In this document: positions 1-64,000 of the stretch, piece after piece
How positions within the stretch are numbered: the first letter of the stretch is position 1
How the letters are laid out: every line of letters begins with the position of its first letter
Assembly (NCBI GenBank): GCA_963810635.1
Contig: CAWEOB010000006.1
Coordinates: forward strand, 68,982-132,981
DNA length: 64,000 bases
Source of the DNA: an uncultured Actinomycetes bacterium
Lineage (GTDB): Bacteria; Actinomycetota; UBA4738; HRBIN12
Direction: 5' to 3'
Notes under the pieces: generated by a model
The model's input: only the letters and a program-made list of their open reading frames with translations
What the model was told of the DNA's origin: nothing
The model's database searches: none
Translations under genes and position numbers: made by a program

Positions 1-1252
1 GCTGGAGCTCTCCCCGGATGTCGTCGGGGAGGGCCAGGAGCTCGGGCAAGGGAGAGGGATAGCGATCCTCGCTCGCCAGCTGCTCCTTGGTCGGCTCGGA
101 GAAGGTCGACCGGACCTCGTAGACGTCGCCCTCCTGCAGGCCCCCGGCAACCGTGACGGTGCCCGAGTCGGGGCTCCACGACACGTCGCGGTCGATGCTG
201 TACCCCGCGGCATCGGAGGGCACCGGGAGCCAATCGAAGTCCTCCAACCGGTTCACGACCGTGATGGTCGTGGTGGTGCTCCCGTCCCCGGTGGGGCTTC
301 CCAGGGTCGTTCCCTGGACGACGGGCTCCGGGTCGGTCTCATCGATCTGCCATTTGATGCCGTCGAAGATCTCGAGCGCCGTCATGCGCCAGTAGGTCGG
401 GCGGTCCGACTCCACCACGAAGACCTCTTGCGGGTCACCGTTCGTGAGCGACGACGCCATGCTCACCAGCGGGCTCACGCTGATCGCGCCGTCGTTGTCG
501 GACGACGAGATGTCGATGACCGCTCGGGAGCCGAAGCCTGGCAGGAGGAACGGCGCCGCCACGGCGAGGGCGACGGTGGCGAGTCCGATCCGGCGAGCGC
601 TCCTGCCGGTGGCGGTGAGGAAGTGCGAGCGACGGCCGGACCCGCTCCACACGGGCCCCCACCCTTGGACCCGGCGGATCGAGTCGGCGAACGCGATCGC
701 GAGCGCGGCGACCAGGAAGAGGACCCCGTAGACGGGCTTCACGAGATCGTCGAGCACGCTGTCGGCGAAGCCGATGAGTGCGAGCGGCGGGAGCAGCGCC
801 AGGAGCGGACTGCCGGCGCGGATCGCCAGGGCGTGACATGAGAACACCGCGGCCCAGACGGCCGTCACGCTCGCGAAGAGCAAGGGTGGCACCGGCTCCG
901 CCGGAGACACGCGGGCGCGTGCCTCCTCGCCGACGGCGCCCGCCGCGGTTCCCATGGCGGAGAGGGTGTCGAGGGTCGGGAGACCGTGCCAGAGCGTGCC
1001 CGGGAACACGATGAGGCCGACGGCGACCAAGAGCAGCCCCAGGCTCGCCACCGTCGCCAGGAGGAGGCTCCGCCGTTCGAACGCCCACGCGAGCACCCCG
1101 GAGGCCACCCCGGCGGCGATCATCTGGTACGTGCTCCCGCGTCCCACGAAGACGCGGCCGAACGCGAACCCCACCGCGACGCCGACGAGCACGACGGCGA
1201 CGAGCGAGGTCAGACGTTGGACGCGAGCCGTCGTTCCCTGGGTACGTGCCAT
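1..1252 (-). CDS. Transglutaminase-like TgpA-family membrane protein (N-terminal DUF3488-like TM region). Partial: the 3' end runs off the window start.
   Basis: Continuous minus-strand frame from ATG at 1252 to position 1 with no stops (MARTQGTTARVQRLTSLVAVVLVGVAVGF... multiple TM helices). Sits 3' of the MoxR-DUF58 pair as in the known three-gene operons. An alternative GTG start near 1192 would avoid the overlap with the DUF58 stop. Confidence 0.55.
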   Translation of the reverse strand, partial: MARTQGTTARVQRLTSLVAVVLVGVAVGFAFGRVFVGRGSTYQMIAAGVASGVLAWAFERRSLLLATVASLGLLLVAVGLIVFPGTLWHGLPTLDTLSAMGTAAGAVGEEARARVSPAEPVPPLLFASVTAVWAAVFSCHALAIRAGSPLLALLPPLALIGFADSVLDDLVKPVYGVLFLVAALAIAFADSIRRVQGWGPVWSGSGRRSHFLTATGRSARRIGLATVALAVAAPFLLPGFGSRAVIDISSSDNDGAISVSPLVSMASSLTNGDPQEVFVVESDRPTYWRMTALEIFDGIKWQIDETDPEPVVQGTTLGSPTGDGSTTTTITVVNRLEDFDWLPVPSDAAGYSIDRDVSWSPDSGTVTVAGGLQEGDVYEVRSTFSEPTKEQLASEDRYPSPLPELLALPDDIRGELQ

Positions 1253-2440
1253 CGTTCGGAGAGCCTCTGACTGGGGGACAGGACGACGCAGTCCCACCCC
1301 GCGCGGGTGAGCACGAGGGTGGCTTGGGTCGCACGGCCTTCGAGCTGCTTCTTGCGGACGGGCGGGACGGACGAGGGATCCACGGGGTGGATCAAGATCG
1401 CCAGCTTCGGACCGTATCCCGATCCGGCGCGCGCCAAGGTGGGGAGCTCGCGCTCGTTCGGCGGGGCCGCGACGAAGACGAGGGAGGCCTCGGGTGAGGC
1501 GGCGCTCCGAAGGTGGGTGAGGGCCGTGGAGATCGACGGAGCGCGCCCGTGCGTCAAGCCGGCGAGGGCTTCGAGGAAGCGATCCTCGGTGAGGGTCGAG
1601 ACCGGAGTGTCGGCGGTGGCCAGGCGCAGCACGAAACCGTTCCGAGCCAAGAGCATCCCCACGCTGGCGGCGCACGACACCGCGCGCTCGAACGGGGGAT
1701 CGTGCGCCCGCCCGATGGCGGCCTCACGCGTGTCGATGAACAGGACCCCGGCGGCCCGTCGCGAGGCCTCGTTCTGGCGGATCATCGAGATCGCCCGTCT
1801 TCGCGACCGACGGCCAATGGATCAACCGCAGATCGTCACCTTCCTGGAACGCGCGCATCGTGAAGTAGTCCTCGCCGGTGCGGAGGAGCTGTCGTGCGCG
1901 AGCGGCACCGAAGCCGGCCCCGCTCGACGGGTCGTGCGGTGCGATGAGATCCTCGATCTCCGGCGTGACCAGGAGCTCGTCGCGCTGGTCGATGCGCAGG
2001 CGGTTGCGGCTGAGGGCGAACGGGTCGGAGATGTCGATCTTCAAGGGTCCGAGCGAGAACCTTCCGCGGGTCTGGGGCAGGAGCGTGTAGCTGAGGCTCT
2101 GCGCGGCGCGGCCGGCGATCCCGGTGACGACCAGGCGTGCAGGCCGACCGAGCGCCGGCGGGAGCACATCCTCGACCAGGAGCATCGGGGTCCGGCCGGT
2201 GGAGCGATTCCGGATCTCGAGCCCGACCGTGACGCGTGTTCCCGGCGCCACGCGGAAGTCGGACAGATGCCTGCGGACCTCGAGGTCCTTCCGGTTGATC
2301 CGCAACGAGAGGGCAGAGAGGAACGGCAGGACGCCGATGCCGATCGCCACGACCTCGAGCCCCGGCGACCCGATCAGCCGAGCCGCGAACCACATCGCGA
2401 GGCCCGCCAGCGCGACGGTGACCCCGCGGGACGCGAGCAT
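1210..2440 (-). CDS. DUF58 family protein (MoxR-associated). Apparent +1 insertion near 1786 splits it into two ORFs.
   Basis: ORF 1724..3025 (from Met196 'MLASRGV') carries the conserved GDDLRLIHWPSVAKTGDL. It continues as MIRQNEASRRAAGVLFIDTRE in ORF 1210..1785. The start ATG overlaps the moxR stop (ATGA). Confidence 0.7.
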
Positions 2441-3446
2441 CAGGGACTCTCCGCCACCGGGACGGGCGTCTGCGCGAGCAGCTCGGCCAGGAGGGAGTGC
2501 GGCGTCCTCCCGGACATGGCGGCGTCGGCGGTCACGATGATCCGGTGGGCGAGGACCGGGATGGCGAGGGCTTTGATGTCGTCGGGCACCACGTAGTCGC
2601 GCTCGACCGACGCGGCGTAGGCGCGGGCCGCCCGCAGGAGCATGATCGAGGCTCGGGGGCTGGCGCCCAGGTAGACGTCGGGGTGATCGCGCGTCGCCTC
2701 CACGATGGACACGATGTATCGGCGGATGGCGTCCGCGGTGTGCACCCGGGCGGCTCGCGCGATCATGTCGGCGACGCCGAGCGAGTCGGTGACCGGTCCG
2801 ATGTCCCGCAGCGGTTGCCCCGACGCGTGGCTGGTGAGGATGTCGGCCTCGACGTCCCGGTCGGGATAGCCGATCGAGAGTCGCAGCATGAAACGGTCGA
2901 GCTGTGCCTCGGGGAGCGGATACGTGCCCTCGTGCTCGACGGGGTTCTGCGTGGCGATCACCATGAACGGGGTGCCGAGGGCGTGGGTTTCGGCGTCGAT
3001 CGTGACCTGCCGCTCCTCCATGCACTCCAGGAGGGCGGACTGGGTCTTCGGGGAGGCGCGGTTGATCTCGTCGCCGAGCACGATGTTCGCGAACACCGCT
3101 CCGGGCTTGAACTCGAAGTCACCATGCTCCTGGTTGAAGACGTTCACCCCCGTGATGTCCGTGGGCAGCATGTCGGGCGTGAACTGGATCCGCCTGAACG
3201 AGCAATCGATCGAGCGGGCGATCGCCTTCGCGAGCATCGTCTTGCCGACGCCGGGCACATCTTCGATGAGGAGATGACCTTCCGCGACGAGGGCGACGAG
3301 CGCCAGACGGATCTCGTCGTGCTTGCCGCGAACGACCCGTTCCACGTTCGTGGCGACCTCGCCGAAACGGGCGGCGAACGCCCCCTCGTCCCGGTCCCGC
3401 TCAAGCTGGTCCACGAGCACCTCCCTCGAACCGTCCCATGGTACGG
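2440..3446 (-). CDS. moxR: MoxR-family AAA+ ATPase
   Basis: 335 aa from MAAAVPWDG. Walker A GVGKT and the MoxR signature [28 protein letters not shown]. Confidence 0.85.
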
Positions 3447-3723
3447 CCGCAGCCATATTCCGTTCTACGTGCGGGCGGCGGCGCCAAGGTGTATCGCCGT
3501 TGCGTGCGGATGTCCCCATCTCGATATGAAGACGCCCGAGAGCGCCGTTTCGTTGAGCGAGGATGGACCGGAAAGGAACCGAAGGGAAGAGGAAGGGCCG
3601 CCTCGGTCGGCGGACGCCCCGCGCGGCCCCTGTTCGCAACTCCAGGCATCCCGGCCGAGGCGGCCCCGCGGGAAGATTACACACTTGTGATCTTGGTCTC
3701 CAGCGCTGCACCGTCCCGTACAC

Positions 3724-4215
3724 TTGCGTGTCATGGGACGCTCCCTCGTCCTCAATGTGACCGACCTGCCGCTCGCGGTCGTACCCGCGAGGCGGGCCGT
3801 CGTGCTCGTCCTCAAGGACAAGGCAGAGGTCGTCTTGTCGAACGGGGCCATCTTCCGGTCCGAGAAGATCACCTTCGAGGCGCCGTCCATCGTCCGGCTC
3901 CGCCGGTTCGTGCACGTGCCGTTCCGCGCCCACGCTCCCCTCACGCGCCGGGCGGTGTTCGCACGTGACGGTTGGCAGTGCCAGTACTGTGGTTCCACCG
4001 CCGAGAACCTGGACCACGTCGTCCCCCGGAGCCGAGGGGGCCTGCACGTCTGGGAGAACGTGGTTGCTGCCTGCCGGCGCTGCAACGCCAAGAAGATGGA
4101 CCGGACGCCGAGCGAGGCCGGCTTCCATCTCCACCGGCAGCCGTTCGCACCCTCGGACGGCTTCCGGCTCACGCTCGGCCAGCCCGAACCGGGCTGGGAG
4201 CAGTACCTGATCTGA
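3724..4215 (+). CDS. HNH endonuclease family protein (McrA-like, conserved actinobacterial)
   Basis: CQYCG...H(N)...CRRCNAKK zinc-finger/HNH motifs. Divergent from moxR. Confidence 0.7.
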
Positions 4216-4302
4216 GGCTGTCCCCGGATCGTCCTGGTTCCCGCGGCCAACCGCCGCGTCCACACCCTCGCCATCTCCGAACAACAGTTCGGGCGCACTC
4301 TA

Positions 4303-4370
4303 CGTTGACGTAGTGGAGTACTAGTGGCATAAACGGGGACCCAAGTGGAGGAAAGGGGAGGACGCGTGGC
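4303..4370 (+). promoter_or_regulatory. mra promoter region with a tandem G(T/G)GG direct-repeat array at a 10-11 bp period (candidate MraZ binding repeats)
   Basis: TTGACG at 4303-4308. GTGG at 4313, 4324, 4345, 4366 and GGGG at 4335, 4355, evenly phased, ending at the mraZ start. SD-like AGGGGAGGA at 4354-4362. Confidence 0.4.
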
Positions 4371-4795
4371 CGAACTCCTCGGCACGCATAGCTACCAGCT
4401 CGACCCGAAGGGGCGCGTGTCCCTGCCGGGCCGGTTCCGCGAGGCGTTCGCCGACGGGACGTGGCTCACGGTGGGACAGGACGGGTGCCTCTTCGCCTTC
4501 CCCAGGGCCGAGTGGGAGCGCCGTGCCGACGAGATCGGCGCGTCCCCCCTTTCCGACGCGACGGGGCGCGCCTACGCCCGCATGTTCTTCGGCGGCGCGG
4601 AGGAAGCGAAGCTCGACAGCCAGGGGCGGCTCGACGATCCCCCAGCGGCTCCGGGATGCCGCCGCGATCCGCTCGGAGGTCGTGGTCCTGGGCGTCCGGG
4701 AGCGGATGGAGATCTGGGACCGCGAGTCCTACGAGCGCTACCTGGCCGAGTTCGCCGGCGCGTATCAGGCAGGGTCCCTCGAACCAGGGAGGTAA
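4366..4795 (+). CDS. mraZ: Transcriptional regulator MraZ. Apparent +1 insertion at about 4633-4636.
   Basis: N-terminal LLGTHSYQLDPKGRVSLP and SQGRL are in frame 1. The C-terminal IPQRLRDAAAIRSEVVVLGVRERMEIWDRESYERY is in the next frame (ORF 4523..4795). An upstream GTG at 4345 is an alternative start. Confidence 0.75.
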
Positions 4796-4916
4796 CGAGC
4801 GTGGAACCACGCGGGAAGTTGGCGAGTGAGGTCAGGCAGAGCCTCTCCTTGATCGGCATGACGGCGCTCACGCTGCTCGCGTCGATCGGGTTCGGACTGC
4901 TGGTCGGACGCGCCGG

Positions 4917-5813
4917 GTGACGCGAGGCCGGCGGGCGATCGATGGAGCGGCTGAGCACGAGCCCGTCATGGTGACCGAGGTCGTCGGGTACCTCGCGGGC
5001 CGTGACACGGTGCTCGATCTGACGCTCGGGGCGGGGGGCCACGCGGAGGCGCTGCTCGGGGCTGGCGTCGGCCGCATCATCGGTGTCGACCGCGACCCCG
5101 AGGCTCTCGAGCTCGCCGCCGCGAGACTGGCGGGATACGGAGACCGGTTCAGGGCGGTGCTCGCGCGGTTCTCGGAGATCGAGCTGGAGACGGTCGGAGC
5201 CCCTGCCGACGGTGCCCTGTTCGATCTCGGGGTGTCGTCCATGCAGCTCGATCAGGCCGAGCGCGGCTTCTCGTACCGGAACGACGGGCCCCTGGACATG
5301 CGGATGGGATCCGCGGCCGATGTGGAGCCCGACCCGACCGCGGCCGATCTCGTGAACCACCTCCCGGAGCGGGACCTGGCCGATCTGATCTTCCGCTTCG
5401 GGGACGAGCGCCGATCGCGTCGGATCGCCGCGGCGATCGTCCGTCGGCGGCCGCTCACGACCACCGATGATCTCGCCGCCGCAGTCGTGAGCGCCGTGGG
5501 ACGGCGTCCGGGGGGCCCCCACCCCGCGCGTCGCACGTTCCAGGCGCTCCGCATCGCGGTCAACCGGGAGCTCGAGGAGCTCACCGCGTCCCTGCCTCAC
5601 GCGGCGGGGCTCCTCGGCCCCGGTGGCCGCGTGGTCGTGATCTCGTACCACTCCCTGGAGGACGGGATCGTGAAGCGGGGTCTCCGCGACGATCCGCGGT
5701 GGCGCGTCCTCACGAAGAAGCCGCTCGTTCCGTCCGCGGAAGAGATCGGGAGGAACCCTCGTGCGCGGAGCGCGAAGCTGCGTGCCGCCGACCGGCTGGA
5801 GGAAGCCGCGTGA
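4917..5813 (+). CDS. rsmH: 16S rRNA (cytosine1402-N4)-methyltransferase
   Basis: Full-length RsmH/MraW homology (DLTLGAGGHAEALL, SYHSLEDGIVK). Conserved position after mraZ. Confidence 0.85.
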   Translation: MTRGRRAIDGAAEHEPVMVTEVVGYLAGRDTVLDLTLGAGGHAEALLGAGVGRIIGVDRDPEALELAAARLAGYGDRFRAVLARFSEIELETVGAPADGALFDLGVSSMQLDQAERGFSYRNDGPLDMRMGSAADVEPDPTAADLVNHLPERDLADLIFRFGDERRSRRIAAAIVRRRPLTTTDDLAAAVVSAVGRRPGGPHPARRTFQALRIAVNRELEELTASLPHAAGLLGPGGRVVVISYHSLEDGIVKRGLRDDPRWRVLTKKPLVPSAEEIGRNPRARSAKLRAADRLEEAA

Positions 5814-6268
5814 GCGCTCCCGCCCGGAGGCTCCAAGAACCACCCTCGGCCCGGCCCGTCCGGACACCCCGGCGCCCCGCCGGTCGAGGTGCACCCTCGC
5901 CACGACGTGCGCCCACCCGCACGCCCGCGGCGCGCCCGCCGACCCCTTCCCCTCCCTCGCTCCGCTGGCGGGCGCGCCGCGGGTCCACCCCCGCGTTCTG
6001 GGTCCTCACCTTCGTGATCGTGACCGCCCTCGTGGTCGGCATCGTGTCGATCTCGGCGCTGCTGGTCCGTACGAGCTTCCAGGAGGACGAGCTCCGCTCC
6101 CGCCTGGTCGCCCTCGCGGACGAGCGGGAAGGGCTCATCCGTGAGGCGGCGGGACTCTCCTCCCCGGCGCGCGTCCAGGCGTGGGCCCGCGCGGATGGCA
6201 TGGTCATCCCCGACCAGGTGGTCACGCTCCGGGTGAAGCCATCGCCGACCGGTGGACGCTCCGGTTGA
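5810..6268 (+). CDS. ftsL: FtsL-like septum formation initiator (Pro/Arg-rich N-terminus, single TM helix, coiled coil)
   Basis: GTG start overlaps the rsmH stop (GTGA). TM segment FWVLTFVIVTALVVGIVSISALLV followed by a coiled coil. Position between rsmH and ftsI. Confidence 0.5.
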   Translation: MSAPARRLQEPPSARPVRTPRRPAGRGAPSPRRAPTRTPAARPPTPSPPSLRWRARRGSTPAFWVLTFVIVTALVVGIVSISALLVRTSFQEDELRSRLVALADEREGLIREAAGLSSPARVQAWARADGMVIPDQVVTLRVKPSPTGGRSG

Positions 6269-7974
6269 GCCGGCCACCGGTCCGCCGGCTGGTCGCTCTC
6301 CTGGTGGTCATGATCTTCGCACTCGTTGGCGTCGTGGTTCGTCTGGCGGTCCTTCAGGTGCGCCGGTCCGATTCCTTCTCTGCGATGGGGATCGATCAAC
6401 GCAATCGGACCGTGGAGCTCAGCGCGCTCCGCGGCGACATCCTCGACCGCAACGGCGTGCCCCTCGCCATGACCCTCGAGGCCCGGGACGTCTACGCGAA
6501 CCAGCGCTTCGTCACCGACCCCGTGACCGAGGCCGCCCGGATCGCGCCGATCCTCGAGCTCGAGGTCGCGGACGTCCGGAAGGCCCTCACCGGCACCGCG
6601 ACCTTCGTGTATCTCGCACGGCACGTGGACATCGACGTGGCGGAGGGGCTCGAGCAGCTCCATCTCCCCGGGATCGGCTTCCTTCCCTCACTGACCCGGT
6701 ACTACCCCGCGGGAGCCCTGGCACCGCAGGTCCTCGGGTTCGTCGGCGTCGATGGCGTGGGCCTGGCAGGCTTGGAGCAGCGCTACGAGACGCTCCTCGC
6801 CGGGAGGTCGGGTCAGCGGACCGTGGAGGTCTCCGCCCAAGGTCAGGAGATCGCCGGTGGCATGGAGGTCGCGAGCCAGCCCGTTCCCGGCAGCGATCTC
6901 GTCCTGTCGATCGATCGCGAGCTCCAGTTCCGGACCCAGGAGTATCTGAAGGCGGCCGTGAAGCAGAACGGGGCGAAGGGTGGCACCGTCATCGTCCTCG
7001 ATCCGATCACGGGGGACGTGCTCGCGATGGCGACCTATCCGTGGTTCGACCCCAACGCCTTCGAGGACGCCCCCCCCGAAGCCCGGTCGAACCGCGCGGT
7101 CACCGACGCCTGGGAGCCGGGCTCCGTCAACAAGATCATCACGGCCGCGGCCGCGCTCGAGACGAACGCGGTCTCGCTCACCGAGCGCTTCATGGTCCCG
7201 GGCACCCGCGAGATCGAGGGGTTCACCATCCACGACTCGCATCCGCACGGACCGGAGTCGATGACCCTCGGCGACATCATCGTGGAGTCGAGCAACGTGG
7301 GCAGCTCCATGGTCGCCGACGAGGTCGGCAACGACGCGATGGCCGCGTACTTCGGCCGTTTCGGCTTCGGCCACCCGTCCGGGGTCGGGTTCCCGGGCGA
7401 GGCCGCGGGGCTCATGCCGTCGCTCACCGAGTGGACCGGCCTCACGCGAGCCACGGTGTCCTTCGGCGCCGGTGTGGCCGTCACGCCTCTGCAGATGGCG
7501 AGCGTCTACGCCACCATCGCCAACGGCGGCACCTGGGTCCAGCCGCGCCTCGTCAGTGGCACGGTGGGAATCGACGGGACGACCCGGCCGGTCGAGGATC
7601 CGCCGACCCGGCGGGTGCTGCGCCCCGGCACCGCCCGGACGCTGACGCAGATGCTCGCGATGGTCGTCGAGGAAGGCACCGGTGAGGCGGCTCAGATCCC
7701 CGGCTACCAGGTCGCGGGGAAGACGGGGACCGCGAAGAAGCTCGACGACCAGGGCCGGTACGTGAACCGATACGTCGCATCCTTCATGGGGTTCCTCCCG
7801 GCATCGGACCCGAGGGTCGTGGTGGCGGCCATCCTGGATGAGCCCACGACCGTCTACGGCGGTGTCGCCGCCGCGCCGCTGTTCCAGAACGTCGCGAGGT
7901 TCGCGATCCAGCGACTCGGCATCGAGCCGGCTCCTGCGGTGCAGCTGCCCTCGTACGCGATCTCGCGTCCATGA
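6265..7974 (+). CDS. ftsI: Peptidoglycan D,D-transpeptidase FtsI (class B PBP)
   Basis: SVNK (SxxK), SSN and KTGT motifs. N-terminal TM helix. The exact start is uncertain (TTG 6265, GTG 6304 or ATG 6310). Confidence 0.85.
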   Translation: MSRPPVRRLVALLVVMIFALVGVVVRLAVLQVRRSDSFSAMGIDQRNRTVELSALRGDILDRNGVPLAMTLEARDVYANQRFVTDPVTEAARIAPILELEVADVRKALTGTATFVYLARHVDIDVAEGLEQLHLPGIGFLPSLTRYYPAGALAPQVLGFVGVDGVGLAGLEQRYETLLAGRSGQRTVEVSAQGQEIAGGMEVASQPVPGSDLVLSIDRELQFRTQEYLKAAVKQNGAKGGTVIVLDPITGDVLAMATYPWFDPNAFEDAPPEARSNRAVTDAWEPGSVNKIITAAAALETNAVSLTERFMVPGTREIEGFTIHDSHPHGPESMTLGDIIVESSNVGSSMVADEVGNDAMAAYFGRFGFGHPSGVGFPGEAAGLMPSLTEWTGLTRATVSFGAGVAVTPLQMASVYATIANGGTWVQPRLVSGTVGIDGTTRPVEDPPTRRVLRPGTARTLTQMLAMVVEEGTGEAAQIPGYQVAGKTGTAKKLDDQGRYVNRYVASFMGFLPASDPRVVVAAILDEPTTVYGGVAAAPLFQNVARFAIQRLGIEPAPAVQLPSYAISRP

Positions 7975-9477
7975 CCGGGGAGCAGGGCCGTGTAGGCTCG
8001 CGGCCGGTGGACCGCCCCTTCCCCCCCGTCACGCTCGCCGCGGTCGCCGACGGCGAGAAGATCCGCGGCGATCCCGAGACCCGCGTCGTGGACGCGGCCT
8101 ACGACTCCCGCGAGACAGGTCCGGGGTTCCTCTTCTTCTGCATCCGCGGAGGGCATCAGGACGGCCACGATCATGCGGGTGAGGCCGCCGCACGGGGTGC
8201 GACCGCCCTCGTGGTCGAGCGGTGGCTCGACGACGTGGAGCTCCCGCAGATCCACGTGTCGTCCGTCCGTTCGGCGATGGGTCCGATGTCGGCCACGGTC
8301 TTCGGGGATCCTGCATCGTCGCTCACGCTGGTCGGCGTCACCGGCACGAACGGGAAGACGACCACGACCTACCTGCTCGAGGCCGTGTTCCGCGCCGCCG
8401 GGAGGACCCCGGGCGTGATCGGCACCACGGGGGCGAGGATCGATGGCCGTGCGGAGGCTCTCGCCCGCACCACTCCCGAGGCACCCGATCTGCATCGGCT
8501 GTTGGCCCGGATGCTCCGTGGAGGCGTCGACACGGTCGCGATGGAGGTGTCGTCCCACGCGCTCGCCCAAGGCAGGACCGATGGAGCCGTCTGCGACGTG
8601 GCCGTGTTCACGAACCTCTCCCAGGACCACCTGGACTACCACACGTCGATGGAGGCGTACTTCGATGCGAAGGCGCGGTTGTTCATCCCCGCGATGGCTC
8701 GCCACGGCGTCATCAATGTCGACGACCCGTTGGGCCGGAGCCTCGCCGAACGCCGCTCCATCCCGGTGACCACGTACGCCCTCGAGCGTGACGCCGACGT
8801 CGGCGCCAGCAACGTGCGTGCCGACGCCGACGGTCTCTCCTTCGTGGCGGACGGCGTCTCGGTCCGGTCGCGCTTGCTCGGCCGGTTCAACGCGTGGAAC
8901 TGCCTCAGCGCCTTCGCGACCGGCCGGGTCCTGGGGTTCGAGGCGGACGTCGTGGCCGACGGCATCGCCTCGGTGCGAGACGTCCCCGGCAGGATGGAGC
9001 TCGTCGAGGCCGGCCAGGAGTTCCTCGTGGTGGTGGATTACGCGCACACGCCGGATAGCATCCTCGGCGTGCTCCGGGGCGCACGCCCGCTCGCAACGGG
9101 CCGGGTGATCGTGGTGTTCGGTTGTGGTGGTGACCGCGACCGGGCGAAGCGTCGCGACATGGGGCGAGCCGCCACGGCGGAAGCGGATCTGACCATCGTG
9201 ACCAGCGACAATCCGCGGTCCGAAGACCCGCTGTCGATCGATCGCGTCGATCCTTCCGGGGGCGGACGAAGGCGGCGGGGCCTACGTCGTCGAACCCGAT
9301 CGTCGGGCCGCGATCCGGTCCGCCATCGACGACGCCGGGCCGGGTGACGTCGTGGTGATCGCGGGCCGAGGTCACGAGACGATCCAGGAGACCCGATCCG
9401 GGCAGGCGCCGTTCGACGACCGTGTCGTGGCGCGCGAGGAGATCGTCCGGTCGCAGGTCCGCGGTGGCGCCGCGTGA
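7971..9477 (+). CDS. murE: UDP-N-acetylmuramoyl-tripeptide synthetase MurE. Apparent +1 insertion at about 9246-9249.
   Basis: GTNGKTT and DNPRSEDP motifs. The true C-terminus ([47 protein letters not shown]...) lies in the next frame and ends with a TGA overlapping the murF GTG. Confidence 0.8.
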
Positions 9478-10835
9478 AGCCGCGGTTGCTGTCCGACGTG
9501 GCCCGCGCGGTCGGCGGGATGCTGCTCGGCACCGACGCCGTCGTGTCGTCCATCGCGACCGACTCCCGGGAGGTCACGCCGGGTGCCCTGTTCGTCGCCC
9601 TCCCGGGGACGCACGTCGATGGACACCGCTTCGTCGAAGAGGCCTTCAGCCACGGCGCGGCCGGCGTCTTGGTCCGCGACGGGGCCACCGTGGACGGCGC
9701 GGCCGTGCATGTCCGGAGCACGGGCGAGGCGCTCCTGCGGCTCGCGGCGGATGAACGCCGCCGCTTCGAGGGCACGGTGGTCGCGATCACCGGCGCGAAC
9801 GGGAAGACGACGACGAAGGACATGACGGGCGTGGTGTGCGAGACGTCGCTGCGGACCCACGTCAGCCCGGCCTCGTTCAACAACGAGATCGGGCTCCCGG
9901 TGACGCTCCTGGGCGCGCCGCCGGACGCGGAGGTGATCATCGCCGAGCTCGGTGCACGACGCCGCGGCGACGTCACCTTCCTCTGCGGGATCGCGGTACC
10001 GCGCATCGTGGTCGTGACCAACGTCGGCGTCGCCCATATGGAGGTGTTCGGGTCGTGGGACGCCATCGTCGAGGCCACGGCGGAGCCGGTCCACGCCCTC
10101 GGTACCGATGGTGTGGCCATCCTGTCGGCTGACGACCCCGTCGTGGCGGGGTATGCGGAACGGTGTGCGGGCCGCGTGGTCACGGTCGGCCTCGCACCGT
10201 CGGCCGATCTCCGAGCGGAGAACGTCGTCCTCGATGCCGACGGGCTCGCAGCGTTCGACATCGTCACGGGCGGCCACCACGAGCCGGTTCGGCTCGCGGT
10301 GCCCGGAGAGCACATGGTGCCGAACGCCCTCGCCGCCGCGGCGGTGGGCCTCGAGCTCGGCGTTCCGCTCTCGACCGCCGCCACGGCGCTCGCCGCGGCC
10401 GCCCCCTCGCCGTGGCGGATGGAGACCTTCGTCACCGACCGCGGGGTGCGTGTCGTGAACGACGCGTACAACGCGAACCCGGAATCGATGGCTGCCGCGC
10501 TCCGCACGGCTCGGTGGATGGCGGTCGACGGCCGGCTCATCGCCGTGCTCGGGCAGATGGCCGAGCTCGGCGATATCGCGGAGCGGGAGCACGAGCGCAT
10601 CGGGGAGCTGGCCGCTCGACTCCGGGTCGACCGGCTCATCGCCGTCGGCGCCGCCGCGAGGACGATCGCCGTGGCCGCCATCCGCGAGGGCGTGGAGCCC
10701 GAGAACGTCGCCACCTACGAGGATGCGGACGAAGCGCTCGACGACGTCCGCACCGCGACGCAGCCGGGCGATGTCGTGGTGGTGAAGGGTTCCCGGGTCG
10801 CGAGACTCGAGACGCTGGCGGAGGCCCTCAGGTGA
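9474..10835 (+). CDS. murF: UDP-MurNAc-pentapeptide synthetase MurF
   Basis: Intact 453 aa. [15 protein letters not shown]. Confidence 0.9.
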
Positions 10836-11894
10836 TCTCGATCCTGGTCGCGGCGGGCGTTGGGCTCGCCGTCACGCTCCTGGGAACGCCGATCGCGATC
10901 CGCGCCTTCCGTGCGTGGGGGTGGGGTCAGCGCATCCGGGAGGACGGACCCCATACCCACATGGAGAAGATGGGCACGCCCACCATGGGGGGGATCCTGA
11001 TGCTGGCAGGACTCGTCCTCGGCTACCTGGCATCCCGTCTCTCCGCCCAGCGGTTCACCGCGACGGGTCTCGCGCTGGTGTTCGCGGCGGTGGGCTTCGG
11101 CCTGGTGGGCTTCCTCGACGATTTCACGAAGGTCCGCCGGCGGCGATCGCTCGGACTGAACAAGTGGCAGAAGTTCCTGGGGACGGCCGTCGTGTCCGTC
11201 GGGTTCGCCGTCTTCGTGGTCATGACGAAAGATGAGACCGGGATCTCCACCAGCCTGTCCTTCCTCCGGCCGACGGGGATCGCGCTCGGGGCGTTCTTCT
11301 TCGTTTGGGTGTTCATCATGCTCACGTCGTCGTCGCACGCGGTGAACCTCACGGACGGGCTCGATGGTCTGGCAGCCGGCTCGGTCGATCCTCGTGTGCT
11401 CCGCCTACATCTTCATCGCCTTCTGGCAGTTCCGGCATACGTGTGCCCTGCTGGCGGATGCCTCGGGTTGCTACGGGGTCAACGGTGTCGACATGCAGGA
11501 CGCGGCGATCGTGGCCGCCGCCATGCTCGGCGCCGCCACCGGGTTCCTGTGGTGGAACGCAGCGCCTGCCCGGATCTTCATGGGCGACACCGGTGCCCTC
11601 GCGCTCGGCGGGCTCTTCGGCGCCTTGGCGGTCGTGACGAACACGCAGCTCTTGCTCGTGATCCTGGGTGGGCTGTTCGTGATCGAGACCCTCTCGGTGA
11701 TCATCCAGGTGATCTCGTTCCGCGGCTTCGGCCGGCGTGTCTTCCGGATGTCGCCCATCCATCACCATTTCGAGCTGTTGGGATGGCCCGAGTTCACCGT
11801 GATCGTCCGGTTCTGGGTCATCGCGGGTCTGTGCTCGGCGGTCGGCATCGGGCTGTTCTACGCGGACTTCATCGCTCGGGGAGGCCTCGGGTGA
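10832..11894 (+). CDS. mraY: Phospho-N-acetylmuramoyl-pentapeptide transferase MraY. Apparent +1 insertion at about 11384-11387.
   Basis: GTG overlaps the murF stop. N-terminal part (..[15 protein letters not shown]) is in the long-ORF frame. C-terminal part ([26 protein letters not shown]..) is in ORF 11364..11894. Confidence 0.8.
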
Positions 11895-13261
11895 GCCGCT
11901 CGTCGGACACCGGCCGGTTCGTCGGTCAACGCGCTGTCGTGGTCGGTGCTGGCGTGGCCGGCGTGGCGGCGGCCGAGGCGTTGCTCGCCGAGGGTGCCCA
12001 GGTCCGTGTCACGGATCTGCGCCCGGAGAGCGAGCTCGCCGACGCGGCCCGGCTGCAGTCTGCCGGCGCCGAGGTCCGGGCGGGTGGCCACGACGAAGCC
12101 GATCTCGACGGGGTCACGCTCATCGTCGCGAGCCCGGGCGTGCCGCCGTCCTCGGAGGTCCTCGCCTGGGCCCGTGCGAAGGACGTACCCGTGTGGGGGG
12201 AGATGGAGCTGGGCGCCCGGCTCGCTCGCGCGCCGTACCTCGCGGTGACGGGGACCAACGGCAAGACGACGACGACCGGCATGCTCACCGCGGCGCTGCG
12301 CTCCGACGGGAGGGACGCCGTCGCGTGCGGCAACATCGGCCGGCCGTTCCCGACGACGGCCCGGGAACACCATGACGTGCTGGTCGTCGAGATCTCGTCC
12401 TTCCAGCTCGCGACCCAGACGTCGTTCCACCCCACGGTGTCCGTTCTCCTCAACGTCGCGCCCGACCATCTCGATTGGCACGGTTCCTATCCGGCCTACC
12501 TTGAAGCCAAGGCGCAGATCCATGCTCGCCAGCAAGGCGCGGACGTCCACGTAGGGAATCGGGACGATCCCGTCGCCGCAGCGATCTCGGAACGCGCGAC
12601 ATGCCGGATCGTGTGGTTCCGCTCGGGTCCGCCCGGCCCGGGGGAGGTCGGGTACGTCGACGGCGAGCTCGTCTCGCGAACGGATGGCGGTGCCAGCCTC
12701 GGGAGGGTCGACGAAGAGCGTGCCGGGTTCAAGGTGGATGCCGCCGCAGCCGCGGCAGCTGCCCTGGCGTTCGGCGCGACACCCGCAGCGGTCGCCGCGG
12801 GGCTCGCCGCCTACCGGCCCCAGCGACACCGGGGCGACGAGGTCGCGGTGGCGGACGGCGTCCGATTCCTCGACAACTCGAAGGCGACCAACGTGCATGC
12901 GGCTCTCGCCGCGATCGATGGCGTCCGTGACGCGGTCCTGATCGCCGGGGGACGTGCGAAGGGTCAGGATCTCGCCCCTCTGGCATCACGATCGGATCGG
13001 CTGGTCGCCGTGGTGGCCATCGGGGAGAGCGCCGCCGAGGTTGCCGCGGTCTTCGACGGTCGCGTGCGGACCGAACGGGCGGCGACGATCGAGGACGCGA
13101 CCCGGACGGCCTTCGATCTGGCCGTCCCGGGCGGGGTCGTCCTCCTGGCGCCCGCGTGCGCGAGCTGGGATCAGTTCGCCGACTATGCGGAGCGGGGGGA
13201 GCGCTTCGCGATCGCGGCGGACGCGATCGCACGAGGGGTGGCGTCACGTGCCGGGTCGTGA
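11891..13261 (+). CDS. murD: UDP-N-acetylmuramoylalanine--D-glutamate ligase MurD
   Basis: GTGA overlap with mra[10 protein letters not shown]. Intact about 456 aa within the long ORF 10163..13261. Confidence 0.85.
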
Positions 13262-14544
13262 AGCCACCGCGAAGCGGCGAGCGACCGACGCCCCCCGTGC
13301 GCGCTCCCGCCCGTCGCTGAAGGTCGTTCCTCGGCCTCGTGCGAGGGCCTCGGGTGACGCCGCGCGTCTCGCCCGGGTGGACAGGATCCTGCTGCTGCTC
13401 TCGTCCGGCTTCCTCACGGCGACCGGATTGGTCATGGTGTTGTCGGCCGGGTCCGTCTCGGCGACGCAGGGGTACGACGGGAACCCCTTCTGGTACTTCC
13501 AGCGCCAGCTCGTCTACGCGGTGGTGGGGGTCATCCTCGCGGTGATCGTCGCGCGCCTCCGTCCGTCGATCTGGCGCCGACTCGGCTTCCCGCTGTTGGC
13601 GGTGACAGCGCTCCTGATGCTGCTCGCCGCCCACCCTTCATCCGGGACCTCGTTCTACGGCGCGTCGCGGTGGATCGACATCGGACCGATCACGTTGCAG
13701 CCGTCGGAGTTCGCGAAGCTGTTCCTGGTGGCGGTGAGCGCCGCGATCCTCACCAACAAGTGGTCGAAGCGCGACGACCTGGGCCATCTCCTCGTACCGC
13801 TCGCGCCCGTGGTGGGCGCCGTGGCGGTGCTCGGCATCTTGCAGCGCGACCTGGGGACCACCTTCGATCCTCTGCACGACGGTCTTCTTGATGCTGTTCA
13901 TCGCGGGGGTCCGTCTCCGCTACCTGTCGGTGGCCGGGATCGCGGGCGCCCTCTGCCTCGCCTACCTGATCCTCGGCGAGTCGTACCGGCGCGCGAGGTT
14001 CGTCGAGGCCTACCTCCGCCCCTGGGACGACCCGAAGGGTGACGGCTACCAGCTGATCCAAGGTCTCATCGCGATCGGGTCGGGTGGGTGGTTCGGAACC
14101 GGACTCGGCACGAGCCGGGCGAAGTGGGACTTCCTGCCGAACGCACACTCCGACTTCATCTTCGCGGTGATCGGTGAAGAGCTGGGCTTGCTCGGGGCCC
14201 TCGTGGTGCTGATCGCCTTCGGCGTGCTCGTGTATGCGGGCATCAGGATCGCGATCCACGCGCCCGGTGTGTTCGAGCGCCTGCTGGCGGCGGGGATCAT
14301 CGCGTGGATCGGCACGCAAGCGATCGTCAACCTCGGCGCCGTCACGGGCATCCTCCCGATCACCGGCGTGCCGCTGCCGCTCGTCTCGTTCGGAGGTACC
14401 GCGCTCGTGGTGACGCTCGCGGGGATCGGCGTCCTCGCGAGCATCGCCCGAGCGACGGGCAGGGTCGGCTCCGACCCGGGCGGGTCGAGCGCGGACGGAG
14501 CGGGGGAGCCCGCGGCCCGACCGTCACGGAAGGGGCGTCGGTGA
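13248..14544 (+). CDS. ftsW: Peptidoglycan glycosyltransferase / lipid II flippase FtsW (SEDS family). Apparent +1 insertion at about 13863-13866.
   Basis: Basic N-terminal tail then TM core. The ORF 12954..14042 frame switches to ORF 13888..14544 (ILCTTVFLMLFIAGVRLRYL...GWFGTGLG...PITGVPLPLVSFGGT). Confidence 0.8.
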
Positions 14545-15644
14545 GGATCGTGATGGCCGGGGGAGGCACGGCCGGCCATGTCTTCCCGGCGCTCGCGGTC
14601 GCTGAGCTGCTCCGCGACGGGGGAGATGAGGTCGTCTTCGTGGGGTCCGAGGATGGGCCCGAGGCCAGACTCGTGGAGGGCGCCGGCTACCGCTTCCGCC
14701 GGGTGCGCGTCCTGCCGGCGCAGACCCGCGTGTCGGTGCGGAGCATCAAGGCCCTCTGGAAGGCCGCGGCCGCGGCCCGGACGGTCCGCCCGCTCATCAG
14801 GACGGCCGACGTCGTCGTGGGAATCGGTGGCTACGCGAGCGCTCCCGCGATCCTCGCCGCCCGGTGGTCGCGGGTCCCGATCGTGTTGGTCGAACAGAAC
14901 GGTGTTCCCGGGGCCGTCAACCGGGTCGCGGCGCGATGGGCCCGCGTCGTGGCGACGGCGTTCGATGCCGCCGCAGCCCGACTCCCCGACGATGTCCGCG
15001 TGGAACGCACGGGGAACCCGGTCCGGCCCGAGATCCTCGAGGTTGCCGAGCATCGAACGACCCTGCGGCGGGAAGCTCTCGCCATGTTCGAGCTCGACGC
15101 GTCGCGCCGCACCGTCGGTGTCTTCGGGGGGAGCCAGGGGGCGCTGCACCTGAACGAAGCCGTGCTGGCCGCGCTCCCGCATCTCAACGAGCGCAGCGAC
15201 GTGCAGCTGCTCATCGCCGCCGGTCCCGATCACGTCGACATGGTCCGAGCCGACGCGCGTGCCGACGGCGAGCTACTGATCCGCGTCGTCGGGTTCATCG
15301 ACCGCATGGATCTCGCGCTCGCCGTGACGGACCTCGCCGTCTCCCGGTCGGGGGCGGGGCATGTCACGGAGCTCGCCGTGTGCGGTGTTCCCGCCATCCT
15401 CGTTCCGTACCCCCACGCGACGGAGAACCATCAGGAAGCGAACGCACGTGAGCTCGAACGCGCGGGGGAATCGGAGGTCCTCCTGGATCGGGACCTGACG
15501 GGCGAGGCCTTGGCCGGTCGGATCGTCCGCGCCCTCGCCGACCACGATCGCCTGAAGCGGATGTCGGACGCTGCCCGCGCCTGGTCGATGCCGGACGCGG
15601 CGGCGAGGATCGCCTCTCTGATCGGGGAGGTGACAGGGGAGTGA
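14541..15644 (+). CDS. murG: UDP-GlcNAc:lipid I GlcNAc transferase MurG
   Basis: GGTAGHVFPALA motif. Intact. GTGA overlaps both neighbours. Confidence 0.9.
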   Translation: MRIVMAGGGTAGHVFPALAVAELLRDGGDEVVFVGSEDGPEARLVEGAGYRFRRVRVLPAQTRVSVRSIKALWKAAAAARTVRPLIRTADVVVGIGGYASAPAILAARWSRVPIVLVEQNGVPGAVNRVAARWARVVATAFDAAAARLPDDVRVERTGNPVRPEILEVAEHRTTLRREALAMFELDASRRTVGVFGGSQGALHLNEAVLAALPHLNERSDVQLLIAAGPDHVDMVRADARADGELLIRVVGFIDRMDLALAVTDLAVSRSGAGHVTELAVCGVPAILVPYPHATENHQEANARELERAGESEVLLDRDLTGEALAGRIVRALADHDRLKRMSDAARAWSMPDAAARIASLIGEVTGE

Positions 15645-17089
15645 GGGGGTTCACCTGGTGGACGCCACCTGTCGACTCGATCCCCACCTCGGAGATCCCT
15701 TCGCTCGACGGGGTCGAGGAGGTGCACCTCATCGGGATCGGCGGCGCGGGCATGCGGAACCTCGCTCGTCTCTTCCACGCGCGGGCGATCCGGGTCACGG
15801 GATCCGATCTCAAGGCGTCGGGGCATCTCCGCGAGCTGGAGGGTTCCGGCGTCGTCGTCCACGTGGGACACGACCGCGGGCACGTCGGAACGCCGGACGC
15901 CGTCGTGATCTCGAGCGCGATCCGGGACTCGAACGTCGAGCTCGACGAGGCACGTCGTCGGTCGCTTCCGGTGTGGAAACGGCAACAGGCGTTGGGTGCG
16001 CTGGCCCACGGTCGCCGAGCGGTCGCCGTCGCCGGGACGCACGGCAAGACCACGACGACCTCGATGGTCGCGGTCGCCCTCGAACGCGGTGGTCTCGATC
16101 CCACCTATCTGATCGGGGGCGATCTCAACGAGAGCGGCAGCGGAGCTCGCCACGGGGACGGCGATCTCTTCGTCTTCGAGGCGGATGAGAGCGATGGCTC
16201 CTTCCTCCTCATCCCACCCTGGCTCGGCGTGATCACCAACGTCGACGTCGACCACCTGGATTTCTTCCCAGGAGGTCGGGAGGAGATCGAGCGTGCGTTC
16301 GCCGAGTTCGCAGCACGCTGCGAGGTCGTGGTCGCGTTCGGTGACGATGCCGGCGTGCGGCGCTCCCTGGAGATGGCCGGCGTCTCCGCCGTGACCTACG
16401 GGTTCGCATCCGACAACGACACCCTCGTCCGTGTCGAGCATCTCGGACCCGACGGTGCGCGCGGGTCGGTCCGGGTGCAGGGACGTTCGCCGCTGACCGT
16501 CGACCTCCGTGTCGACGGTCAGCACAATCTCTTGGATGCGGCCGCCGCGATCACGGTGGCGGCGGCGGCAGGTGTCGACCCCGCGACGTCGGTCGAGGCG
16601 CTGGCCGGGTTCGAAGGGGTCCATCGCAGGTTCGAGTTCCGCGGGTCGGTCCGGGGCGCCGCGTTCTTCGACGACTACGGTCACAACCCGGCCGAGATGG
16701 CGGTGACGGTGGAGACGGCGCGCCGACGTCGGCCGGAGCGGTTGATCGCCCTGGTGCAACCCCACCGCTATTCGCGGGTCCAGGCCCTCTGGCGGGAGCT
16801 GGGGGCGAGCGTCGCGGGTGCCGATCTCGTGATCGTGACGGGCGTCTACGGCGCCGCCCAGGAACCGATCCCCGGCGTCACCGGCAAGCTCGTGGTGGAC
16901 GGGGTGCAACTCGCGGCGCCGGGACGCCGCACCGTGTACCTGCCCCACCGGCGCGACGTCGTCGCCTTCCTCGACCGCGAGATCCGCGAAGGCGATCTGG
17001 TCGTGACGATGGGCTGTGGGGACGTCTGGATGCTGGGCGACGCCGCCCTCGAGTTGATCCGCGAGCATGACGGGCGGAACGCGGCATGA
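15641..17089 (+). CDS. murC: UDP-N-acetylmuramate--L-alanine ligase MurC
   Basis: GTHGKTTTT. Intact 482 aa. Confidence 0.9.
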   Translation: MRGFTWWTPPVDSIPTSEIPSLDGVEEVHLIGIGGAGMRNLARLFHARAIRVTGSDLKASGHLRELEGSGVVVHVGHDRGHVGTPDAVVISSAIRDSNVELDEARRRSLPVWKRQQALGALAHGRRAVAVAGTHGKTTTTSMVAVALERGGLDPTYLIGGDLNESGSGARHGDGDLFVFEADESDGSFLLIPPWLGVITNVDVDHLDFFPGGREEIERAFAEFAARCEVVVAFGDDAGVRRSLEMAGVSAVTYGFASDNDTLVRVEHLGPDGARGSVRVQGRSPLTVDLRVDGQHNLLDAAAAITVAAAAGVDPATSVEALAGFEGVHRRFEFRGSVRGAAFFDDYGHNPAEMAVTVETARRRRPERLIALVQPHRYSRVQALWRELGASVAGADLVIVTGVYGAAQEPIPGVTGKLVVDGVQLAAPGRRTVYLPHRRDVVAFLDREIREGDLVVTMGCGDVWMLGDAALELIREHDGRNAA

Positions 17090-18015
17090 AGCCCGACCTC
17101 CTGCTGGCCGGCCGCATCCTCCACGAGGGATATGGCGAGCGTGTTCGCTCGTCGTTCCCCATGGCCCCGTTGACGACGTTCCGCATCGGTGGGCCGGCTG
17201 CGCTGTACGTGGAGCCGGAGGACGAGCGCGACCTCGAGGTCGCCGGCCGGGCGGTCACGGAAGCGGGGATCCCCTTCGTGGTGCTCGGCAAGGGTTCCAA
17301 CGTGCTCGTCGCCGACCGGGGGTTCGAGGGTTTGGTGATCAGGCTCGGACGGGGGTTCCGCTGGGCGGGACGTGAAGGTCACCGGATCGCTGCCGGAGCG
17401 TCGATGCCCCTTCCGGCGCTCGCCGGCATCGCCCTCCACCATGGCCTCGCGGGCTTGGAATTCGGCGTCGCCATCCCCGCCAGCCTCGGGGGCGCCGTCC
17501 GGATGAACGCGGGAGCACACGGTGGGGCCATGGCGGAGGTCGTGGAGACGGTCGAGGTCTTCCGTCTGGCCGGCGATGGCCGCGCCACCGTGCCGGCGTC
17601 CGATCTCCGATACCGGTACCGGAGGTCCGACCTCGCGCCGGATGCGGTGGTCGTGGGCGCGACCCTCGCCCTCACCCCCGCCGCTCCCGATGCGATCCGC
17701 GAGCGCATGGACGAGGCGCGTGCATGGCGCCGCCGCACCCAACCGCTGGCGGAGCCGAACTGTGGGAGCGTGTTCAAGAATCCCGAAGGTGCCCACGCCG
17801 CTCGGTTGATCGACGAAGCCGGACTGAAAGGCGTGAGCGTCGGCGGTGTCCACGTCTCGGAGAAGCACGCGAACTTCATCGTGGCGATGCCCGGCGCGCA
17901 GGCCGGCGACGTGGTCCGGCTCATCCACCTGATCCAGGAACGGGTCTACGAGCGCTCCGGGGTCGATCTCGAGCCGGAGGTGCAGATCCTGGGTGAGGTG
18001 CACGATGCCGCGTAG
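17086..18015 (+). CDS. murB: UDP-N-acetylenolpyruvoylglucosamine reductase MurB
   Basis: FAD-binding MurB homology (FRIGGPA...GKGSNVLV). Intact. Confidence 0.9.
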   Translation: MKPDLLLAGRILHEGYGERVRSSFPMAPLTTFRIGGPAALYVEPEDERDLEVAGRAVTEAGIPFVVLGKGSNVLVADRGFEGLVIRLGRGFRWAGREGHRIAAGASMPLPALAGIALHHGLAGLEFGVAIPASLGGAVRMNAGAHGGAMAEVVETVEVFRLAGDGRATVPASDLRYRYRRSDLAPDAVVVGATLALTPAAPDAIRERMDEARAWRRRTQPLAEPNCGSVFKNPEGAHAARLIDEAGLKGVSVGGVHVSEKHANFIVAMPGAQAGDVVRLIHLIQERVYERSGVDLEPEVQILGEVHDAA

Positions 18016-18723
18016 GTGGCTCGCGACCCGACGCCGTCAGGCCCTGGTGGCGGCGATCGCCGGGACCCTCCTCGTGGCGACCGCCGCCTCGGCCCTCACG
18101 TTCAGCCCCGTCTTCGGCGCGCGCCACATCGACGTGACCGGGAACGAGTCGCTCGAGCGAGAGCAGGTGCTGGCGGCCGCTGGACTCGAGCTCGGGATCG
18201 AACGTGGCCCACCTCGACGCAGAGGCCGTCGAAGGGCGGCTGCGCGCCGAACCCTGGGTGGAGGACGCCACCGTCGAACGCGATCTTCCCGGGGACCATC
18301 CTGGTCCACATCCAGGAGCGCGTGCCCGTCGCGACGCTCCTCGGCGGGACAGCGCTCGCCAGCGACGGCACCGTGCTGCCCGGCGCCTCCACCGCACGGC
18401 TGCCGGAGATCCGACCGAGCTACGGGTCCCTCCAGCCCGGATCCGCCGCCGCGGCCGCAGCCGCGATCGCGGCGCTGGCACCGACGATCCGTGATCGCGT
18501 GCTCGCCGTCGTGGTTCAACCTGACGGGTGGATGCTGGTGCAGCTGAGGAACGGGGTCAGCGTGGTCTACGGCGACGCGAGTGCCCCGGGGGCGAAGGCG
18601 GCCTCCCTGCACGCGATCCTCCGATGGGCCCGCGACGTGGGGAGCGAGCTCCGACGCGTCGATGTCTCGGTTCCCTCCACGCCCAGCGTCACCCTCGCCA
18701 GCGGCTCGACGTACGCGCCGTGA
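18005..18723 (+). CDS. ftsQ: Cell division protein FtsQ/DivIB (POTRA domain). Two apparent +1 insertions, near 18200 and near 18292.
   Basis: N-terminus and TM in ORF 17993 frame. POTRA segment [30 protein letters not shown] in ORF 18204 frame. The rest ([18 protein letters not shown]...[16 protein letters not shown]) in ORF 18016..18723 frame. Confidence 0.7.
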
Positions 18724-18841
18724 CCGGTCCCCACGGTGGGGGACGGGTCTGCATCCGAGTCGTCTCGGCCCACGGTCCCGGTGGTCGAAGAGCTGTCACC
18801 AGAATGCACAAACGCACCCTCTCCTGAAGGCCGAGTCGTGC

Positions 18842-18915
18842 TTGACGGCCACGGTCCATCCTAGTAGGGTCGCCATCTCGACTGGAGGTGGATATGACAA
18901 TAAACCTTTGGTTGA
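18842..18915 (+). promoter_or_regulatory. Candidate ftsZ promoter (TTGACG-17-TAGGGT) plus an unusually AT-rich patch in the ftsQ-ftsZ intergenic region
   Basis: TTGACG at 18842-18847 and TAGGGT at 18865-18870. GATATGACAATAAACCTTTGGTTGA at about 18891-18915 within a 265 bp gap upstream of ftsZ. Confidence 0.35.
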
Positions 18916-18988
18916 GCGTGAGAGTCGAGAGGGACCGATCGGCGTTCCCGCAGGTCACTGCGCAGGACAGCGCTCGGAGGGCACGACC

Positions 18989-20144
18989 ATGATGGATGCG
19001 CCTCAGAACTACCTCGCCGTGATCAAGGTGCTCGGCATCGGTGGCGGGGGCGTGAACGCGGTGAACCGGATGATCGAGGCAGGTCTCCGGGGCGTCGAGT
19101 TCATCGCCGTCAACACCGATGCTCAGACGCTCTTGATGTCGGATGCCGAGGTGAAGCTGGACATCGGCCGCGAGACCACGCGCGGGCTCGGTGCGGGGTC
19201 CGACCCCGAGGTGGGAAAGAGCGCCGCCCAGGAACATGCCGATGAGATCGAGGAGATCCTCAAAGGCGCGGACATGGTGTTCATCACCGCCGGTGAGGGT
19301 GGTGGAACGGGCACAGGTGGATCGCCGGTGGTCGCCGAGATCGCTCGCAACCTCGGCGCGCTCACGATCGGTGTCGTCACCCGGCCCTTCGGCTTCGAAG
19401 GACGTATGCGCGCAACCCAGGCCGATCTCGGGATCACCGAACTGAAGAAGGCCGTCGACACCCTCATCGTGGTACCGAACGACCGCTTGCTCCAGGTCGC
19501 CGACCCCACGATGCCCATGGTCGAGGCGTTCCGGATGGCCGACCAGGTCCTGTATCAAGGTGTGGACGGGATCGACGTCGCTCATCACGACACCGGGCTT
19601 GATCAACCTCGACTTCGCCGACGTGAAGACCGTGATGGCGGGCGCGGGTTCCGCGCTGATGGGGATCGGGATCGGCTCGGGTGCCGATCGTGCCACCGAG
19701 GCCGCCAAGGCCGCCATCTCGAGCCCGCTCCTCGAGTCGTCCATCGATGGCGCGAAGGGCGTGCTGCTCTCGATCTCGGGGCCGACGGACCTCACCCTGC
19801 ACGAGGTGAATGCCGCCGCCGATGCGATCACCCGCGTGGCACACCCCGACGCCAACATCATCTTCGGCGCGGTCGTCGATGACGCGCTCGGCGATGAGGT
19901 GCGCGTCACGGTGGTGGCGGCGGGCTTCGATCGCGTGAGCCCTCCGTCGGACAACCGGTTCGAGAGCCGCCTCTCCCGCCTGCTGGAGGAGCCGGTCCGG
20001 ATCGACTCCGCGGATGAGCCCCTGCCGTCGATCCTGCAGGACGACGAGGCCGATGTCTTCGTCACCGACGTCGAGCCGGTGGGCTCCAAGGTGTCGTTCG
20101 ACGCGGAGGAGGACCTGGACATCCCGGACTTCTTGAAGAGCTGA
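18989..20144 (+). CDS. ftsZ: Cell division GTPase FtsZ. Apparent +1 insertion at about 19574.
   Basis: [11 protein letters not shown] and GGGTGTG motifs. After QVLYQGVDG the frame switches to ORF 19560..20144 ([31 protein letters not shown]...). Confidence 0.85.
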
Positions 20145-20152
20145 CGCTGCTT

Positions 20153-20186
20153 CCCGCCCGCGCGGTCCCGCGCGAAGAGGGGCGGG
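20153..20186 (+). terminator. GC-rich nested hairpin directly after the ftsZ stop
   Basis: CCCGCCC-GCGCGG-tcc-CGCGCG-aagag-GGGCGGG. No U-tract, which is typical for high-GC actinobacteria. Confidence 0.35.
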
Positions 20187-20265
20187 GAGGCTGAGCGACG
20201 AGGCGCCCTTCCCCCGCCTCGTGGCCGAGAGCCTCCCCGTCCCTGTTCACGTTCTGGGCGTCGAT

Positions 20266-20968
20266 ATGCTCCCGGCGATGCAGGGCTCGAAGGACCACGT
20301 GCTCGCCAACCTCGCGAGCATCCGAGGTGGATCTCCGACGCGGCCGATCGGGCGGGGAGGATCCCAGCCATGTGCTCCTCGTCGCAGCGGCGAAGAAGGT
20401 CCCGCCGGCGCCCATCGGCTGGGTGGCCGACGCGGGCGTCACGGCGGTCGGCGAGAACTACGTCCAGGAGCTGCGGGCCACCCGGGTGGCGATGGGGAAC
20501 CGCTCGCTCCGTTGGCACTACATCGGGACGATGGGGTCGAGCACGGCACACCACGTCGCCGACCTCGCCGACGTGGTGGAGACCGTCGCCGGGGAGCGAG
20601 CGGCCCGCAGGCTAGCCGGGCGGGCCGCTCGCTCCGCTCGGCTCCTCGATGTGCTGATCGAGGTCGACCTGACGGGGGAGCGGACCGGCGTTCGCGAAGG
20701 GAACGTGGAAGCGTTCGCGGAGCTGCTCGCGACCCTGGGCGGCGTGCGTCTCTGCGGTCTCATGACCTTGCCGCCGGCCCCGGCGGTCGCGGAGGACTCC
20801 CGTCCGTGGTTCGTCCGGCTGCGAGCCTTGCGCGATCGGCTCCGGGAGAAGCACCCTGAGGTGCTGGAACTCTCGATGGGGATGTCGTTGGATTACGAGG
20901 TCGCAGTGGAGGAAGGCGCTACCATGGTCCGCATCGGGACGGCATTGTTCGGTCCGCGGGCTGCGTAG
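20266..20968 (+). CDS. yggS: YggS-family PLP-binding protein (PLPHP). Two apparent 1-nt deletions, near 20329 and near 20360.
   Basis: Protein reconstructed across three frames: NLASIRG | RISDAADRAGR | DPSHVLLVAAAKKVPPAPIGW...GENYVQE. It matches E. coli YggS NLAQVRDKISAAATRCGRSPEEITLLAVSKTKP. Confidence 0.7.
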
Positions 20969-20988
20969 CCTGAGGAGGATGTGCGAGG

Positions 20989-21459
20989 ATGGCCGGCGTG
21001 TGGAAGAAGACGCTCAACTATCTCGGGCTCGTCGAAGAGGACGAGGACTTCGTCGACGACATGCCCGAGGCCGAGCCGGCCCCGGTCCGTCGCATGTCTC
21101 CGCGCAGCGGTGGTGACTCCTCCTCGGAGACCGAAGGGGTCGTTCGGACGATGTCCTCACCGCGCCCCGTCGCTTCCGCGACGGCCGCGATCCACAAGTC
21201 CGAGCCCAAGCGCTTCAACGAGGCTCGAGAGGTCGCGGATCGGTTCAAGGAAGGGACCGCCGTCATCATGAACCTCCAGAGCACGGAGGATCCCATCGCG
21301 CGGCGGCTGGTCGACTTCGCATCGGGCCTCGTCTATGGGCTCGACGGCAAGATCGAGCTCGTCGCGAATCGCGTGTACCTCCTGACGCCGGCCAACGTCG
21401 AGGTGTCGGCGGAGGAGCGGGAGCGCATCGCCGGGGGCGGCTTCTACAACCAGTTCTGA
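20989..21459 (+). CDS. sepF: Cell division protein SepF
   Basis: Intact 156 aa. Conserved SepF C-terminal domain. Confidence 0.85.
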   Translation: MAGVWKKTLNYLGLVEEDEDFVDDMPEAEPAPVRRMSPRSGGDSSSETEGVVRTMSSPRPVASATAAIHKSEPKRFNEAREVADRFKEGTAVIMNLQSTEDPIARRLVDFASGLVYGLDGKIELVANRVYLLTPANVEVSAEERERIAGGGFYNQF

Positions 21460-21550
21460 GTGGCCCGGTTCGTGGCGCTCCGGAACCCGCTCGCTCGTTG
21501 ATGCCGCCGTCTCCCCGTCCAGGGCGTGGGGAGGGCCCCACTGTTAGCCT

Positions 21551-21838
21551 GTGCGGCCGATGGTCGCCGCGGCCAACCCCCTGCAAACGCTGGTCTGCCT
21601 CGCACTCTCCGTGTTCGGGCTGGTGCTGCTGATCCGCGTCGTGGTCTCGTGGCTGCAGCTGTTCGGCATGCGAGAGCCGGCGACCGGTCCCGTTCGGTCC
21701 GCGTTGGACCTCCTCGACGATGTCACGGAACCGGTCCTGCGTCCGTTGCGCAAGATCGTGCCGCCGGCGGGCCGTTTCGATCTCTCGATCGTCGTGGCCT
21801 TCGTGGTCATCTTCGTGGCACAGAGCATCTTCTGTTGA
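21551..21838 (+). CDS. yggT: YggT-family membrane protein
   Basis: 95 aa, two TM helices. Conserved position between sepF and divIVA. Confidence 0.75.
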   Translation: MRPMVAAANPLQTLVCLALSVFGLVLLIRVVVSWLQLFGMREPATGPVRSALDLLDDVTEPVLRPLRKIVPPAGRFDLSIVVAFVVIFVAQSIFC

Positions 21839-21851
21839 AGGAGGGATCCCC

Positions 21852-22619
21852 ATGACGAAGGACACACCTGAGGAAGCGTGGGCGCCGACGCCCACCGGCA
21901 CCGCTCCGCGCGCGGTCACGGCGCTCGAGATCCAGCAGAAGGAGTTCGCCGTCGCGCGCTTCGGTGGCTACAAGATGCGCGACGTCGACGAGTTCCTCGA
22001 TGAACTGACGGAGTCGGTGGGCGCGCTCGTCAGCGAGAACGAGCGGCTCCGCCGCCAGGCCGGGGAGGCTCCCGTGGTCGGTGCCCCGGACCTCGACGAC
22101 GTCGCTCGCCAAGCCGACGAGATCATCCAGCGTGCCCGCGAGGAGGCCAGCCGGATTGTCGCCGAGGCGAACGAGCAGGCGGCGAGCATCGCAGGGTCGT
22201 TGGCGGCGGGTCAGGGCGGTGGGTCGGAGGCCGTGCAAGCGTTCCTGGCGCAGGAGCGGGTCTTCCTCCAGAGCCTGGCCGGCCTGGTGCAAGGTCACGT
22301 GGACTCGGTCAAGGGGATGGCCCGCACAGCGTCGGACCGGAGGGCTGCGGCCGCCACGCCGGAGCGGGCGACCTCGGACACCCGACCGGCGGCCACCGAG
22401 GCGGCGAGGGAGGCCGACGATGCGGCCGCGCAGGCGCCGGAGACCGACGTCCCGGCGGCACCGGACGCCGACGCCACCCAGGTCGTTCCCGAAGCCGACG
22501 CCCCGATCCGGGCGGATGAGCCTGAGCGGGCGGGCGCCAAGGTCACGTCGGCCAAGTCGGACACTGGCGATGACGGCGAGGATTCGCTCCGAGAGCTGTT
22601 CTGGGGCGAGGACGGCTGA
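21852..22619 (+). CDS. divIVA: DivIVA / Wag31 polar growth protein
   Basis: N-terminal DivIVA domain (LEIQQKEFAVARFGGYKMRDVDEFLD) and coiled coil. Acidic/Ala-rich C-terminus. Confidence 0.85.
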   Translation: MTKDTPEEAWAPTPTGTAPRAVTALEIQQKEFAVARFGGYKMRDVDEFLDELTESVGALVSENERLRRQAGEAPVVGAPDLDDVARQADEIIQRAREEASRIVAEANEQAASIAGSLAAGQGGGSEAVQAFLAQERVFLQSLAGLVQGHVDSVKGMARTASDRRAAAATPERATSDTRPAATEAAREADDAAAQAPETDVPAAPDADATQVVPEADAPIRADEPERAGAKVTSAKSDTGDDGEDSLRELFWGEDG

Positions 22620-22635
22620 TCGGGACCCGCGAGGA

Positions 22636-25600
22636 TCAGACCGGCCGGAGGGTGACGGTCACCGGCTGACCCTCGAACGTCACGTCCGAGCGCTCCACAG
22701 CGTCCGTCACGACGCCGTCCACGACCTCGACCGCCAACGTCTCGCGGGCGACCTCGTCCCGATGCCGCTGGAGCGCCTCGGCGAGCTCACCGTGCACCTC
22801 GAGACCCAGCACGATCCGGTCGCTCACCCGGAGACCGGCCTCCTTCCGCGCGTCCTGGACGGCCCGCACCAACTCGCGCGCGAGCCCTTCGAGACGCAGC
22901 GTGGGCGTGACCTCGAGTTCGAGGGCCACCGTCGTCGCTCCCTCGGACGCGAGGCCCCATCCCTCCAGGACCTCCTGGACGAGGTCGACGTCGTCGGCCG
23001 CGATCGCGACGGCCGGGCCGGGATCGATCGCGACCTCCACCGTCTCGCCGGCCGCCAGGCGGCCGGCGAGCTCTCCGTCGTCGGCCGCGAGCGCCTCGGC
23101 GAGCGTCTTGACGCGAGGACCGAGGCGCGGACCGAGCACCTTGAAGTTGGGTTTCGCGCGCCAGCGGCCGAACGTCTCGTCGGTCTCCGCGAAACGCACC
23201 CGCTTGACGTTGAGCTCCTCGGCGACGAGGGGCAGCAAGTCCTCCACTTCGCCTCGCCGCTCGGTCGTGTGGACCACCGCCTCCAGCAAGGGCTGGCGGA
23301 TCCGCGTCTTCGTCTCGACCCGCACGCGCCGGCCGAGCTCGACCAACCGGCGGGCGGCCTCCATCGCCTCGTCGAGTCCGGGATCGACCGCCGCGTCATG
23401 GACGGAGGGGAAGTCCGAGAGGTGCACGGAGTCGGGGCGGCCGCCCCGACCCGCCGCGAGGTTGCGCCAGATGGCCTCCGAGGTGAACGGCATGAAGGGG
23501 GCGAGCACGCCCGCGACGGCGACCAGGCACTCCCACAAGGTCGCGAACGCCGACGCCGTCTCGCTCCCCGTGTCTCCCTCGGGGTCCCAGAATCGACGTC
23601 GCGAACGCCGCACGTACCAGTTCGAGAGATCGTCGACGAACGTGTGGATGCGACGCCCGGCACCGGTGGCGTCGTAGCCCTCCATCCGCTCACGCACGAT
23701 CCGCACCGTCCCCGCCAGCTGCGAGAGGATCCAGCGATCCATGACCGGTCGGTCGGCGATCGCCGGAGCGACCGCGGTCTCGGGATCGAACCCGCTCGCG
23801 TTCGCGTACGTGACGAAGAACGCGTACGTGTTCCACAACGTCAGCAGCACCTGACGGACCACCTCGTCGAGGATCTCGTGACCGATCCGTCGCGACTCCC
23901 AGGGGGAGCCGCTCACGAGCATGAACCACCGCAGCGCGTCCGCGCCCTGCCGGTCCAACGCCTCGAACGGGTCGAAGGAGTTGCCGAGGCTCTTCGACAT
24001 CTTCCGCCCGTCGGCCGCCACCAGATGCCCGAGACAGACGCACGTCCGATAGGCGGTTGAGTCGAAGTGCAGGACCCCTTCGGCCATCAGCGTGTAGAAC
24101 CAACCCCGCGTCTGGTCGATCGCTTCCGAGACGAAATCGGCCGGGAACGAAGACTCGAACTCCTCGATGCCACGACCCAGGTCGGGGTGGTAGCCCCATT
24201 GGGCGAAGGGCATGGCGCCCGAGTCGTACCAGGTGTCGATCACCTCGGGAACCCGCGTGCCGACGGCACCGCAGTCGGGACAGGCGATCGTGATCGCATC
24301 GATGGCGGGTCGGTGCGGATCCACATCAGACACGTCGCGGCCCGCCAGGCGCCCGAGCTCGGCGAGCGAGCCGACGGCCGTCGCGTGACCGGCCTCGCAC
24401 CGCCAGATCGGGAGCGGCGTTCCCCAGTACCGCTCGCGAGAGAGCGCCCAGTCCACGTTGTTCTCGAGCCAGTTCCCGTACCGCCCGTGCTTGATGTGGT
24501 CCGGGTGCCAATCGACCGACGCGTTGACGGCCAGGAGCCGGTCCTTGACCGCGGTGGTCCGCACGTACCAGGACGACCGCGCGTAGTAGAGGAGTGGTGT
24601 GGAACACCGCCAGCAGAACGGGTAGTTGTGCTCGTAGGTCTCCTCGCGGAGCAGGATGCCGCGGTCGCGGAGGTCACGGACGATGACGGGGTCGGCGTCC
24701 TTGACGAAGAGGCCACGCACGAACGCCGGCGCCTCGTCCGCGAACGTCCCGTCGTCGGCCACCGGCTTCCAGACGGGCCAGCCCTGAGCGCGCCCCACGG
24801 CGAGGTCGTCGGCGCCGAAGGCGGGAGCCAGGTGGACGACCCCCGTCCCCTCGTCCATCGAGACGAAGGAGGCCTCCACGACCGTATGGGCGCCGTCGAC
24901 GTTGGGGTAGGGGGGCTCGTAGCGGAGGCCGACGAGCGCATTCCCGTCCATCGTCTGTAGGGCCCGCCAGCCCTCGCCGAGGACCGGCTCGACGCGAGGC
25001 CGCCCGAGGATCAACCGCTCGCCGTCCCGTTCGACGAGGACGTACGTCGCCCCGGGATCGACGGCCGCGCCCGTGTTGGACGGCAGGGTCCACGGCGTGG
25101 TGGTCCAAACGACGAGCGAGGCGTCGGCGTGCTCAGGGTGGACCGGCTCCACCACCGGGAAGCGGACGAAGACGCTGGGGTCCTCGACGGTCTGGTAGCC
25201 CATGGCCACCTCCGCATCGGACAGCGCCGTCCCGCACCGCGGGCAGTAGGCGGTGACCTTGTGGTCCTCCACCAACAGACCACGCCGATGCAGTTGCTGG
25301 AGGGACCACCAGACGGACTCGATGTAGGTGGGGTCCATGGTCCAGTAGGCGTCGGACATGTCGATCCAGAAGCCGATGCGCTCGGTGAGGCGTTCGAAGT
25401 CGCCGACGTACCGCTGGACCGAGGCGCGACATAGGTCGTTGAAGGCGGCGATCCCGAACGCCTCGATGTCCTTCTTCCCGGTGGTGCCGATCTCCTTCTC
25501 GACCTCGAGCTCGACCGGCAGGCCGTGACAGTCCCAGCCTCCTTTGCGATGGACGAGGTGTCCCGTCATCGTCTTGTAGCGCGGATAGACGTCCTTGAAG

Positions 25601-25794
25601 GTCCGGGGCTCCACGTGGTGGATGCCGGGGCGTCCGTTCGCGGTCGGCGGTCCCTCGTAGAAGATCCACTCGGGCGCTCCTTCGCGGAGCGCCAGTGATC
25701 GGCCGAAGACGTCGGACTCCTTCCACCAGGCCAAGATCGACCGCTCGAGCACAGGGAAGCTCACCTTCGTGTCCACCGGCTCGAATGGCGCCAT
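22636..25794 (-). CDS. ileS: Isoleucine--tRNA ligase
   Basis: Intact about 1052 aa. HIGH-like PTANGRPGIHH and KMSKS motifs. Convergent with divIVA. Confidence 0.95.
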   Translation of the reverse strand: MAPFEPVDTKVSFPVLERSILAWWKESDVFGRSLALREGAPEWIFYEGPPTANGRPGIHHVEPRTFKDVYPRYKTMTGHLVHRKGGWDCHGLPVELEVEKEIGTTGKKDIEAFGIAAFNDLCRASVQRYVGDFERLTERIGFWIDMSDAYWTMDPTYIESVWWSLQQLHRRGLLVEDHKVTAYCPRCGTALSDAEVAMGYQTVEDPSVFVRFPVVEPVHPEHADASLVVWTTTPWTLPSNTGAAVDPGATYVLVERDGERLILGRPRVEPVLGEGWRALQTMDGNALVGLRYEPPYPNVDGAHTVVEASFVSMDEGTGVVHLAPAFGADDLAVGRAQGWPVWKPVADDGTFADEAPAFVRGLFVKDADPVIVRDLRDRGILLREETYEHNYPFCWRCSTPLLYYARSSWYVRTTAVKDRLLAVNASVDWHPDHIKHGRYGNWLENNVDWALSRERYWGTPLPIWRCEAGHATAVGSLAELGRLAGRDVSDVDPHRPAIDAITIACPDCGAVGTRVPEVIDTWYDSGAMPFAQWGYHPDLGRGIEEFESSFPADFVSEAIDQTRGWFYTLMAEGVLHFDSTAYRTCVCLGHLVAADGRKMSKSLGNSFDPFEALDRQGADALRWFMLVSGSPWESRRIGHEILDEVVRQVLLTLWNTYAFFVTYANASGFDPETAVAPAIADRPVMDRWILSQLAGTVRIVRERMEGYDATGAGRRIHTFVDDLSNWYVRRSRRRFWDPEGDTGSETASAFATLWECLVAVAGVLAPFMPFTSEAIWRNLAAGRGGRPDSVHLSDFPSVHDAAVDPGLDEAMEAARRLVELGRRVRVETKTRIRQPLLEAVVHTTERRGEVEDLLPLVAEELNVKRVRFAETDETFGRWRAKPNFKVLGPRLGPRVKTLAEALAADDGELAGRLAAGETVEVAIDPGPAVAIAADDVDLVQEVLEGWGLASEGATTVALELEVTPTLRLEGLARELVRAVQDARKEAGLRVSDRIVLGLEVHGELAEALQRHRDEVARETLAVEVVDGVVTDAVERSDVTFEGQPVTVTLRPV

Positions 25795-26125
25795 CGCGGT
25801 TCCTCCTCTTCGCGTCCCGGCGAACGGAACGCCTCGTCCTCGTGATGCGAGGACGAGGCGTGGGCCCCGCGGTACCACCTCGCTTGTCGCGCCCCTCGCG
25901 GTTCGCGACCGCTCACGACCGTGCTCCGCTCGCGTGTCCGACGAGCAACGCCGGAGCACCCGGCCTCCCGCGATCACGGGCGGGACCCGCCTGCGTCTCG
26001 CCGACGGGTCCGAAGGAGCGGACCCACGCCGACCCGGGCAGGAGCTCGGGGATGATGTCGTCCGGGGGCTCGGCGCCGGCTCCCACCGTCCCGGCTCGCT
26101 CGTGCCTCGCCGATCCCGGCCGCAC
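25795..26125 (-). promoter_or_regulatory. T-box riboswitch leader of ileS
   Basis: Minus-strand RNA contains AGGUGGUACCGCGGGG (T-box consensus, complement of 25861-25883). It is followed by a 12-bp perfect hairpin (25831-25859), then the SD AGGAGGAA and the ileS AUG. Upstream GACAUCAUCC offers AUC (Ile) specifier candidates. Confidence 0.6.
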
Positions 26126-26161
26126 GTTCCCGTCGTCGCCTGTGCGGGGCATGCTACATGC

Positions 26162-26395
26162 ATGGCTCGGATCACGGCTCGCGTGGTGCCGCGTTCCGGA
26201 CGCACGTCCGTGGAGGTGCGTTCGGACGGAACCCTGGTGATCAGGGTCCGGGCCGCGCCCGAGGAAGGGAAGGCGAACCGGGAGGCAATGGGCGCGCTCG
26301 CCGCCCACCTCGGGATACCCCCATCCTCGGTGCAGCTCCTCCGCGGCGCGACCTCCCGATCCAAGGTCTTCGAAGTGCCGGGAAACGGCCCCTGA
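26162..26395 (+). CDS. yggU: DUF167 / YggU-family protein
   Basis: 78 aa MARITARVVPRSGRTSVEVRSDGTLVIRVRAAPEEGKANREAMGALAAHLG. Divergent from the ileS leader. Confidence 0.7.
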   Translation: MARITARVVPRSGRTSVEVRSDGTLVIRVRAAPEEGKANREAMGALAAHLGIPPSSVQLLRGATSRSKVFEVPGNGP

Positions 26396-26444
26396 CCAGG
26401 GAGAACAGGTTCGAACGAGCCTGTTCTGCTACCCTGCGCCGACC

Positions 26445-26828
26445 ATGCCCGAGGCGAAGCTGTCGAAGAAGGAGATCGACGAGCTGCGGAGCCGTCTCCT
26501 GGAGCAACAGGTCGAGCTCCAGGACCAGCTCACGACCATCGAAGACACCTCGTTCGCGACGACCCAGTCGGAGCTTTCCGGGGACGTCGGCCTGGACGAC
26601 GAGTCGGCCGACGCGGGAACGGCAACCTTCGAGCGCGAGAAGGACCTGTCCATCGAGCAGAACGTGCTCGACCTCATGCAGAAGATCGAGCGCGCCCTCG
26701 AGCGGATGGATGCGGGCACCTACGGGATCTGTGCGCGTTGCGGGAAACCCATCGAGAAGGCGCGGATCCGCGCCCTGCCGTACGTCGATCTGTGTATCAA
26801 GGACGCGCAGGCGGAGTCGCGCCGGTAG
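26445..26828 (+). CDS. DksA/TraR-family C4 zinc-finger protein
   Basis: Coiled-coil N-terminus and a CxxC-N17-CxxC C-terminus. Common actinobacterial neighbour of lspA. Confidence 0.7.
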   Translation: MPEAKLSKKEIDELRSRLLEQQVELQDQLTTIEDTSFATTQSELSGDVGLDDESADAGTATFEREKDLSIEQNVLDLMQKIERALERMDAGTYGICARCGKPIEKARIRALPYVDLCIKDAQAESRR

Positions 26829-26833
26829 CCGCC

Positions 26834-27379
26834 ATGGATCGCCTGGCCCGGCGCGGGGCCGTCATCCTCTACGCGACCGCCGGGATCGTCTTCCTCTTCG
26901 ATCGGTGGACGAAGGTCTGGGCCGAGGACTCCCTGGCGCCGTCGGGTCCGATCGACGTCATCCCGGGATTCCTCCGCTTCCGCTTCACGACCAACCCGGG
27001 CGGGGCGTTCAGCATCCTCGGCACCTTCCCGTGGCTCTTCGCCGCGGCGACGATCACCGTGAGCATCCTGATCGTCGCGTTCTCGCTGCGTCGTCGACCG
27101 GCGATGCAGTCCGTCGCCCTGGGGCTGATCCTCGGGGGCGCGCTCGGGAACCTGACCGACCGCTTCGTCCGCGGCCCGGGGCTCTCGGGGGAGGTGGTGG
27201 ACTTCGTCGACGTGCATCTCGGGACCACCTTCTCGTGGCCGGTGTTCAACGTTGCCGACAGCGCGATCGTGCTCGGGGCCATCCTGCTGGTGGTCTCGTC
27301 GGCCCTGCAGGCGCAACGCTCCGATCGCGGGGAGCGGGGTGACGGCCCGGACGAGGAGCAGGCCGGGGATGCCGCCTGA
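26834..27379 (+). CDS. lspA: Lipoprotein signal peptidase II
   Basis: Conserved FNVADSAI motif. Four TM helices. Confidence 0.85.
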   Translation: MDRLARRGAVILYATAGIVFLFDRWTKVWAEDSLAPSGPIDVIPGFLRFRFTTNPGGAFSILGTFPWLFAAATITVSILIVAFSLRRRPAMQSVALGLILGGALGNLTDRFVRGPGLSGEVVDFVDVHLGTTFSWPVFNVADSAIVLGAILLVVSSALQAQRSDRGERGDGPDEEQAGDAA

Positions 27380-28271
27380 CGTGTACGTCGCCACCCCGGG
27401 CCGGCTCGACACCGTGGTCGCGTCACTCGCCGGCCTGCCACGGGCCGAGATCCGGCGTGCCCTCGATGACGGCCGCGTGACGGTGGATGGGGAGCGGCGG
27501 CCCAAGTCCTACCGCCTGACCGGCGGCGAGCGGCTGGAGGTCGACCTTCCCGCGCAGGAGGCGTTGGCCGGCGAGGGCCCGCCGGTGCCGATCAGGTACC
27601 GGGACGACGATGTCGTCGTCGTGGCGAAACCGGCCGGTCTCGTGACCCACCCGGTCGCGCGGCGGCGCACAGGCACGCTGGTCAACCGCCTGCTCGGCAT
27701 GGGGATCCCCCTGGCGCCGGCCGGTGGGTCGCTGCGTCCCGGCATCGTGCACCGCCTCGACGCCGGGACGAGCGGCCTGATGATCGTCGCCGAGACGGAT
27801 CGTGCGCTCGGAGCCCTGCAGGCGATGTTCCGGCGTCACGCGGTGGACCGGCGGTACCTCGCCTTGATGCGCGGCACGGCCGAGCACGAGACCTTCGGTG
27901 TGGAGGCTCCGTTGGGGCGCCGCTCCGATCGCATCGTCGTCGACCGTTCGAGGGGGCGTCCCGCCGCCACGTCGTTCGTCGTGCTCGAGCGGCTCGCCGG
28001 GGTCACGTTGGTGGAGGCCGAACCCGCGACCGGTCGCACGCATCAGATCCGGGTGCATCTGGCCGCGGTCGGCCACCCGATCGTGGGTGATCGGGCCTAC
28101 GGGGGTGTGGGCGAGGATGCGCGCCGCTTGGGTCTCGCGCGACCGTTCCTCCACTCCTGGCGTCTCGCGTTCGATCACCCGTTCACCGGCGAACGTCTCA
28201 CGTTCGAGGAGCCGCTCCCGGCCGATCTGTCCGAGGCGCTCGTGACCGCCCGCCGCGACCTGCAGCCTTGA
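27369..28271 (+). CDS. rluD: RluA-family 23S rRNA pseudouridine synthase (RluD-like)
   Basis: S4 domain followed by HRLD(AG)TSGLM and the catalytic core. Overlaps the lspA stop. Confidence 0.8.
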   Translation: MPPDVYVATPGRLDTVVASLAGLPRAEIRRALDDGRVTVDGERRPKSYRLTGGERLEVDLPAQEALAGEGPPVPIRYRDDDVVVVAKPAGLVTHPVARRRTGTLVNRLLGMGIPLAPAGGSLRPGIVHRLDAGTSGLMIVAETDRALGALQAMFRRHAVDRRYLALMRGTAEHETFGVEAPLGRRSDRIVVDRSRGRPAATSFVVLERLAGVTLVEAEPATGRTHQIRVHLAAVGHPIVGDRAYGGVGEDARRLGLARPFLHSWRLAFDHPFTGERLTFEEPLPADLSEALVTARRDLQP

Positions 28272-28386
28272 CGCCCCCCAGAGCCGGGCGTAGCGTGGGG
28301 TTCCTTCGGATCACAGCCGTGTAAGTTTCCACAACCGTCCGGGCCGGATGTGGACAACCCTTCGGAAAGGGCAACGACCAGCAACG

Positions 28387-31300
28387 ATGTCCGAGCAAGG
28401 CTTCGTCCACCTCCACGTCCATTCCGAGTATTCCCTGCTCGACGGGGCTGCACGGATCGAGCCGCCCGCGTCGAGCCCGTCCGCCCCCACGCTCTTCACG
28501 GAGGCCACGAGGCTGGGCATGCCGGCGTTGGCGCTCACCGACCACGGGACCATGTTCGGGGCCCTCCGTTTCTACGAGAACGCACGGCAGCAGGGCGTGG
28601 CCCCGATCCTCGGGGTCGAGGCGTACGTGGCACCCGGTTCCCGGTTCGACCGTGACCCGGGCGAGAGCGCCGAGAGGTATCACCACCTGACGCTCCTCGC
28701 GCACGATGAGACCGGCTACCGCAACCTGCTCAAGCTCGTCTCGCTCGCTCATCTCGAGGGCTTCTACCACCGCCCTCGTATGGACAAGCAGCTGCTCGAC
28801 GAGCACAGCGACGGGATCATCTGCCTCTCGGGGTGCCTGTCGTCCGAGCTCGGGGTCCTGCTCGTGGGGGGTCAAGGCGAGCGCGCCCGTCGCGCGGCAG
28901 GCGAGTACCGCGACATCTTCGGGGCGGACCGGTACTTCGTCGAGGTGCAGGATCACGGTCTCGCCGACCAGCGCGCCATCATCGGGGAACAGGTCGCGAT
29001 CGCCCGCGAGATCGGCGTGCCGGTCGTGGCCACGAACGACCTCCACTACACGTTGCGGGACGACGCCAAGCCGCACGACGTCCTGCTCTGCATCCAGCAA
29101 CAGAAGCTGCAGTCCGACCCCAAGCGCCTGCGATTCGATGCTGAGGACTTCTACCTGAAGAGCGCCGCGGAGATGCGACAGGTGTTCCGGGAGCTCCCGG
29201 ACGCGTGCGACCAGACGCTGGTGATCGCCGAACGGATCCAACCGTTGCCCGAGCTCGAGCGGATCCTCGTCGAACACAAGACGGAGTACCGGCTGCCTCG
29301 GTTCGATACGCCGACGGGGGAGCCCCTCCACGTCTACCTGTCCGGCCTGGTCGACGAGGGGGCAGCGTCGCGGTACGGCGACCCGCTGCCGCCCGATGTG
29401 CGCTCGCGCATCGATCACGAGCTGGGTGTCATCCAGCAGATGGGGTTCAGCGGCTACTTCTTGATCGTGTGGGATCTGATCCGGTTCGCGCGCGAACAGG
29501 GGATCCGGGTCGGTCCGGGACGTGGTTCGGCGGCGGGGTCGGTCGTGTCCTACTCGCTGCGGATCACGGATCTCGATCCGCTCCGCTACGGCCTGCTCTT
29601 CGAGCGGTTCCTCAACCCCGACCGGATCGAGATGCCGGACATCGACATGGACTTCGATGAGCGCCGTCGCGACGAGGTGATCCGCTACGCCACCGAGCGA
29701 TACGGCACCGACCACGTGGCGCAGATCGTCACCTTCCAGACCATCAAGGGCAAGCAGGGGATCCGCGACGCCGCGCGGGTGCTGGGGTTCCCCGCCTCCA
29801 CCGGCGACCGGCTCTGCAAGATGTACCCACCGGCGGTGATGGGCCGCGACGAGCCCATCGACCGAGCGCTCGAGATCAGCCCGGAGCTCCAGGAGGCCTA
29901 CCGCAAGGAGCCGGAGGCGCGCGAGATCGTGGAAACGGCCCGTGCCCTCGAGGGTCTCCGACGCGAGGACTCCGTGCACGCCGCAGGCGTCGTGATCGGT
30001 GACGCGCCTCTCGTGAACTACCTGCCGCTCAAGCTCACGAAGGACTCGCGTGACGACTCGAAGAAGATGGTCACGCAGTTCGACATGAACGGCGTGGCGG
30101 CGCTCGGGTTGTTGAAGATGGACTTCCTCGGCCTGCGCAACCTGTCGGTGATCGAGGAGACGTTGCGACACCTCCGCGCACGGGGCGTCGAATTGGACAT
30201 CGACAACCTGGCGCTCGATGACGCGGACACGTACGCGATGCTCTGCAAGGGTGAGACCACCGGCGTGTTCCAGATGGAATCGGCGGGCATGCGGAGCCTC
30301 ATCCGCCTCCTGGAGCCCGACCGCTTCGAAGACCTGATGGCCCTGGTCGCCCTGTACCGCCCGGGCCCGCTCAATAACGGGTTGCACACCTTGTACGCCG
30401 AGCGCAAGCACGGCCGGAAGGAGGTCCGGTACCCCCACCCGGATCTCGAGCCGGCGCTCGCCAGCACGTACGGCGTCATGGTCTATCAGGAGCAGGTCAT
30501 GCAGACCGCGGTGGTCATGGCCGGGTTCTCCATGAGCGAAGCCGACACGCTGCGCAAGGTCATGGGGAAGAAGATCCGCGAGAAGGTCGCCGCCCAGCGC
30601 GAGAAGTTCATCGCAGGGGCGATCGCGCGCGGGCATCCGGAGCGCATCGCACGTGAGATCTTCGACCTGATCGAGCCGTTCGCCGACTACGGCTTCAACG
30701 CCTCGCACGCCTGCGCCTACGGCCTCGTGGCGTATCAGACGGCGTACCTGATGGCACACCATCCGGTCGAGTACATGGCCGCGATCCTCACGTCGGTGAA
30801 GGACGACAAGGATCGGAAGCCCTACTACCTGTATGCATGCCGTGGCATGGGCATCGATGTGCTCCCACCCGATGTGAACGAATCCGACGTCGACTTCGCC
30901 CCGGCCCCCGGCGAACGACGCGCCATCCGCTACGGCCTCTCGGCGGTCCGCAACGTGGGGGAAGGCGTCGTGCGCTCGATCGTAGAAGCTCGGGGCCAGG
31001 ACGGCCCGTTCGGATCCTTCCCCGAGTTCTGCCGTCGGGTCGAGCCATCGGCCTTGACGAAGCGGGTGCTCGAGTCGTTGATCTACGCCGGGGCGTTCGG
31101 TTCCATGGGCTACACACGCGGCGGACTGATCCAGTTGGTGGGGGAGCAGTCCGCCTGGGAGAAGGTGGCCGCCCCCATCCTCGCCGAGCGCCGAGCCGAA
31201 GCCGCCGGGCAGTTCTCGCTGTTCGGTCAAGAGGCGGGTGGGCTCCAGGAGGTCGACGTCGCCATCCTGGAGGGCCCGGAGCTCGATAAGCGGCTGCTCC

Positions 31301-31947
31301 TGTCGAAGGAGAAGGAGATGCTCGGCCAGTTCGTCACCGACCACCCGCTGCTCGGGGTGGAGGATGCGGTGCGGGCCCGCTGCACGCACGACATCCGCGC
31401 GCTCGATGAGTTGGGCGATGGCGACCTCGTCACGGTGGGCGGCATCATCGGGTCGCTCTCCCGCAAGTACACGAAGAAGGGCGACCCCTACGCGCAGTTC
31501 AGGTTGGAGGGCCTCGCGGGCGGCGTCGAGGTGGTGGCTTTCCCGAGCGTCTACGAGGCCGTGCCGGACCTCATGGAGACGGATCGGATCGTCTTGGTCA
31601 CCGGACGCATCGACCTCCGGGGGCGGGAGCTCCAGATCCGTGCCAACGACGTGCGCGAGCCGGATCTCGGGCGTTCCGACCTGCGGGTCGTCGCGGCGGC
31701 CCTGGTCGTGGACCTTCCGGCTGCAGCGTGCACACCCGCGGTCCTCGATCGCCTGCGCGAGCTTTTCGACGCGCACCCGGGCGATGCCCCCGTCCGTCTC
31801 CGCTTCCTGTCCTCGCAAGGGGTGACGCCCCTCAGCGTCGGGACGTTCGCGGTCGATCCGAGCGGAGCCCTGCTCGATGAGCTGCGGGCGCTGCTCGGCG
31901 CCGGTGCGGCCCGTCTCGAGCACGATCCGAGCCTGGCCGCCGTCTGA
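28387..31947 (+). CDS. dnaE: DNA polymerase III alpha subunit DnaE1
   Basis: Intact 1186 aa. PHP domain HLHVHSEYSLLDG, polymerase core and OB fold. Confidence 0.95.
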   Translation: MSEQGFVHLHVHSEYSLLDGAARIEPPASSPSAPTLFTEATRLGMPALALTDHGTMFGALRFYENARQQGVAPILGVEAYVAPGSRFDRDPGESAERYHHLTLLAHDETGYRNLLKLVSLAHLEGFYHRPRMDKQLLDEHSDGIICLSGCLSSELGVLLVGGQGERARRAAGEYRDIFGADRYFVEVQDHGLADQRAIIGEQVAIAREIGVPVVATNDLHYTLRDDAKPHDVLLCIQQQKLQSDPKRLRFDAEDFYLKSAAEMRQVFRELPDACDQTLVIAERIQPLPELERILVEHKTEYRLPRFDTPTGEPLHVYLSGLVDEGAASRYGDPLPPDVRSRIDHELGVIQQMGFSGYFLIVWDLIRFAREQGIRVGPGRGSAAGSVVSYSLRITDLDPLRYGLLFERFLNPDRIEMPDIDMDFDERRRDEVIRYATERYGTDHVAQIVTFQTIKGKQGIRDAARVLGFPASTGDRLCKMYPPAVMGRDEPIDRALEISPELQEAYRKEPEAREIVETARALEGLRREDSVHAAGVVIGDAPLVNYLPLKLTKDSRDDSKKMVTQFDMNGVAALGLLKMDFLGLRNLSVIEETLRHLRARGVELDIDNLALDDADTYAMLCKGETTGVFQMESAGMRSLIRLLEPDRFEDLMALVALYRPGPLNNGLHTLYAERKHGRKEVRYPHPDLEPALASTYGVMVYQEQVMQTAVVMAGFSMSEADTLRKVMGKKIREKVAAQREKFIAGAIARGHPERIAREIFDLIEPFADYGFNASHACAYGLVAYQTAYLMAHHPVEYMAAILTSVKDDKDRKPYYLYACRGMGIDVLPPDVNESDVDFAPAPGERRAIRYGLSAVRNVGEGVVRSIVEARGQDGPFGSFPEFCRRVEPSALTKRVLESLIYAGAFGSMGYTRGGLIQLVGEQSAWEKVAAPILAERRAEAAGQFSLFGQEAGGLQEVDVAILEGPELDKRLLLSKEKEMLGQFVTDHPLLGVEDAVRARCTHDIRALDELGDGDLVTVGGIIGSLSRKYTKKGDPYAQFRLEGLAGGVEVVAFPSVYEAVPDLMETDRIVLVTGRIDLRGRELQIRANDVREPDLGRSDLRVVAAALVVDLPAAACTPAVLDRLRELFDAHPGDAPVRLRFLSSQGVTPLSVGTFAVDPSGALLDELRALLGAGAARLEHDPSLAAV

Positions 31948-31998
31948 TCGAGCCGCCGCGCGGCGGGCTCGCTCGCCGTCTCGGTATCGTTCGGCGTC

Positions 31999-32715
31999 GT
32001 GTTCACGGTGCTCCCGGCGATCGATGTCTCGGACGGCCGCCTCGCGGTGTGGACCCCGGGTGGCCCCGAGCCGATCGACGCGTTCGGCGGCGCGCCGACG
32101 GAGGCGGCGGCCGCCATGGTCGAGGCCGGGGCCAGCTGGCTCCATGTCGTGGACATGGATCTCGCGTTCCGGGGAGCTGCCGGAGCGGGCGACCTGATCG
32201 CGACCCTGTCGCGGTCGTTCCCCGGCCTCGCGACCCAGGTGAGCGGCGGCATCACGGATCCTCTGGAGGCTGACCTCTACCTCGCGGCCGGAGCGACACG
32301 GATCATCCTGGGTTCGGCGGCGTTGGCGGACGTGGACGCCGCACGCCGGACGATCCTGCGACTGGCCGACCGGGTGCTCGTGGGGATCGAGGTGGAGGGG
32401 GCAGGGATCGTGTCGCGGGGTGACGTCCGCGTCCGACTGGAGCTGATGCCCACGTTGGGCTGGCTCGCCGCCGCGCGTGCCCCCGGCTTCCTGGTGACGT
32501 CGGTGGCCCGCGTGGGCGCGCGTGGTGGCCCCGACGTCGAGCTGATCCGTCGTGTCGTCCGGGCCGGCCGGCCGACCTTGGCGGCCGGCGGGATCCGCGA
32601 CCTCGACGACCTCCGCGCCGTTCGGCGTGCGGGCGCCGTCGGCGCGGTGGTCGGGAGCGCAGCCCTGGACGGCTCGCTCGACCTGGCCGAGGCCTTCGCC
32701 TGGGCCGCGGTCTGA
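31999..32715 (+). CDS. HisA/PriA-family (beta/alpha)8 phosphoribosyl isomerase, placed immediately upstream of trpCBA (candidate PRA isomerase / TrpF function)
   Basis: LPAIDVSDGRLAV ... GGIRDLDDL: HisA-like N- and C-terminal phosphate-binding motifs. 238 aa. Confidence 0.6.
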   Translation: MFTVLPAIDVSDGRLAVWTPGGPEPIDAFGGAPTEAAAAMVEAGASWLHVVDMDLAFRGAAGAGDLIATLSRSFPGLATQVSGGITDPLEADLYLAAGATRIILGSAALADVDAARRTILRLADRVLVGIEVEGAGIVSRGDVRVRLELMPTLGWLAAARAPGFLVTSVARVGARGGPDVELIRRVVRAGRPTLAAGGIRDLDDLRAVRRAGAVGAVVGSAALDGSLDLAEAFAWAAV

Positions 32716-32754
32716 CGGGGCAGCCCACCGAGCGCCGGTAGACTTCCGCGCCCG

Positions 32755-33573
32755 ATGGGCTTCCTCACCGACATCACGAGCGAGATACGGCAAGAGCTCC
32801 GCGACACCCCGCTCGACGAGCCGGCCCTGATGGCCGCTGTCGCGCAAGCGTCGCCGGCTCGCGGCCTGGCGAGCGCGCTCCGGACGGCCGCGCGAGACGT
32901 TGGCGTAGCGGTCATCGCCGAGATCAAACGAGCATCACCCTCCGCAGGTTCGATCTCCCCGGACGCGGACCCCCTCGACAGAGCCCGGGCCTACGAGGCG
33001 GGGGGAGCGGCCGCGATCTCGGTGCTCACGGAGCCGCGCCATTTCGGAGGGACGCTCGACGATCTCCGGACCGTCAGGGCGGCCGTCGTCCATCCGGTGC
33101 TCCGCAAGGACTTCTTGCTGCAACCCGGGCAGGTCGCAGAAGCGCGGGCTGCCGGAGCGGACTCGATCCTGCTGATCGCGGCGTGTCTCTCGGACGGAGA
33201 GCTTCGTGACATGCTCGAGGTGGCCCGGGAGATGGGGATGGACCCCCTCCTGGAGACCCACTCGGACGAGGACCTGGAGCGTGCCCTCGCCACCGACGTC
33301 GCCGTCGTGGGGGTGAACGCTCGCGACCTGGAGTCGCTCGAGGTGGATGTTCCGGGGGCTCTCGCCCGGTTGACGCGCGTCCCGGGCGACCGGGTCGGCG
33401 TGCTGGAGTCGGGGATCTCGACCGCCGCCGACGTGGTGGCGGCCGTCGATGCGGGCGCATCTGCCATCCTCGTGGGCGAAGCCCTGATGCGGGCGGCCGA
33501 TCCCGCCGAGAAGCTCCGCGAGCTCCTGGGCGGTCTCCGGTCCACACCTCCCGGAAAGGAACGTGTCCGATGA
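32755..33573 (+). CDS. trpC: Indole-3-glycerol phosphate synthase
   Basis: Full-length TrpC homology ([15 protein letters not shown]). Confidence 0.9.
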
Positions 33574-34766
33574 CGACCGCGATCCGTTCGACCCTCCCTG
33601 ACGCGCGCGGTCGGTTCGGGCGCTACGGCGGCCGCTACGCGCCCGAGATCCTCATCCCGGCGCTCGACGAGCTGGCGGCGGCCTGGGGCGAGCTCCGAGG
33701 GGACGCCTCCTTCCAAGGGGAGTTGGCCGCGCTCCTTCGCGACTTCGTGGGACGCCCGACCCCGATCACGCACGCGCTGGGGCTCTCGGACGCCCTCGGG
33801 TACGACGTGTGGCTCAAACGGGAGGACCTGGCGCACACGGGCGCCCACAAGATCAACAACGCCATCGGGCAGGTGCTCCTCGCGAAGCGTCTCGGCAAGC
33901 AGCGGATCATCGCGGAGACCGGGGCCGGACAGCACGGGGTCGCGACCGCGACCGCCTGTGCGCTGTTGGGCTTCCCCTGTGTCGTGTACATGGGCGAGGA
34001 GGACACCCACCGGCAGGCACCGAACGTGGCCCGGATGCAGCTGTTGGGCGCCGAGGTCATCCCGGTGACCGCCGGGAGCGCGACGCTCAAGGAGGCGGTC
34101 AACGAAGCGCTCCGCGACTGGGCGGCAACGGTTCGGACCACGCACTACGTGATCGGATCGGTCGTGGGCCCGCACCCGTTCCCGCAGCTCGTCCGGGATC
34201 TCCAACGCGTGATCGGCGATGAGGCGCGAGCGCAGTACCTCGAGCGTATGGGGACCGACCCGGAGCACGTGCTCGCGTGCGTCGGGGGAGGCTCGAACGC
34301 GATCGGCATGTTCACGGCCTTCGTCGGGGCCCCCGGTGTGCGATTGACGGGTGTGGAGGCCGGCGGGCTCGGCCAGGAGCTCGGCCGCCACTGTGCCTCG
34401 CTCACGCAGGGGCAGCCGGGGATCCTCCACGGCGCCCTCAGCTACCTCCTGCAAGATCCTGATGGCCAGGTCGTCGAAACGCATTCGATCTCGGCCGGCC
34501 TCGACTATCCGGGCGTGGGACCGGAACATGCCTTCCTGAAGGACGAGGGTCTGGCCGACTACGCGAGCGCGACCGATGACGAGGCCCTCGCCGGTTTCCA
34601 GCTCCTGGCTCGGACCGAAGGCATCCTGCCCGCGCTCGAACCCTCCCACGTGATCGGCTACCTGCGCCGCGGGCCGCTGCCCGAGGGCGCGCGGCTGCTG
34701 GTGTGCCTTTCGGGCCGAGGTGACAAGGACCTCGACACGGTCCGCGCCGCCCTCGGTGTGACCTGA
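33570..34766 (+). CDS. trpB: Tryptophan synthase beta chain
   Basis: [16 protein letters not shown] and PLP-binding motifs. ATGA overlap with trpC. Confidence 0.95.
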
Positions 34767-35566
34767 TGGCCGAGCTCGAGGCGCGGCTGCGCGCAGCGCG
34801 GGACGAAGGCCGGAAAGCCTTCGTCCCCTACGTGATGGGCGGGTTGCCCGGGGTGGACGCCGACCTGCTCCGCGGGCTCGTCGCGTTGGGTGCCGATGCG
34901 CTCGAGGTGGGGATCCCGCATTCGGACCCCGTGATGGACGGCGGCGTCATCCAGGAGGCCTCTCGGATCGCCCTGGAGCACGCCGTGCACCCCTCCGACG
35001 TCCTGGAGACGATCGCCGAGGCCCGACCCGGTGTGCCCGTCGTGGTCATGACGTACGTCAACCCCGTGTATCGGCGGGGGTTCGAACCGTTCTGCCGGGA
35101 GCTCAGCGAAGCGGGGGTCACCGGAGCGATCGTGCCGGACCTGCCGGTCGACGAGGCGGAGGGGCTGGAGCGCGACGCCGCGGCGCACGATATCGACCTC
35201 GTCCTGCTCGCGGCGCCGGGCGCGTCGGACGCGCGGTTGGACGCCATCGCCGCATTGGCGCGCGGGTTCGTGTACTGCGTGGCGACCCACGGCGTCACGG
35301 GCGCGCGGGACGAGCTCGACGCGTCGTCGCGGGCGTTGGTGGGCGCGCTGCGCACCCGGACGGACACCCCGCTCCTCGTGGGGGTCGGGATCGGCACACC
35401 GGAGCACGCGGCCGAGGTGGCTGGCTTCGCCGACGGGGCCATCGTCGGCAGCGCCATCGTGGCTCGGCTGATGGAGGGCGGTCCCGATGAGGCGCTCGAG
35501 CTGGCGGCGGCGTTCCGGGAGGCGATCCGGCCTCCAGGCAACCCCTCGGAAGGCTCCACTCCGTAA
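34766..35566 (+). CDS. trpA: Tryptophan synthase alpha chain
   Basis: TrpA homology. TGATG overlap with trpB. Confidence 0.9.
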   Translation: MAELEARLRAARDEGRKAFVPYVMGGLPGVDADLLRGLVALGADALEVGIPHSDPVMDGGVIQEASRIALEHAVHPSDVLETIAEARPGVPVVVMTYVNPVYRRGFEPFCRELSEAGVTGAIVPDLPVDEAEGLERDAAAHDIDLVLLAAPGASDARLDAIAALARGFVYCVATHGVTGARDELDASSRALVGALRTRTDTPLLVGVGIGTPEHAAEVAGFADGAIVGSAIVARLMEGGPDEALELAAAFREAIRPPGNPSEGSTP

Positions 35567-35673
35567 GTGCTTGACGAGGACCGACGGTCCTCCACGAGTG
35601 ATTGGCCATCCATCGGGCGATGTGGTACGAACCGCGGGTCACAGATCGGCTGGGGGATGGGAAAGGGGGCTCC

Positions 35674-36999
35674 ATGAAGCAACGTAGGTGGCTCGCCTTG
35701 TGCGCGAGCCTCGTCGCGTTGGCGCTGGTAGGCGCGGCGTGCTCGGAGGACAGCAGTACTCCGGGGGATACGGGAACGGGCGGCACAGGCGAGGTCGACT
35801 GCGCGACGGTCGAGTTCGGTTGTGTCGAGGTCGCGGCCGACGAGCCGGTCAACATCGGGACCTTGCTGGTGATCAGCGGTGCCGACTCGACCCTCGGGTT
35901 GGACAGCCAGCACGGTGTCGAGCTCGCCGCGGACTACTGGGGCGACCAGACGTTCGACGGCACCTTCGGACAGGTTGCCGGGCATGACATCGAGTTCACG
36001 CACGAGGACGATCTCTGTTCGGCCGACGGTGGGCAGGCTGGCGCCACCGCGCTCGCAGCCGACGAGTCCATCGCCGCCGTGATCGGCACCAGCTGCTCGA
36101 GTGCCGCCCTCGGCGTTGCGGACACGATCCTGAGCGAGGCAGGGATCCTGCTGTTCTCGCCCTCCAACACGAACCCGGCCCTGACGTCGGAAGAGGCGCA
36201 CCAGCCCTTCTACGCACGGACGGCGCACAACGACCGGATCCAGGGTGCGATCGGCGCCCAGTTCGCGTACAACGAGCTCGGCGTCACCAAGGCCGCGACC
36301 ATCGCGGACGAGAGCCCGTACACGCAGGGTCTGGTGGCCGCGTTCGAGGCGAACTTCGAGGACCTCGGCGGCACGATCACGGGCAGCGAGCAGGTCAACT
36401 CGGAGGACACCAACTTCGAGTCGGTCCTCACGTCGCTCAACGACACGGGTCCCGAGCTCCTGTACTTCCCGATCTTCGTGGCGGCCTGCACCCAGATCAT
36501 CAAGCAGGAGGCGGATCTCGCCCCCGACACGCAGCGGATGGTCGCTGACGGGTGCCTGAGTTCGGACACGCTGAAGAACGCGGGAGATTCGCTCGACGGC
36601 GTGTACGCCTCGTCGCCGGACATCTCCGTGTTCCAGGACGACCCGTTCTACAAGGACGAGTTCATCCCTGCGTACAACGAGCAGTTCGGGGAGACCACGT
36701 CGGTGTTCCACGCCCATGCGTTCGACGCGACGACGATCCTGTTCGGCGCGATCGAGTCCGTCGCCATCGACAACGGCGACGGTTCCATCTCGATCCCCCG
36801 GCAGGCGCTCCGCGACGAGGTGTTCGCCACCGACGGGTACGACGGCATCATCGGCACGATCACGTGTGGCGACCTCGGCGACTGCGCCACGGACGTCACG
36901 ATCGGTGTCTTCAAGGCGCCGAACTGGCCGGTCGAGGGTGGGACGGAACCCACCGACGCCGTCTATTCGGACACGCTGAGTCTGGACGACGTGCTCTGA
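35674..36999 (+). CDS. Branched-chain amino acid ABC transporter substrate-binding lipoprotein (LivK-like)
   Basis: Signal peptide plus lipobox LVGAACS. Type I PBP fold. Confidence 0.8.
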   Translation: MKQRRWLALCASLVALALVGAACSEDSSTPGDTGTGGTGEVDCATVEFGCVEVAADEPVNIGTLLVISGADSTLGLDSQHGVELAADYWGDQTFDGTFGQVAGHDIEFTHEDDLCSADGGQAGATALAADESIAAVIGTSCSSAALGVADTILSEAGILLFSPSNTNPALTSEEAHQPFYARTAHNDRIQGAIGAQFAYNELGVTKAATIADESPYTQGLVAAFEANFEDLGGTITGSEQVNSEDTNFESVLTSLNDTGPELLYFPIFVAACTQIIKQEADLAPDTQRMVADGCLSSDTLKNAGDSLDGVYASSPDISVFQDDPFYKDEFIPAYNEQFGETTSVFHAHAFDATTILFGAIESVAIDNGDGSISIPRQALRDEVFATDGYDGIIGTITCGDLGDCATDVTIGVFKAPNWPVEGGTEPTDAVYSDTLSLDDVL

Positions 37000-37027
37000 G
37001 CACATCGGAGCAGGAAGCGAGCACGAA

Positions 37028-37057
37028 CCGCGGCCGGAGCGAACGCTCCGGCCGCGG
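37028..37057 (+). terminator. 14-bp perfect GC hairpin between the SBP gene and livH (attenuator/partial terminator)
   Basis: CCGCGGCCGGAGCG-aa-CGCTCCGGCCGCGG, 29 nt after the stop. Confidence 0.4.
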
Positions 37058-37085
37058 CCGTGTGCGCGACTGAGGGGGGCGAGCG

Positions 37086-38192
37086 GTGGCGGTGGACGGC
37101 GGAGCCACGGCGCGGGTCGCCGACGTACGGCTGAGCGCCTTCGAGCGACTGCCCTGGCGCCGGATCATCCTCGTCATCCTCGCCGTCGTGATCACCACGG
37201 TGGCGGTCGTCGGGGCCTACAAGACGCTCACGCTGCCGGAGGGTGAGTCGTTCTCTTCCGAAGGATGGAAGGACCTCGTCACGCAAGGGATCGCCCAGGG
37301 CGCGATCTTCGCCATGATCGCGCTCGGGTACAGCCTCGTCTACGGCATCCTGCGCATGATCAACTTCGCGCACGGCGAGGTCTTCATGGCGGGGGCCTTC
37401 GTCTCGTTCTTCTTCGCCGACGCGTACTTCCAGAGCGGCTTCCTGGATCGCAACCCGATCCTCGCGCTCCTCATCATCACGGGCGTCGCGGTCCTGACCA
37501 GTCTCGGCACGGCCGTCCTGCTCGAGCGTCTCGCGTACCGACCGCTCCGGAACGCTCCGCGCCTGGTCCCCCTGATCACGGCGATCGGGGCGTCCCTGTT
37601 CATCCAGAACGCCTTCCGCGGTTTCTTCGGTCCGCAGCCCTACGGCTACCCGCAGCCCAACGTCCTCGAAGGGACCATGTCGATCCTGGGGGTCGAGGTG
37701 CGACGCGTCTACGTGCTCGTGTTCGTCGTCGCCATCGTCGCCATGCTGGCGCTCCAGCTGTTCGTCTCGCGGACGCGGACGGGCCGTTCGATGCGGGCCG
37801 TCGCGGAGGACCGTGAGATCGCGAGCCTGATGGGCATCAACGTCGACCGCACCATCCGCGCCACCTTCGCGATCGGCGGCGCGCTCGCCGGCATCGCGGC
37901 GGTGCTCTACTGCCTCTCGTTCCAGCAGGTGGTCTTCACCATGGGCTTCCGACCCGGGATCGCGGCGTTCACCGCCGCCGTGCTGGGAGGAATCGGCAGC
38001 ATCAGCGGTGCGGCGCTGGGCGGCTTCCTCCTCGGGATCCTCCAGTCCGTCGGTCCGCAGCTCTTCCTCTCCGGGTTCGGCATCCCCAGTCCGAACTCGC
38101 TGCGCGACGCCTTCGTCTTCCTGGTGCTCGTCCTCGTGTTCATCTTCCGACCCGGCGGCTTGCTCGGGTCGGGTGAGGCGGAGAAGGTCTGA
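37086..38192 (+). CDS. livH: Branched-chain amino acid ABC permease LivH
   Basis: Polytopic permease, LivH family. Confidence 0.85.
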   Translation: MAVDGGATARVADVRLSAFERLPWRRIILVILAVVITTVAVVGAYKTLTLPEGESFSSEGWKDLVTQGIAQGAIFAMIALGYSLVYGILRMINFAHGEVFMAGAFVSFFFADAYFQSGFLDRNPILALLIITGVAVLTSLGTAVLLERLAYRPLRNAPRLVPLITAIGASLFIQNAFRGFFGPQPYGYPQPNVLEGTMSILGVEVRRVYVLVFVVAIVAMLALQLFVSRTRTGRSMRAVAEDREIASLMGINVDRTIRATFAIGGALAGIAAVLYCLSFQQVVFTMGFRPGIAAFTAAVLGGIGSISGAALGGFLLGILQSVGPQLFLSGFGIPSPNSLRDAFVFLVLVLVFIFRPGGLLGSGEAEKV

Positions 38193-39970
38193 TGAAGGCT
38201 CGGGACCTCTCGAGGGCCGGCGCGCTCGCGGGATGCGTCACCATCTTCCTCGCCCTCGTCGGACTCACGGATCGATTCGCCGACCTCTTCTTCTTCGGCG
38301 ACCAGGCTAGTTTCGGACGGCTGATGCTGTTCGTCGCGCCCTTCGCCGTGGGGGTGGTCCTCGCCGGGCCTCGGGTCGTCGCCGGCGAGCGTCGCGCGAC
38401 CCCGATGCCGGACGCGCTCCGGCGGGGTGCGATCGCCGGCCTGGCCGCCGGGGTGGTGTTCGGCGCGTTCGTGCTGTTCATCGATCTCTTCGGGGTGGAC
38501 CGGATCCGCGAGGTCTTCATCAACATCACGCCCGTGATGCTCGAGTTCGTCACCTTCGGGAAGTCGGTGGGGCTCGGCGTCGCGATCCTGGTGGTGGGTT
38601 CCGCGGTCGCCGGCTCGCTCGGGGGCGGCTACCGGGTCCTCCCGGACCGGACGCGCAAGCCGTTGGGGTCGGCCGTCGCGGCTGTGCTGGTCCTCGGCTT
38701 CCTGCAGCGCATCGTGCCGGTCTCCCTCGACCAGCTCAACATCGGGAACGCGTGGCTCTACAGCACGGCCGACGGGGGTCTCACGTACCTGGGCGCGGGC
38801 GTCGTGGCGCTCGTCGCGGCGGGCCTGTCGACGCTGAAGGTGCGCAAGGGTGCACAACTACGGCAGCGCTTCGCTCCGCGCGGCACGGATGACGCCGGGA
38901 TCAGCCCGCTCCGGCTCGCGGTCCTGCTCGTCCTGCTGGTGGTCCTGCTGGCGGTCCCGTACGTGACCGGCAAGGTGATCGCCGAGGTGCTCGGCACCGT
39001 GCTGGTCTTCGCGCTCCTCGGCCTGGGCCTCAACATCGTCGTGGGGTACGCCGGGCTGCTCGACCTCGGCTACGTCTTCTTCTTCGCCGTGGGCGCGTAC
39101 GCGACGGCGCTCCTCACGGGGGCGACGGTGAACGCCTTCACGGGGTCGGTGCCGCCGATCATCGGGGCGGACCTCAACTTCTACGTGGCGATCCCCATCG
39201 TGATGCTGATCGCGGCAGGGGCCGGCGTGCTGATCGGTGCACCCGTGCTCCGGCTCCGCGGCGACTACCTGGCGCTCGTGACCCTCGGGCTCGGAGAGAT
39301 GATCACCGTGCTGATCGCGAGCCCGTGGCTCGAGCCGCTGGTCGGCGGGCCGAGCGGCATGCGCAACGTCTCGAACGCGGCGATCTTCGGGGTCGGCTTC
39401 CGTGATCCGCAGCACTTCTATTACCTCGCCCTGGCGTTCGTCGTCCTCGCGATGTTCGTCTCCTGGAGGTTGGCCGCGTCCCGGATCGGGCGGGCGTGGA
39501 CCGCCATGCGCGAGGACGAGCAGATCGCCGATGCCATGGGCGTCAGCACGACACGGTTCAAGCTCTTGGCGTTCGCGATCGGCGGCGCGATCGGGTCCCT
39601 CGGCGGCGCGCTGTTCGCGGTGAAGATCGGGTCGCTCACGCCCGCGAGCTTCACCGTGTTCATCTCGATCCAGGTGCTCGGCATCGTGATCCTGGGTGGA
39701 TTGGGGAGTCTCCCGGGTGTCGTCACCGGCGCGCTGGTGTTGGTCGGACTGCCGGGGCTGCTCCGCGAGTTCGAGGAGTACCGCCTGCTGTTCTACGGTG
39801 CCGCACTGGTCCTGGTGATGATCCTGCGCCCGCAGGGGTTGGTGCCCAACGTACGCCGGAGTCGGGAGCTCCACCAAGAGGACGCGGCACAGGACAAATG
39901 GGCCGGTGACCTGGCGACGGATGAGCACGTTGCCGCCACCGCGTCGCCGGAAGGCGAGGGCGCGGGATGA
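38192..39970 (+). CDS. livM: Branched-chain amino acid ABC permease LivM (long N-terminal TM extension)
   Basis: 592 aa. The C-terminal half is LivM-like. Confidence 0.8.
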   Translation: MKARDLSRAGALAGCVTIFLALVGLTDRFADLFFFGDQASFGRLMLFVAPFAVGVVLAGPRVVAGERRATPMPDALRRGAIAGLAAGVVFGAFVLFIDLFGVDRIREVFINITPVMLEFVTFGKSVGLGVAILVVGSAVAGSLGGGYRVLPDRTRKPLGSAVAAVLVLGFLQRIVPVSLDQLNIGNAWLYSTADGGLTYLGAGVVALVAAGLSTLKVRKGAQLRQRFAPRGTDDAGISPLRLAVLLVLLVVLLAVPYVTGKVIAEVLGTVLVFALLGLGLNIVVGYAGLLDLGYVFFFAVGAYATALLTGATVNAFTGSVPPIIGADLNFYVAIPIVMLIAAGAGVLIGAPVLRLRGDYLALVTLGLGEMITVLIASPWLEPLVGGPSGMRNVSNAAIFGVGFRDPQHFYYLALAFVVLAMFVSWRLAASRIGRAWTAMREDEQIADAMGVSTTRFKLLAFAIGGAIGSLGGALFAVKIGSLTPASFTVFISIQVLGIVILGGLGSLPGVVTGALVLVGLPGLLREFEEYRLLFYGAALVLVMILRPQGLVPNVRRSRELHQEDAAQDKWAGDLATDEHVAATASPEGEGAG

Positions 39971-40755
39971 CCACGGTCCTCGAGGTCATCGGGGTCCGCA
40001 AGTCGTTCGGGGGCCTCGCGGCGTTGGACGGTCTCGACCTGCACGTGGATGAAGGCGAGATCGTGTCGGTGATCGGCCCCAACGGGGCCGGGAAGAGCAC
40101 CGTGTTCAACGTGATCACGGGGCTGTACGCGCCGGACGAGGGCGACATCAGGTACTTCGGCGAGTCCATCGTGGGACTGCGGCCGAACCAGATCGTGAAG
40201 GTCGGGATCGCGCGCACGTTCCAGAACGTGAAGCTGTTCGCGAACATGACGGTCCTCGAGAACGCCATGGTGGGTCAGCACTGCCGGTCGAAAGCCGGCG
40301 TGTTCGGATCGATCCTGCACACGAAGCGGGTGGCGATCGAGGAAGAGCAGATCCGTGAACGGGCCCGGGAGGCGCTGGGGTTCTTCGGGTCGAGGCTCGC
40401 GGGCTACCGTCAGGACCAGCCGGCGTTCGTCCTCTCCTACGCGAACCGGCGACGGCTCGAGATGGCCCGGGCGCTCTCCACCGAGCCGAGGATGATCCTG
40501 TTGGACGAGCCCACCGCGGGCATGAACCCCCGCGAGACCCTCGAGCTGCGCGACCACATCGTCCGGATGCGCGATCAGCTGGGGCTCACCGTCCTGGTGA
40601 TCGAGCACGATATGCGCGTCGTCAAGGGCGTGTCCGATCGCGTGATCGCCTGCGACTACGGGCGGAAGATCGCCGAGGGGACGTACGAGGAGGTCGCGGA
40701 GGACGAGAGGGTGATCGAGGCGTACCTGGGCCGGCGGGGCGAGGAGCTGGGATGA
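39967..40755 (+). CDS. livG: Branched-chain amino acid ABC ATP-binding protein LivG
   Basis: Walker A GPNGAGKST and ABC signature. Confidence 0.9.
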   Translation: MTTVLEVIGVRKSFGGLAALDGLDLHVDEGEIVSVIGPNGAGKSTVFNVITGLYAPDEGDIRYFGESIVGLRPNQIVKVGIARTFQNVKLFANMTVLENAMVGQHCRSKAGVFGSILHTKRVAIEEEQIRERAREALGFFGSRLAGYRQDQPAFVLSYANRRRLEMARALSTEPRMILLDEPTAGMNPRETLELRDHIVRMRDQLGLTVLVIEHDMRVVKGVSDRVIACDYGRKIAEGTYEEVAEDERVIEAYLGRRGEELG

Positions 40756-41511
40756 CGGACGCGATGTCCGGGGAGACGGCACCCGCGGAAGAACGCCGTC
40801 CGGTCCTCGAGCTGCGCGACGTCAGCACGCACTACGGCCTCGTCTCGGTGCTCCGCAACGTCGACATGCGAGATCTACGCGGGAGAGATGGTCTGCTTGC
40901 TCGGGGGGAACGCCTCGGGCAAGAGCACGACCCTGAAGACCGTCCTCGGGTACGTCGTCCCCACCGAAGGTGAGGTCCTCTTCGAAGGGGAGGTCGTGAG
41001 CGGGCTCTCCACCGCCGAGATCGTGCGCCGGGGCATCTCCATGGTGCCCGAGAACCGGCGGCTCTTCGGGTCCATGACGGTCGACGAGAACCTCACGCTC
41101 GGGTCGTACCTCCGGTCGGACCGGGCCGAGATCGATGCGGATCGCGAACGGGTCCTCGAGACGTTCCCCAGGATCCGCGAGCGCTTGAAGCAGAAGGCGG
41201 GGACGCTCTCCGGCGGTGAGCAGCAGATGGTGGCCATGGGCCGGGCCCTCATGGCGAACCCCTCGGTCCTGCTGATGGACGAGCCGTCCATGGGGCTCGC
41301 ACCGGTGCTCGTGGAACAGGTCTTCGAGATCATCCAGCGCATCCGGGAGCTCGGGAAGACCATCTTCGTGGTCGAGCAGAACGCGAACATGGCGCTGTCG
41401 ATCGCGGATCGAGGGTACGTGATCCAGACCGGCCAGGTCGTGTTGTCCGATACGGCCAGCGGGCTCCTCAACAACCCGCTGATGCGTGAGGCGTACCTGG
41501 GCGAGATGTGA
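40752..41511 (+). CDS. livF: Branched-chain amino acid ABC ATP-binding protein LivF. Apparent +1 insertion at about 40869.
   Basis: VLRNVDM in ORF 40752. Then EIYAGEMVCLLGGNASGKST...LSGGEQQM in ORF 40888..41511. Confidence 0.8.
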
Positions 41512-42447
41512 TGCGCGTCGTCGACGCCGAGGAGCTCCGATCACGGCTGTCCATGACCGCGGCGATCGACGCTCTGGAGGAGGCCTTCCGTCTCGATGAC
41601 CCGGGGACCGCGGGTCCCGTGCGATCGTCCGTCGACACCCGTGCCGGCTCCCTCCTCCTCATGCCCGCCGCCGGCTCCCGCGGCGTCGGTGTGAAGCTCG
41701 TGACGCTCACCGAGGCGAACCCCGCACGAGCGTTGCCGTTCATCCATGCGGTCTATGTCCTGTTCGACGCCGCCTCGCAGGCGCCGGAGGCCGTCGTCGA
41801 TGGGTCCGCGCTCACCGCGCTGCGGACCGCCGCGGTGAGCGGGCTCGCCACCCGCTTCCTGGCGCGCCCTGAGGCGCGGCGTCTCGTGCTGTTCGGCGCC
41901 GGCGTGCAGGCGACCGCGCATCTCGAAGCGATGACCGCCGTTCGGCCGGTGGAGGACGTGGTGGTGGTGCGCGCGATCCGGGCCGTGCCGAGGCGCTCGC
42001 CGAGCGGGCGCGAGCTGCGGGTCTCACGGCCTCCGTCGGAGGAGCGGGAGCGGTCGCTGATGCGGACCTGGTCTGTACGTGCACCACCTCCCGGGAACCG
42101 TTGTTCCGCGGGGAAGAGCTGGCCGCCGGGGCCCACGTGAACGCCGTCGGCGCCTATCTGCCGGACACGCGCGAGGTGGACACGTCCACGGTCCGCCGTG
42201 CCCGCGTCGTGGTGGAGACGCGCCAGGTGGCGTTCGCGGAGGCCGGCGACCTGCTCCTGCCGATCGCCGAGGGAGCCGTGGACGCGTCGCAGGTGGTGGC
42301 GGACCTCGCCGAGCTCGCTCGGGGGCAAGGGTCCGGACGTCGCCCGACGACATCACCCTGTTCGAGAGCGTGGGGATGGCGTTCGAGGACCTCGTCGTCG
42401 CTCGGGCTGCCGCGGAGACCTTCGGGCGGAGCGGGATGACCGGATGA
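41508..42447 (+). CDS. Ornithine cyclodeaminase / mu-crystallin family protein. Two apparent 1-nt deletions, near 41970 and near 42344.
   Basis: Split over ORFs 41508, 42101 and 42079. GTGA-coupled to livF and ATGA-coupled to the next gene. Confidence 0.65.
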
Positions 42448-43590
42448 GCGAGACCGCGGACGTCGTGGTGATCGGGGGCGGGATCGTCGGCTGCTCCGCC
42501 GCGTACCACCTCGCCGCCGCCGGCGCAGGCCGCGTGGTGCTGGTGGAGCGCGAAGGGGCCGTCGGCCGTGGTGCCACGGGGGCCTGCGCCGGCGGCTTCC
42601 GCCAGCAGTTCACGAGCGAGATCAACATCCGCCTCTCGCAGGCGAGCGTGCCGATGATCCTCGGCTTCGAGCAGGAGCACGGGATACCCGTGGATGTCAG
42701 CCAGGACGGGTACCTGTTCCTCGTCCGCGAGCAGGCCACCTGGTCGGGGTTCGAGCGCGGCATCGCCCTCCAGCGCTCGCTGGGCGTCGAGGTCGAGGTC
42801 CTCGATGCGGGCGCTGTGACGCGGCTCGTCCCGGGCCTCATGGTGGACGACCTCGTAGGGGCCACCTTCGGCCCCGCCGACGGGATCGCGGACCCGGGGG
42901 CGTTGACCCAGGGCTACGCGACGTTGGCGAGGCGTGCGGGCGCCGACGTCCGACTCGGGGTGACCGTGGAAGGTCTGCTCTCAGGCCCCGAGACCGTGGC
43001 CGGCGTGCGGACGGGGGACGGGGAGAATCGCCGCCGGGGCGGTCGTCCTCGCCGCGGGTCCCTGGTCCGGCGTCCTCGCCGCCGGCGCCGGGATCGACCT
43101 GCCCATCGAGCCGGTCCCGCGGGTCGTGCTGACCACGGGTGTGTTCCCGGGCGTTCCCGTGCGGCGGACGCTGGTGATCGACGCGGAGAGCTCCTTCTAC
43201 TTCCATCGGGAGGGTGAGGGGGTCCTGATGGGGATGGGCGGCGACGATGTCCCCACCTTCGACACCGAGGTCGACGACGGATTCGTGACCGACGAGCTCC
43301 TGCCGCGAGCGCTCGCCGTCTACCCGCCGCTGGCCGAGGCGGGGATCCGGTCGCGCTGGGCAGGTCTCTACGAGATGACCCCCGACCGACACCCGGTGAT
43401 CGGCCCGGGCCCGGTGCCCGGACTCTGGATCGCAGCCGGGTTCAGCGGGCACGGGTTCCAGCACGGTCCGGTGGTCGGAAGGTTGATGGCCGAGATGATC
43501 ACCGGCAAGGAGCCGACGATGGACGTCTCCTCGTTGTCCTTCGACCGCTTCGCACGGGGGGCGCTGATCGCGGAGGGGCACGTGGTGTGA
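42444..43590 (+). CDS. FAD-dependent oxidoreductase (DAO family: sarcosine/opine/glycine oxidase-like). Apparent +1 insertion at about 43026.
   Basis: VVVIGGGIVGCSAAYHLA dinucleotide-binding motif. The C-terminal half is in ORF 43126..43590. Confidence 0.7.
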
Positions 43591-43591
43591 G

Positions 43592-43675
43592 TGCCGGGAG
43601 CGGGGGTCGAACCCGCACGGGCCGAAGCCCACGGGATTTTGAGTCCCGCGCGTCTGCCAGTTCCGCCATCCCGGC
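43592..43675 (-). tRNA. tRNA-Leu (anticodon CAA)
   Basis: Cloverleaf with acceptor GCCGGGA/TCCCGGC, anticodon loop CUCAAAA, long variable arm GGGCUUCGGCCC and T-loop GGGUUCGACCCCC. Close to E. coli tRNA-Leu(CAA). CCA is not encoded. Confidence 0.85.
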
Positions 43676-43727
43676 CGGCCAGCCGGCCTAGACTACTGTC
43701 CCGCGGCACCCCGATCGCCTTCCCACG

Positions 43728-44801
43728 ATGCGTCCACCCACCCTGCGTTCCTGCGCCCTCGTCGTCCTCGTGGTCTCGATCGTCGGGGCAGCGGCCTGTG
43801 GCAGAGCCGAAGGCCCGGACGCATCGTTGCCTCGGATCGCCGTCATCCAGGACGGCTCGTTCCCCGACGCTCGATCGGTCGTTTCGCCCGCGGTGCTCGG
43901 GCTCGAGATCGCCCTCGAGGACGTCGCGGACGTCGTCGTCCTCGACACGGACGGGACGGGCGGCGAGGACGCGGCACGTGCCGTGGCCGCCGACCTCTCC
44001 CTGCTCGGAGCCGTCATCGCCCCGTACACCGCGATGTCGCAACCGGCGGTCGACACGCTCTCGGGTTCCGGTGTCCCGTTCGTGTCGCTGTCGTCGTCGG
44101 CTGCGATGCCTCCCACCGGGACATTGTGGCGGCAGGTCACGGCCGCCATCGAGGACGAGGCCCGGGCGCTGAGCGTGAGCTCCTCCTCCTCGGGGGGGCC
44201 CGTCTGCCTCGCCGGAGAGGGGAGCGCGTGGTCCGTGGACCTGCGCACTCTGATCGCGCGGGACGTCCCGTCGTCGATCGCCCTGGGCGGCTCGCCGCTC
44301 CAGGTTGCGGCCGGCGCGGCACGGCGAGGGTGCGGATCCGTCGTCTGGACGGGATCGGCACCCGGCGGCGCGTCGTTGCGCTCTACGTTGCCACCCGCGA
44401 TCCCCCTGCTCGTGGCGAGCTCGGCACGCACCGACGGCTACCTCGAGGCGCTGGGTCCGCTCGACGCGGTGCAGCTCGGTGCGTGTCCCTGCGCCGACCT
44501 CACGACCTCGGCCGAGCCGGACCCACAGAGCTTCCTCCACGACTACCAGTCCGCCACGGGCCTCGACCCAGGTCCGTTCGCCGCCGAGGGGTACGACACG
44601 GGCAGGCTACTGGCCGGTCTGTTGCCGTCGGTGGAGGGCCGAGCCCAGCTCGCCGCCCGTCTCGCGACGACACGGTCCTTCGACGGCGTCGCCGCGACCT
44701 ACCGGTGGGATCCCCGAGGCGTCCTGCTCGACCCCGGCGTGCGTATGTATCAGGCGACGGGGGTCCGTTGGCTCTCGGAGGAGCCTTCGGCCCCCTCGTA
44801 G
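43728..44801 (+). CDS. Secreted lipoprotein, periplasmic-binding-protein-like. Orphan (no adjacent permease).
   Basis: Signal peptide plus lipobox GAAAC. Ser-rich linker. Confidence 0.4.
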   Translation: MRPPTLRSCALVVLVVSIVGAAACGRAEGPDASLPRIAVIQDGSFPDARSVVSPAVLGLEIALEDVADVVVLDTDGTGGEDAARAVAADLSLLGAVIAPYTAMSQPAVDTLSGSGVPFVSLSSSAAMPPTGTLWRQVTAAIEDEARALSVSSSSSGGPVCLAGEGSAWSVDLRTLIARDVPSSIALGGSPLQVAAGAARRGCGSVVWTGSAPGGASLRSTLPPAIPLLVASSARTDGYLEALGPLDAVQLGACPCADLTTSAEPDPQSFLHDYQSATGLDPGPFAAEGYDTGRLLAGLLPSVEGRAQLAARLATTRSFDGVAATYRWDPRGVLLDPGVRMYQATGVRWLSEEPSAPS

Positions 44802-44915
44802 CTGGTTCGGGACGACGTCCGGGTCGCGTTGCTCGCTCGAGCGGTCCAGGCCTATAGTCCGCCGAGGATGGGGGAGGGGTGGATCCACGATCCGCCTCTC
44901 GGAAGGAGGAGATCG

Positions 44916-45818
44916 ATGCGGAAGTTCCGTTTCCGAGGTGTGGTCACGCTCGTCGCGGTGTTCGCTGTCCTCGCTGCTGCTTGTGCCTCGGAGGAGACGA
45001 CCACGCCCGCGGCAGGTGGCTCGGGGTCAGGGACCGGCTCGACCGAGCCCGACCTCTTGGCCAGGATCCAAGAGGATGGGGTCATCCGCGTCTCGACTGA
45101 CCCGGCGTATCCGCCGGCGTCGTCGCTCGTCGAGGGGACCGACGACCAGTACGAGGGCTTCGACATCGACGTTGCCGAGGAGATCGCCAAGCGCCTCGGG
45201 GTGACGGTCGAGTGGGTCACACCCGAGTGGACCGCGATCACCTCGGGCGGTTGGTCGGACCGGTGGGACATGAGCGTCGGGTCGATGACCGTCTTGCCGC
45301 CTCGGGCCGAGGTCCTGTACTTCACCGAGCCCTACTACTACGCCCCGGCGGGCGTCGCGGTGAACGCGAACAACACGACCACCAACAACCTCGACACGGA
45401 TCTCGACGGCAAGACGATCGGCGTGTGCGGTAGCTGCACGTATGACTTCTATCTGCAGCAGACCCTGTCGGCACCGGGCGTGACGTACGACTTCGTGATC
45501 GACGACCCGACGATCAAGACCTACAACACCGACACGACCGCGCTCCAGGACCTCTACCTCGAGCGGATCGACGCGGTGATCTCGTCGTTGGGGATCCTCC
45601 AAGGGGCTATCGACAAGGGGAAGCCCATCCGGCTCGTGGCGGACGGCGCGGTGCTGTTCTACGAGGCGAACGCGGTCGCGTTCGACAAGAGCGCCTCGCC
45701 GGACTCGGAGAGTCTCTCCGAGGCGGTGAACCAGATCATCAAGGACATGCACGCGGACGGGACGTTGAGCGCGCTGTCCGAGCAGTGGTGGGGCGAGGAC
45801 CTCACCAGCATCGCGTGA
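44916..45818 (+). CDS. Polar amino acid ABC transporter substrate-binding lipoprotein (PBP family 3)
   Basis: Lipobox LAAAC. SBP_bac_3-like. Confidence 0.75.
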   Translation: MRKFRFRGVVTLVAVFAVLAAACASEETTTPAAGGSGSGTGSTEPDLLARIQEDGVIRVSTDPAYPPASSLVEGTDDQYEGFDIDVAEEIAKRLGVTVEWVTPEWTAITSGGWSDRWDMSVGSMTVLPPRAEVLYFTEPYYYAPAGVAVNANNTTTNNLDTDLDGKTIGVCGSCTYDFYLQQTLSAPGVTYDFVIDDPTIKTYNTDTTALQDLYLERIDAVISSLGILQGAIDKGKPIRLVADGAVLFYEANAVAFDKSASPDSESLSEAVNQIIKDMHADGTLSALSEQWWGEDLTSIA

Positions 45819-45822
45819 CCAC

Positions 45823-47250
45823 ATGTCCGAGAGCTCGGTGAGCGCGGGGACGAGGGCCGGCGAGAGCCGGCCCTCGTCCGTCCCGGAACAGGTGCACTCG
45901 CGTGCCGGGCTCTTCCTGCTGCTCGCCGCGTGGCTCCTCCTGATCGAAGGCGTCCACGCGCTCCTCACGATGCTCGAGGACGTGATGGCGGGAGGGTCCA
46001 CCTGGCCGATCTGGGCGTACGTCCTCACCGCGGGCGTGTGCTTCGCCGGAGGCGGTCTCCTCTACACCTCGACCCGGTGGTCATACTTCGTGGCCGCCGC
46101 GGTCGCCCTCGTCGCCGGTTTCGCCGTCTTCCCTCCGCTCGTCGGCGGTTTCGCGATCTTCGCCGTGATCGAGATCGCGTTGCTCGCGCTCGGGTTCCGC
46201 GCTGCGGGGGAGCGCGAGGCTATCCAGCAGTTCTCAGCAGGAATCCCCTGGCGCGCCAAGGTCGGGGTCGTGCAGGTCGTCATCGCGATCGCGCTGATCC
46301 GGATCTTCCTCGCGCTCGACTTCGACACCGGCTGGATCAGCGACCACGCCTGGGACATCATCCGCCGTGGTCTGGGGCTCACGCTGTTCATCAGCTTCAG
46401 CGCGATCATCTTGGCGATCATCCTGGCGCTGCTCGGGTCGCTGGCCCGACTGTCCAAGAACCCGGTCGCGTACGGCGTCGCAGGCTTCTACACGTCGTTC
46501 TTCCGTGGCACGCCGCTGCTCGTGCAGATCTTCCTCATCTACTTCGGTGTCGCCGAGATCGGGCTCCGGATGCGCGGGACGGGCCTCGAGAACTTCGGTG
46601 AGCTCCTGCGGTTCACCGCCTTGGTCGCCGGGATCCTCGCGATCGGCCTCAACTACGGCGCCTACATGACGGAGATCTTCCGCGCCGGCATCCAGTCCGT
46701 GGGGCACGGACAGGCCGAGGCTGCGGAGGCGCTCGGGATGAGCTACGGACAGCGGACGCGGCGGATCGTCCTCCCGCAGGCGATCCGCGTGATCATCCCT
46801 CCCACCGGGAACGAGTTCATCGCGATGACGAAGGACTCGGCCTTGCTGTACACGATCGGGGTGGTCGAGTTGTTCCGACGCGCCGACCTCCAGGGTCGAG
46901 CCGATTTCCGGAGCCTCGAGGCCTACCTGCTCGTGGCCGGCGTCTACTGGGCGCTCACCGCGGTCCTGACCTTCTTCCAGGTTCGGCTGGAGCGCAAGAT
47001 GGGACGTGGCTACGTCCGGACCGGCGAGGGTGGCACGAAGAAGACGGCTCGCAAGCGCGCGTGGGTGCCCGTTGCCGCCGCGGGGGGTCCTGGCGGGGGC
47101 GCTTGGATGAAGGAGATCGACACCGAGACAGGGCTGCCCGTGCCGGGCGAGGAGACGCGCGAGGCGGTGCTCGTCGACGAGGGTGACGCATCGGGATTCG
47201 TCGACCAAGGGGGTCCACCGATCCCGCCCGAGGAGGGGGATGATCCATGA
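45823..47250 (+). CDS. Polar amino acid ABC transporter permease (N-terminal TM extension)
   Basis: HisM/GlnP-type core. EAA-like loop. Confidence 0.75.
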
Positions 47251-48015
47251 CCGCTCCCGATGGCGAGACGGTCGTCCAGATCAGGAACCTCCACAAGACG
47301 TTCGGGTCGCTGGAGGTCCTCAAGGGCATCGACATGGACGTCCTCAAGGGCGAGGTCGTGGTCATCTTCGGTCGGTCCGGATCCGGGAAGAGCACCCTGC
47401 TCCGGTGCGTGAACTTCCTGGAGGATCCCACCGACGGGACGATCGAGGTCGCGGGCATCCAGCTGAGCGGTGGGCACCGGACGAAGCACCAGCGGGAGCA
47501 GATCCGGAAGCTGCGAACCCATTGCGGCATGGTGTTCCAGCAGTTCAATCTCTTCCCGCACCTCAGCGTGGTCGGCAACGTGATGGAGGGCCCGGTGATC
47601 GTGAAGGGCCTGAAGGCCGACGATGTGCGTCCCATGGCACTGGCGCTCCTCGAGAAGGTCGGGCTCGCGGACAAGGCCGACGAGTACCCCATCCGGCTCT
47701 CCGGTGGTCAGCAGCAGCGGGTGGCCATCGCCCGAGCGCTGGCGATGGAGCCGGACGTGATGCTCTTCGACGAGCCCACGTCGGCCTTGGACCCGGAGTT
47801 GATCGGCGAGGTCCTCGCGGTTATGAAGTCGCTCGCGACCGACCTCCACATGACGATGATGGTCGTGACCCATGAGATGGGGTTCGCCCGTGAGGTCGCG
47901 AACCGGATGTGTTTCTTCCACGAGGGAGTCGATCCTCGAGGAGGGCTCGCCGGACGAGCTCTTCAACCACACCCGGGAACCCGAGACGCAGAAGTTCCTC
48001 GAAGCCGTCCTGTGA
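47247..48015 (+). CDS. Polar amino acid ABC transporter ATP-binding protein. Apparent +1 insertion at 47931.
   Basis: [17 protein letters not shown]. The C-terminus [27 protein letters not shown] is in the next frame. Confidence 0.8.
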
Positions 48016-48359
48016 CGCTGAGGACGTCGCCCGGCGCGCGACTGGCTCGGACCCTCGACCTTCACTCGCACGTGCGCTCGACCCCGGAAACGGATGACGG
48101 GCCGCGGCTCCCCTCGAGGCCGGTCGCGCCTTCCCCATACGCGATCGTCCTCTGTCGAGCGCCGCGGCCCGTCAAGACGAGGTCCCGGTGATCCGTGCCT
48201 TCTGCGGAAGTCACCTCCCGCCTCCGGCTCGTACCGCCGGGACCGCAGCGGAGCCTAGAGCAGAGGTTGAGGGCTGTCAACTCGACGAACGCCGCCTCTG
48301 ACCAGCGGGTTCATCGCATCGCCGCTGGTCGTTCACCCGCGTGGAAGATCGTGATCGTC

Positions 48360-48384
48360 GACCCTCGACCACGACACGAGGGTC
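48360..48384 (-). terminator. 8-bp hairpin directly downstream of the cupredoxin gene stop (minus-strand operon terminator)
   Basis: GACCCTCG-N9-CGAGGGTC abutting TCA (a minus-strand stop) at 48385. Confidence 0.35.
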
Positions 48385-48825
48385 TCAGGTCACCGTGAGC
48401 GTGGCGGTCATCCCTTGCTCGTAGTGGTCGGGGAGGTTGCAGATGAGCAGGTACTGTCCCGCGGCCAGATCGACGGTGAGCTCGGCTTGCGTTCCGGCGA
48501 AGACGTCCTCCACCTCGTCCACGAGGGTCAGCCCGGCCGTATCCGCGACGCCGTTCGACACGGGCAGCGGCTCGGACGGCACCTCGCCGTTCTCACCGGA
48601 GAAGATCTCGAACTCGTGCGTCGTCGGACCTGCATTCGTCGCCGCGAAGGTGACGTCGCCCGCGGCGACGCTCCCGGGGTCGATCTGGATCGACCAGTCC
48701 TCCATCGCCACCGCGACGTCGGGTCCTTCCCCTGCTTCGGAGCTGCTCTCGGAGGAGGCACACGCCACCCCCGCGACGGCCAGCAGCACTCCTGCGAGCA
48801 CAGCGAAGCGAACACGAGACATCAT
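48385..48825 (-). CDS. Cupredoxin-like lipoprotein (EfeO N-terminal domain-like)
   Basis: Lipobox VAGVAC. Cupredoxin signature ...YLLICNLPDHYEQGM. Confidence 0.6.
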   Translation of the reverse strand: MMSRVRFAVLAGVLLAVAGVACASSESSSEAGEGPDVAVAMEDWSIQIDPGSVAAGDVTFAATNAGPTTHEFEIFSGENGEVPSEPLPVSNGVADTAGLTLVDEVEDVFAGTQAELTVDLAAGQYLLICNLPDHYEQGMTATLTVT

Positions 48826-48865
48826 GGGTTCCCCCCTCGGTCGTGGCCCTCGGTCGGGCCGGTGA

Positions 48866-49702
48866 TCAGGTTGTGGCGGCCGCCTGTGCGGTCCGGACCC
48901 GCGGCCGCTGCGGCCACAAGACGTAGAGGCTCATCGGGATGACGTACAGCAGCCAGACCAGGACCTCGGCGTACGTCGGCACCGGCTGGAGCCCGAGCAT
49001 GCCGGTCGCGAGGGAGGCCACGATCGTGCCCGGTTGGATCAGCCAGGAGAGGTCGACTGCGGAGCTCTGGGCGAAGGTCACGACGCCCGCCTCGGCGAAC
49101 TCATGGACCGCGCTCGCGAGCAGTCCGCCCGCCACGAGGACGAGGATGAAGCCCGTGAAGCGGAAGAACTTGCTCAGGTCGATCCGGACGCCGCCCCGGT
49201 ACAGGCTCCAACCGAGTCCCACGGCCACCGCGATGCCGAGGACCGCACCGAGCCCCGCGGCGACGGGGTTCAGCGAGCTCTGGAAGGCCGCGAGCATGAA
49301 GACCGCCGTCTCGAGACCCTCACGGATCACGGCGAAGAAGGCCATCCCGACCAGGGCGAAGATGGAGCCCGTGACCAGGGCGCTCTCCGCGTGGTCCTCC
49401 AGTTGCCCTTTCAGGTCGCGCGAGTGGCGGCGCATCCACACGATCATGTAGGTGACCCCCGCCACGGCCAGGAGGGCCAAGATCCCCTCCATCGTCTCCC
49501 GCTGCTTGAGGGGGAGACGTCCGCCGATCACCGCGAGCGCGATGGCCGCCCCGAACGAGATCGCCACCGCCACCGCCACGCCGATCCACATGGGTCGCAG
49601 TGCCCGCCGCTCGCCCCGCTGGATGAGGAACGCGGCGATGATCCCCACGATCAGGGACGCCTCCAGGCCCTCCCGGAGCCCGATCACGAAGGTCGGCAGC
49701 AT
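48866..49702 (-). CDS. efeU: FTR1-family high-affinity iron permease (EfeU-like)
   Basis: Two REGLE motifs. Seven TM helices. Confidence 0.8.
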   Translation of the reverse strand: MLPTFVIGLREGLEASLIVGIIAAFLIQRGERRALRPMWIGVAVAVAISFGAAIALAVIGGRLPLKQRETMEGILALLAVAGVTYMIVWMRRHSRDLKGQLEDHAESALVTGSIFALVGMAFFAVIREGLETAVFMLAAFQSSLNPVAAGLGAVLGIAVAVGLGWSLYRGGVRIDLSKFFRFTGFILVLVAGGLLASAVHEFAEAGVVTFAQSSAVDLSWLIQPGTIVASLATGMLGLQPVPTYAEVLVWLLYVIPMSLYVLWPQRPRVRTAQAAATT

Positions 49703-49737
49703 CGCGCTCGTCAGTCCCCTTCAGCCCGCTGGTCTGC

Positions 49738-49755
49738 TGTTCGGAGTCCCGAACA
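49738..49755 (-). promoter_or_regulatory. Perfect palindrome TGTTCGG-N4-CCGAACA in the dtxR-efeU intergenic region (operator or RNA hairpin candidate)
   Basis: 7-bp arms, 4-nt spacer, about 50 nt upstream of the efeU start. Coordinates are approximate (plus or minus 1). Confidence 0.3.
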
Positions 49756-49837
49756 CTCTTCCTTCGGACGAGCGAAATCCTATCCAGGAGGTCGGGATCT
49801 CGTCAAGCTGGATCGGGACCGAAAACGATGCGAGATG

Positions 49838-50508
49838 CTACGCGGTCGCGGGCTCGACCCAGAGGTGGTCGGCGAGGTCGAAGCCGAGAGCGGACGTGGT
49901 CCCGCCGACGTCGAGGCGCATCGTGCCGTCGGGGCCCGTGGCGAGCACCTCGACGGTCGCGCCCGGCATCAGCAGGCTCTCCTCGAGGAACCGCATCACG
50001 TCGAGCTCGAGCTCGAGGTCCTCGGTGAGCCGGCGCAGGATCACCGTGGCGCCCGGCTCCACGTCCTTCAACGCGACCAAGCCGCTCACGTCGACCTCGT
50101 TGGCCGAGCCGGGGATCGGGTTGCCGTGCGGACACGCCCCGGGGTCACCCAGGATCACGACCAGCCGCTCTTCGACCTGCGACGAGATCACCCGTTCCCA
50201 GCGCTCCGCCTCGGCGTGCGCCTCGTGCCACGGGAGGCCGATCACGTCGATGAGGAGATGCTCGGCGAGCCGGTGGCGGCGGACGAGCGCGATCGCCATG
50301 GCCTGCCCGGCCGTCGTGAACGCCAGATCCCGTCCGTGCTGCTCGAGCAGGCCGTCGGCCACGAGCCGCTTCACGTGCTCGGAGACCGTGGGACGGGACA
50401 GACCCATCCATCGTGAGAGCTCGGCCTGGACGGGGGGAAGCCTTCCTCGAAGAGCTCGTAGAGCGCCTCGAGGTAGTCGGCGGAGGGGTGTCGATCTTCG
50501 AGCGTCAC
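49838..50508 (-). CDS. DtxR/IdeR-family metal-dependent transcriptional regulator with C-terminal SH3-like domain. Apparent 1-nt deletion in the G-run at 50432-50437.
   Basis: N-terminal VTLEDRHPSADYLEALYELFEEG.PP is in one frame. VQAELSRWMGLSRPTVSEHVKRLV...DtxR core plus the C-terminal domain are in the next frame. Confidence 0.7.
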
Positions 50509-50530
50509 GGGCGGAGACTACGATAGGTCT

Positions 50531-53193
50531 GTGACCCCCGACGGCGCCGCGGCCCCTCGCCGGCTCTTCCTCCTCGACGGCCACAGCCTCGCGTACCGGG
50601 CGTTCTTCGCGTTGCCGCAGACCCTGGCCACCAGCAGCGGAACGGTCACCAACGCCGTCTACGGGTTCACGTCGATGTTGATCAAGCTCCTCGCCGACGA
50701 GAGCCCCGACCTCATCGCGGTGGCGTTCGACATGGGGCCGCCCACCATCCGTCTCGAGCTCGATGCCGAGTACAAGGCGGGTCGCGCGGAGGCACCCGCC
50801 GAGTTCCGTCCCCAGCTCGGTCTCATCGAGGAGGTGCTCGACGCGCTGAAGATCCCGCCGATCCGCCCGGAAGGTCACGAAGCCGACGACGCGATCGGCA
50901 CGCTGGCGCTCCAGGCGTCCCAAGGAGGGATCGACGCCGTCATCGTCACGGCGGACCGCGACTTCTTCCAGTTGGTGCGGGACCGTGTGGATGGACGCGG
51001 CGCGGTCTCCGTGCTCTTCAACCGCCGGGGCATCTCGGAGATCGACCTCATGGACCCGCTGGCCATCGAGGCCCGCTACGGCGTCCGTCCCGACCAGTAC
51101 CTGGACTTCGTGGCGCTCAAGGGCGACACGTCGGACAACATCCCCGGTGTGCCGGGGGTCGGCGACAAGACCGCGGCGAAGCTCGTCCAGGAGTACGGCA
51201 CCGTCGAGGAGCTGCTGGCGCACGTGGAGGACCTCAAGGGCAAGCTGAAGGAGAACGTGGCGGCGGCGGCCGACCGGCTCGCCCTGAACAAGCAGCTCGC
51301 GCGCATCGTCACGGATGTGGCGCTCGAGGTAGGCCCCGAGGACTGCTCCATGGGTGCGTGGGATCACGACCAGGTCCGGCAGCTCTTCGGTGCGCTGGAA
51401 TTCCGATCGCTGCTCGACCGTCTCAGCGAGGTCGTCGGGACCGAGCCCAAGGTCGAGGTAGCCGAGCTCGACCTCGAGCAGACCACGGTCACGCGGGTCG
51501 CGGAGATCCTTGGCCGGGGGGACGTTGCGGTCCGCTTGCACGAGGACGACGCCCATGTCTCCGGGATCGCGGTGTCGGCCGGCGGGGCCCAAGCCGCGTA
51601 CGCCCCCTTGGATGGCCTGGTTCCGCTCGCCGACGTGCTCTCGGACACGCGTGTCGCCAAGTGGGCGCACGACGGCAAGGAACTCGAGCGCACGGCCCGC
51701 CAGGCGGGGATCGAGATCGGGGGATCTCGTTCGACACCATGCTGGCGGGGTACCTGCTGGACCCGGCCACGGCCGACTACCCGCTGCGCCACCTATGCGA
51801 GCGCTACCTGGGGACCGACGTCCTGGGGTTGGCCGAGGATGAGGCCGAGGGGCAGCTGTTCGCCGAGGACCCGTGGCGGATCGTGGCGGCGGAAGCTGCA
51901 GCCGTGGCCCTGCTCGCGCCGCTCCTCCAGGAGAAGGTCGACAAGCAGGGCCTGCGCGGCCTCCTCGAAGACGTGGAGCTCCCGCTCTCGTCGGTCCTGG
52001 CACGGATGGAGGCTCGAGGTGTGCGTTTGGACGTCGACTACCTCACGGAGATGGGGGAGTCCGTCCGCGACCGGATGGCCACGCTGAAAGCCGAGGTCTA
52101 CACGCAGGCGGGCCGCGAGTTCAACCTCAATTCCCCCCCGCAGCTCCGCGAGGTGCTCTACGGCGAGCTCGGCCTGCACCCCGGCAAGAAGACGCCGAAG
52201 GGCGAGCTGTCCACCGACGCCAGCGTCCTCGAGAAGCTCCGCGAGGCGCACCCGGTCGTCGACGCACTGCTCGCCTGGCGGGAGCTCGACAAGCTCAACT
52301 CGACCTACCTCGAGGCCTTGCCCAGGCTGGTCGACGCGCGGGACGGACGCGTCCACACGTCGTTCAACCAGGCGGTGGCGGCGACGGGCCGGCTGAGCTC
52401 GTCGAACCCGAACCTCCAGAACATCCCGATCCGCTCGGAGGTCGGACGTCAGATCCGCCAGGCGTTCATCCCCGGCGAACCGGGCCAGGTGCTCCTCGTG
52501 GCCGACTACTCGCAGATCGAGCTCCGGATCCTCGCGCATCTGTCGGGCGACGAAGGGCTGAAGGATGCGTTCGCGGCGGGGGAGGACATCCACGCGGCCA
52601 CCGCGGCGAAGGTCTTCGACCTCCCGATCGCGCACGTCGACGGCGAGCTCCGGCGGCGGGCCAAGATGGTCAACTACGGCCTCGCCTACGGCATGAACGC
52701 CTACGGCCTGGCCCAGCGCCTCGACATCCCTCCCGACGAGGCCGAGGAGATCCTGAACGGGTACTTCGACGGCTTCCCCAAGATCCGCGACTACCTCCGG
52801 GAGCAGGTCGAGCAAGCTCGGCGCGACGGGTTCACGGAGACCATCCTCGGGCGGCGCCGGTACATCCCCGAGCTGACCAGCGGCAATCGCCGGCTCCAGG
52901 CTCTCGGGGAGCGCCAAGCGCTCAACGCGCCGATCCAGGGGAGCGCCAGCGACGTCTTCAAGGTGGCCATGATCGAGGTCGACCGTGCGCTCCGCGGTGA
53001 CCCCGGTCTCGGGTGCTCCATGCTGCTCACGGTCCACGACGAGCTGGTCTTCGAGGTGGCGGAGGGGAACGTCGACGCCGCCGCGGATCTGGTCCGCGAC
53101 CGGATGGAGCACGCCATCGGATTGACGGTGCCGTTGGTGGCGTCCATGGGGTGGGGCGCGAACTGGGCCGAGGCCGCCCCGGAGGGCCACTGA
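50531..53193 (+). CDS. polA: DNA polymerase I. Apparent 1-nt deletion in GGGGG at about 51719-51723.
   Basis: 5'-3' exonuclease and polymerase domains. Split between ORF 50531..52087 and ORF 51358..53193. Confidence 0.85.
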
Positions 53194-53375
53194 GCCGCCT
53201 CCGGCCCGTCGGGAGCGGCGTCGCCGGGCTCCGCTGCCCACCCCTCCGTTATTGACGGCGTTCCCGCAGCGTACGTAACCTCTCCGAGGCCCGCGGGGAG
53301 TGCATCCCGCGCCGCGGCGAAATCCCAGCACCGCCACGGCGAGCGTTCCCTGCGCGGCGGAAGGAGACCCACGGC

Positions 53376-55067
53376 ATGAGTGACGAGACGACGGTCGCCA
53401 CGGAGGCGACCGAGACAGCCGAGGAGCAGGTAGTGGCCTCGGAGGAGATCGTGCAGGCGGCGGACGACGTGGAGGCGGCGGACGACGTGGAGGCGGTGGC
53501 CAAGGCGGAGCCGGCGGCGACCGACGTCGAAGCCGAGGCGCCCGCGATCCCCGTCGATCCCGAAGCACCCGAGCGCGATCTGACCCCCGAGGAGCTGATC
53601 GCCGCGCTCGAGGCGTCGCTCCGCGATTTCAAGGACGGCGACATCGTCGAGGGTGAGGTCGTCAAGATCGACCGGGACGAGGTCCTCCTCGACATCGGCT
53701 ACAAGTCCGAAGGCGTCATCCCGTCGAAGGAGCTGTCGATCCGCCACGACGTCGACCCGAACGAGGTCGTCAAGGTCGGTGATCGGATCGAGGCCCTCGT
53801 CCTGCAGAAAGAGGACAAGGAGGGCCGGCTCATCCTGTCGAAGAAGCGGGCCCAGTACGAGCGGGCGTGGGGCCGCATCGAGGACATCATGCGATCGGGC
53901 CAGACGATCAAGGGTCCCGTCATCGAGGTCGTGAAGGGTGGCTTGATCTTGGACATCGGGCTCCGCGGGTTCCTGCCCGCGTCGCTCGTGGATCTCCGCC
54001 GCGTCCGGGACCTCCAGCCCTTCGTGGGCCAGGAGCTCGAAGCGAAGATCATCGAGCTGGACCGCAACCGCAACAACGTCGTCCTCAGCCGGCGGGCGTT
54101 CCTCGAGGAGTCGCAGTCCGAGGGACGCAAGAAGTTCCTCGAGAACCTCCAGAAGGGCGAGCGGCGCAAGGGCACGGTGAGCTCCATCGTGAACTTCGGC
54201 GCGTTCGTGGACCTCGGCGGCGTCGACGGGCTCGTGCATGTGAGCGAGCTGTCGTGGAAGCACGTGGATCACCCGAGCGAAGTGGTGGCCGTCGGCCAAG
54301 AGGTCGAGGTCGAGGTGCTCGACGTGGATCTCGAGCGTGAGCGCGTGTCGCTCTCGCTGAAGGCCACGCAAGAGGATCCCTGGAAGGAGTTCGAGCGCAC
54401 CTCGCAGGCCGGCTCCGTGATCACGGGCCAGGTCACGAAGCTCGTGCCGTTCGGCGCGTTCGTGCGGGTCGCTCCCGGGATCGAGGGTCTCGTCCACATC
54501 TCCGAGATCTCCCACGAGCACGTCGACTCGCCGGAGTCGGTGCTCGCCGTCGGCCAGGAGGTCGAGGTGAAGGTCATCGACGTCGACGTCACACGCCGCC
54601 GGGTCTCCCTCTCGATGCGGCAGGTGAGCGCGCCGCCGCCTCGGCAGAAGGAGATCGTCGCCGAGGAGGAAGAGCCCCGGGCGGGGGTCCCCGCCGGTCC
54701 CGATATGACGATGACGATCGAGGTGCCCCAGGCGATCCTCGATGCCGTGGCCGCGGCCGAGGTCACCGCGCCGTCGACGGTACCGGCCGCGGCTCCGGAG
54801 CCCGCCCCGGTCGCGACCGAGGTCGCGCCCGTCGAGGAAGCGGCGGCCGCCGCACCGGCCGCGGGAGAGGCCGAGGCCGCCGAGACGACAGCCGACGACG
54901 GTTCCGAGGTCGAGGCTGCGGTGACCGACGTCGAAGCCGTCGCCGAGGTCCCCGACGCCGCCGACGCCGAGGCCCCCGAGGCCACGGAGGAGGCTGCCTC
55001 CGACGAGGAGGTCTCCCTCGAGGCGATCCTCGAGGACCTGAAGCGGCGCGAGGGCCGCACCGAGTGA
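53376..55067 (+). CDS. rpsA: 30S ribosomal protein S1 with acidic N- and C-terminal extensions
   Basis: Four or more S1 domains (GQTIKGPVIEVVKGGLILDIG etc). Intact 563 aa. Confidence 0.9.
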   Translation: MSDETTVATEATETAEEQVVASEEIVQAADDVEAADDVEAVAKAEPAATDVEAEAPAIPVDPEAPERDLTPEELIAALEASLRDFKDGDIVEGEVVKIDRDEVLLDIGYKSEGVIPSKELSIRHDVDPNEVVKVGDRIEALVLQKEDKEGRLILSKKRAQYERAWGRIEDIMRSGQTIKGPVIEVVKGGLILDIGLRGFLPASLVDLRRVRDLQPFVGQELEAKIIELDRNRNNVVLSRRAFLEESQSEGRKKFLENLQKGERRKGTVSSIVNFGAFVDLGGVDGLVHVSELSWKHVDHPSEVVAVGQEVEVEVLDVDLERERVSLSLKATQEDPWKEFERTSQAGSVITGQVTKLVPFGAFVRVAPGIEGLVHISEISHEHVDSPESVLAVGQEVEVKVIDVDVTRRRVSLSMRQVSAPPPRQKEIVAEEEEPRAGVPAGPDMTMTIEVPQAILDAVAAAEVTAPSTVPAAAPEPAPVATEVAPVEEAAAAAPAAGEAEAAETTADDGSEVEAAVTDVEAVAEVPDAADAEAPEATEEAASDEEVSLEAILEDLKRREGRTE

Positions 55068-55116
55068 GTCCACGGAGCCGGGCGCACGACGGCCCGGTTC
55101 CGCTCGCGGGTGGACC

Positions 55117-55715
55117 GTGAAGCTGATCGGGCTGACCGGCGGGATCGGGTCGGGGAAGTCCACCGTCGCGGGCATGCTGGAGGCCCGGGGAGCGGTCGAT
55201 CCTGGACGCCGACGCGTTCGCGCGGCTCGCCGTCCAGGCGGGGACCGAAGGCTTCCGCCGGGTGGTGGCCCGGTTCGGGCAGGGCGTCGTGGGACCCGAC
55301 GGCGAGCTCGACCGGCCGAAGCTCGCCGCGATCGTCTTCCACGACCCGAAGGCGCTCGAGGACTCTCGAAGCCATCGTTCATCCGGAGGTCCGGCGTCTG
55401 ATGACCGATGGCATCGTCGAGAACGTCGACTCCGATCGCGTGGTGATCCTCGTGAACCCGCTGTTGATCGAGATGGGGACCCACCGCGACTGCGATCTGG
55501 TCGTGGTCATCTCCGCGACGCCGGAGACGCAGGTGAGCCGGAGCGTCGCGCGCGGCATGGAGGAGGACGATGTGCGGGCCCGTCTTGCGGCCCAGATGCC
55601 ACTGGAGGAGCGCGCGCGCCATGCCGACGTCCTGCTGGACAACGGGGGAACGCTGGAGGAGCTCCGAGCGCAGGTCGACGAGCTGTGGCCCCGGCTCACG
55701 TCGATCGGGAGCTGA
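55117..55715 (+). CDS. coaE: Dephospho-CoA kinase. Two apparent +1 insertions, near 55198 and near 55364.
   Basis: [12 protein letters not shown]. Protein reconstructed across ORFs 55117, 55262 and 55110 (...[12 protein letters not shown]...DPKALEDLEAIVHPEV...). Confidence 0.75.
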
Positions 55716-55741
55716 TCGCGACCCACGGCTATCCTTCCGCG

Positions 55742-56446
55742 ATGCGGTTCCGCGGGGTCTTCTTCGATGCGGGCGAGACGCTCGTCCATCCGGCGCCGTC
55801 GTTCCCTGAGCTCTTCTCCCAGGTCGTCGAGCGAGCCGGTCACCGGCGGTCGCCCGACGAGGTCGTCGAAGCGTCGAGCGCGGTGTTCCACCGATTCAGC
55901 GAGGCCGCGCGTGACGAGGAGATGTGGACCACGAGCCCGGAGCGATCCGCCCGGTTCTGGAAGGGCGTCTACGGTCGCATGCTCGCGGAGCTCGCGTTGC
56001 CGGCGAAGGACGGGCTGCGTGAACAGCTCTACGAGACCTTCACCGACCAGGCCAACTACGCACTGTTCGAAGACGTCATCCCTGCCCTGGACGCCCTGGA
56101 GCCGACGGGTGCCGTGCTGGGGATCGTGTCCAACTTCGAAGCTTGGCTCGAAGGGCTGCTCGCGCGGCTCGGCGTGGCGGCGCGGTTCCCTGTCCGCGTG
56201 ATCAGCGGCGAGGTGGGCATCGAGAAGCCGGACGAGCGGATCTACCGGCTGGCGCTCGAACGCGCAGGTCTGTCGGCGAGCGACGTGGCGTACGTGGGGG
56301 ACAACCCCGAGTTCGATGTGATCCCCGCCCTGGCGGTCGGCATGACGCCCATCCTGATCGACCGCACCGCGCGCTTCCTCGAGCACGGCGGCTACCGCAT
56401 CGAGGACCTCCGCGAGCTCCCCTCGATGCTGGAGACGGCGTCGTGA
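55742..56446 (+). CDS. HAD-superfamily hydrolase
   Basis: FFDAGETL motif I...GDNPEFDV motif IV. Confidence 0.7.
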   Translation: MRFRGVFFDAGETLVHPAPSFPELFSQVVERAGHRRSPDEVVEASSAVFHRFSEAARDEEMWTTSPERSARFWKGVYGRMLAELALPAKDGLREQLYETFTDQANYALFEDVIPALDALEPTGAVLGIVSNFEAWLEGLLARLGVAARFPVRVISGEVGIEKPDERIYRLALERAGLSASDVAYVGDNPEFDVIPALAVGMTPILIDRTARFLEHGGYRIEDLRELPSMLETAS

Positions 56447-56811
56447 CCGAGCGCCTCTTCACCCGCGAAGAGGCGGACGCGGAACTGGACGACCTGCGCG
56501 AGCGCCTGCCCCGGATCCGGGAGGCACGCCGTGGCCTGATCGCGACGAGCGAGCAGATCGACGAGGCCGTCTCGATCGACGGCGGGGGGATCGAAGCCTC
56601 GAATTGGTTCCGGTTCCAGCAGACCTTGAAGGACGACGTGGAGCACCTCGCCACGCAGGGGATCCTGCTCCGCGACCCCGAGACGGGGCTCGTGGACTTC
56701 CCGGCCGAGCTCGACGGCCGGCGGGTCTTCCTCTGCTGGCGCCTGGGGGAGGATGAGGTGGCCTACTTCCACGAGGAGCACAGCGGCTACTCGGGACGGA
56801 AGCCGTTGTGA
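56443..56811 (+). CDS. DUF2203-family protein (conserved actinobacterial, unknown function)
   Basis: 122 aa. GTGA-coupled on both sides. Confidence 0.5.
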   Translation: MTERLFTREEADAELDDLRERLPRIREARRGLIATSEQIDEAVSIDGGGIEASNWFRFQQTLKDDVEHLATQGILLRDPETGLVDFPAELDGRRVFLCWRLGEDEVAYFHEEHSGYSGRKPL

Positions 56812-57788
56812 GCGAGACGTGGCGACCGGTGGTGGTGGTCCTCGGCGCGAGCGCCGAGGACCCGCCGCCCCGGATGGAACGGGCGTCGGAGCGCGCGGAT
56901 GTCCGGTTCGCAGCGGACGGCGACGCCCTCCGGGCCGTGGTCCCCGAGGTCGACGCCCTGATGTTCTGGGGGGCTCGCCGCGAGTGGCTGGTGGAGGCAT
57001 GGCCGCTCGCGGAGCGGCTCCAGTGGATCCAAGCCGCGAGCGACGGCGTCGACCGGCTGCTCTTCCCCGCGCTCGTGACCAGCCACGTGCTCGTGACGAA
57101 CGCGCGCGGCGTGTTCGACGACCCCATCGCCGAATGGGTGATGGCGGCGATCCTGTCCTTCGAGACGGGTCTGCGGGCATCCGTCCAGGACACGGCTGCC
57201 GGGCGATGGACCGATGGTCGTCCCCGGGGCCGGGTCGCCGGACGGCGCCTCCTGGTCGTAGGCCCGGGACCGATCGGGACGGCGACCGCGGTGCGTGCGC
57301 GCGCCCTCGGGATGGAGGTCGCAGCGGTGGGCCGCCAGGCGCGTCACGACGAGCTGTTCGGCGCGGTCGTCGGTCCGGAGGACCTCCACGCGTCGCTCGC
57401 GTGGGCGGATCACGTGCTCGATGCGCTCCCGCTCACGCCGCAGACGCGTGGCTACTTCGACCGCGCGGCGTTCGCGTCGATGCAGCCGGGAGCACGCTTC
57501 TACAACGTCGGTCGGGGTGCGACGGTCGACGAACACGCCCTGATCGACGCGCTGCGCGGCGGCCGGCTGGCCGGCGCGGCGCTCGACGTCTTCGAGGAAG
57601 AGCCGCTCCCCACGGGCTCACCGCTGTGGACGCTCCCCGAGGTGATCGTCTCGCCACACGTCTGCGGGGATGTCGAGGGTTGGGAAGGCGCCGTCGTCGA
57701 CGTGTTCCTGGACAACCTCGATCGGTTCACGCGAGGGGAGCCGCTCCGCAACATCGTGGACACGACCGCCGGATTCGGGGTGGGCTAG
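56808..57788 (+). CDS. D-isomer-specific 2-hydroxyacid dehydrogenase family protein
   Basis: NAD-binding GPGPIGTA and the catalytic R/E/H region. Confidence 0.75.
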
Positions 57789-57798
57789 GATCGATGCC

Positions 57799-58708
57799 GT
57801 GACCGAGCGCGTGATCGAGGTGCGCGGGCTGGTGAAGCGCTACGGCGACCTGGCTGCGGTCGACGGCATCGATCTGCACGTCGACCGGGGCGAGGTCTTC
57901 GCCCTCCTCGGTCCGAACGGCGCCGGCAAGACGACCACCACGGAGAGTCCTGGAGGGGTATCGCCCCCGCACGGAAGGTGAGGTCTCGGTCCTCGGCCAC
58001 GACCCTTCGCGTCCAGACCGCGCCCTGAAGGAGCGGATCGGGATCGTGCTCCAGTCCACGGGGGTCGACCCGTTCCTCACCGTCCGAGAGACGATCGAGA
58101 TGTACGCGGGCTACTACCCGCAGCGCCGCTCGACCGACGATGTGATCGAGGTCGTCGGCCTCGGTGAGAAGGCGGACGAGGGCGTGCGGCGCCTCTCGGG
58201 CGGCCAGCAACGACGACTGGATGTGGCCATCGCCCTCGCGGGGGATCCCGAGCTCCTCTTCCTCGACGAGCCGACCACCGGCTTCGACCCCAGCGCGCGG
58301 AGGAACGCGTGGGAGGTCGTGAAGAACCTCGTGGCCCTCGGGAAGACGGTGTTCCTCACGACGCACTTCATGGACGAAGCGCAGTACCTCGCCGACCGGG
58401 TCGCGGTGATCGCGAAGGGGAAGGTCGTGGCGGAGGGACCGCCCGCGACGCTCGCAGGACGGGAGTCCATGGTCGCGAAGATCAGCTTCCGGCTGCCGCC
58501 CGATGCGCCGGAACCTCCCGACCTGGGTCAGGTTCCGGTCGGGGACGGGTACCTCGAGGTACGCGCGGGCGACCCGACGGAGGCGCTGCACCGGCTCACG
58601 GGTTGGGCGCTCGAGCGCGGCGTCGGGCTCGACGGGTTGGAGGTCCAGCGACCGACGCTCGAGGACGTGTACCTGGACCTTACCGGCGGCGAGGAAGGGT
58701 CGGGATGA
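57799..58708 (+). CDS. ABC-2 type exporter ATP-binding protein (DrrA-like). Apparent +1 insertion at about 57947.
   Basis: [10 protein letters not shown] in ORF 57670 frame. [18 protein letters not shown]...LSGGQQRR in ORF 58046 frame. Confidence 0.75.
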
Positions 58709-59475
58709 GCGGCCTGGCCTTGATGGTCCGGCAGGTGCGGTACATGAACAAGACCTTCTGGCGCAATCCCGCATCCGCGTTCTTCACGTTCGCGTTCCCG
58801 TTGCTGTTCCTCGTGATCTTCACGACCCTGCTCGGGAACAGCGAGGCGTCGGTCGGGGGCCAGACGATCAAGACCTCGACGTACTACGTCGCCTCGATGG
58901 CGACGTTCGGGCTCATCGGAGCCTGCTACACGAACATCGCGATCTCCCTCGTCTTCACCCGTGAGGCGGGGATCCTGAAGCGCACGCGGGGCACGCCGTT
59001 GCCGTCGTGGTCGTACCTGGGCGCTCGCGTGCTCCACGCGGCTCTCGTCGGGTTCCTCCTGATCGCGATCACGGTCGTGTTCGGCGTCCTCGTGTACGGG
59101 GCCAGCTTCCCCACGGGAACGGATCTGTTCCGCTTCGTCGTCACGGTGATCGTCGGGGCCGCGTGCTTCGCGGCGATCGGCCTGGCGGTGTGCGGGATGG
59201 TGCCCAACGCCGACGCGGGGCCGCCGATCATCAATGCGATCATCCTGCCCCTGCTGTTCCTGTCCGGTGTGTTCATCGTGGTCAACGACGACACGCCGAC
59301 GTGGGTGAACTGGGTCGGGAGGATCTTCCCCGTGCGGCACCTGGTGGACGCGATGCGCGACTCGTTCCTCGGGCTCCCCACGTTCCGGTGGTGGGACGTG
59401 GTCGTCCTCCTCATCTGGCTCCTCGCGGCCGTCGTCGTCGCGGTCAAGACGTTCAAGTGGGAGCCCAACCGATAG
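58705..59475 (+). CDS. ABC-2 family transporter permease
   Basis: Six TM helices. ATGA-coupled to the ATPase. Confidence 0.75.
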   Translation: MSGLALMVRQVRYMNKTFWRNPASAFFTFAFPLLFLVIFTTLLGNSEASVGGQTIKTSTYYVASMATFGLIGACYTNIAISLVFTREAGILKRTRGTPLPSWSYLGARVLHAALVGFLLIAITVVFGVLVYGASFPTGTDLFRFVVTVIVGAACFAAIGLAVCGMVPNADAGPPIINAIILPLLFLSGVFIVVNDDTPTWVNWVGRIFPVRHLVDAMRDSFLGLPTFRWWDVVVLLIWLLAAVVVAVKTFKWEPNR

Positions 59476-59557
59476 CTGCCTGGCCGTCCCGTCGGGCCGT
59501 GCGCTAGATTCACGCCTGGCCGGGACCCCCGGCCACGGGATACGAGGGGGATCGTCG

Positions 59558-60457
59558 ATGCGGAAGTTCCTGGTGAGCGTTGCGTTGCTGGCGGTCGTGG
59601 GCGCGGCCTGCGCTCCCGAAGGGTCCGATACCAGCGCACCAGGGGGGACCTCGACGGACTCGACGTCGCCCACCGCGGATCCGTGCGCGGTCGAGAGCCT
59701 CAGCCTCTACGAGGACGGCACGCTGACGATCGCCACCGGGAACCCCGCGTACGCGCCGTGGTACGGGGGAAAGAGCACCGAGGGCTCCGAATGGGAGTCG
59801 AGCGACTTCACGGGCGACCCCTACACGGGTGAGGGCTACGAGGCCGCTTTCGCGTACGCCTTGGCCGAGCAGATGGGCTTCGCGGCCGACGATGTCCAGT
59901 GGGTCGCGATCCCGTTCAACAAGTCCTTCGCGCCGGGCCCCAAGGAGTTCGATTTCGCGATGCAACAGATCTCGATCACGGAGAAGCGCGCGGGGGCCGT
60001 CGACTTCAGCGAGGGCTACTTCGACGTGAACCAGGCGTTGATCGCCAACGAGGGATCGCCCGCGGTCGGTGTGACCACGCTCGCCGGTCTCAAGGATCTG
60101 AAGCTCGGCGCGCCGGAAGGCACCACCAGCCTCCAGGTCATCGAGGAGCTCGTGCAGCCGACGGACGACCCCGCCGTCTACCCCGACCTCGACCTCGCGC
60201 TCAAGGACCTGAAGAACGGACAGATCGACGGCGTGGTCGTCGACTTCCCCACGGCCTTCTACGGCTATGCGGACGTCGTCGTTGGTCAGTTCCCCGACCT
60301 GGGTGAGCAGGAGCAGTTCGGCCTGACCTTCGAGAAGGGGAGCGAGCTCACGCCCTGCGTGGATGCGGCGATCCAGGCGTTGCGGGATGACGGCACGCTC
60401 GACGCGCTGAAGGACGAGTGGCTCGAGGTCGACACCAGCGTCCCCACGTTCTCGTAG
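59558..60457 (+). CDS. Amino acid ABC transporter substrate-binding lipoprotein (PBP family 3)
   Basis: Lipobox VGAAC. Confidence 0.75.
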   Translation: MRKFLVSVALLAVVGAACAPEGSDTSAPGGTSTDSTSPTADPCAVESLSLYEDGTLTIATGNPAYAPWYGGKSTEGSEWESSDFTGDPYTGEGYEAAFAYALAEQMGFAADDVQWVAIPFNKSFAPGPKEFDFAMQQISITEKRAGAVDFSEGYFDVNQALIANEGSPAVGVTTLAGLKDLKLGAPEGTTSLQVIEELVQPTDDPAVYPDLDLALKDLKNGQIDGVVVDFPTAFYGYADVVVGQFPDLGEQEQFGLTFEKGSELTPCVDAAIQALRDDGTLDALKDEWLEVDTSVPTFS

Positions 60458-60484
60458 CTCGGCGACCCGGCCGAGGAGGCGGAC

Positions 60485-61375
60485 GTGGGCGGCGAGGCCC
60501 CGGGTGATCCACTGCTCGACCCACGTCTGAGCGCCGGCGAACGGCGCTCGCGCATCTTCGGCGGCGGGAGCGAGCGGCGCAACGTCTGGGTCGCCGTCGC
60601 GAGCACGGTGATCTTCTTCGCTGTCGCCGCCATCCTGATCGTCAACTCGCCGGGTTGGCCCTCGGTGAAGGAAGCCTTCTTCAACCGGGAGGTCTTCGAC
60701 GAGGCGTTCCCGAAGATCCTCAAGGGATTCCTCCTCAACATCCAGATCTTCCTGATGGCGGAGGTCCTCGTCCTGATCTTCGCCCTCCTGCTCGCGGTGA
60801 TGCGCAGCCTTCCGGGTCCGGTGTTCGCGCCGCTCCGGATCATCGCGATCGGCTATTCGATCCTCTTCAGGGGACTTCCGACGATCCTGGTCATCTTCCT
60901 GCTCGGGTACGGGATGCCGGCGCTCGAGCTCCAGGGCTTGCCGAGCGGTGCCAACGCGGACATCTTCTGGGCGATCGTCGCGCTCGTGCTCGTGTACTCG
61001 GCATACGTGATGGAGGTGTACCGAGCCGGGATCGAGTCCGTGCATCCGAGCCAGACCGCGGCCGCCCGTTCGTTGGGTCTCAAGCGCGGCCAAGCGCTGC
61101 GCTTCGTGGTCCTCCCGCAGGCGGTCCGCCGCGTGATCCCGCCGCTCCTCAACGATTTCATCGGACTGCAGAAGGATTCGGCGCTCGTCGGCTTCCTCGG
61201 CGTCTCCGATGCACTCCGGCAGGCGACGATCTCTCAGGCGACGTTCTTCAACTTCACCCCGTACGTCTCACTCGCACTCGTCTACGTGCTCTTCACGATC
61301 CCCCAGGTCCTGCTGGTGGACTGGCTGATCAAGCGTGACCAGCGCCGTCGCGAGGCAGGAGGGACGGACGGATGA
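60485..61375 (+). CDS. Amino acid ABC transporter permease
   Basis: HisM/GlnP-type core. Confidence 0.75.
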   Translation: MGGEAPGDPLLDPRLSAGERRSRIFGGGSERRNVWVAVASTVIFFAVAAILIVNSPGWPSVKEAFFNREVFDEAFPKILKGFLLNIQIFLMAEVLVLIFALLLAVMRSLPGPVFAPLRIIAIGYSILFRGLPTILVIFLLGYGMPALELQGLPSGANADIFWAIVALVLVYSAYVMEVYRAGIESVHPSQTAAARSLGLKRGQALRFVVLPQAVRRVIPPLLNDFIGLQKDSALVGFLGVSDALRQATISQATFFNFTPYVSLALVYVLFTIPQVLLVDWLIKRDQRRREAGGTDG

Positions 61376-62118
61376 CCGAGTCGCTCCGCGTCGAAGGGCT
61401 GCACAAGTCCTTCGGCGACCTCGAGGTTCTCGGAGGGATCGACCTCGTGGTCGACGATCACGAGGTCGTTTGCTTGATCGGCGCATCGGGCTCGGGGAAA
61501 TCCACCCTCCTGCGCTGCATCGACCTGCTCGAAACCGTGGATGCCGGTCGCATCCTCATCGAGGGTCTCGACGTCACCGGGGCCGACGTCGATCGGAACG
61601 CCGTGCGGAGGAGGATCGGCATCGTCTTCCAGTCGTTCAACCTCTTCCCACACATGACCGTGCGTCGGAACGTCACCCTGGCGCCGCGGAAGGTGCTCCG
61701 CCTCTCGGCTGCCGAGGCGGGTACCCGTGCCGAGGAGCTGCTCGGCCGGTTCGGCCTCGCGGACAAGGCCGACGAGTACCCCGATCGGCTGTCCGGGGGA
61801 CAGCAGCAACGCGTCGCGATCGTGCGCGCGCTCGCGATGCAGCCCGATCTCCTCTTACTCGACGAGGTCACGAGCGCCCTCGACCCCGTCCTCGTGGCGG
61901 AGGTGCTCGATGCCATCCGGGAGCTCGCCGAGCAAGGCATGACGATGGTGATCGCGACCCACGAGATGGGGTTCGCGCGCGACGTCGCGAGCCGCGTGGC
62001 CTTCCTCCACGAAGGCCGGATCCTGGAGGAAGGCGAGCCAGAACGGATCTTCTCGGATCCGCACGAGGAAGAGACGCGGATCTTCCTGGACCGGATCATC
62101 GCGGCGGGAAGGATGTAG
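61372..62118 (+). CDS. Amino acid ABC transporter ATP-binding protein
   Basis: [17 protein letters not shown]. Intact. Confidence 0.85.
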   Translation: MTESLRVEGLHKSFGDLEVLGGIDLVVDDHEVVCLIGASGSGKSTLLRCIDLLETVDAGRILIEGLDVTGADVDRNAVRRRIGIVFQSFNLFPHMTVRRNVTLAPRKVLRLSAAEAGTRAEELLGRFGLADKADEYPDRLSGGQQQRVAIVRALAMQPDLLLLDEVTSALDPVLVAEVLDAIRELAEQGMTMVIATHEMGFARDVASRVAFLHEGRILEEGEPERIFSDPHEEETRIFLDRIIAAGRM

Positions 62119-62120
62119 GG

Positions 62121-62768
62121 ATGCTGATCGATCTCTCGCATCGGATCGAGGACGGGATGGCGATCTATCCGGGGTTGCCGCGCCCGGTGGTCGGCGCCTT
62201 CCTCGACCACGACACGTCGCGGGACCGGTACGAGGGGAAAGCCGAGTTCCATCTCGGGACGATGACCTTCGCCGGCGCGACGGGGACCTACCTGGACGCG
62301 CCGTTCCACCGACATCGCGACGCGGCCGACCTCGCCGCCCTTCCTCTGGAACGGCTGGCGAGCCTGCCGGGCGTGGTGCTCGATCACGACGGCGGCCCGG
62401 CGGCCCTCGGGACCCTCGAGCGACTCCCGGACGTGAGCGGGCACGCGGTCATCCTCCGCACCGGCTGGGCCGAGCGGTGGGGGAGCGACGCGTACTGGGA
62501 GCAGGGCCCCTCCGTCGGGGGTGGTCTGCTCGACGCGCTCGTGGCCGCCGCTCCCGCGCTGGTCGGGATCGACACGGGGAACATCGACGACACGGGCGAC
62601 CTCACGCGGCCGGCGCACACCCGACTCCTCGCCGCGGACATCTGCATCGTCGAGAACCTCGCCGACCTGACGTCGCTGCCGACCACGGGCTTCCGCTTCA
62701 CCGCCGCGCCGCCCGCCGTCGCCGGTGGCTCGAACTTCCCGGTGCGAGCTTTCGCCGAGATCGACTGA
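62121..62768 (+). CDS. Cyclase-family protein (kynurenine formamidase-like, PF04199)
   Basis: 215 aa. HRIEDGM...GTYLDAPFH signature of the putative cyclase family. Confidence 0.6.
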   Translation: MLIDLSHRIEDGMAIYPGLPRPVVGAFLDHDTSRDRYEGKAEFHLGTMTFAGATGTYLDAPFHRHRDAADLAALPLERLASLPGVVLDHDGGPAALGTLERLPDVSGHAVILRTGWAERWGSDAYWEQGPSVGGGLLDALVAAAPALVGIDTGNIDDTGDLTRPAHTRLLAADICIVENLADLTSLPTTGFRFTAAPPAVAGGSNFPVRAFAEID

Positions 62769-62822
62769 CCTCACCACCCGGGGCGGCCGCGAGGACGTGT
62801 CGGCGCCCCGCCCTACACTTGG

Positions 62823-64000
62823 CGCGTGCCCCCGTTCCGCGTCGTCTCCGACTTCCAGCCCGCCGGCGACCAGCCCGCCGCCATCGACGGCCTCGTTCGA
62901 GCCGTGGAGGCGGGGGAGCCGCATGTCACGCTCCTCGGCGCGACGGGGACGGGGAAGACGTTCACCGTGGCGCACCTGGTGGAGCGGATCCAGCGCCCCA
63001 CCCTCGTGATGGCACCCAACAAGTCGCTCGCCGCCCAGCTGGCGAACGAGTTCCGCGAGATGTTCCCCGACAACGCCGTCGAGTACTTCGTCAGCTACTA
63101 CGACTACTACCAACCCGAGGCCTACATCCCCACCACCGACACGTACATCGAGAAGGACTCGTCGGTCAACGAAGAGATCGAGCGGCTCCGCCACTCGGCC
63201 ACCGCCGCGCTCCTCAGCCGCAGCGACGTCCTCATCGTCGCGAGCGTGTCGGCCATCTACGGCCTGGGGTCCCCCGAGGAGTACGAAGGGCAGATCCTGC
63301 GTGTCTACCGCGGCACCGAGGTCCCGCTCGACTTCGCGATCCAACGCCTCGTGGACATCCAATATCAGCGCAACCAGGTCAGCCGCGCGCGTGGCACCTT
63401 CCGCCTGAACGGGGACACGCTCGAGATCTTCCCGCCGTACGAGCAGGTCGGATATCGGATCGAGTGGTGGGGCGACACCGTCGAGCGCATCTCCATGTTC
63501 GACCCGCTCACGGGCGAGGTGGTCAAGGACGACATCGTGGATCACACCACTTTCCCCGCGTCGCACTACGTGGCGTCCGAGGATCGCATGAAGCGGGCGA
63601 TCGTCACCATCGAGGAGGAGCTGTTCGATCGGCTGAAGGAGCTCGACGATCAGGGCAAGCTCCTCGAGGCCGAGCGCCTCCGCATGCGGACCACCTACGA
63701 CCTCGAGATGCTCCGCGAGGTGGGCTTCTGCAGCGGCATCGAGAACTACTCGCGACACATCGACGGTCGTGGGCCGGGTACCGCTCCGTTCACGCTGCTC
63801 GACTACTTCCCGGACGACTACCTCGTCGTGCTCGACGAGTCGCACGTCACCGTCCCGCAGCTCCACGGCATGTACGAGGGGGACATCTCACGCAAGAGCA
63901 CGCTCGTGGACTTCGGGTTCCGGCTGCCGAGCGCGGTCGACAACCGCCCACTCCGATTCGATGAGTTCCGGGAGCGGGCGCATCAGGTCGTGTACATGAG
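62823..64000 (+). CDS. uvrB: Excinuclease ABC subunit B. Partial: the 3' end lies beyond the window.
   Basis: GATGTGKTF Walker [27 protein letters not shown]. The frame is open to the window end. Confidence 0.9.

What the first reader, a model, noticed from the sequence alone, without database searches (positions are those of the whole stretch)
1780..57951. Around 20 single-nucleotide indels break 16 conserved genes, clustered at GATC / 'CGATCC' sites and G/C homopolymers
Reassembling each protein across adjacent ORF-track frames shows one-base indels in the DUF58 gene, mraZ, murE, mraY, ftsW, ftsQ (two), ftsZ, yggS (two), livF, the OCD-family gene (two), the FAD oxidoreductase, an ABC ATPase, the dtxR-family gene, polA, coaE (two) and a second ABC ATPase. 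About 15 of 20 lie within 3 nt of a GATC in the observed sequence; 4 are in G/C runs of 4 or more. The observed octamer GTCGATCCT recurs at four independent sites (murE, mraY, ABC ATPase 47931, coaE 55198), with TTCGATCCT in ftsW and GACGATCCC in mraZ. Each of these is best repaired by deleting the G, i.e. true CATCC read as CGATCC. The mirror GGATCG occurs on the other strand in ftsQ and ftsZ. Essential genes cannot all be pseudogenes, so this is most likely systematic sequencing or assembly error. The motif specificity hints at basecalling trouble at a methylated site (Dam-like GATC or a GGATG/CATCC methyltransferase), which would itself be informative about the restriction-modification complement.
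Basis: partly seen in the sequence, partly recalled or inferred. Interest (0 to 1): 0.8.

Follow-up and report, generated by a model that had tools for sequence, protein, structure and literature searches.

The report
Sequencing-error frameshifts clustered at GATC sites
Twenty one-base insertions and deletions that break 16 conserved, mostly essential genes are errors of a long-read-style assembly, not biology, and they pile up next to GATC (especially TCGATCC) and in runs of G.

Summary
A homologue-guided scan that knew nothing about motifs found exactly 20 one-base frame breaks in 16 genes: 14 extra bases and 6 missing bases. The genes are DUF58, mraZ, murE, mraY, ftsW, ftsQ x2, ftsZ, yggS x2, livF, OCD x2, a FAD oxidoreductase, two ABC ATPases, dtxR, polA and coaE x2.

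Fifteen of the 20 lie within 3 nt of a GATC. Chance gives 3.2, and none of 20,000 randomisations reached 15. Nine lie at CGATCC/GGATCG (chance 0.9). Four of the six GTCGATCCT copies adjoin a break. All six missing bases fit a G/C run read one base short.

Both sides of every break match intact orthologues in relatives, so these are consensus errors, not pseudogenes.

The murE error lies 6 nt upstream of the octamer. The mraY and mraZ errors lie 2-4 nt upstream of a native CGATCC. In ftsW and ftsZ, and wherever the position is well resolved, a native GATC remains beside the error.

A related Nanopore MAG shows the same GATC[G]ATCC insertion twice. Eleven other Nanopore loci (about 235 kb) carry one frameshift in total. 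Methylation of a GATC-containing motif is plausible but unproven.

Low biological interest. The record needs polishing.

The parts
1786..1787 (-). DUF58 gene: extra base (C1786 or G1787). The minus strand reads GAT CTC [G]ATG ATC. The site lies between two GATCs.
   Evidence: Translations: frame -1 ends ...HWPSVAKTGDL and frame -0 continues MIRQNEASRR. There is a weak Pfam DUF58 hit on the C-terminal piece. Relatives cover the N-terminal piece only down to 1826.
4632..4633 (+). mraZ: extra C or G in CT[CG]ACGATCC, 2-3 nt 5' of a native GATCC.
   Evidence: Removal gives QGRLTIPQRLR, and Thr is present in 6 of 8 relatives. Removing the C or G next to the GATC scores -44 and -48.
9240..9241 (+). 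murE: extra G (less likely A) in TCGATC[G]ATCGCG.
   Evidence: Removal gives EDPLSIIASILPG, matching DPLAII in relatives. Removal inside the downstream GTCGATCCT gives SIDRVILP and falls below the -80 cut-off for listing.
11383..11384 (+). mraY: extra G in CTC[GG]TCGATCCT, at the 5' edge of a native GTCGATCCT.
   Evidence: Removal gives GLAAGSSILV. The second Ser is invariant in 8 relatives. The C/G of TCGA scores -60.
13865..13866 (+). ftsW: extra C (or G) in TT[CG]ATCCT.
   Evidence: Removing C gives DLGTTLIL, and relatives have Leu in 5 of 8 and never Phe. Removing G scores -29.
18187..18198 (+). ftsQ, first extra base. Best fit is C/G of CTCGAG (18187/8). T18198 inside GGGATCG is nearly as good.
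   Evidence: 6 relatives; poorly resolved.
18286..18294 (+). ftsQ, second extra base, somewhere in GATC-TTCCCGGGG (runs T2, C3, G4).
   Evidence: All nine positions score equally and give ERDLPGTILV.
19574..19574 (+). ftsZ: extra G in GGGATC[G]ACGTCG.
   Evidence: Removal gives [14 protein letters not shown], identical to 8 relatives. Removing C gives Met and scores -30.
20325..20331 (+). yggS, first missing base, in CGAGGTGG^ATC (a G run abutting GATC).
   Evidence: The reading path is frame 1, then 3, then 2: ANLASIRG / ISDAADRAGR / DPSHVLLVAAAK.
20354..20363 (+). yggS, second missing base. Most likely GGGAGG^GATCC, which restores RAGRDP.
   Evidence: Relatives carry RAGRDP / RSGRDP.
40870..40870 (+). 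livF: extra G in ATGC[G]AGATCTAC.
   Evidence: Removal gives VDMQIY, and Gln is present in 5 of 6 relatives.
41969..41972 (+). OCD-family gene, first missing base, in GTG^CGCGCGATCC.
   Evidence: The repair restores VVVVARDPGR. The site is 3-6 nt 5' of a GATC.
42322..42331 (+). OCD-family gene, second missing base, in or just after a G5 run (CTCGGGGGCAAGGG).
43013..43027 (+). FAD (DAO) oxidoreductase: extra base in GGGGGACGGGGAGAATC. The position is unresolved.
   Evidence: only 2 relatives.
47930..47932 (+). ABC ATPase: extra C or G in GT[CG]ATCCT.
   Evidence: Removal gives FFHEGVILEEG.
50428..50440 (-). dtxR-family repressor: missing base in a G6 run (C6 on the coding strand).
   Evidence: 1 relative, L088. 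The repair restores EEGFPPVQAEL.
51716..51724 (+). polA: missing base in GATCGGGGGATC (G5, flanked by two GATCs).
   Evidence: The repair restores AGIEIGGISFDT.
55197..55199 (+). coaE, first extra base: C or G in GT[CG]ATCCT.
   Evidence: Removal gives EARGAVILDADA.
55363..55364 (+). coaE, second extra base: C or T in GA[CT]CTCGAA. No GATC within 30 nt.
   Evidence: Removal gives KALEDLEAIVHP.
57938..57947 (+). Second ABC ATPase: extra base, best fit G in ACG[G]AGA. No GATC nearby.
   Evidence: The repair restores the Walker A segment [13 protein letters not shown].

Best explanation
The 20 frame breaks are consensus errors of a long-read-only metagenome assembly, most likely Nanopore without short-read polishing. 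The organism's real genes are intact.

There are two error classes.
(1) Extra bases (14 events). They are almost always a C or G. Ten or eleven lie 0-3 nt from a GATC, with a hot spot at observed TCGATCC / GGATCGA. The typical outcome is T^GATC read as TCGATC, which is the same as GATC^A read as GATCGA on the other strand.
(2) Missing bases (6 events). All fit a G/C run read one base short: 7 to 6, 6 to 5 twice, 3 to 2 twice, 2 to 1. Three of them abut a GATC.

Inferred mechanism: around GATC-containing k-mers the base-caller mis-segments the current and emits one base too many. At modest read depth a single polishing round keeps the error.

I think it slightly more likely than not (about 0.45-0.5) that the trigger is a base modification in a GATC-containing motif, Dam-like GATC or GGATC/GATCC. 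The remainder is an unmodified-context failure of the base-caller.

Shown here: the events, their positions, the motif enrichment and the intactness of orthologues. Inferred: the sequencing platform, the role of coverage and the methylation.
For: Twenty breaks, all single-base, each flanked on both sides by sequence that aligns to one orthologue in relatives.

There are no in-frame stops or other decay, and GC3 periodicity continues across each break.

Motif enrichment was measured with motif-blind localisation. GATC within 3 nt: 15 of 20 against 3.2 expected, with none of 20,000 randomisations reaching 15. CGATCC: 9 against 0.9. TCGATC: 8 against 0.8. Four of six GTCGATCCT copies adjoin a break.

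The deletions all lie in G runs.

The nearest relatives are Microflora Danica Nanopore MAGs. That catalogue was made with R10.4.1, Guppy sup, Flye and one round of Medaka, with no short-read polishing (PMC12313526).

A sister MAG locus, L089, has at least 4 frameshifts, all +1. Two are at GAGATC[G]ATCC and CAGATC[G]ATCC.

Eleven other Nanopore loci with the same GATC density (about 235 kb) have only one frameshift, so the effect is genome- or coverage-specific rather than universal.

Ten of 12 GATC-proximal sites are GGATC/GATCC, against a 47% background (P = 0.011).

Literature: errors in native bacterial DNA concentrate within +/-5 bp of methylation motifs, including GATC. Substitution and insertion rates rose in native reads on CycloneSEQ, while the R10 profiles were more variable (bioRxiv 10.64898/2026.01.14.699587).
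Against: The platform and coverage of the source are not known. The source contig (166,894 bp, in NCBI and ENA) is hidden from the look-ups.

Methylation-linked Nanopore errors reported in the papers read are mainly substitutions. A test for excess amino-acid deviations next to GATC was not significant (6 of 181 against 23 of 1225, P = 0.25).

Only about 2% of GATC sites and about 10% of TCGATCC sites are affected. No DNA methyltransferase gene lies in the window.

Five events have no GATC nearby (OCD-b, FAD oxidoreductase, dtxR, coaE-b, ABC-57.9k).
Confidence: 0.88

Rival explanations
1. The artefact is the same but has nothing to do with methylation. It is a sequence-context failure of the base-caller or polisher at T-GATC-C-like k-mers in very GC-rich DNA. 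It shows up here only because read depth for this bin was low.
For: The identical GATC[G]ATCC insertion occurs in a second, different organism's MAG. Only a small fraction of GATC sites is affected, and the flanks matter (TCGATCC 7 of 53 against other CGATCC 2 of 124). There is no excess of substitutions near GATC. Homopolymer deletions co-occur, as expected for low depth.
Against: Eleven other loci, apparently from the same pipeline and with equal GATC density, have essentially no such errors. A Nanopore contig compared with Illumina contigs of the same species shows no 1-nt indels. The second affected MAG is a fairly close relative that could share a methyltransferase.
Confidence: 0.4
2. A FokI-like GGATG/CATCC adenine methylation makes true CATCC read as CGATCC.
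For: ftsW, ABC-47.9k, coaE-a and the two L089 events can each be repaired by deleting the G, leaving C-ATCC.
Against: argues against it in several genes.
- ftsW scores better with the C removed (Leu conserved).
- ftsZ would need Met in place of an invariant Ile.
- The murE site is ATC^ATCG.
- In mraY and mraZ the CGATCC is native and the error is upstream.
- The livF and DUF58 sites have no ATCC.
In addition, the remaining CATCC/GGATG sites (218) are not enriched near any break (2 of 20 against 1.1).
Confidence: 0.06
3. The frameshifts are real. The genome is decaying and rich in pseudogenes, or the consensus mixes strains that carry real indels.
For: None beyond the presence of the indels. 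Frameshifted genes do occur in reduced or host-restricted bacteria.
Against: Essential single-copy genes (ftsZ, ftsW, mraY, murE, polA) are hit. The density is 20 in 64 kb. There are no accompanying stops or large deletions, and codon bias is not relaxed. Both halves of each gene remain about 40-95% identical to orthologues. The motif specificity has no mutational rationale in 16 unrelated genes.
Confidence: 0.03

Closest known systems
Motif-localised Nanopore base-calling errors at methylated sites (Dam GATC, Dcm CCWGG and strain-specific motifs)
   Same: The errors cluster within a few bases of a short motif. They depend on flanking context and survive into consensus sequences. GATC is one of the classic motifs (PMC11610603 listed).
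   Different: The papers I read describe mainly A/G and C/T substitutions. Here only indels are detectable, and no substitution excess was seen. Methylation of this organism's GATC is not shown.
Homopolymer-length errors of long-read consensus sequences
   Same: All six missing bases, and up to four of the extra bases, sit in G/C (or T/A) runs. PMC11649196 describes under-calling of runs longer than 4-5 bases as typical for ONT.
   Different: Three deletions are in very short runs (2-3 G). Insertions outnumber deletions 14 to 6. Homopolymer error alone does not explain either point.
Unpolished Nanopore-only MAGs of the Microflora Danica long-read catalogue
   Same: The closest relatives come from that catalogue. 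The assembly recipe has no short-read polishing. A sister MAG (MFD09779.bin.2.169, L089) shows the same error signature.
   Different: The provenance of the window itself could not be established. Most loci of that catalogue examined here are clean.
Pseudogene-rich genomes and programmed +1/-1 frameshifting
   Same: Reading frames are interrupted by single-base shifts.
   Different: There are no slippery heptamers or stimulatory structures. Sixteen unrelated housekeeping genes are affected at once. Orthologues in all relatives are uninterrupted.

Membership tests
Sequencing/consensus artefact (not biology) | Each interrupted gene is restored to a full-length, well-aligned orthologue by adding or removing exactly one base. 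| tested here: met
   This holds for all 20 events. The DUF58 case rests on the family motif, with homologues covering the N-terminal half only.
Sequencing/consensus artefact (not biology) | The indels are absent from accurate reads of the same DNA. | not testable with these tools
   No reads are available. The source contig is hidden. The closest independent sequence is only 71-77% identical at the DNA level.
Sequencing/consensus artefact (not biology) | Error positions are non-random with respect to sequence context. | tested here: met
   GATC within 3 nt in 15 of 20 against 3.2 expected, with no randomisation reaching 15; 4 of 6 GTCGATCCT copies adjoin a break.
Methylation-induced Nanopore errors | Errors concentrate within about 5 nt of one short motif. 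| tested here: met
   (GATC; stronger for CGATCC and TCGATC; GGATC/GATCC 10 of 12 against a 47% background).
Methylation-induced Nanopore errors | The motif is actually modified in this organism (signal-level call, or a cognate methyltransferase). | not testable with these tools
   No raw signal is available. No DNA methyltransferase gene was identified among the genes recognised in the 64 kb.
Methylation-induced Nanopore errors | Errors are strand-specific in reads and disappear in amplified DNA or with methylation-aware models. | not testable with these tools
   This requires the reads.
Methylation-induced Nanopore errors | Substitution errors (A/G, C/T) accompany the indels at the motif. 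| tested here: inconclusive
   deviations from invariant columns number 6 of 181 near GATC against 23 of 1225 elsewhere (odds ratio 1.8, P = 0.25).
Homopolymer-length error | The indel lies inside a run of identical bases and changes its length by one. | tested here: met
   Met for all 6 deletions and for up to 4 insertions (mraY, ftsQ-b, FAD oxidoreductase, ABC-57.9k). Not met for the roughly 10 insertions that create a new CpG next to GATC.
Genuine pseudogenes / genome decay | Independent signs of relaxed selection: stops, truncations, loss of codon bias, divergence of the downstream part. | tested here: not met
   Frame-specific GC3 continues on both sides. Downstream parts are as conserved as upstream parts.
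Programmed ribosomal frameshift | The shift site is conserved in orthologues. | tested here: not met
   Apart from one rsmH break in L004 and four or more breaks in L089 in other genes, orthologues in the relatives examined (Illumina and Nanopore) read straight through.

The most novel reading that the evidence does not exclude
The error signature may be a footprint of real DNA modification. An uncultured soil Actinomycetota lineage, and a sister lineage represented by MFD09779.bin.2.169, would methylate a GATC-containing motif, Dam-like or GGATC/GATCC-specific. The frameshift map would then act as an indirect read-out of that methylome.
Probability: 0.4. Interest if true: 0.25.

Novelty: not a real feature. 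Interest (0 to 1): 0.1.

Why it matters
The value is practical, not biological. At a frameshift density of about 1 per 3 kb, gene calling on this contig will split or truncate ftsZ, polA, murE and other markers. That inflates pseudogene counts and distorts completeness and pangenome statistics. Public protein databases already hold products from this contig (the LivM sequence P0001 is identical to the window's), so any broken products called on it would be in them too.

The motif-specific component (TCGATCC/GGATCGA) gives a simple screen for similar errors in other unpolished long-read MAGs of GC-rich bacteria. If the raw signal confirms a modified GATC-type motif, it adds one data point on methylation in an uncultured actinobacterial lineage.

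Tried and rejected
Dead ends:
- Exact look-ups of three intact window proteins, and of the 100%-identical database entry P0001, found no accessible contig. The cluster listing gave no accession. The source and its reads therefore could not be inspected.
- One relative (P0133) had no retrievable DNA.
- A first all-against-all tblastn timed out. I redid it with GC3-filtered ORFs.
- The single metagenome scan, with repaired FtsZ as query, aimed at a near-identical Illumina contig to read the true bases. The best hit (L090) is only 71-77% identical in DNA, which is too far.
- The substitution-error test near GATC was inconclusive.
- The comparison of a Nanopore contig with Illumina contigs of the same species (L084 against L085/L086) showed no 1-nt indels. 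It says nothing about the error motif.

Candidate frameshifts rejected:
- Frame changes at 26.4-28.3 kb suggested by the frame path are three separate intact genes: dksA-like, lspA and rluD.
- The apparent -3/-2 junction near 3.68-3.72 kb lies upstream of the MoxR-like gene's coding region (frame path). It probably reflects a relative's open frame running past the gene start. I did not follow it up.
- Single-relative junctions at 45230, 59209 and 61235 are probably frameshifts of the relative L089, not of the window. L089's own breaks at about 2360 and 17897 match the first and the last.

Ideas considered and dropped:
- TCGA as the primary motif. Eight of 20 events sit on a TCGA core, but 5 of the 7 clean cases are TCGATC against 22% expected, so GATC adjacency carries the signal.
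- Hi-C style GATCGATC ligation junctions. These events are 1 nt, not 4 nt.

Full report
WHAT THE WINDOW IS

The window is a 70% GC actinobacterial chromosome segment. The gene order was recovered from a codon-position GC frame path, Pfam and synteny with relatives. It runs:
- TgpA-like, DUF58 and MoxR ATPase (minus strand);
- the dcw cluster: mraZ, rsmH, ftsI, murE, murF, mraY, murD, ftsW, murG, murC, ftsQ, ftsZ;
- yggS, sepF and neighbours;
- ileS (minus strand), a dksA-like gene, lspA, rluD;
- dnaE, then a His_biosynth-family (hisA-like) gene, trpC, trpB, trpA;
- livK, livH, livM, livG, livF;
- an OCD-family gene, a DAO-type FAD oxidoreductase, a tRNA;
- an amino-acid ABC system;
- cupredoxin, FTR1 and dtxR (minus strand);
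- polA, rpsA, coaE;
- HAD hydrolase, DUF2203, a 2-hydroxyacid dehydrogenase;
- ABC-2 transporter genes, a second amino-acid ABC system, a cyclase and uvrB.

The nearest genomes in a species-level collection share only 55-70% MurD identity. All are soil MAGs, many from the Microflora Danica (MFD) Nanopore catalogue.

CHECKING THE OBSERVATION

I collected orthologous loci from several sources:
- 27 dcw-region relatives;
- liv/OCD-region relatives, including one at 83% LivM identity;
- polA-rpsA-coaE-region relatives, including one at 88% RpsA identity.

Translated searches of their ORFs against the window show pairs of high-scoring segments. Each pair is adjacent in the query and in the window but lies in different frames.

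For each such junction I ran a change-point scan. Every candidate base in a window of about +/-45-75 nt around the junction was deleted, or an N inserted. The repaired peptide was scored with BLOSUM62 against up to ten relatives. Positions at or near the maximum form the credible set (a joint two-site scan for yggS; a manual motif argument for DUF58; alignment columns). The procedure uses no motif information.

Fourteen are extra bases and six are missing bases. No further supported frameshift was found. The frame changes at 26.4-28.3 kb are three separate intact genes.

WHERE THE EVENTS LIE

GATC is extremely common here. There are 741 copies, one per 86 nt. That is four times the mononucleotide expectation but equal to the second-order Markov expectation, so it is an effect of codon usage. 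A random point is within 3 nt of a GATC about 11% of the time.

With the credible sets shifted to random places 20,000 times:

| Motif (within 3 nt) | Observed of 20 | Null mean |
|---|---|---|
| GATC | 15 | 3.24 (sd 1.64; maximum 12) |
| CGATCC/GGATCG | 9 | 0.9 |
| TCGATC/GATCGA | 8 | 0.8 |
| CATCC/GGATG | 2 | 1.1 (not enriched) |

Of the six GTCGATCCT copies, four lie within 6 nt of a break. The other two are ordinary Ser-Ile-Leu codons. Among 177 CGATCC sites, those preceded by T account for 7 of the 9 that lie near breaks. Ten of the 12 clearly GATC-proximal events are GGATC/GATCC, against a 47% background (P = 0.011).

WHAT BASE IS WRONG

- ftsZ: only removal of G19574 restores the invariant GITSLIT. 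The true sequence is GGGATC-ACG.
- murE: removal of G9240 restores DPLSII.
- mraY: the invariant second Ser requires removing one G of CTCGG. This leaves a native GTCGATCCT immediately downstream.
- mraZ: the conserved Thr puts the extra C or G 2-3 nt upstream of a native CGATCC.
- ftsW: Leu (five of eight relatives; never Phe) favours removal of the C, giving TT^GATCC.
- livF: the conserved Gln gives GC^AGATC.
- DUF58: the extra base sits between two GATCs.
- ABC-47.9k and coaE-a: removing C or G both give Val, so they are undecided.

In every well-resolved case a native GATC remains 0-3 nt from the error. 'CATCC read as CGATCC' is therefore not the general rule. The commonest outcome can be written T^GATC read as TCGATC, which is GATC^A read as GATCGA on the other strand.

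The six missing bases all fit a G/C run read one base short:
- dtxR, 7 to 6;
- OCD-b and polA, 6 to 5;
- the two yggS sites, probably GGGATC to GGATC;
- OCD-a, GG to G.

Three of them abut a GATC. Five events have no GATC nearby: OCD-b, the FAD oxidoreductase, dtxR, coaE-b and ABC-57.9k.

ARTEFACT OR BIOLOGY

Several points argue for an artefact.
- Both sides of each break align to a single orthologue at about 40-95% identity.
- Codon-position GC bias continues across breaks.
- No stops or truncations accompany the breaks.
- The affected genes include ftsZ, ftsW, mraY, murE and polA.

In the relatives, orthologues of these genes are uninterrupted at the window's break sites. Two relatives have breaks of their own elsewhere. 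L089 carries its own frameshifts, including one at a different polA position and one at a different position of the ABC ATPase. L004 has one break in rsmH. Real pseudogenisation or programmed frameshifting is not credible.

PLATFORM AND CAUSE

The window's source could not be retrieved. A 100%-identical LivM entry comes from one 166,894-bp contig held by NCBI and ENA, but look-ups of it are blocked.

The neighbours in sequence space are MFD long-read MAGs. Those were made with R10.4.1, Guppy super-accurate calling, metaFlye and a single Medaka round, without short-read polishing (PMC12313526).

I ran the same frameshift detector on related loci.
- Eleven MFD Nanopore loci (about 235 kb) contain a single frameshift: L004 rsmH, in GGTG[CCT]GTC with no GATC.
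- The Illumina-derived loci examined contain none.
- A Nanopore contig matches Illumina contigs of the same species without any 1-nt indel.
- Locus L089, from MFD09779.bin.2.169, has at least four frameshifts. All are +1, and two are at GAGATC[G]ATCC and CAGATC[G]ATCC.

The signature is therefore not universal for the pipeline or for GATC-rich DNA, but it does recur in a second, related genome. That pattern fits either of two explanations:
- a modification of a GATC-type motif shared by these relatives; or
- a context-specific base-caller weakness that reaches the consensus only in low-depth bins.

Published work shows that Nanopore errors in native bacterial DNA concentrate within +/-5 bp of methylation motifs, including GATC. 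Substitution and insertion rates rose in native reads on CycloneSEQ, while the R10 profiles were more variable (bioRxiv 10.64898/2026.01.14.699587). The effect described there is mainly substitutional.

My indirect substitution test was not significant. It counted window-specific residues at columns invariant in at least 8 relatives: 6 of 181 near GATC against 23 of 1225 elsewhere, P = 0.25.

I therefore put methylation at roughly even odds and leave it to signal-level analysis.

VERDICT

The interpretation as systematic sequencing error is right. The proposed CATCC-to-CGATCC rule and the FokI-like alternative are not supported, while a GATC-type (perhaps GGATC/GATCC) context is. There is no new biological feature here. 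The record needs polishing, and the motif can serve as a screen for similar errors elsewhere.

Noticed in passing
L089:2358-2360, 9550-9551, 14957-14958, 17897-17898: The public Nanopore MAG MFD09779.bin.2.169 (contig_17903) carries at least four +1 frameshifts of its own, in a solute-binding protein, the polA C-terminus, an ABC ATPase and a permease. Two are the same GATC[G]ATCC insertion as in the window. Its gene calls are split or fused accordingly.
   Followed up: yes
L004:3284-3286: The MFD00822.bin.2.15 rsmH gene has one extra base in GGTG[CCT]GTCGAC. Eleven relatives support this. There is no GATC nearby.
   Followed up: yes
window 43592-43675 (-): A tRNA gene (Rfam 54 bits) lies directly after the FAD oxidoreductase. 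It is the most conserved short stretch shared with relatives in that region. Its anticodon was not determined.
   Followed up: partly
window 25785-26419: A stretch of about 635 nt lies between the divergent ileS (minus strand) and the dksA-like gene, and the frame path calls it non-coding. The longest ileS ORF runs about 200 codons upstream of the synthetase domain, so the real start is probably further in. No Rfam family, T-box included, reaches threshold there.
   Followed up: partly
whole window: GATC and TCGA each occur exactly 741 times. That is four times the mononucleotide expectation. GATC matches its Markov expectation (745), and TCGA is slightly above its own (668). CTAG is strongly avoided (8 copies against 29 expected from the Markov model).
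   Followed up: partly
window 4783-4906: There is a short coding-like GC3 signal in frame +0 between the end of mraZ and the start of rsmH. No homologue supports it. It may be chance or the rsmH upstream region.
   Followed up: no
window 38192-39970: The LivM protein of this window is present unchanged in the large protein collection as a singleton from one 166,894-bp contig (NCBI and ENA). A JGI metagenome fragment is 95% identical over 81% of the protein, so close relatives of this organism exist in short-read soil metagenomes.
   Followed up: partly
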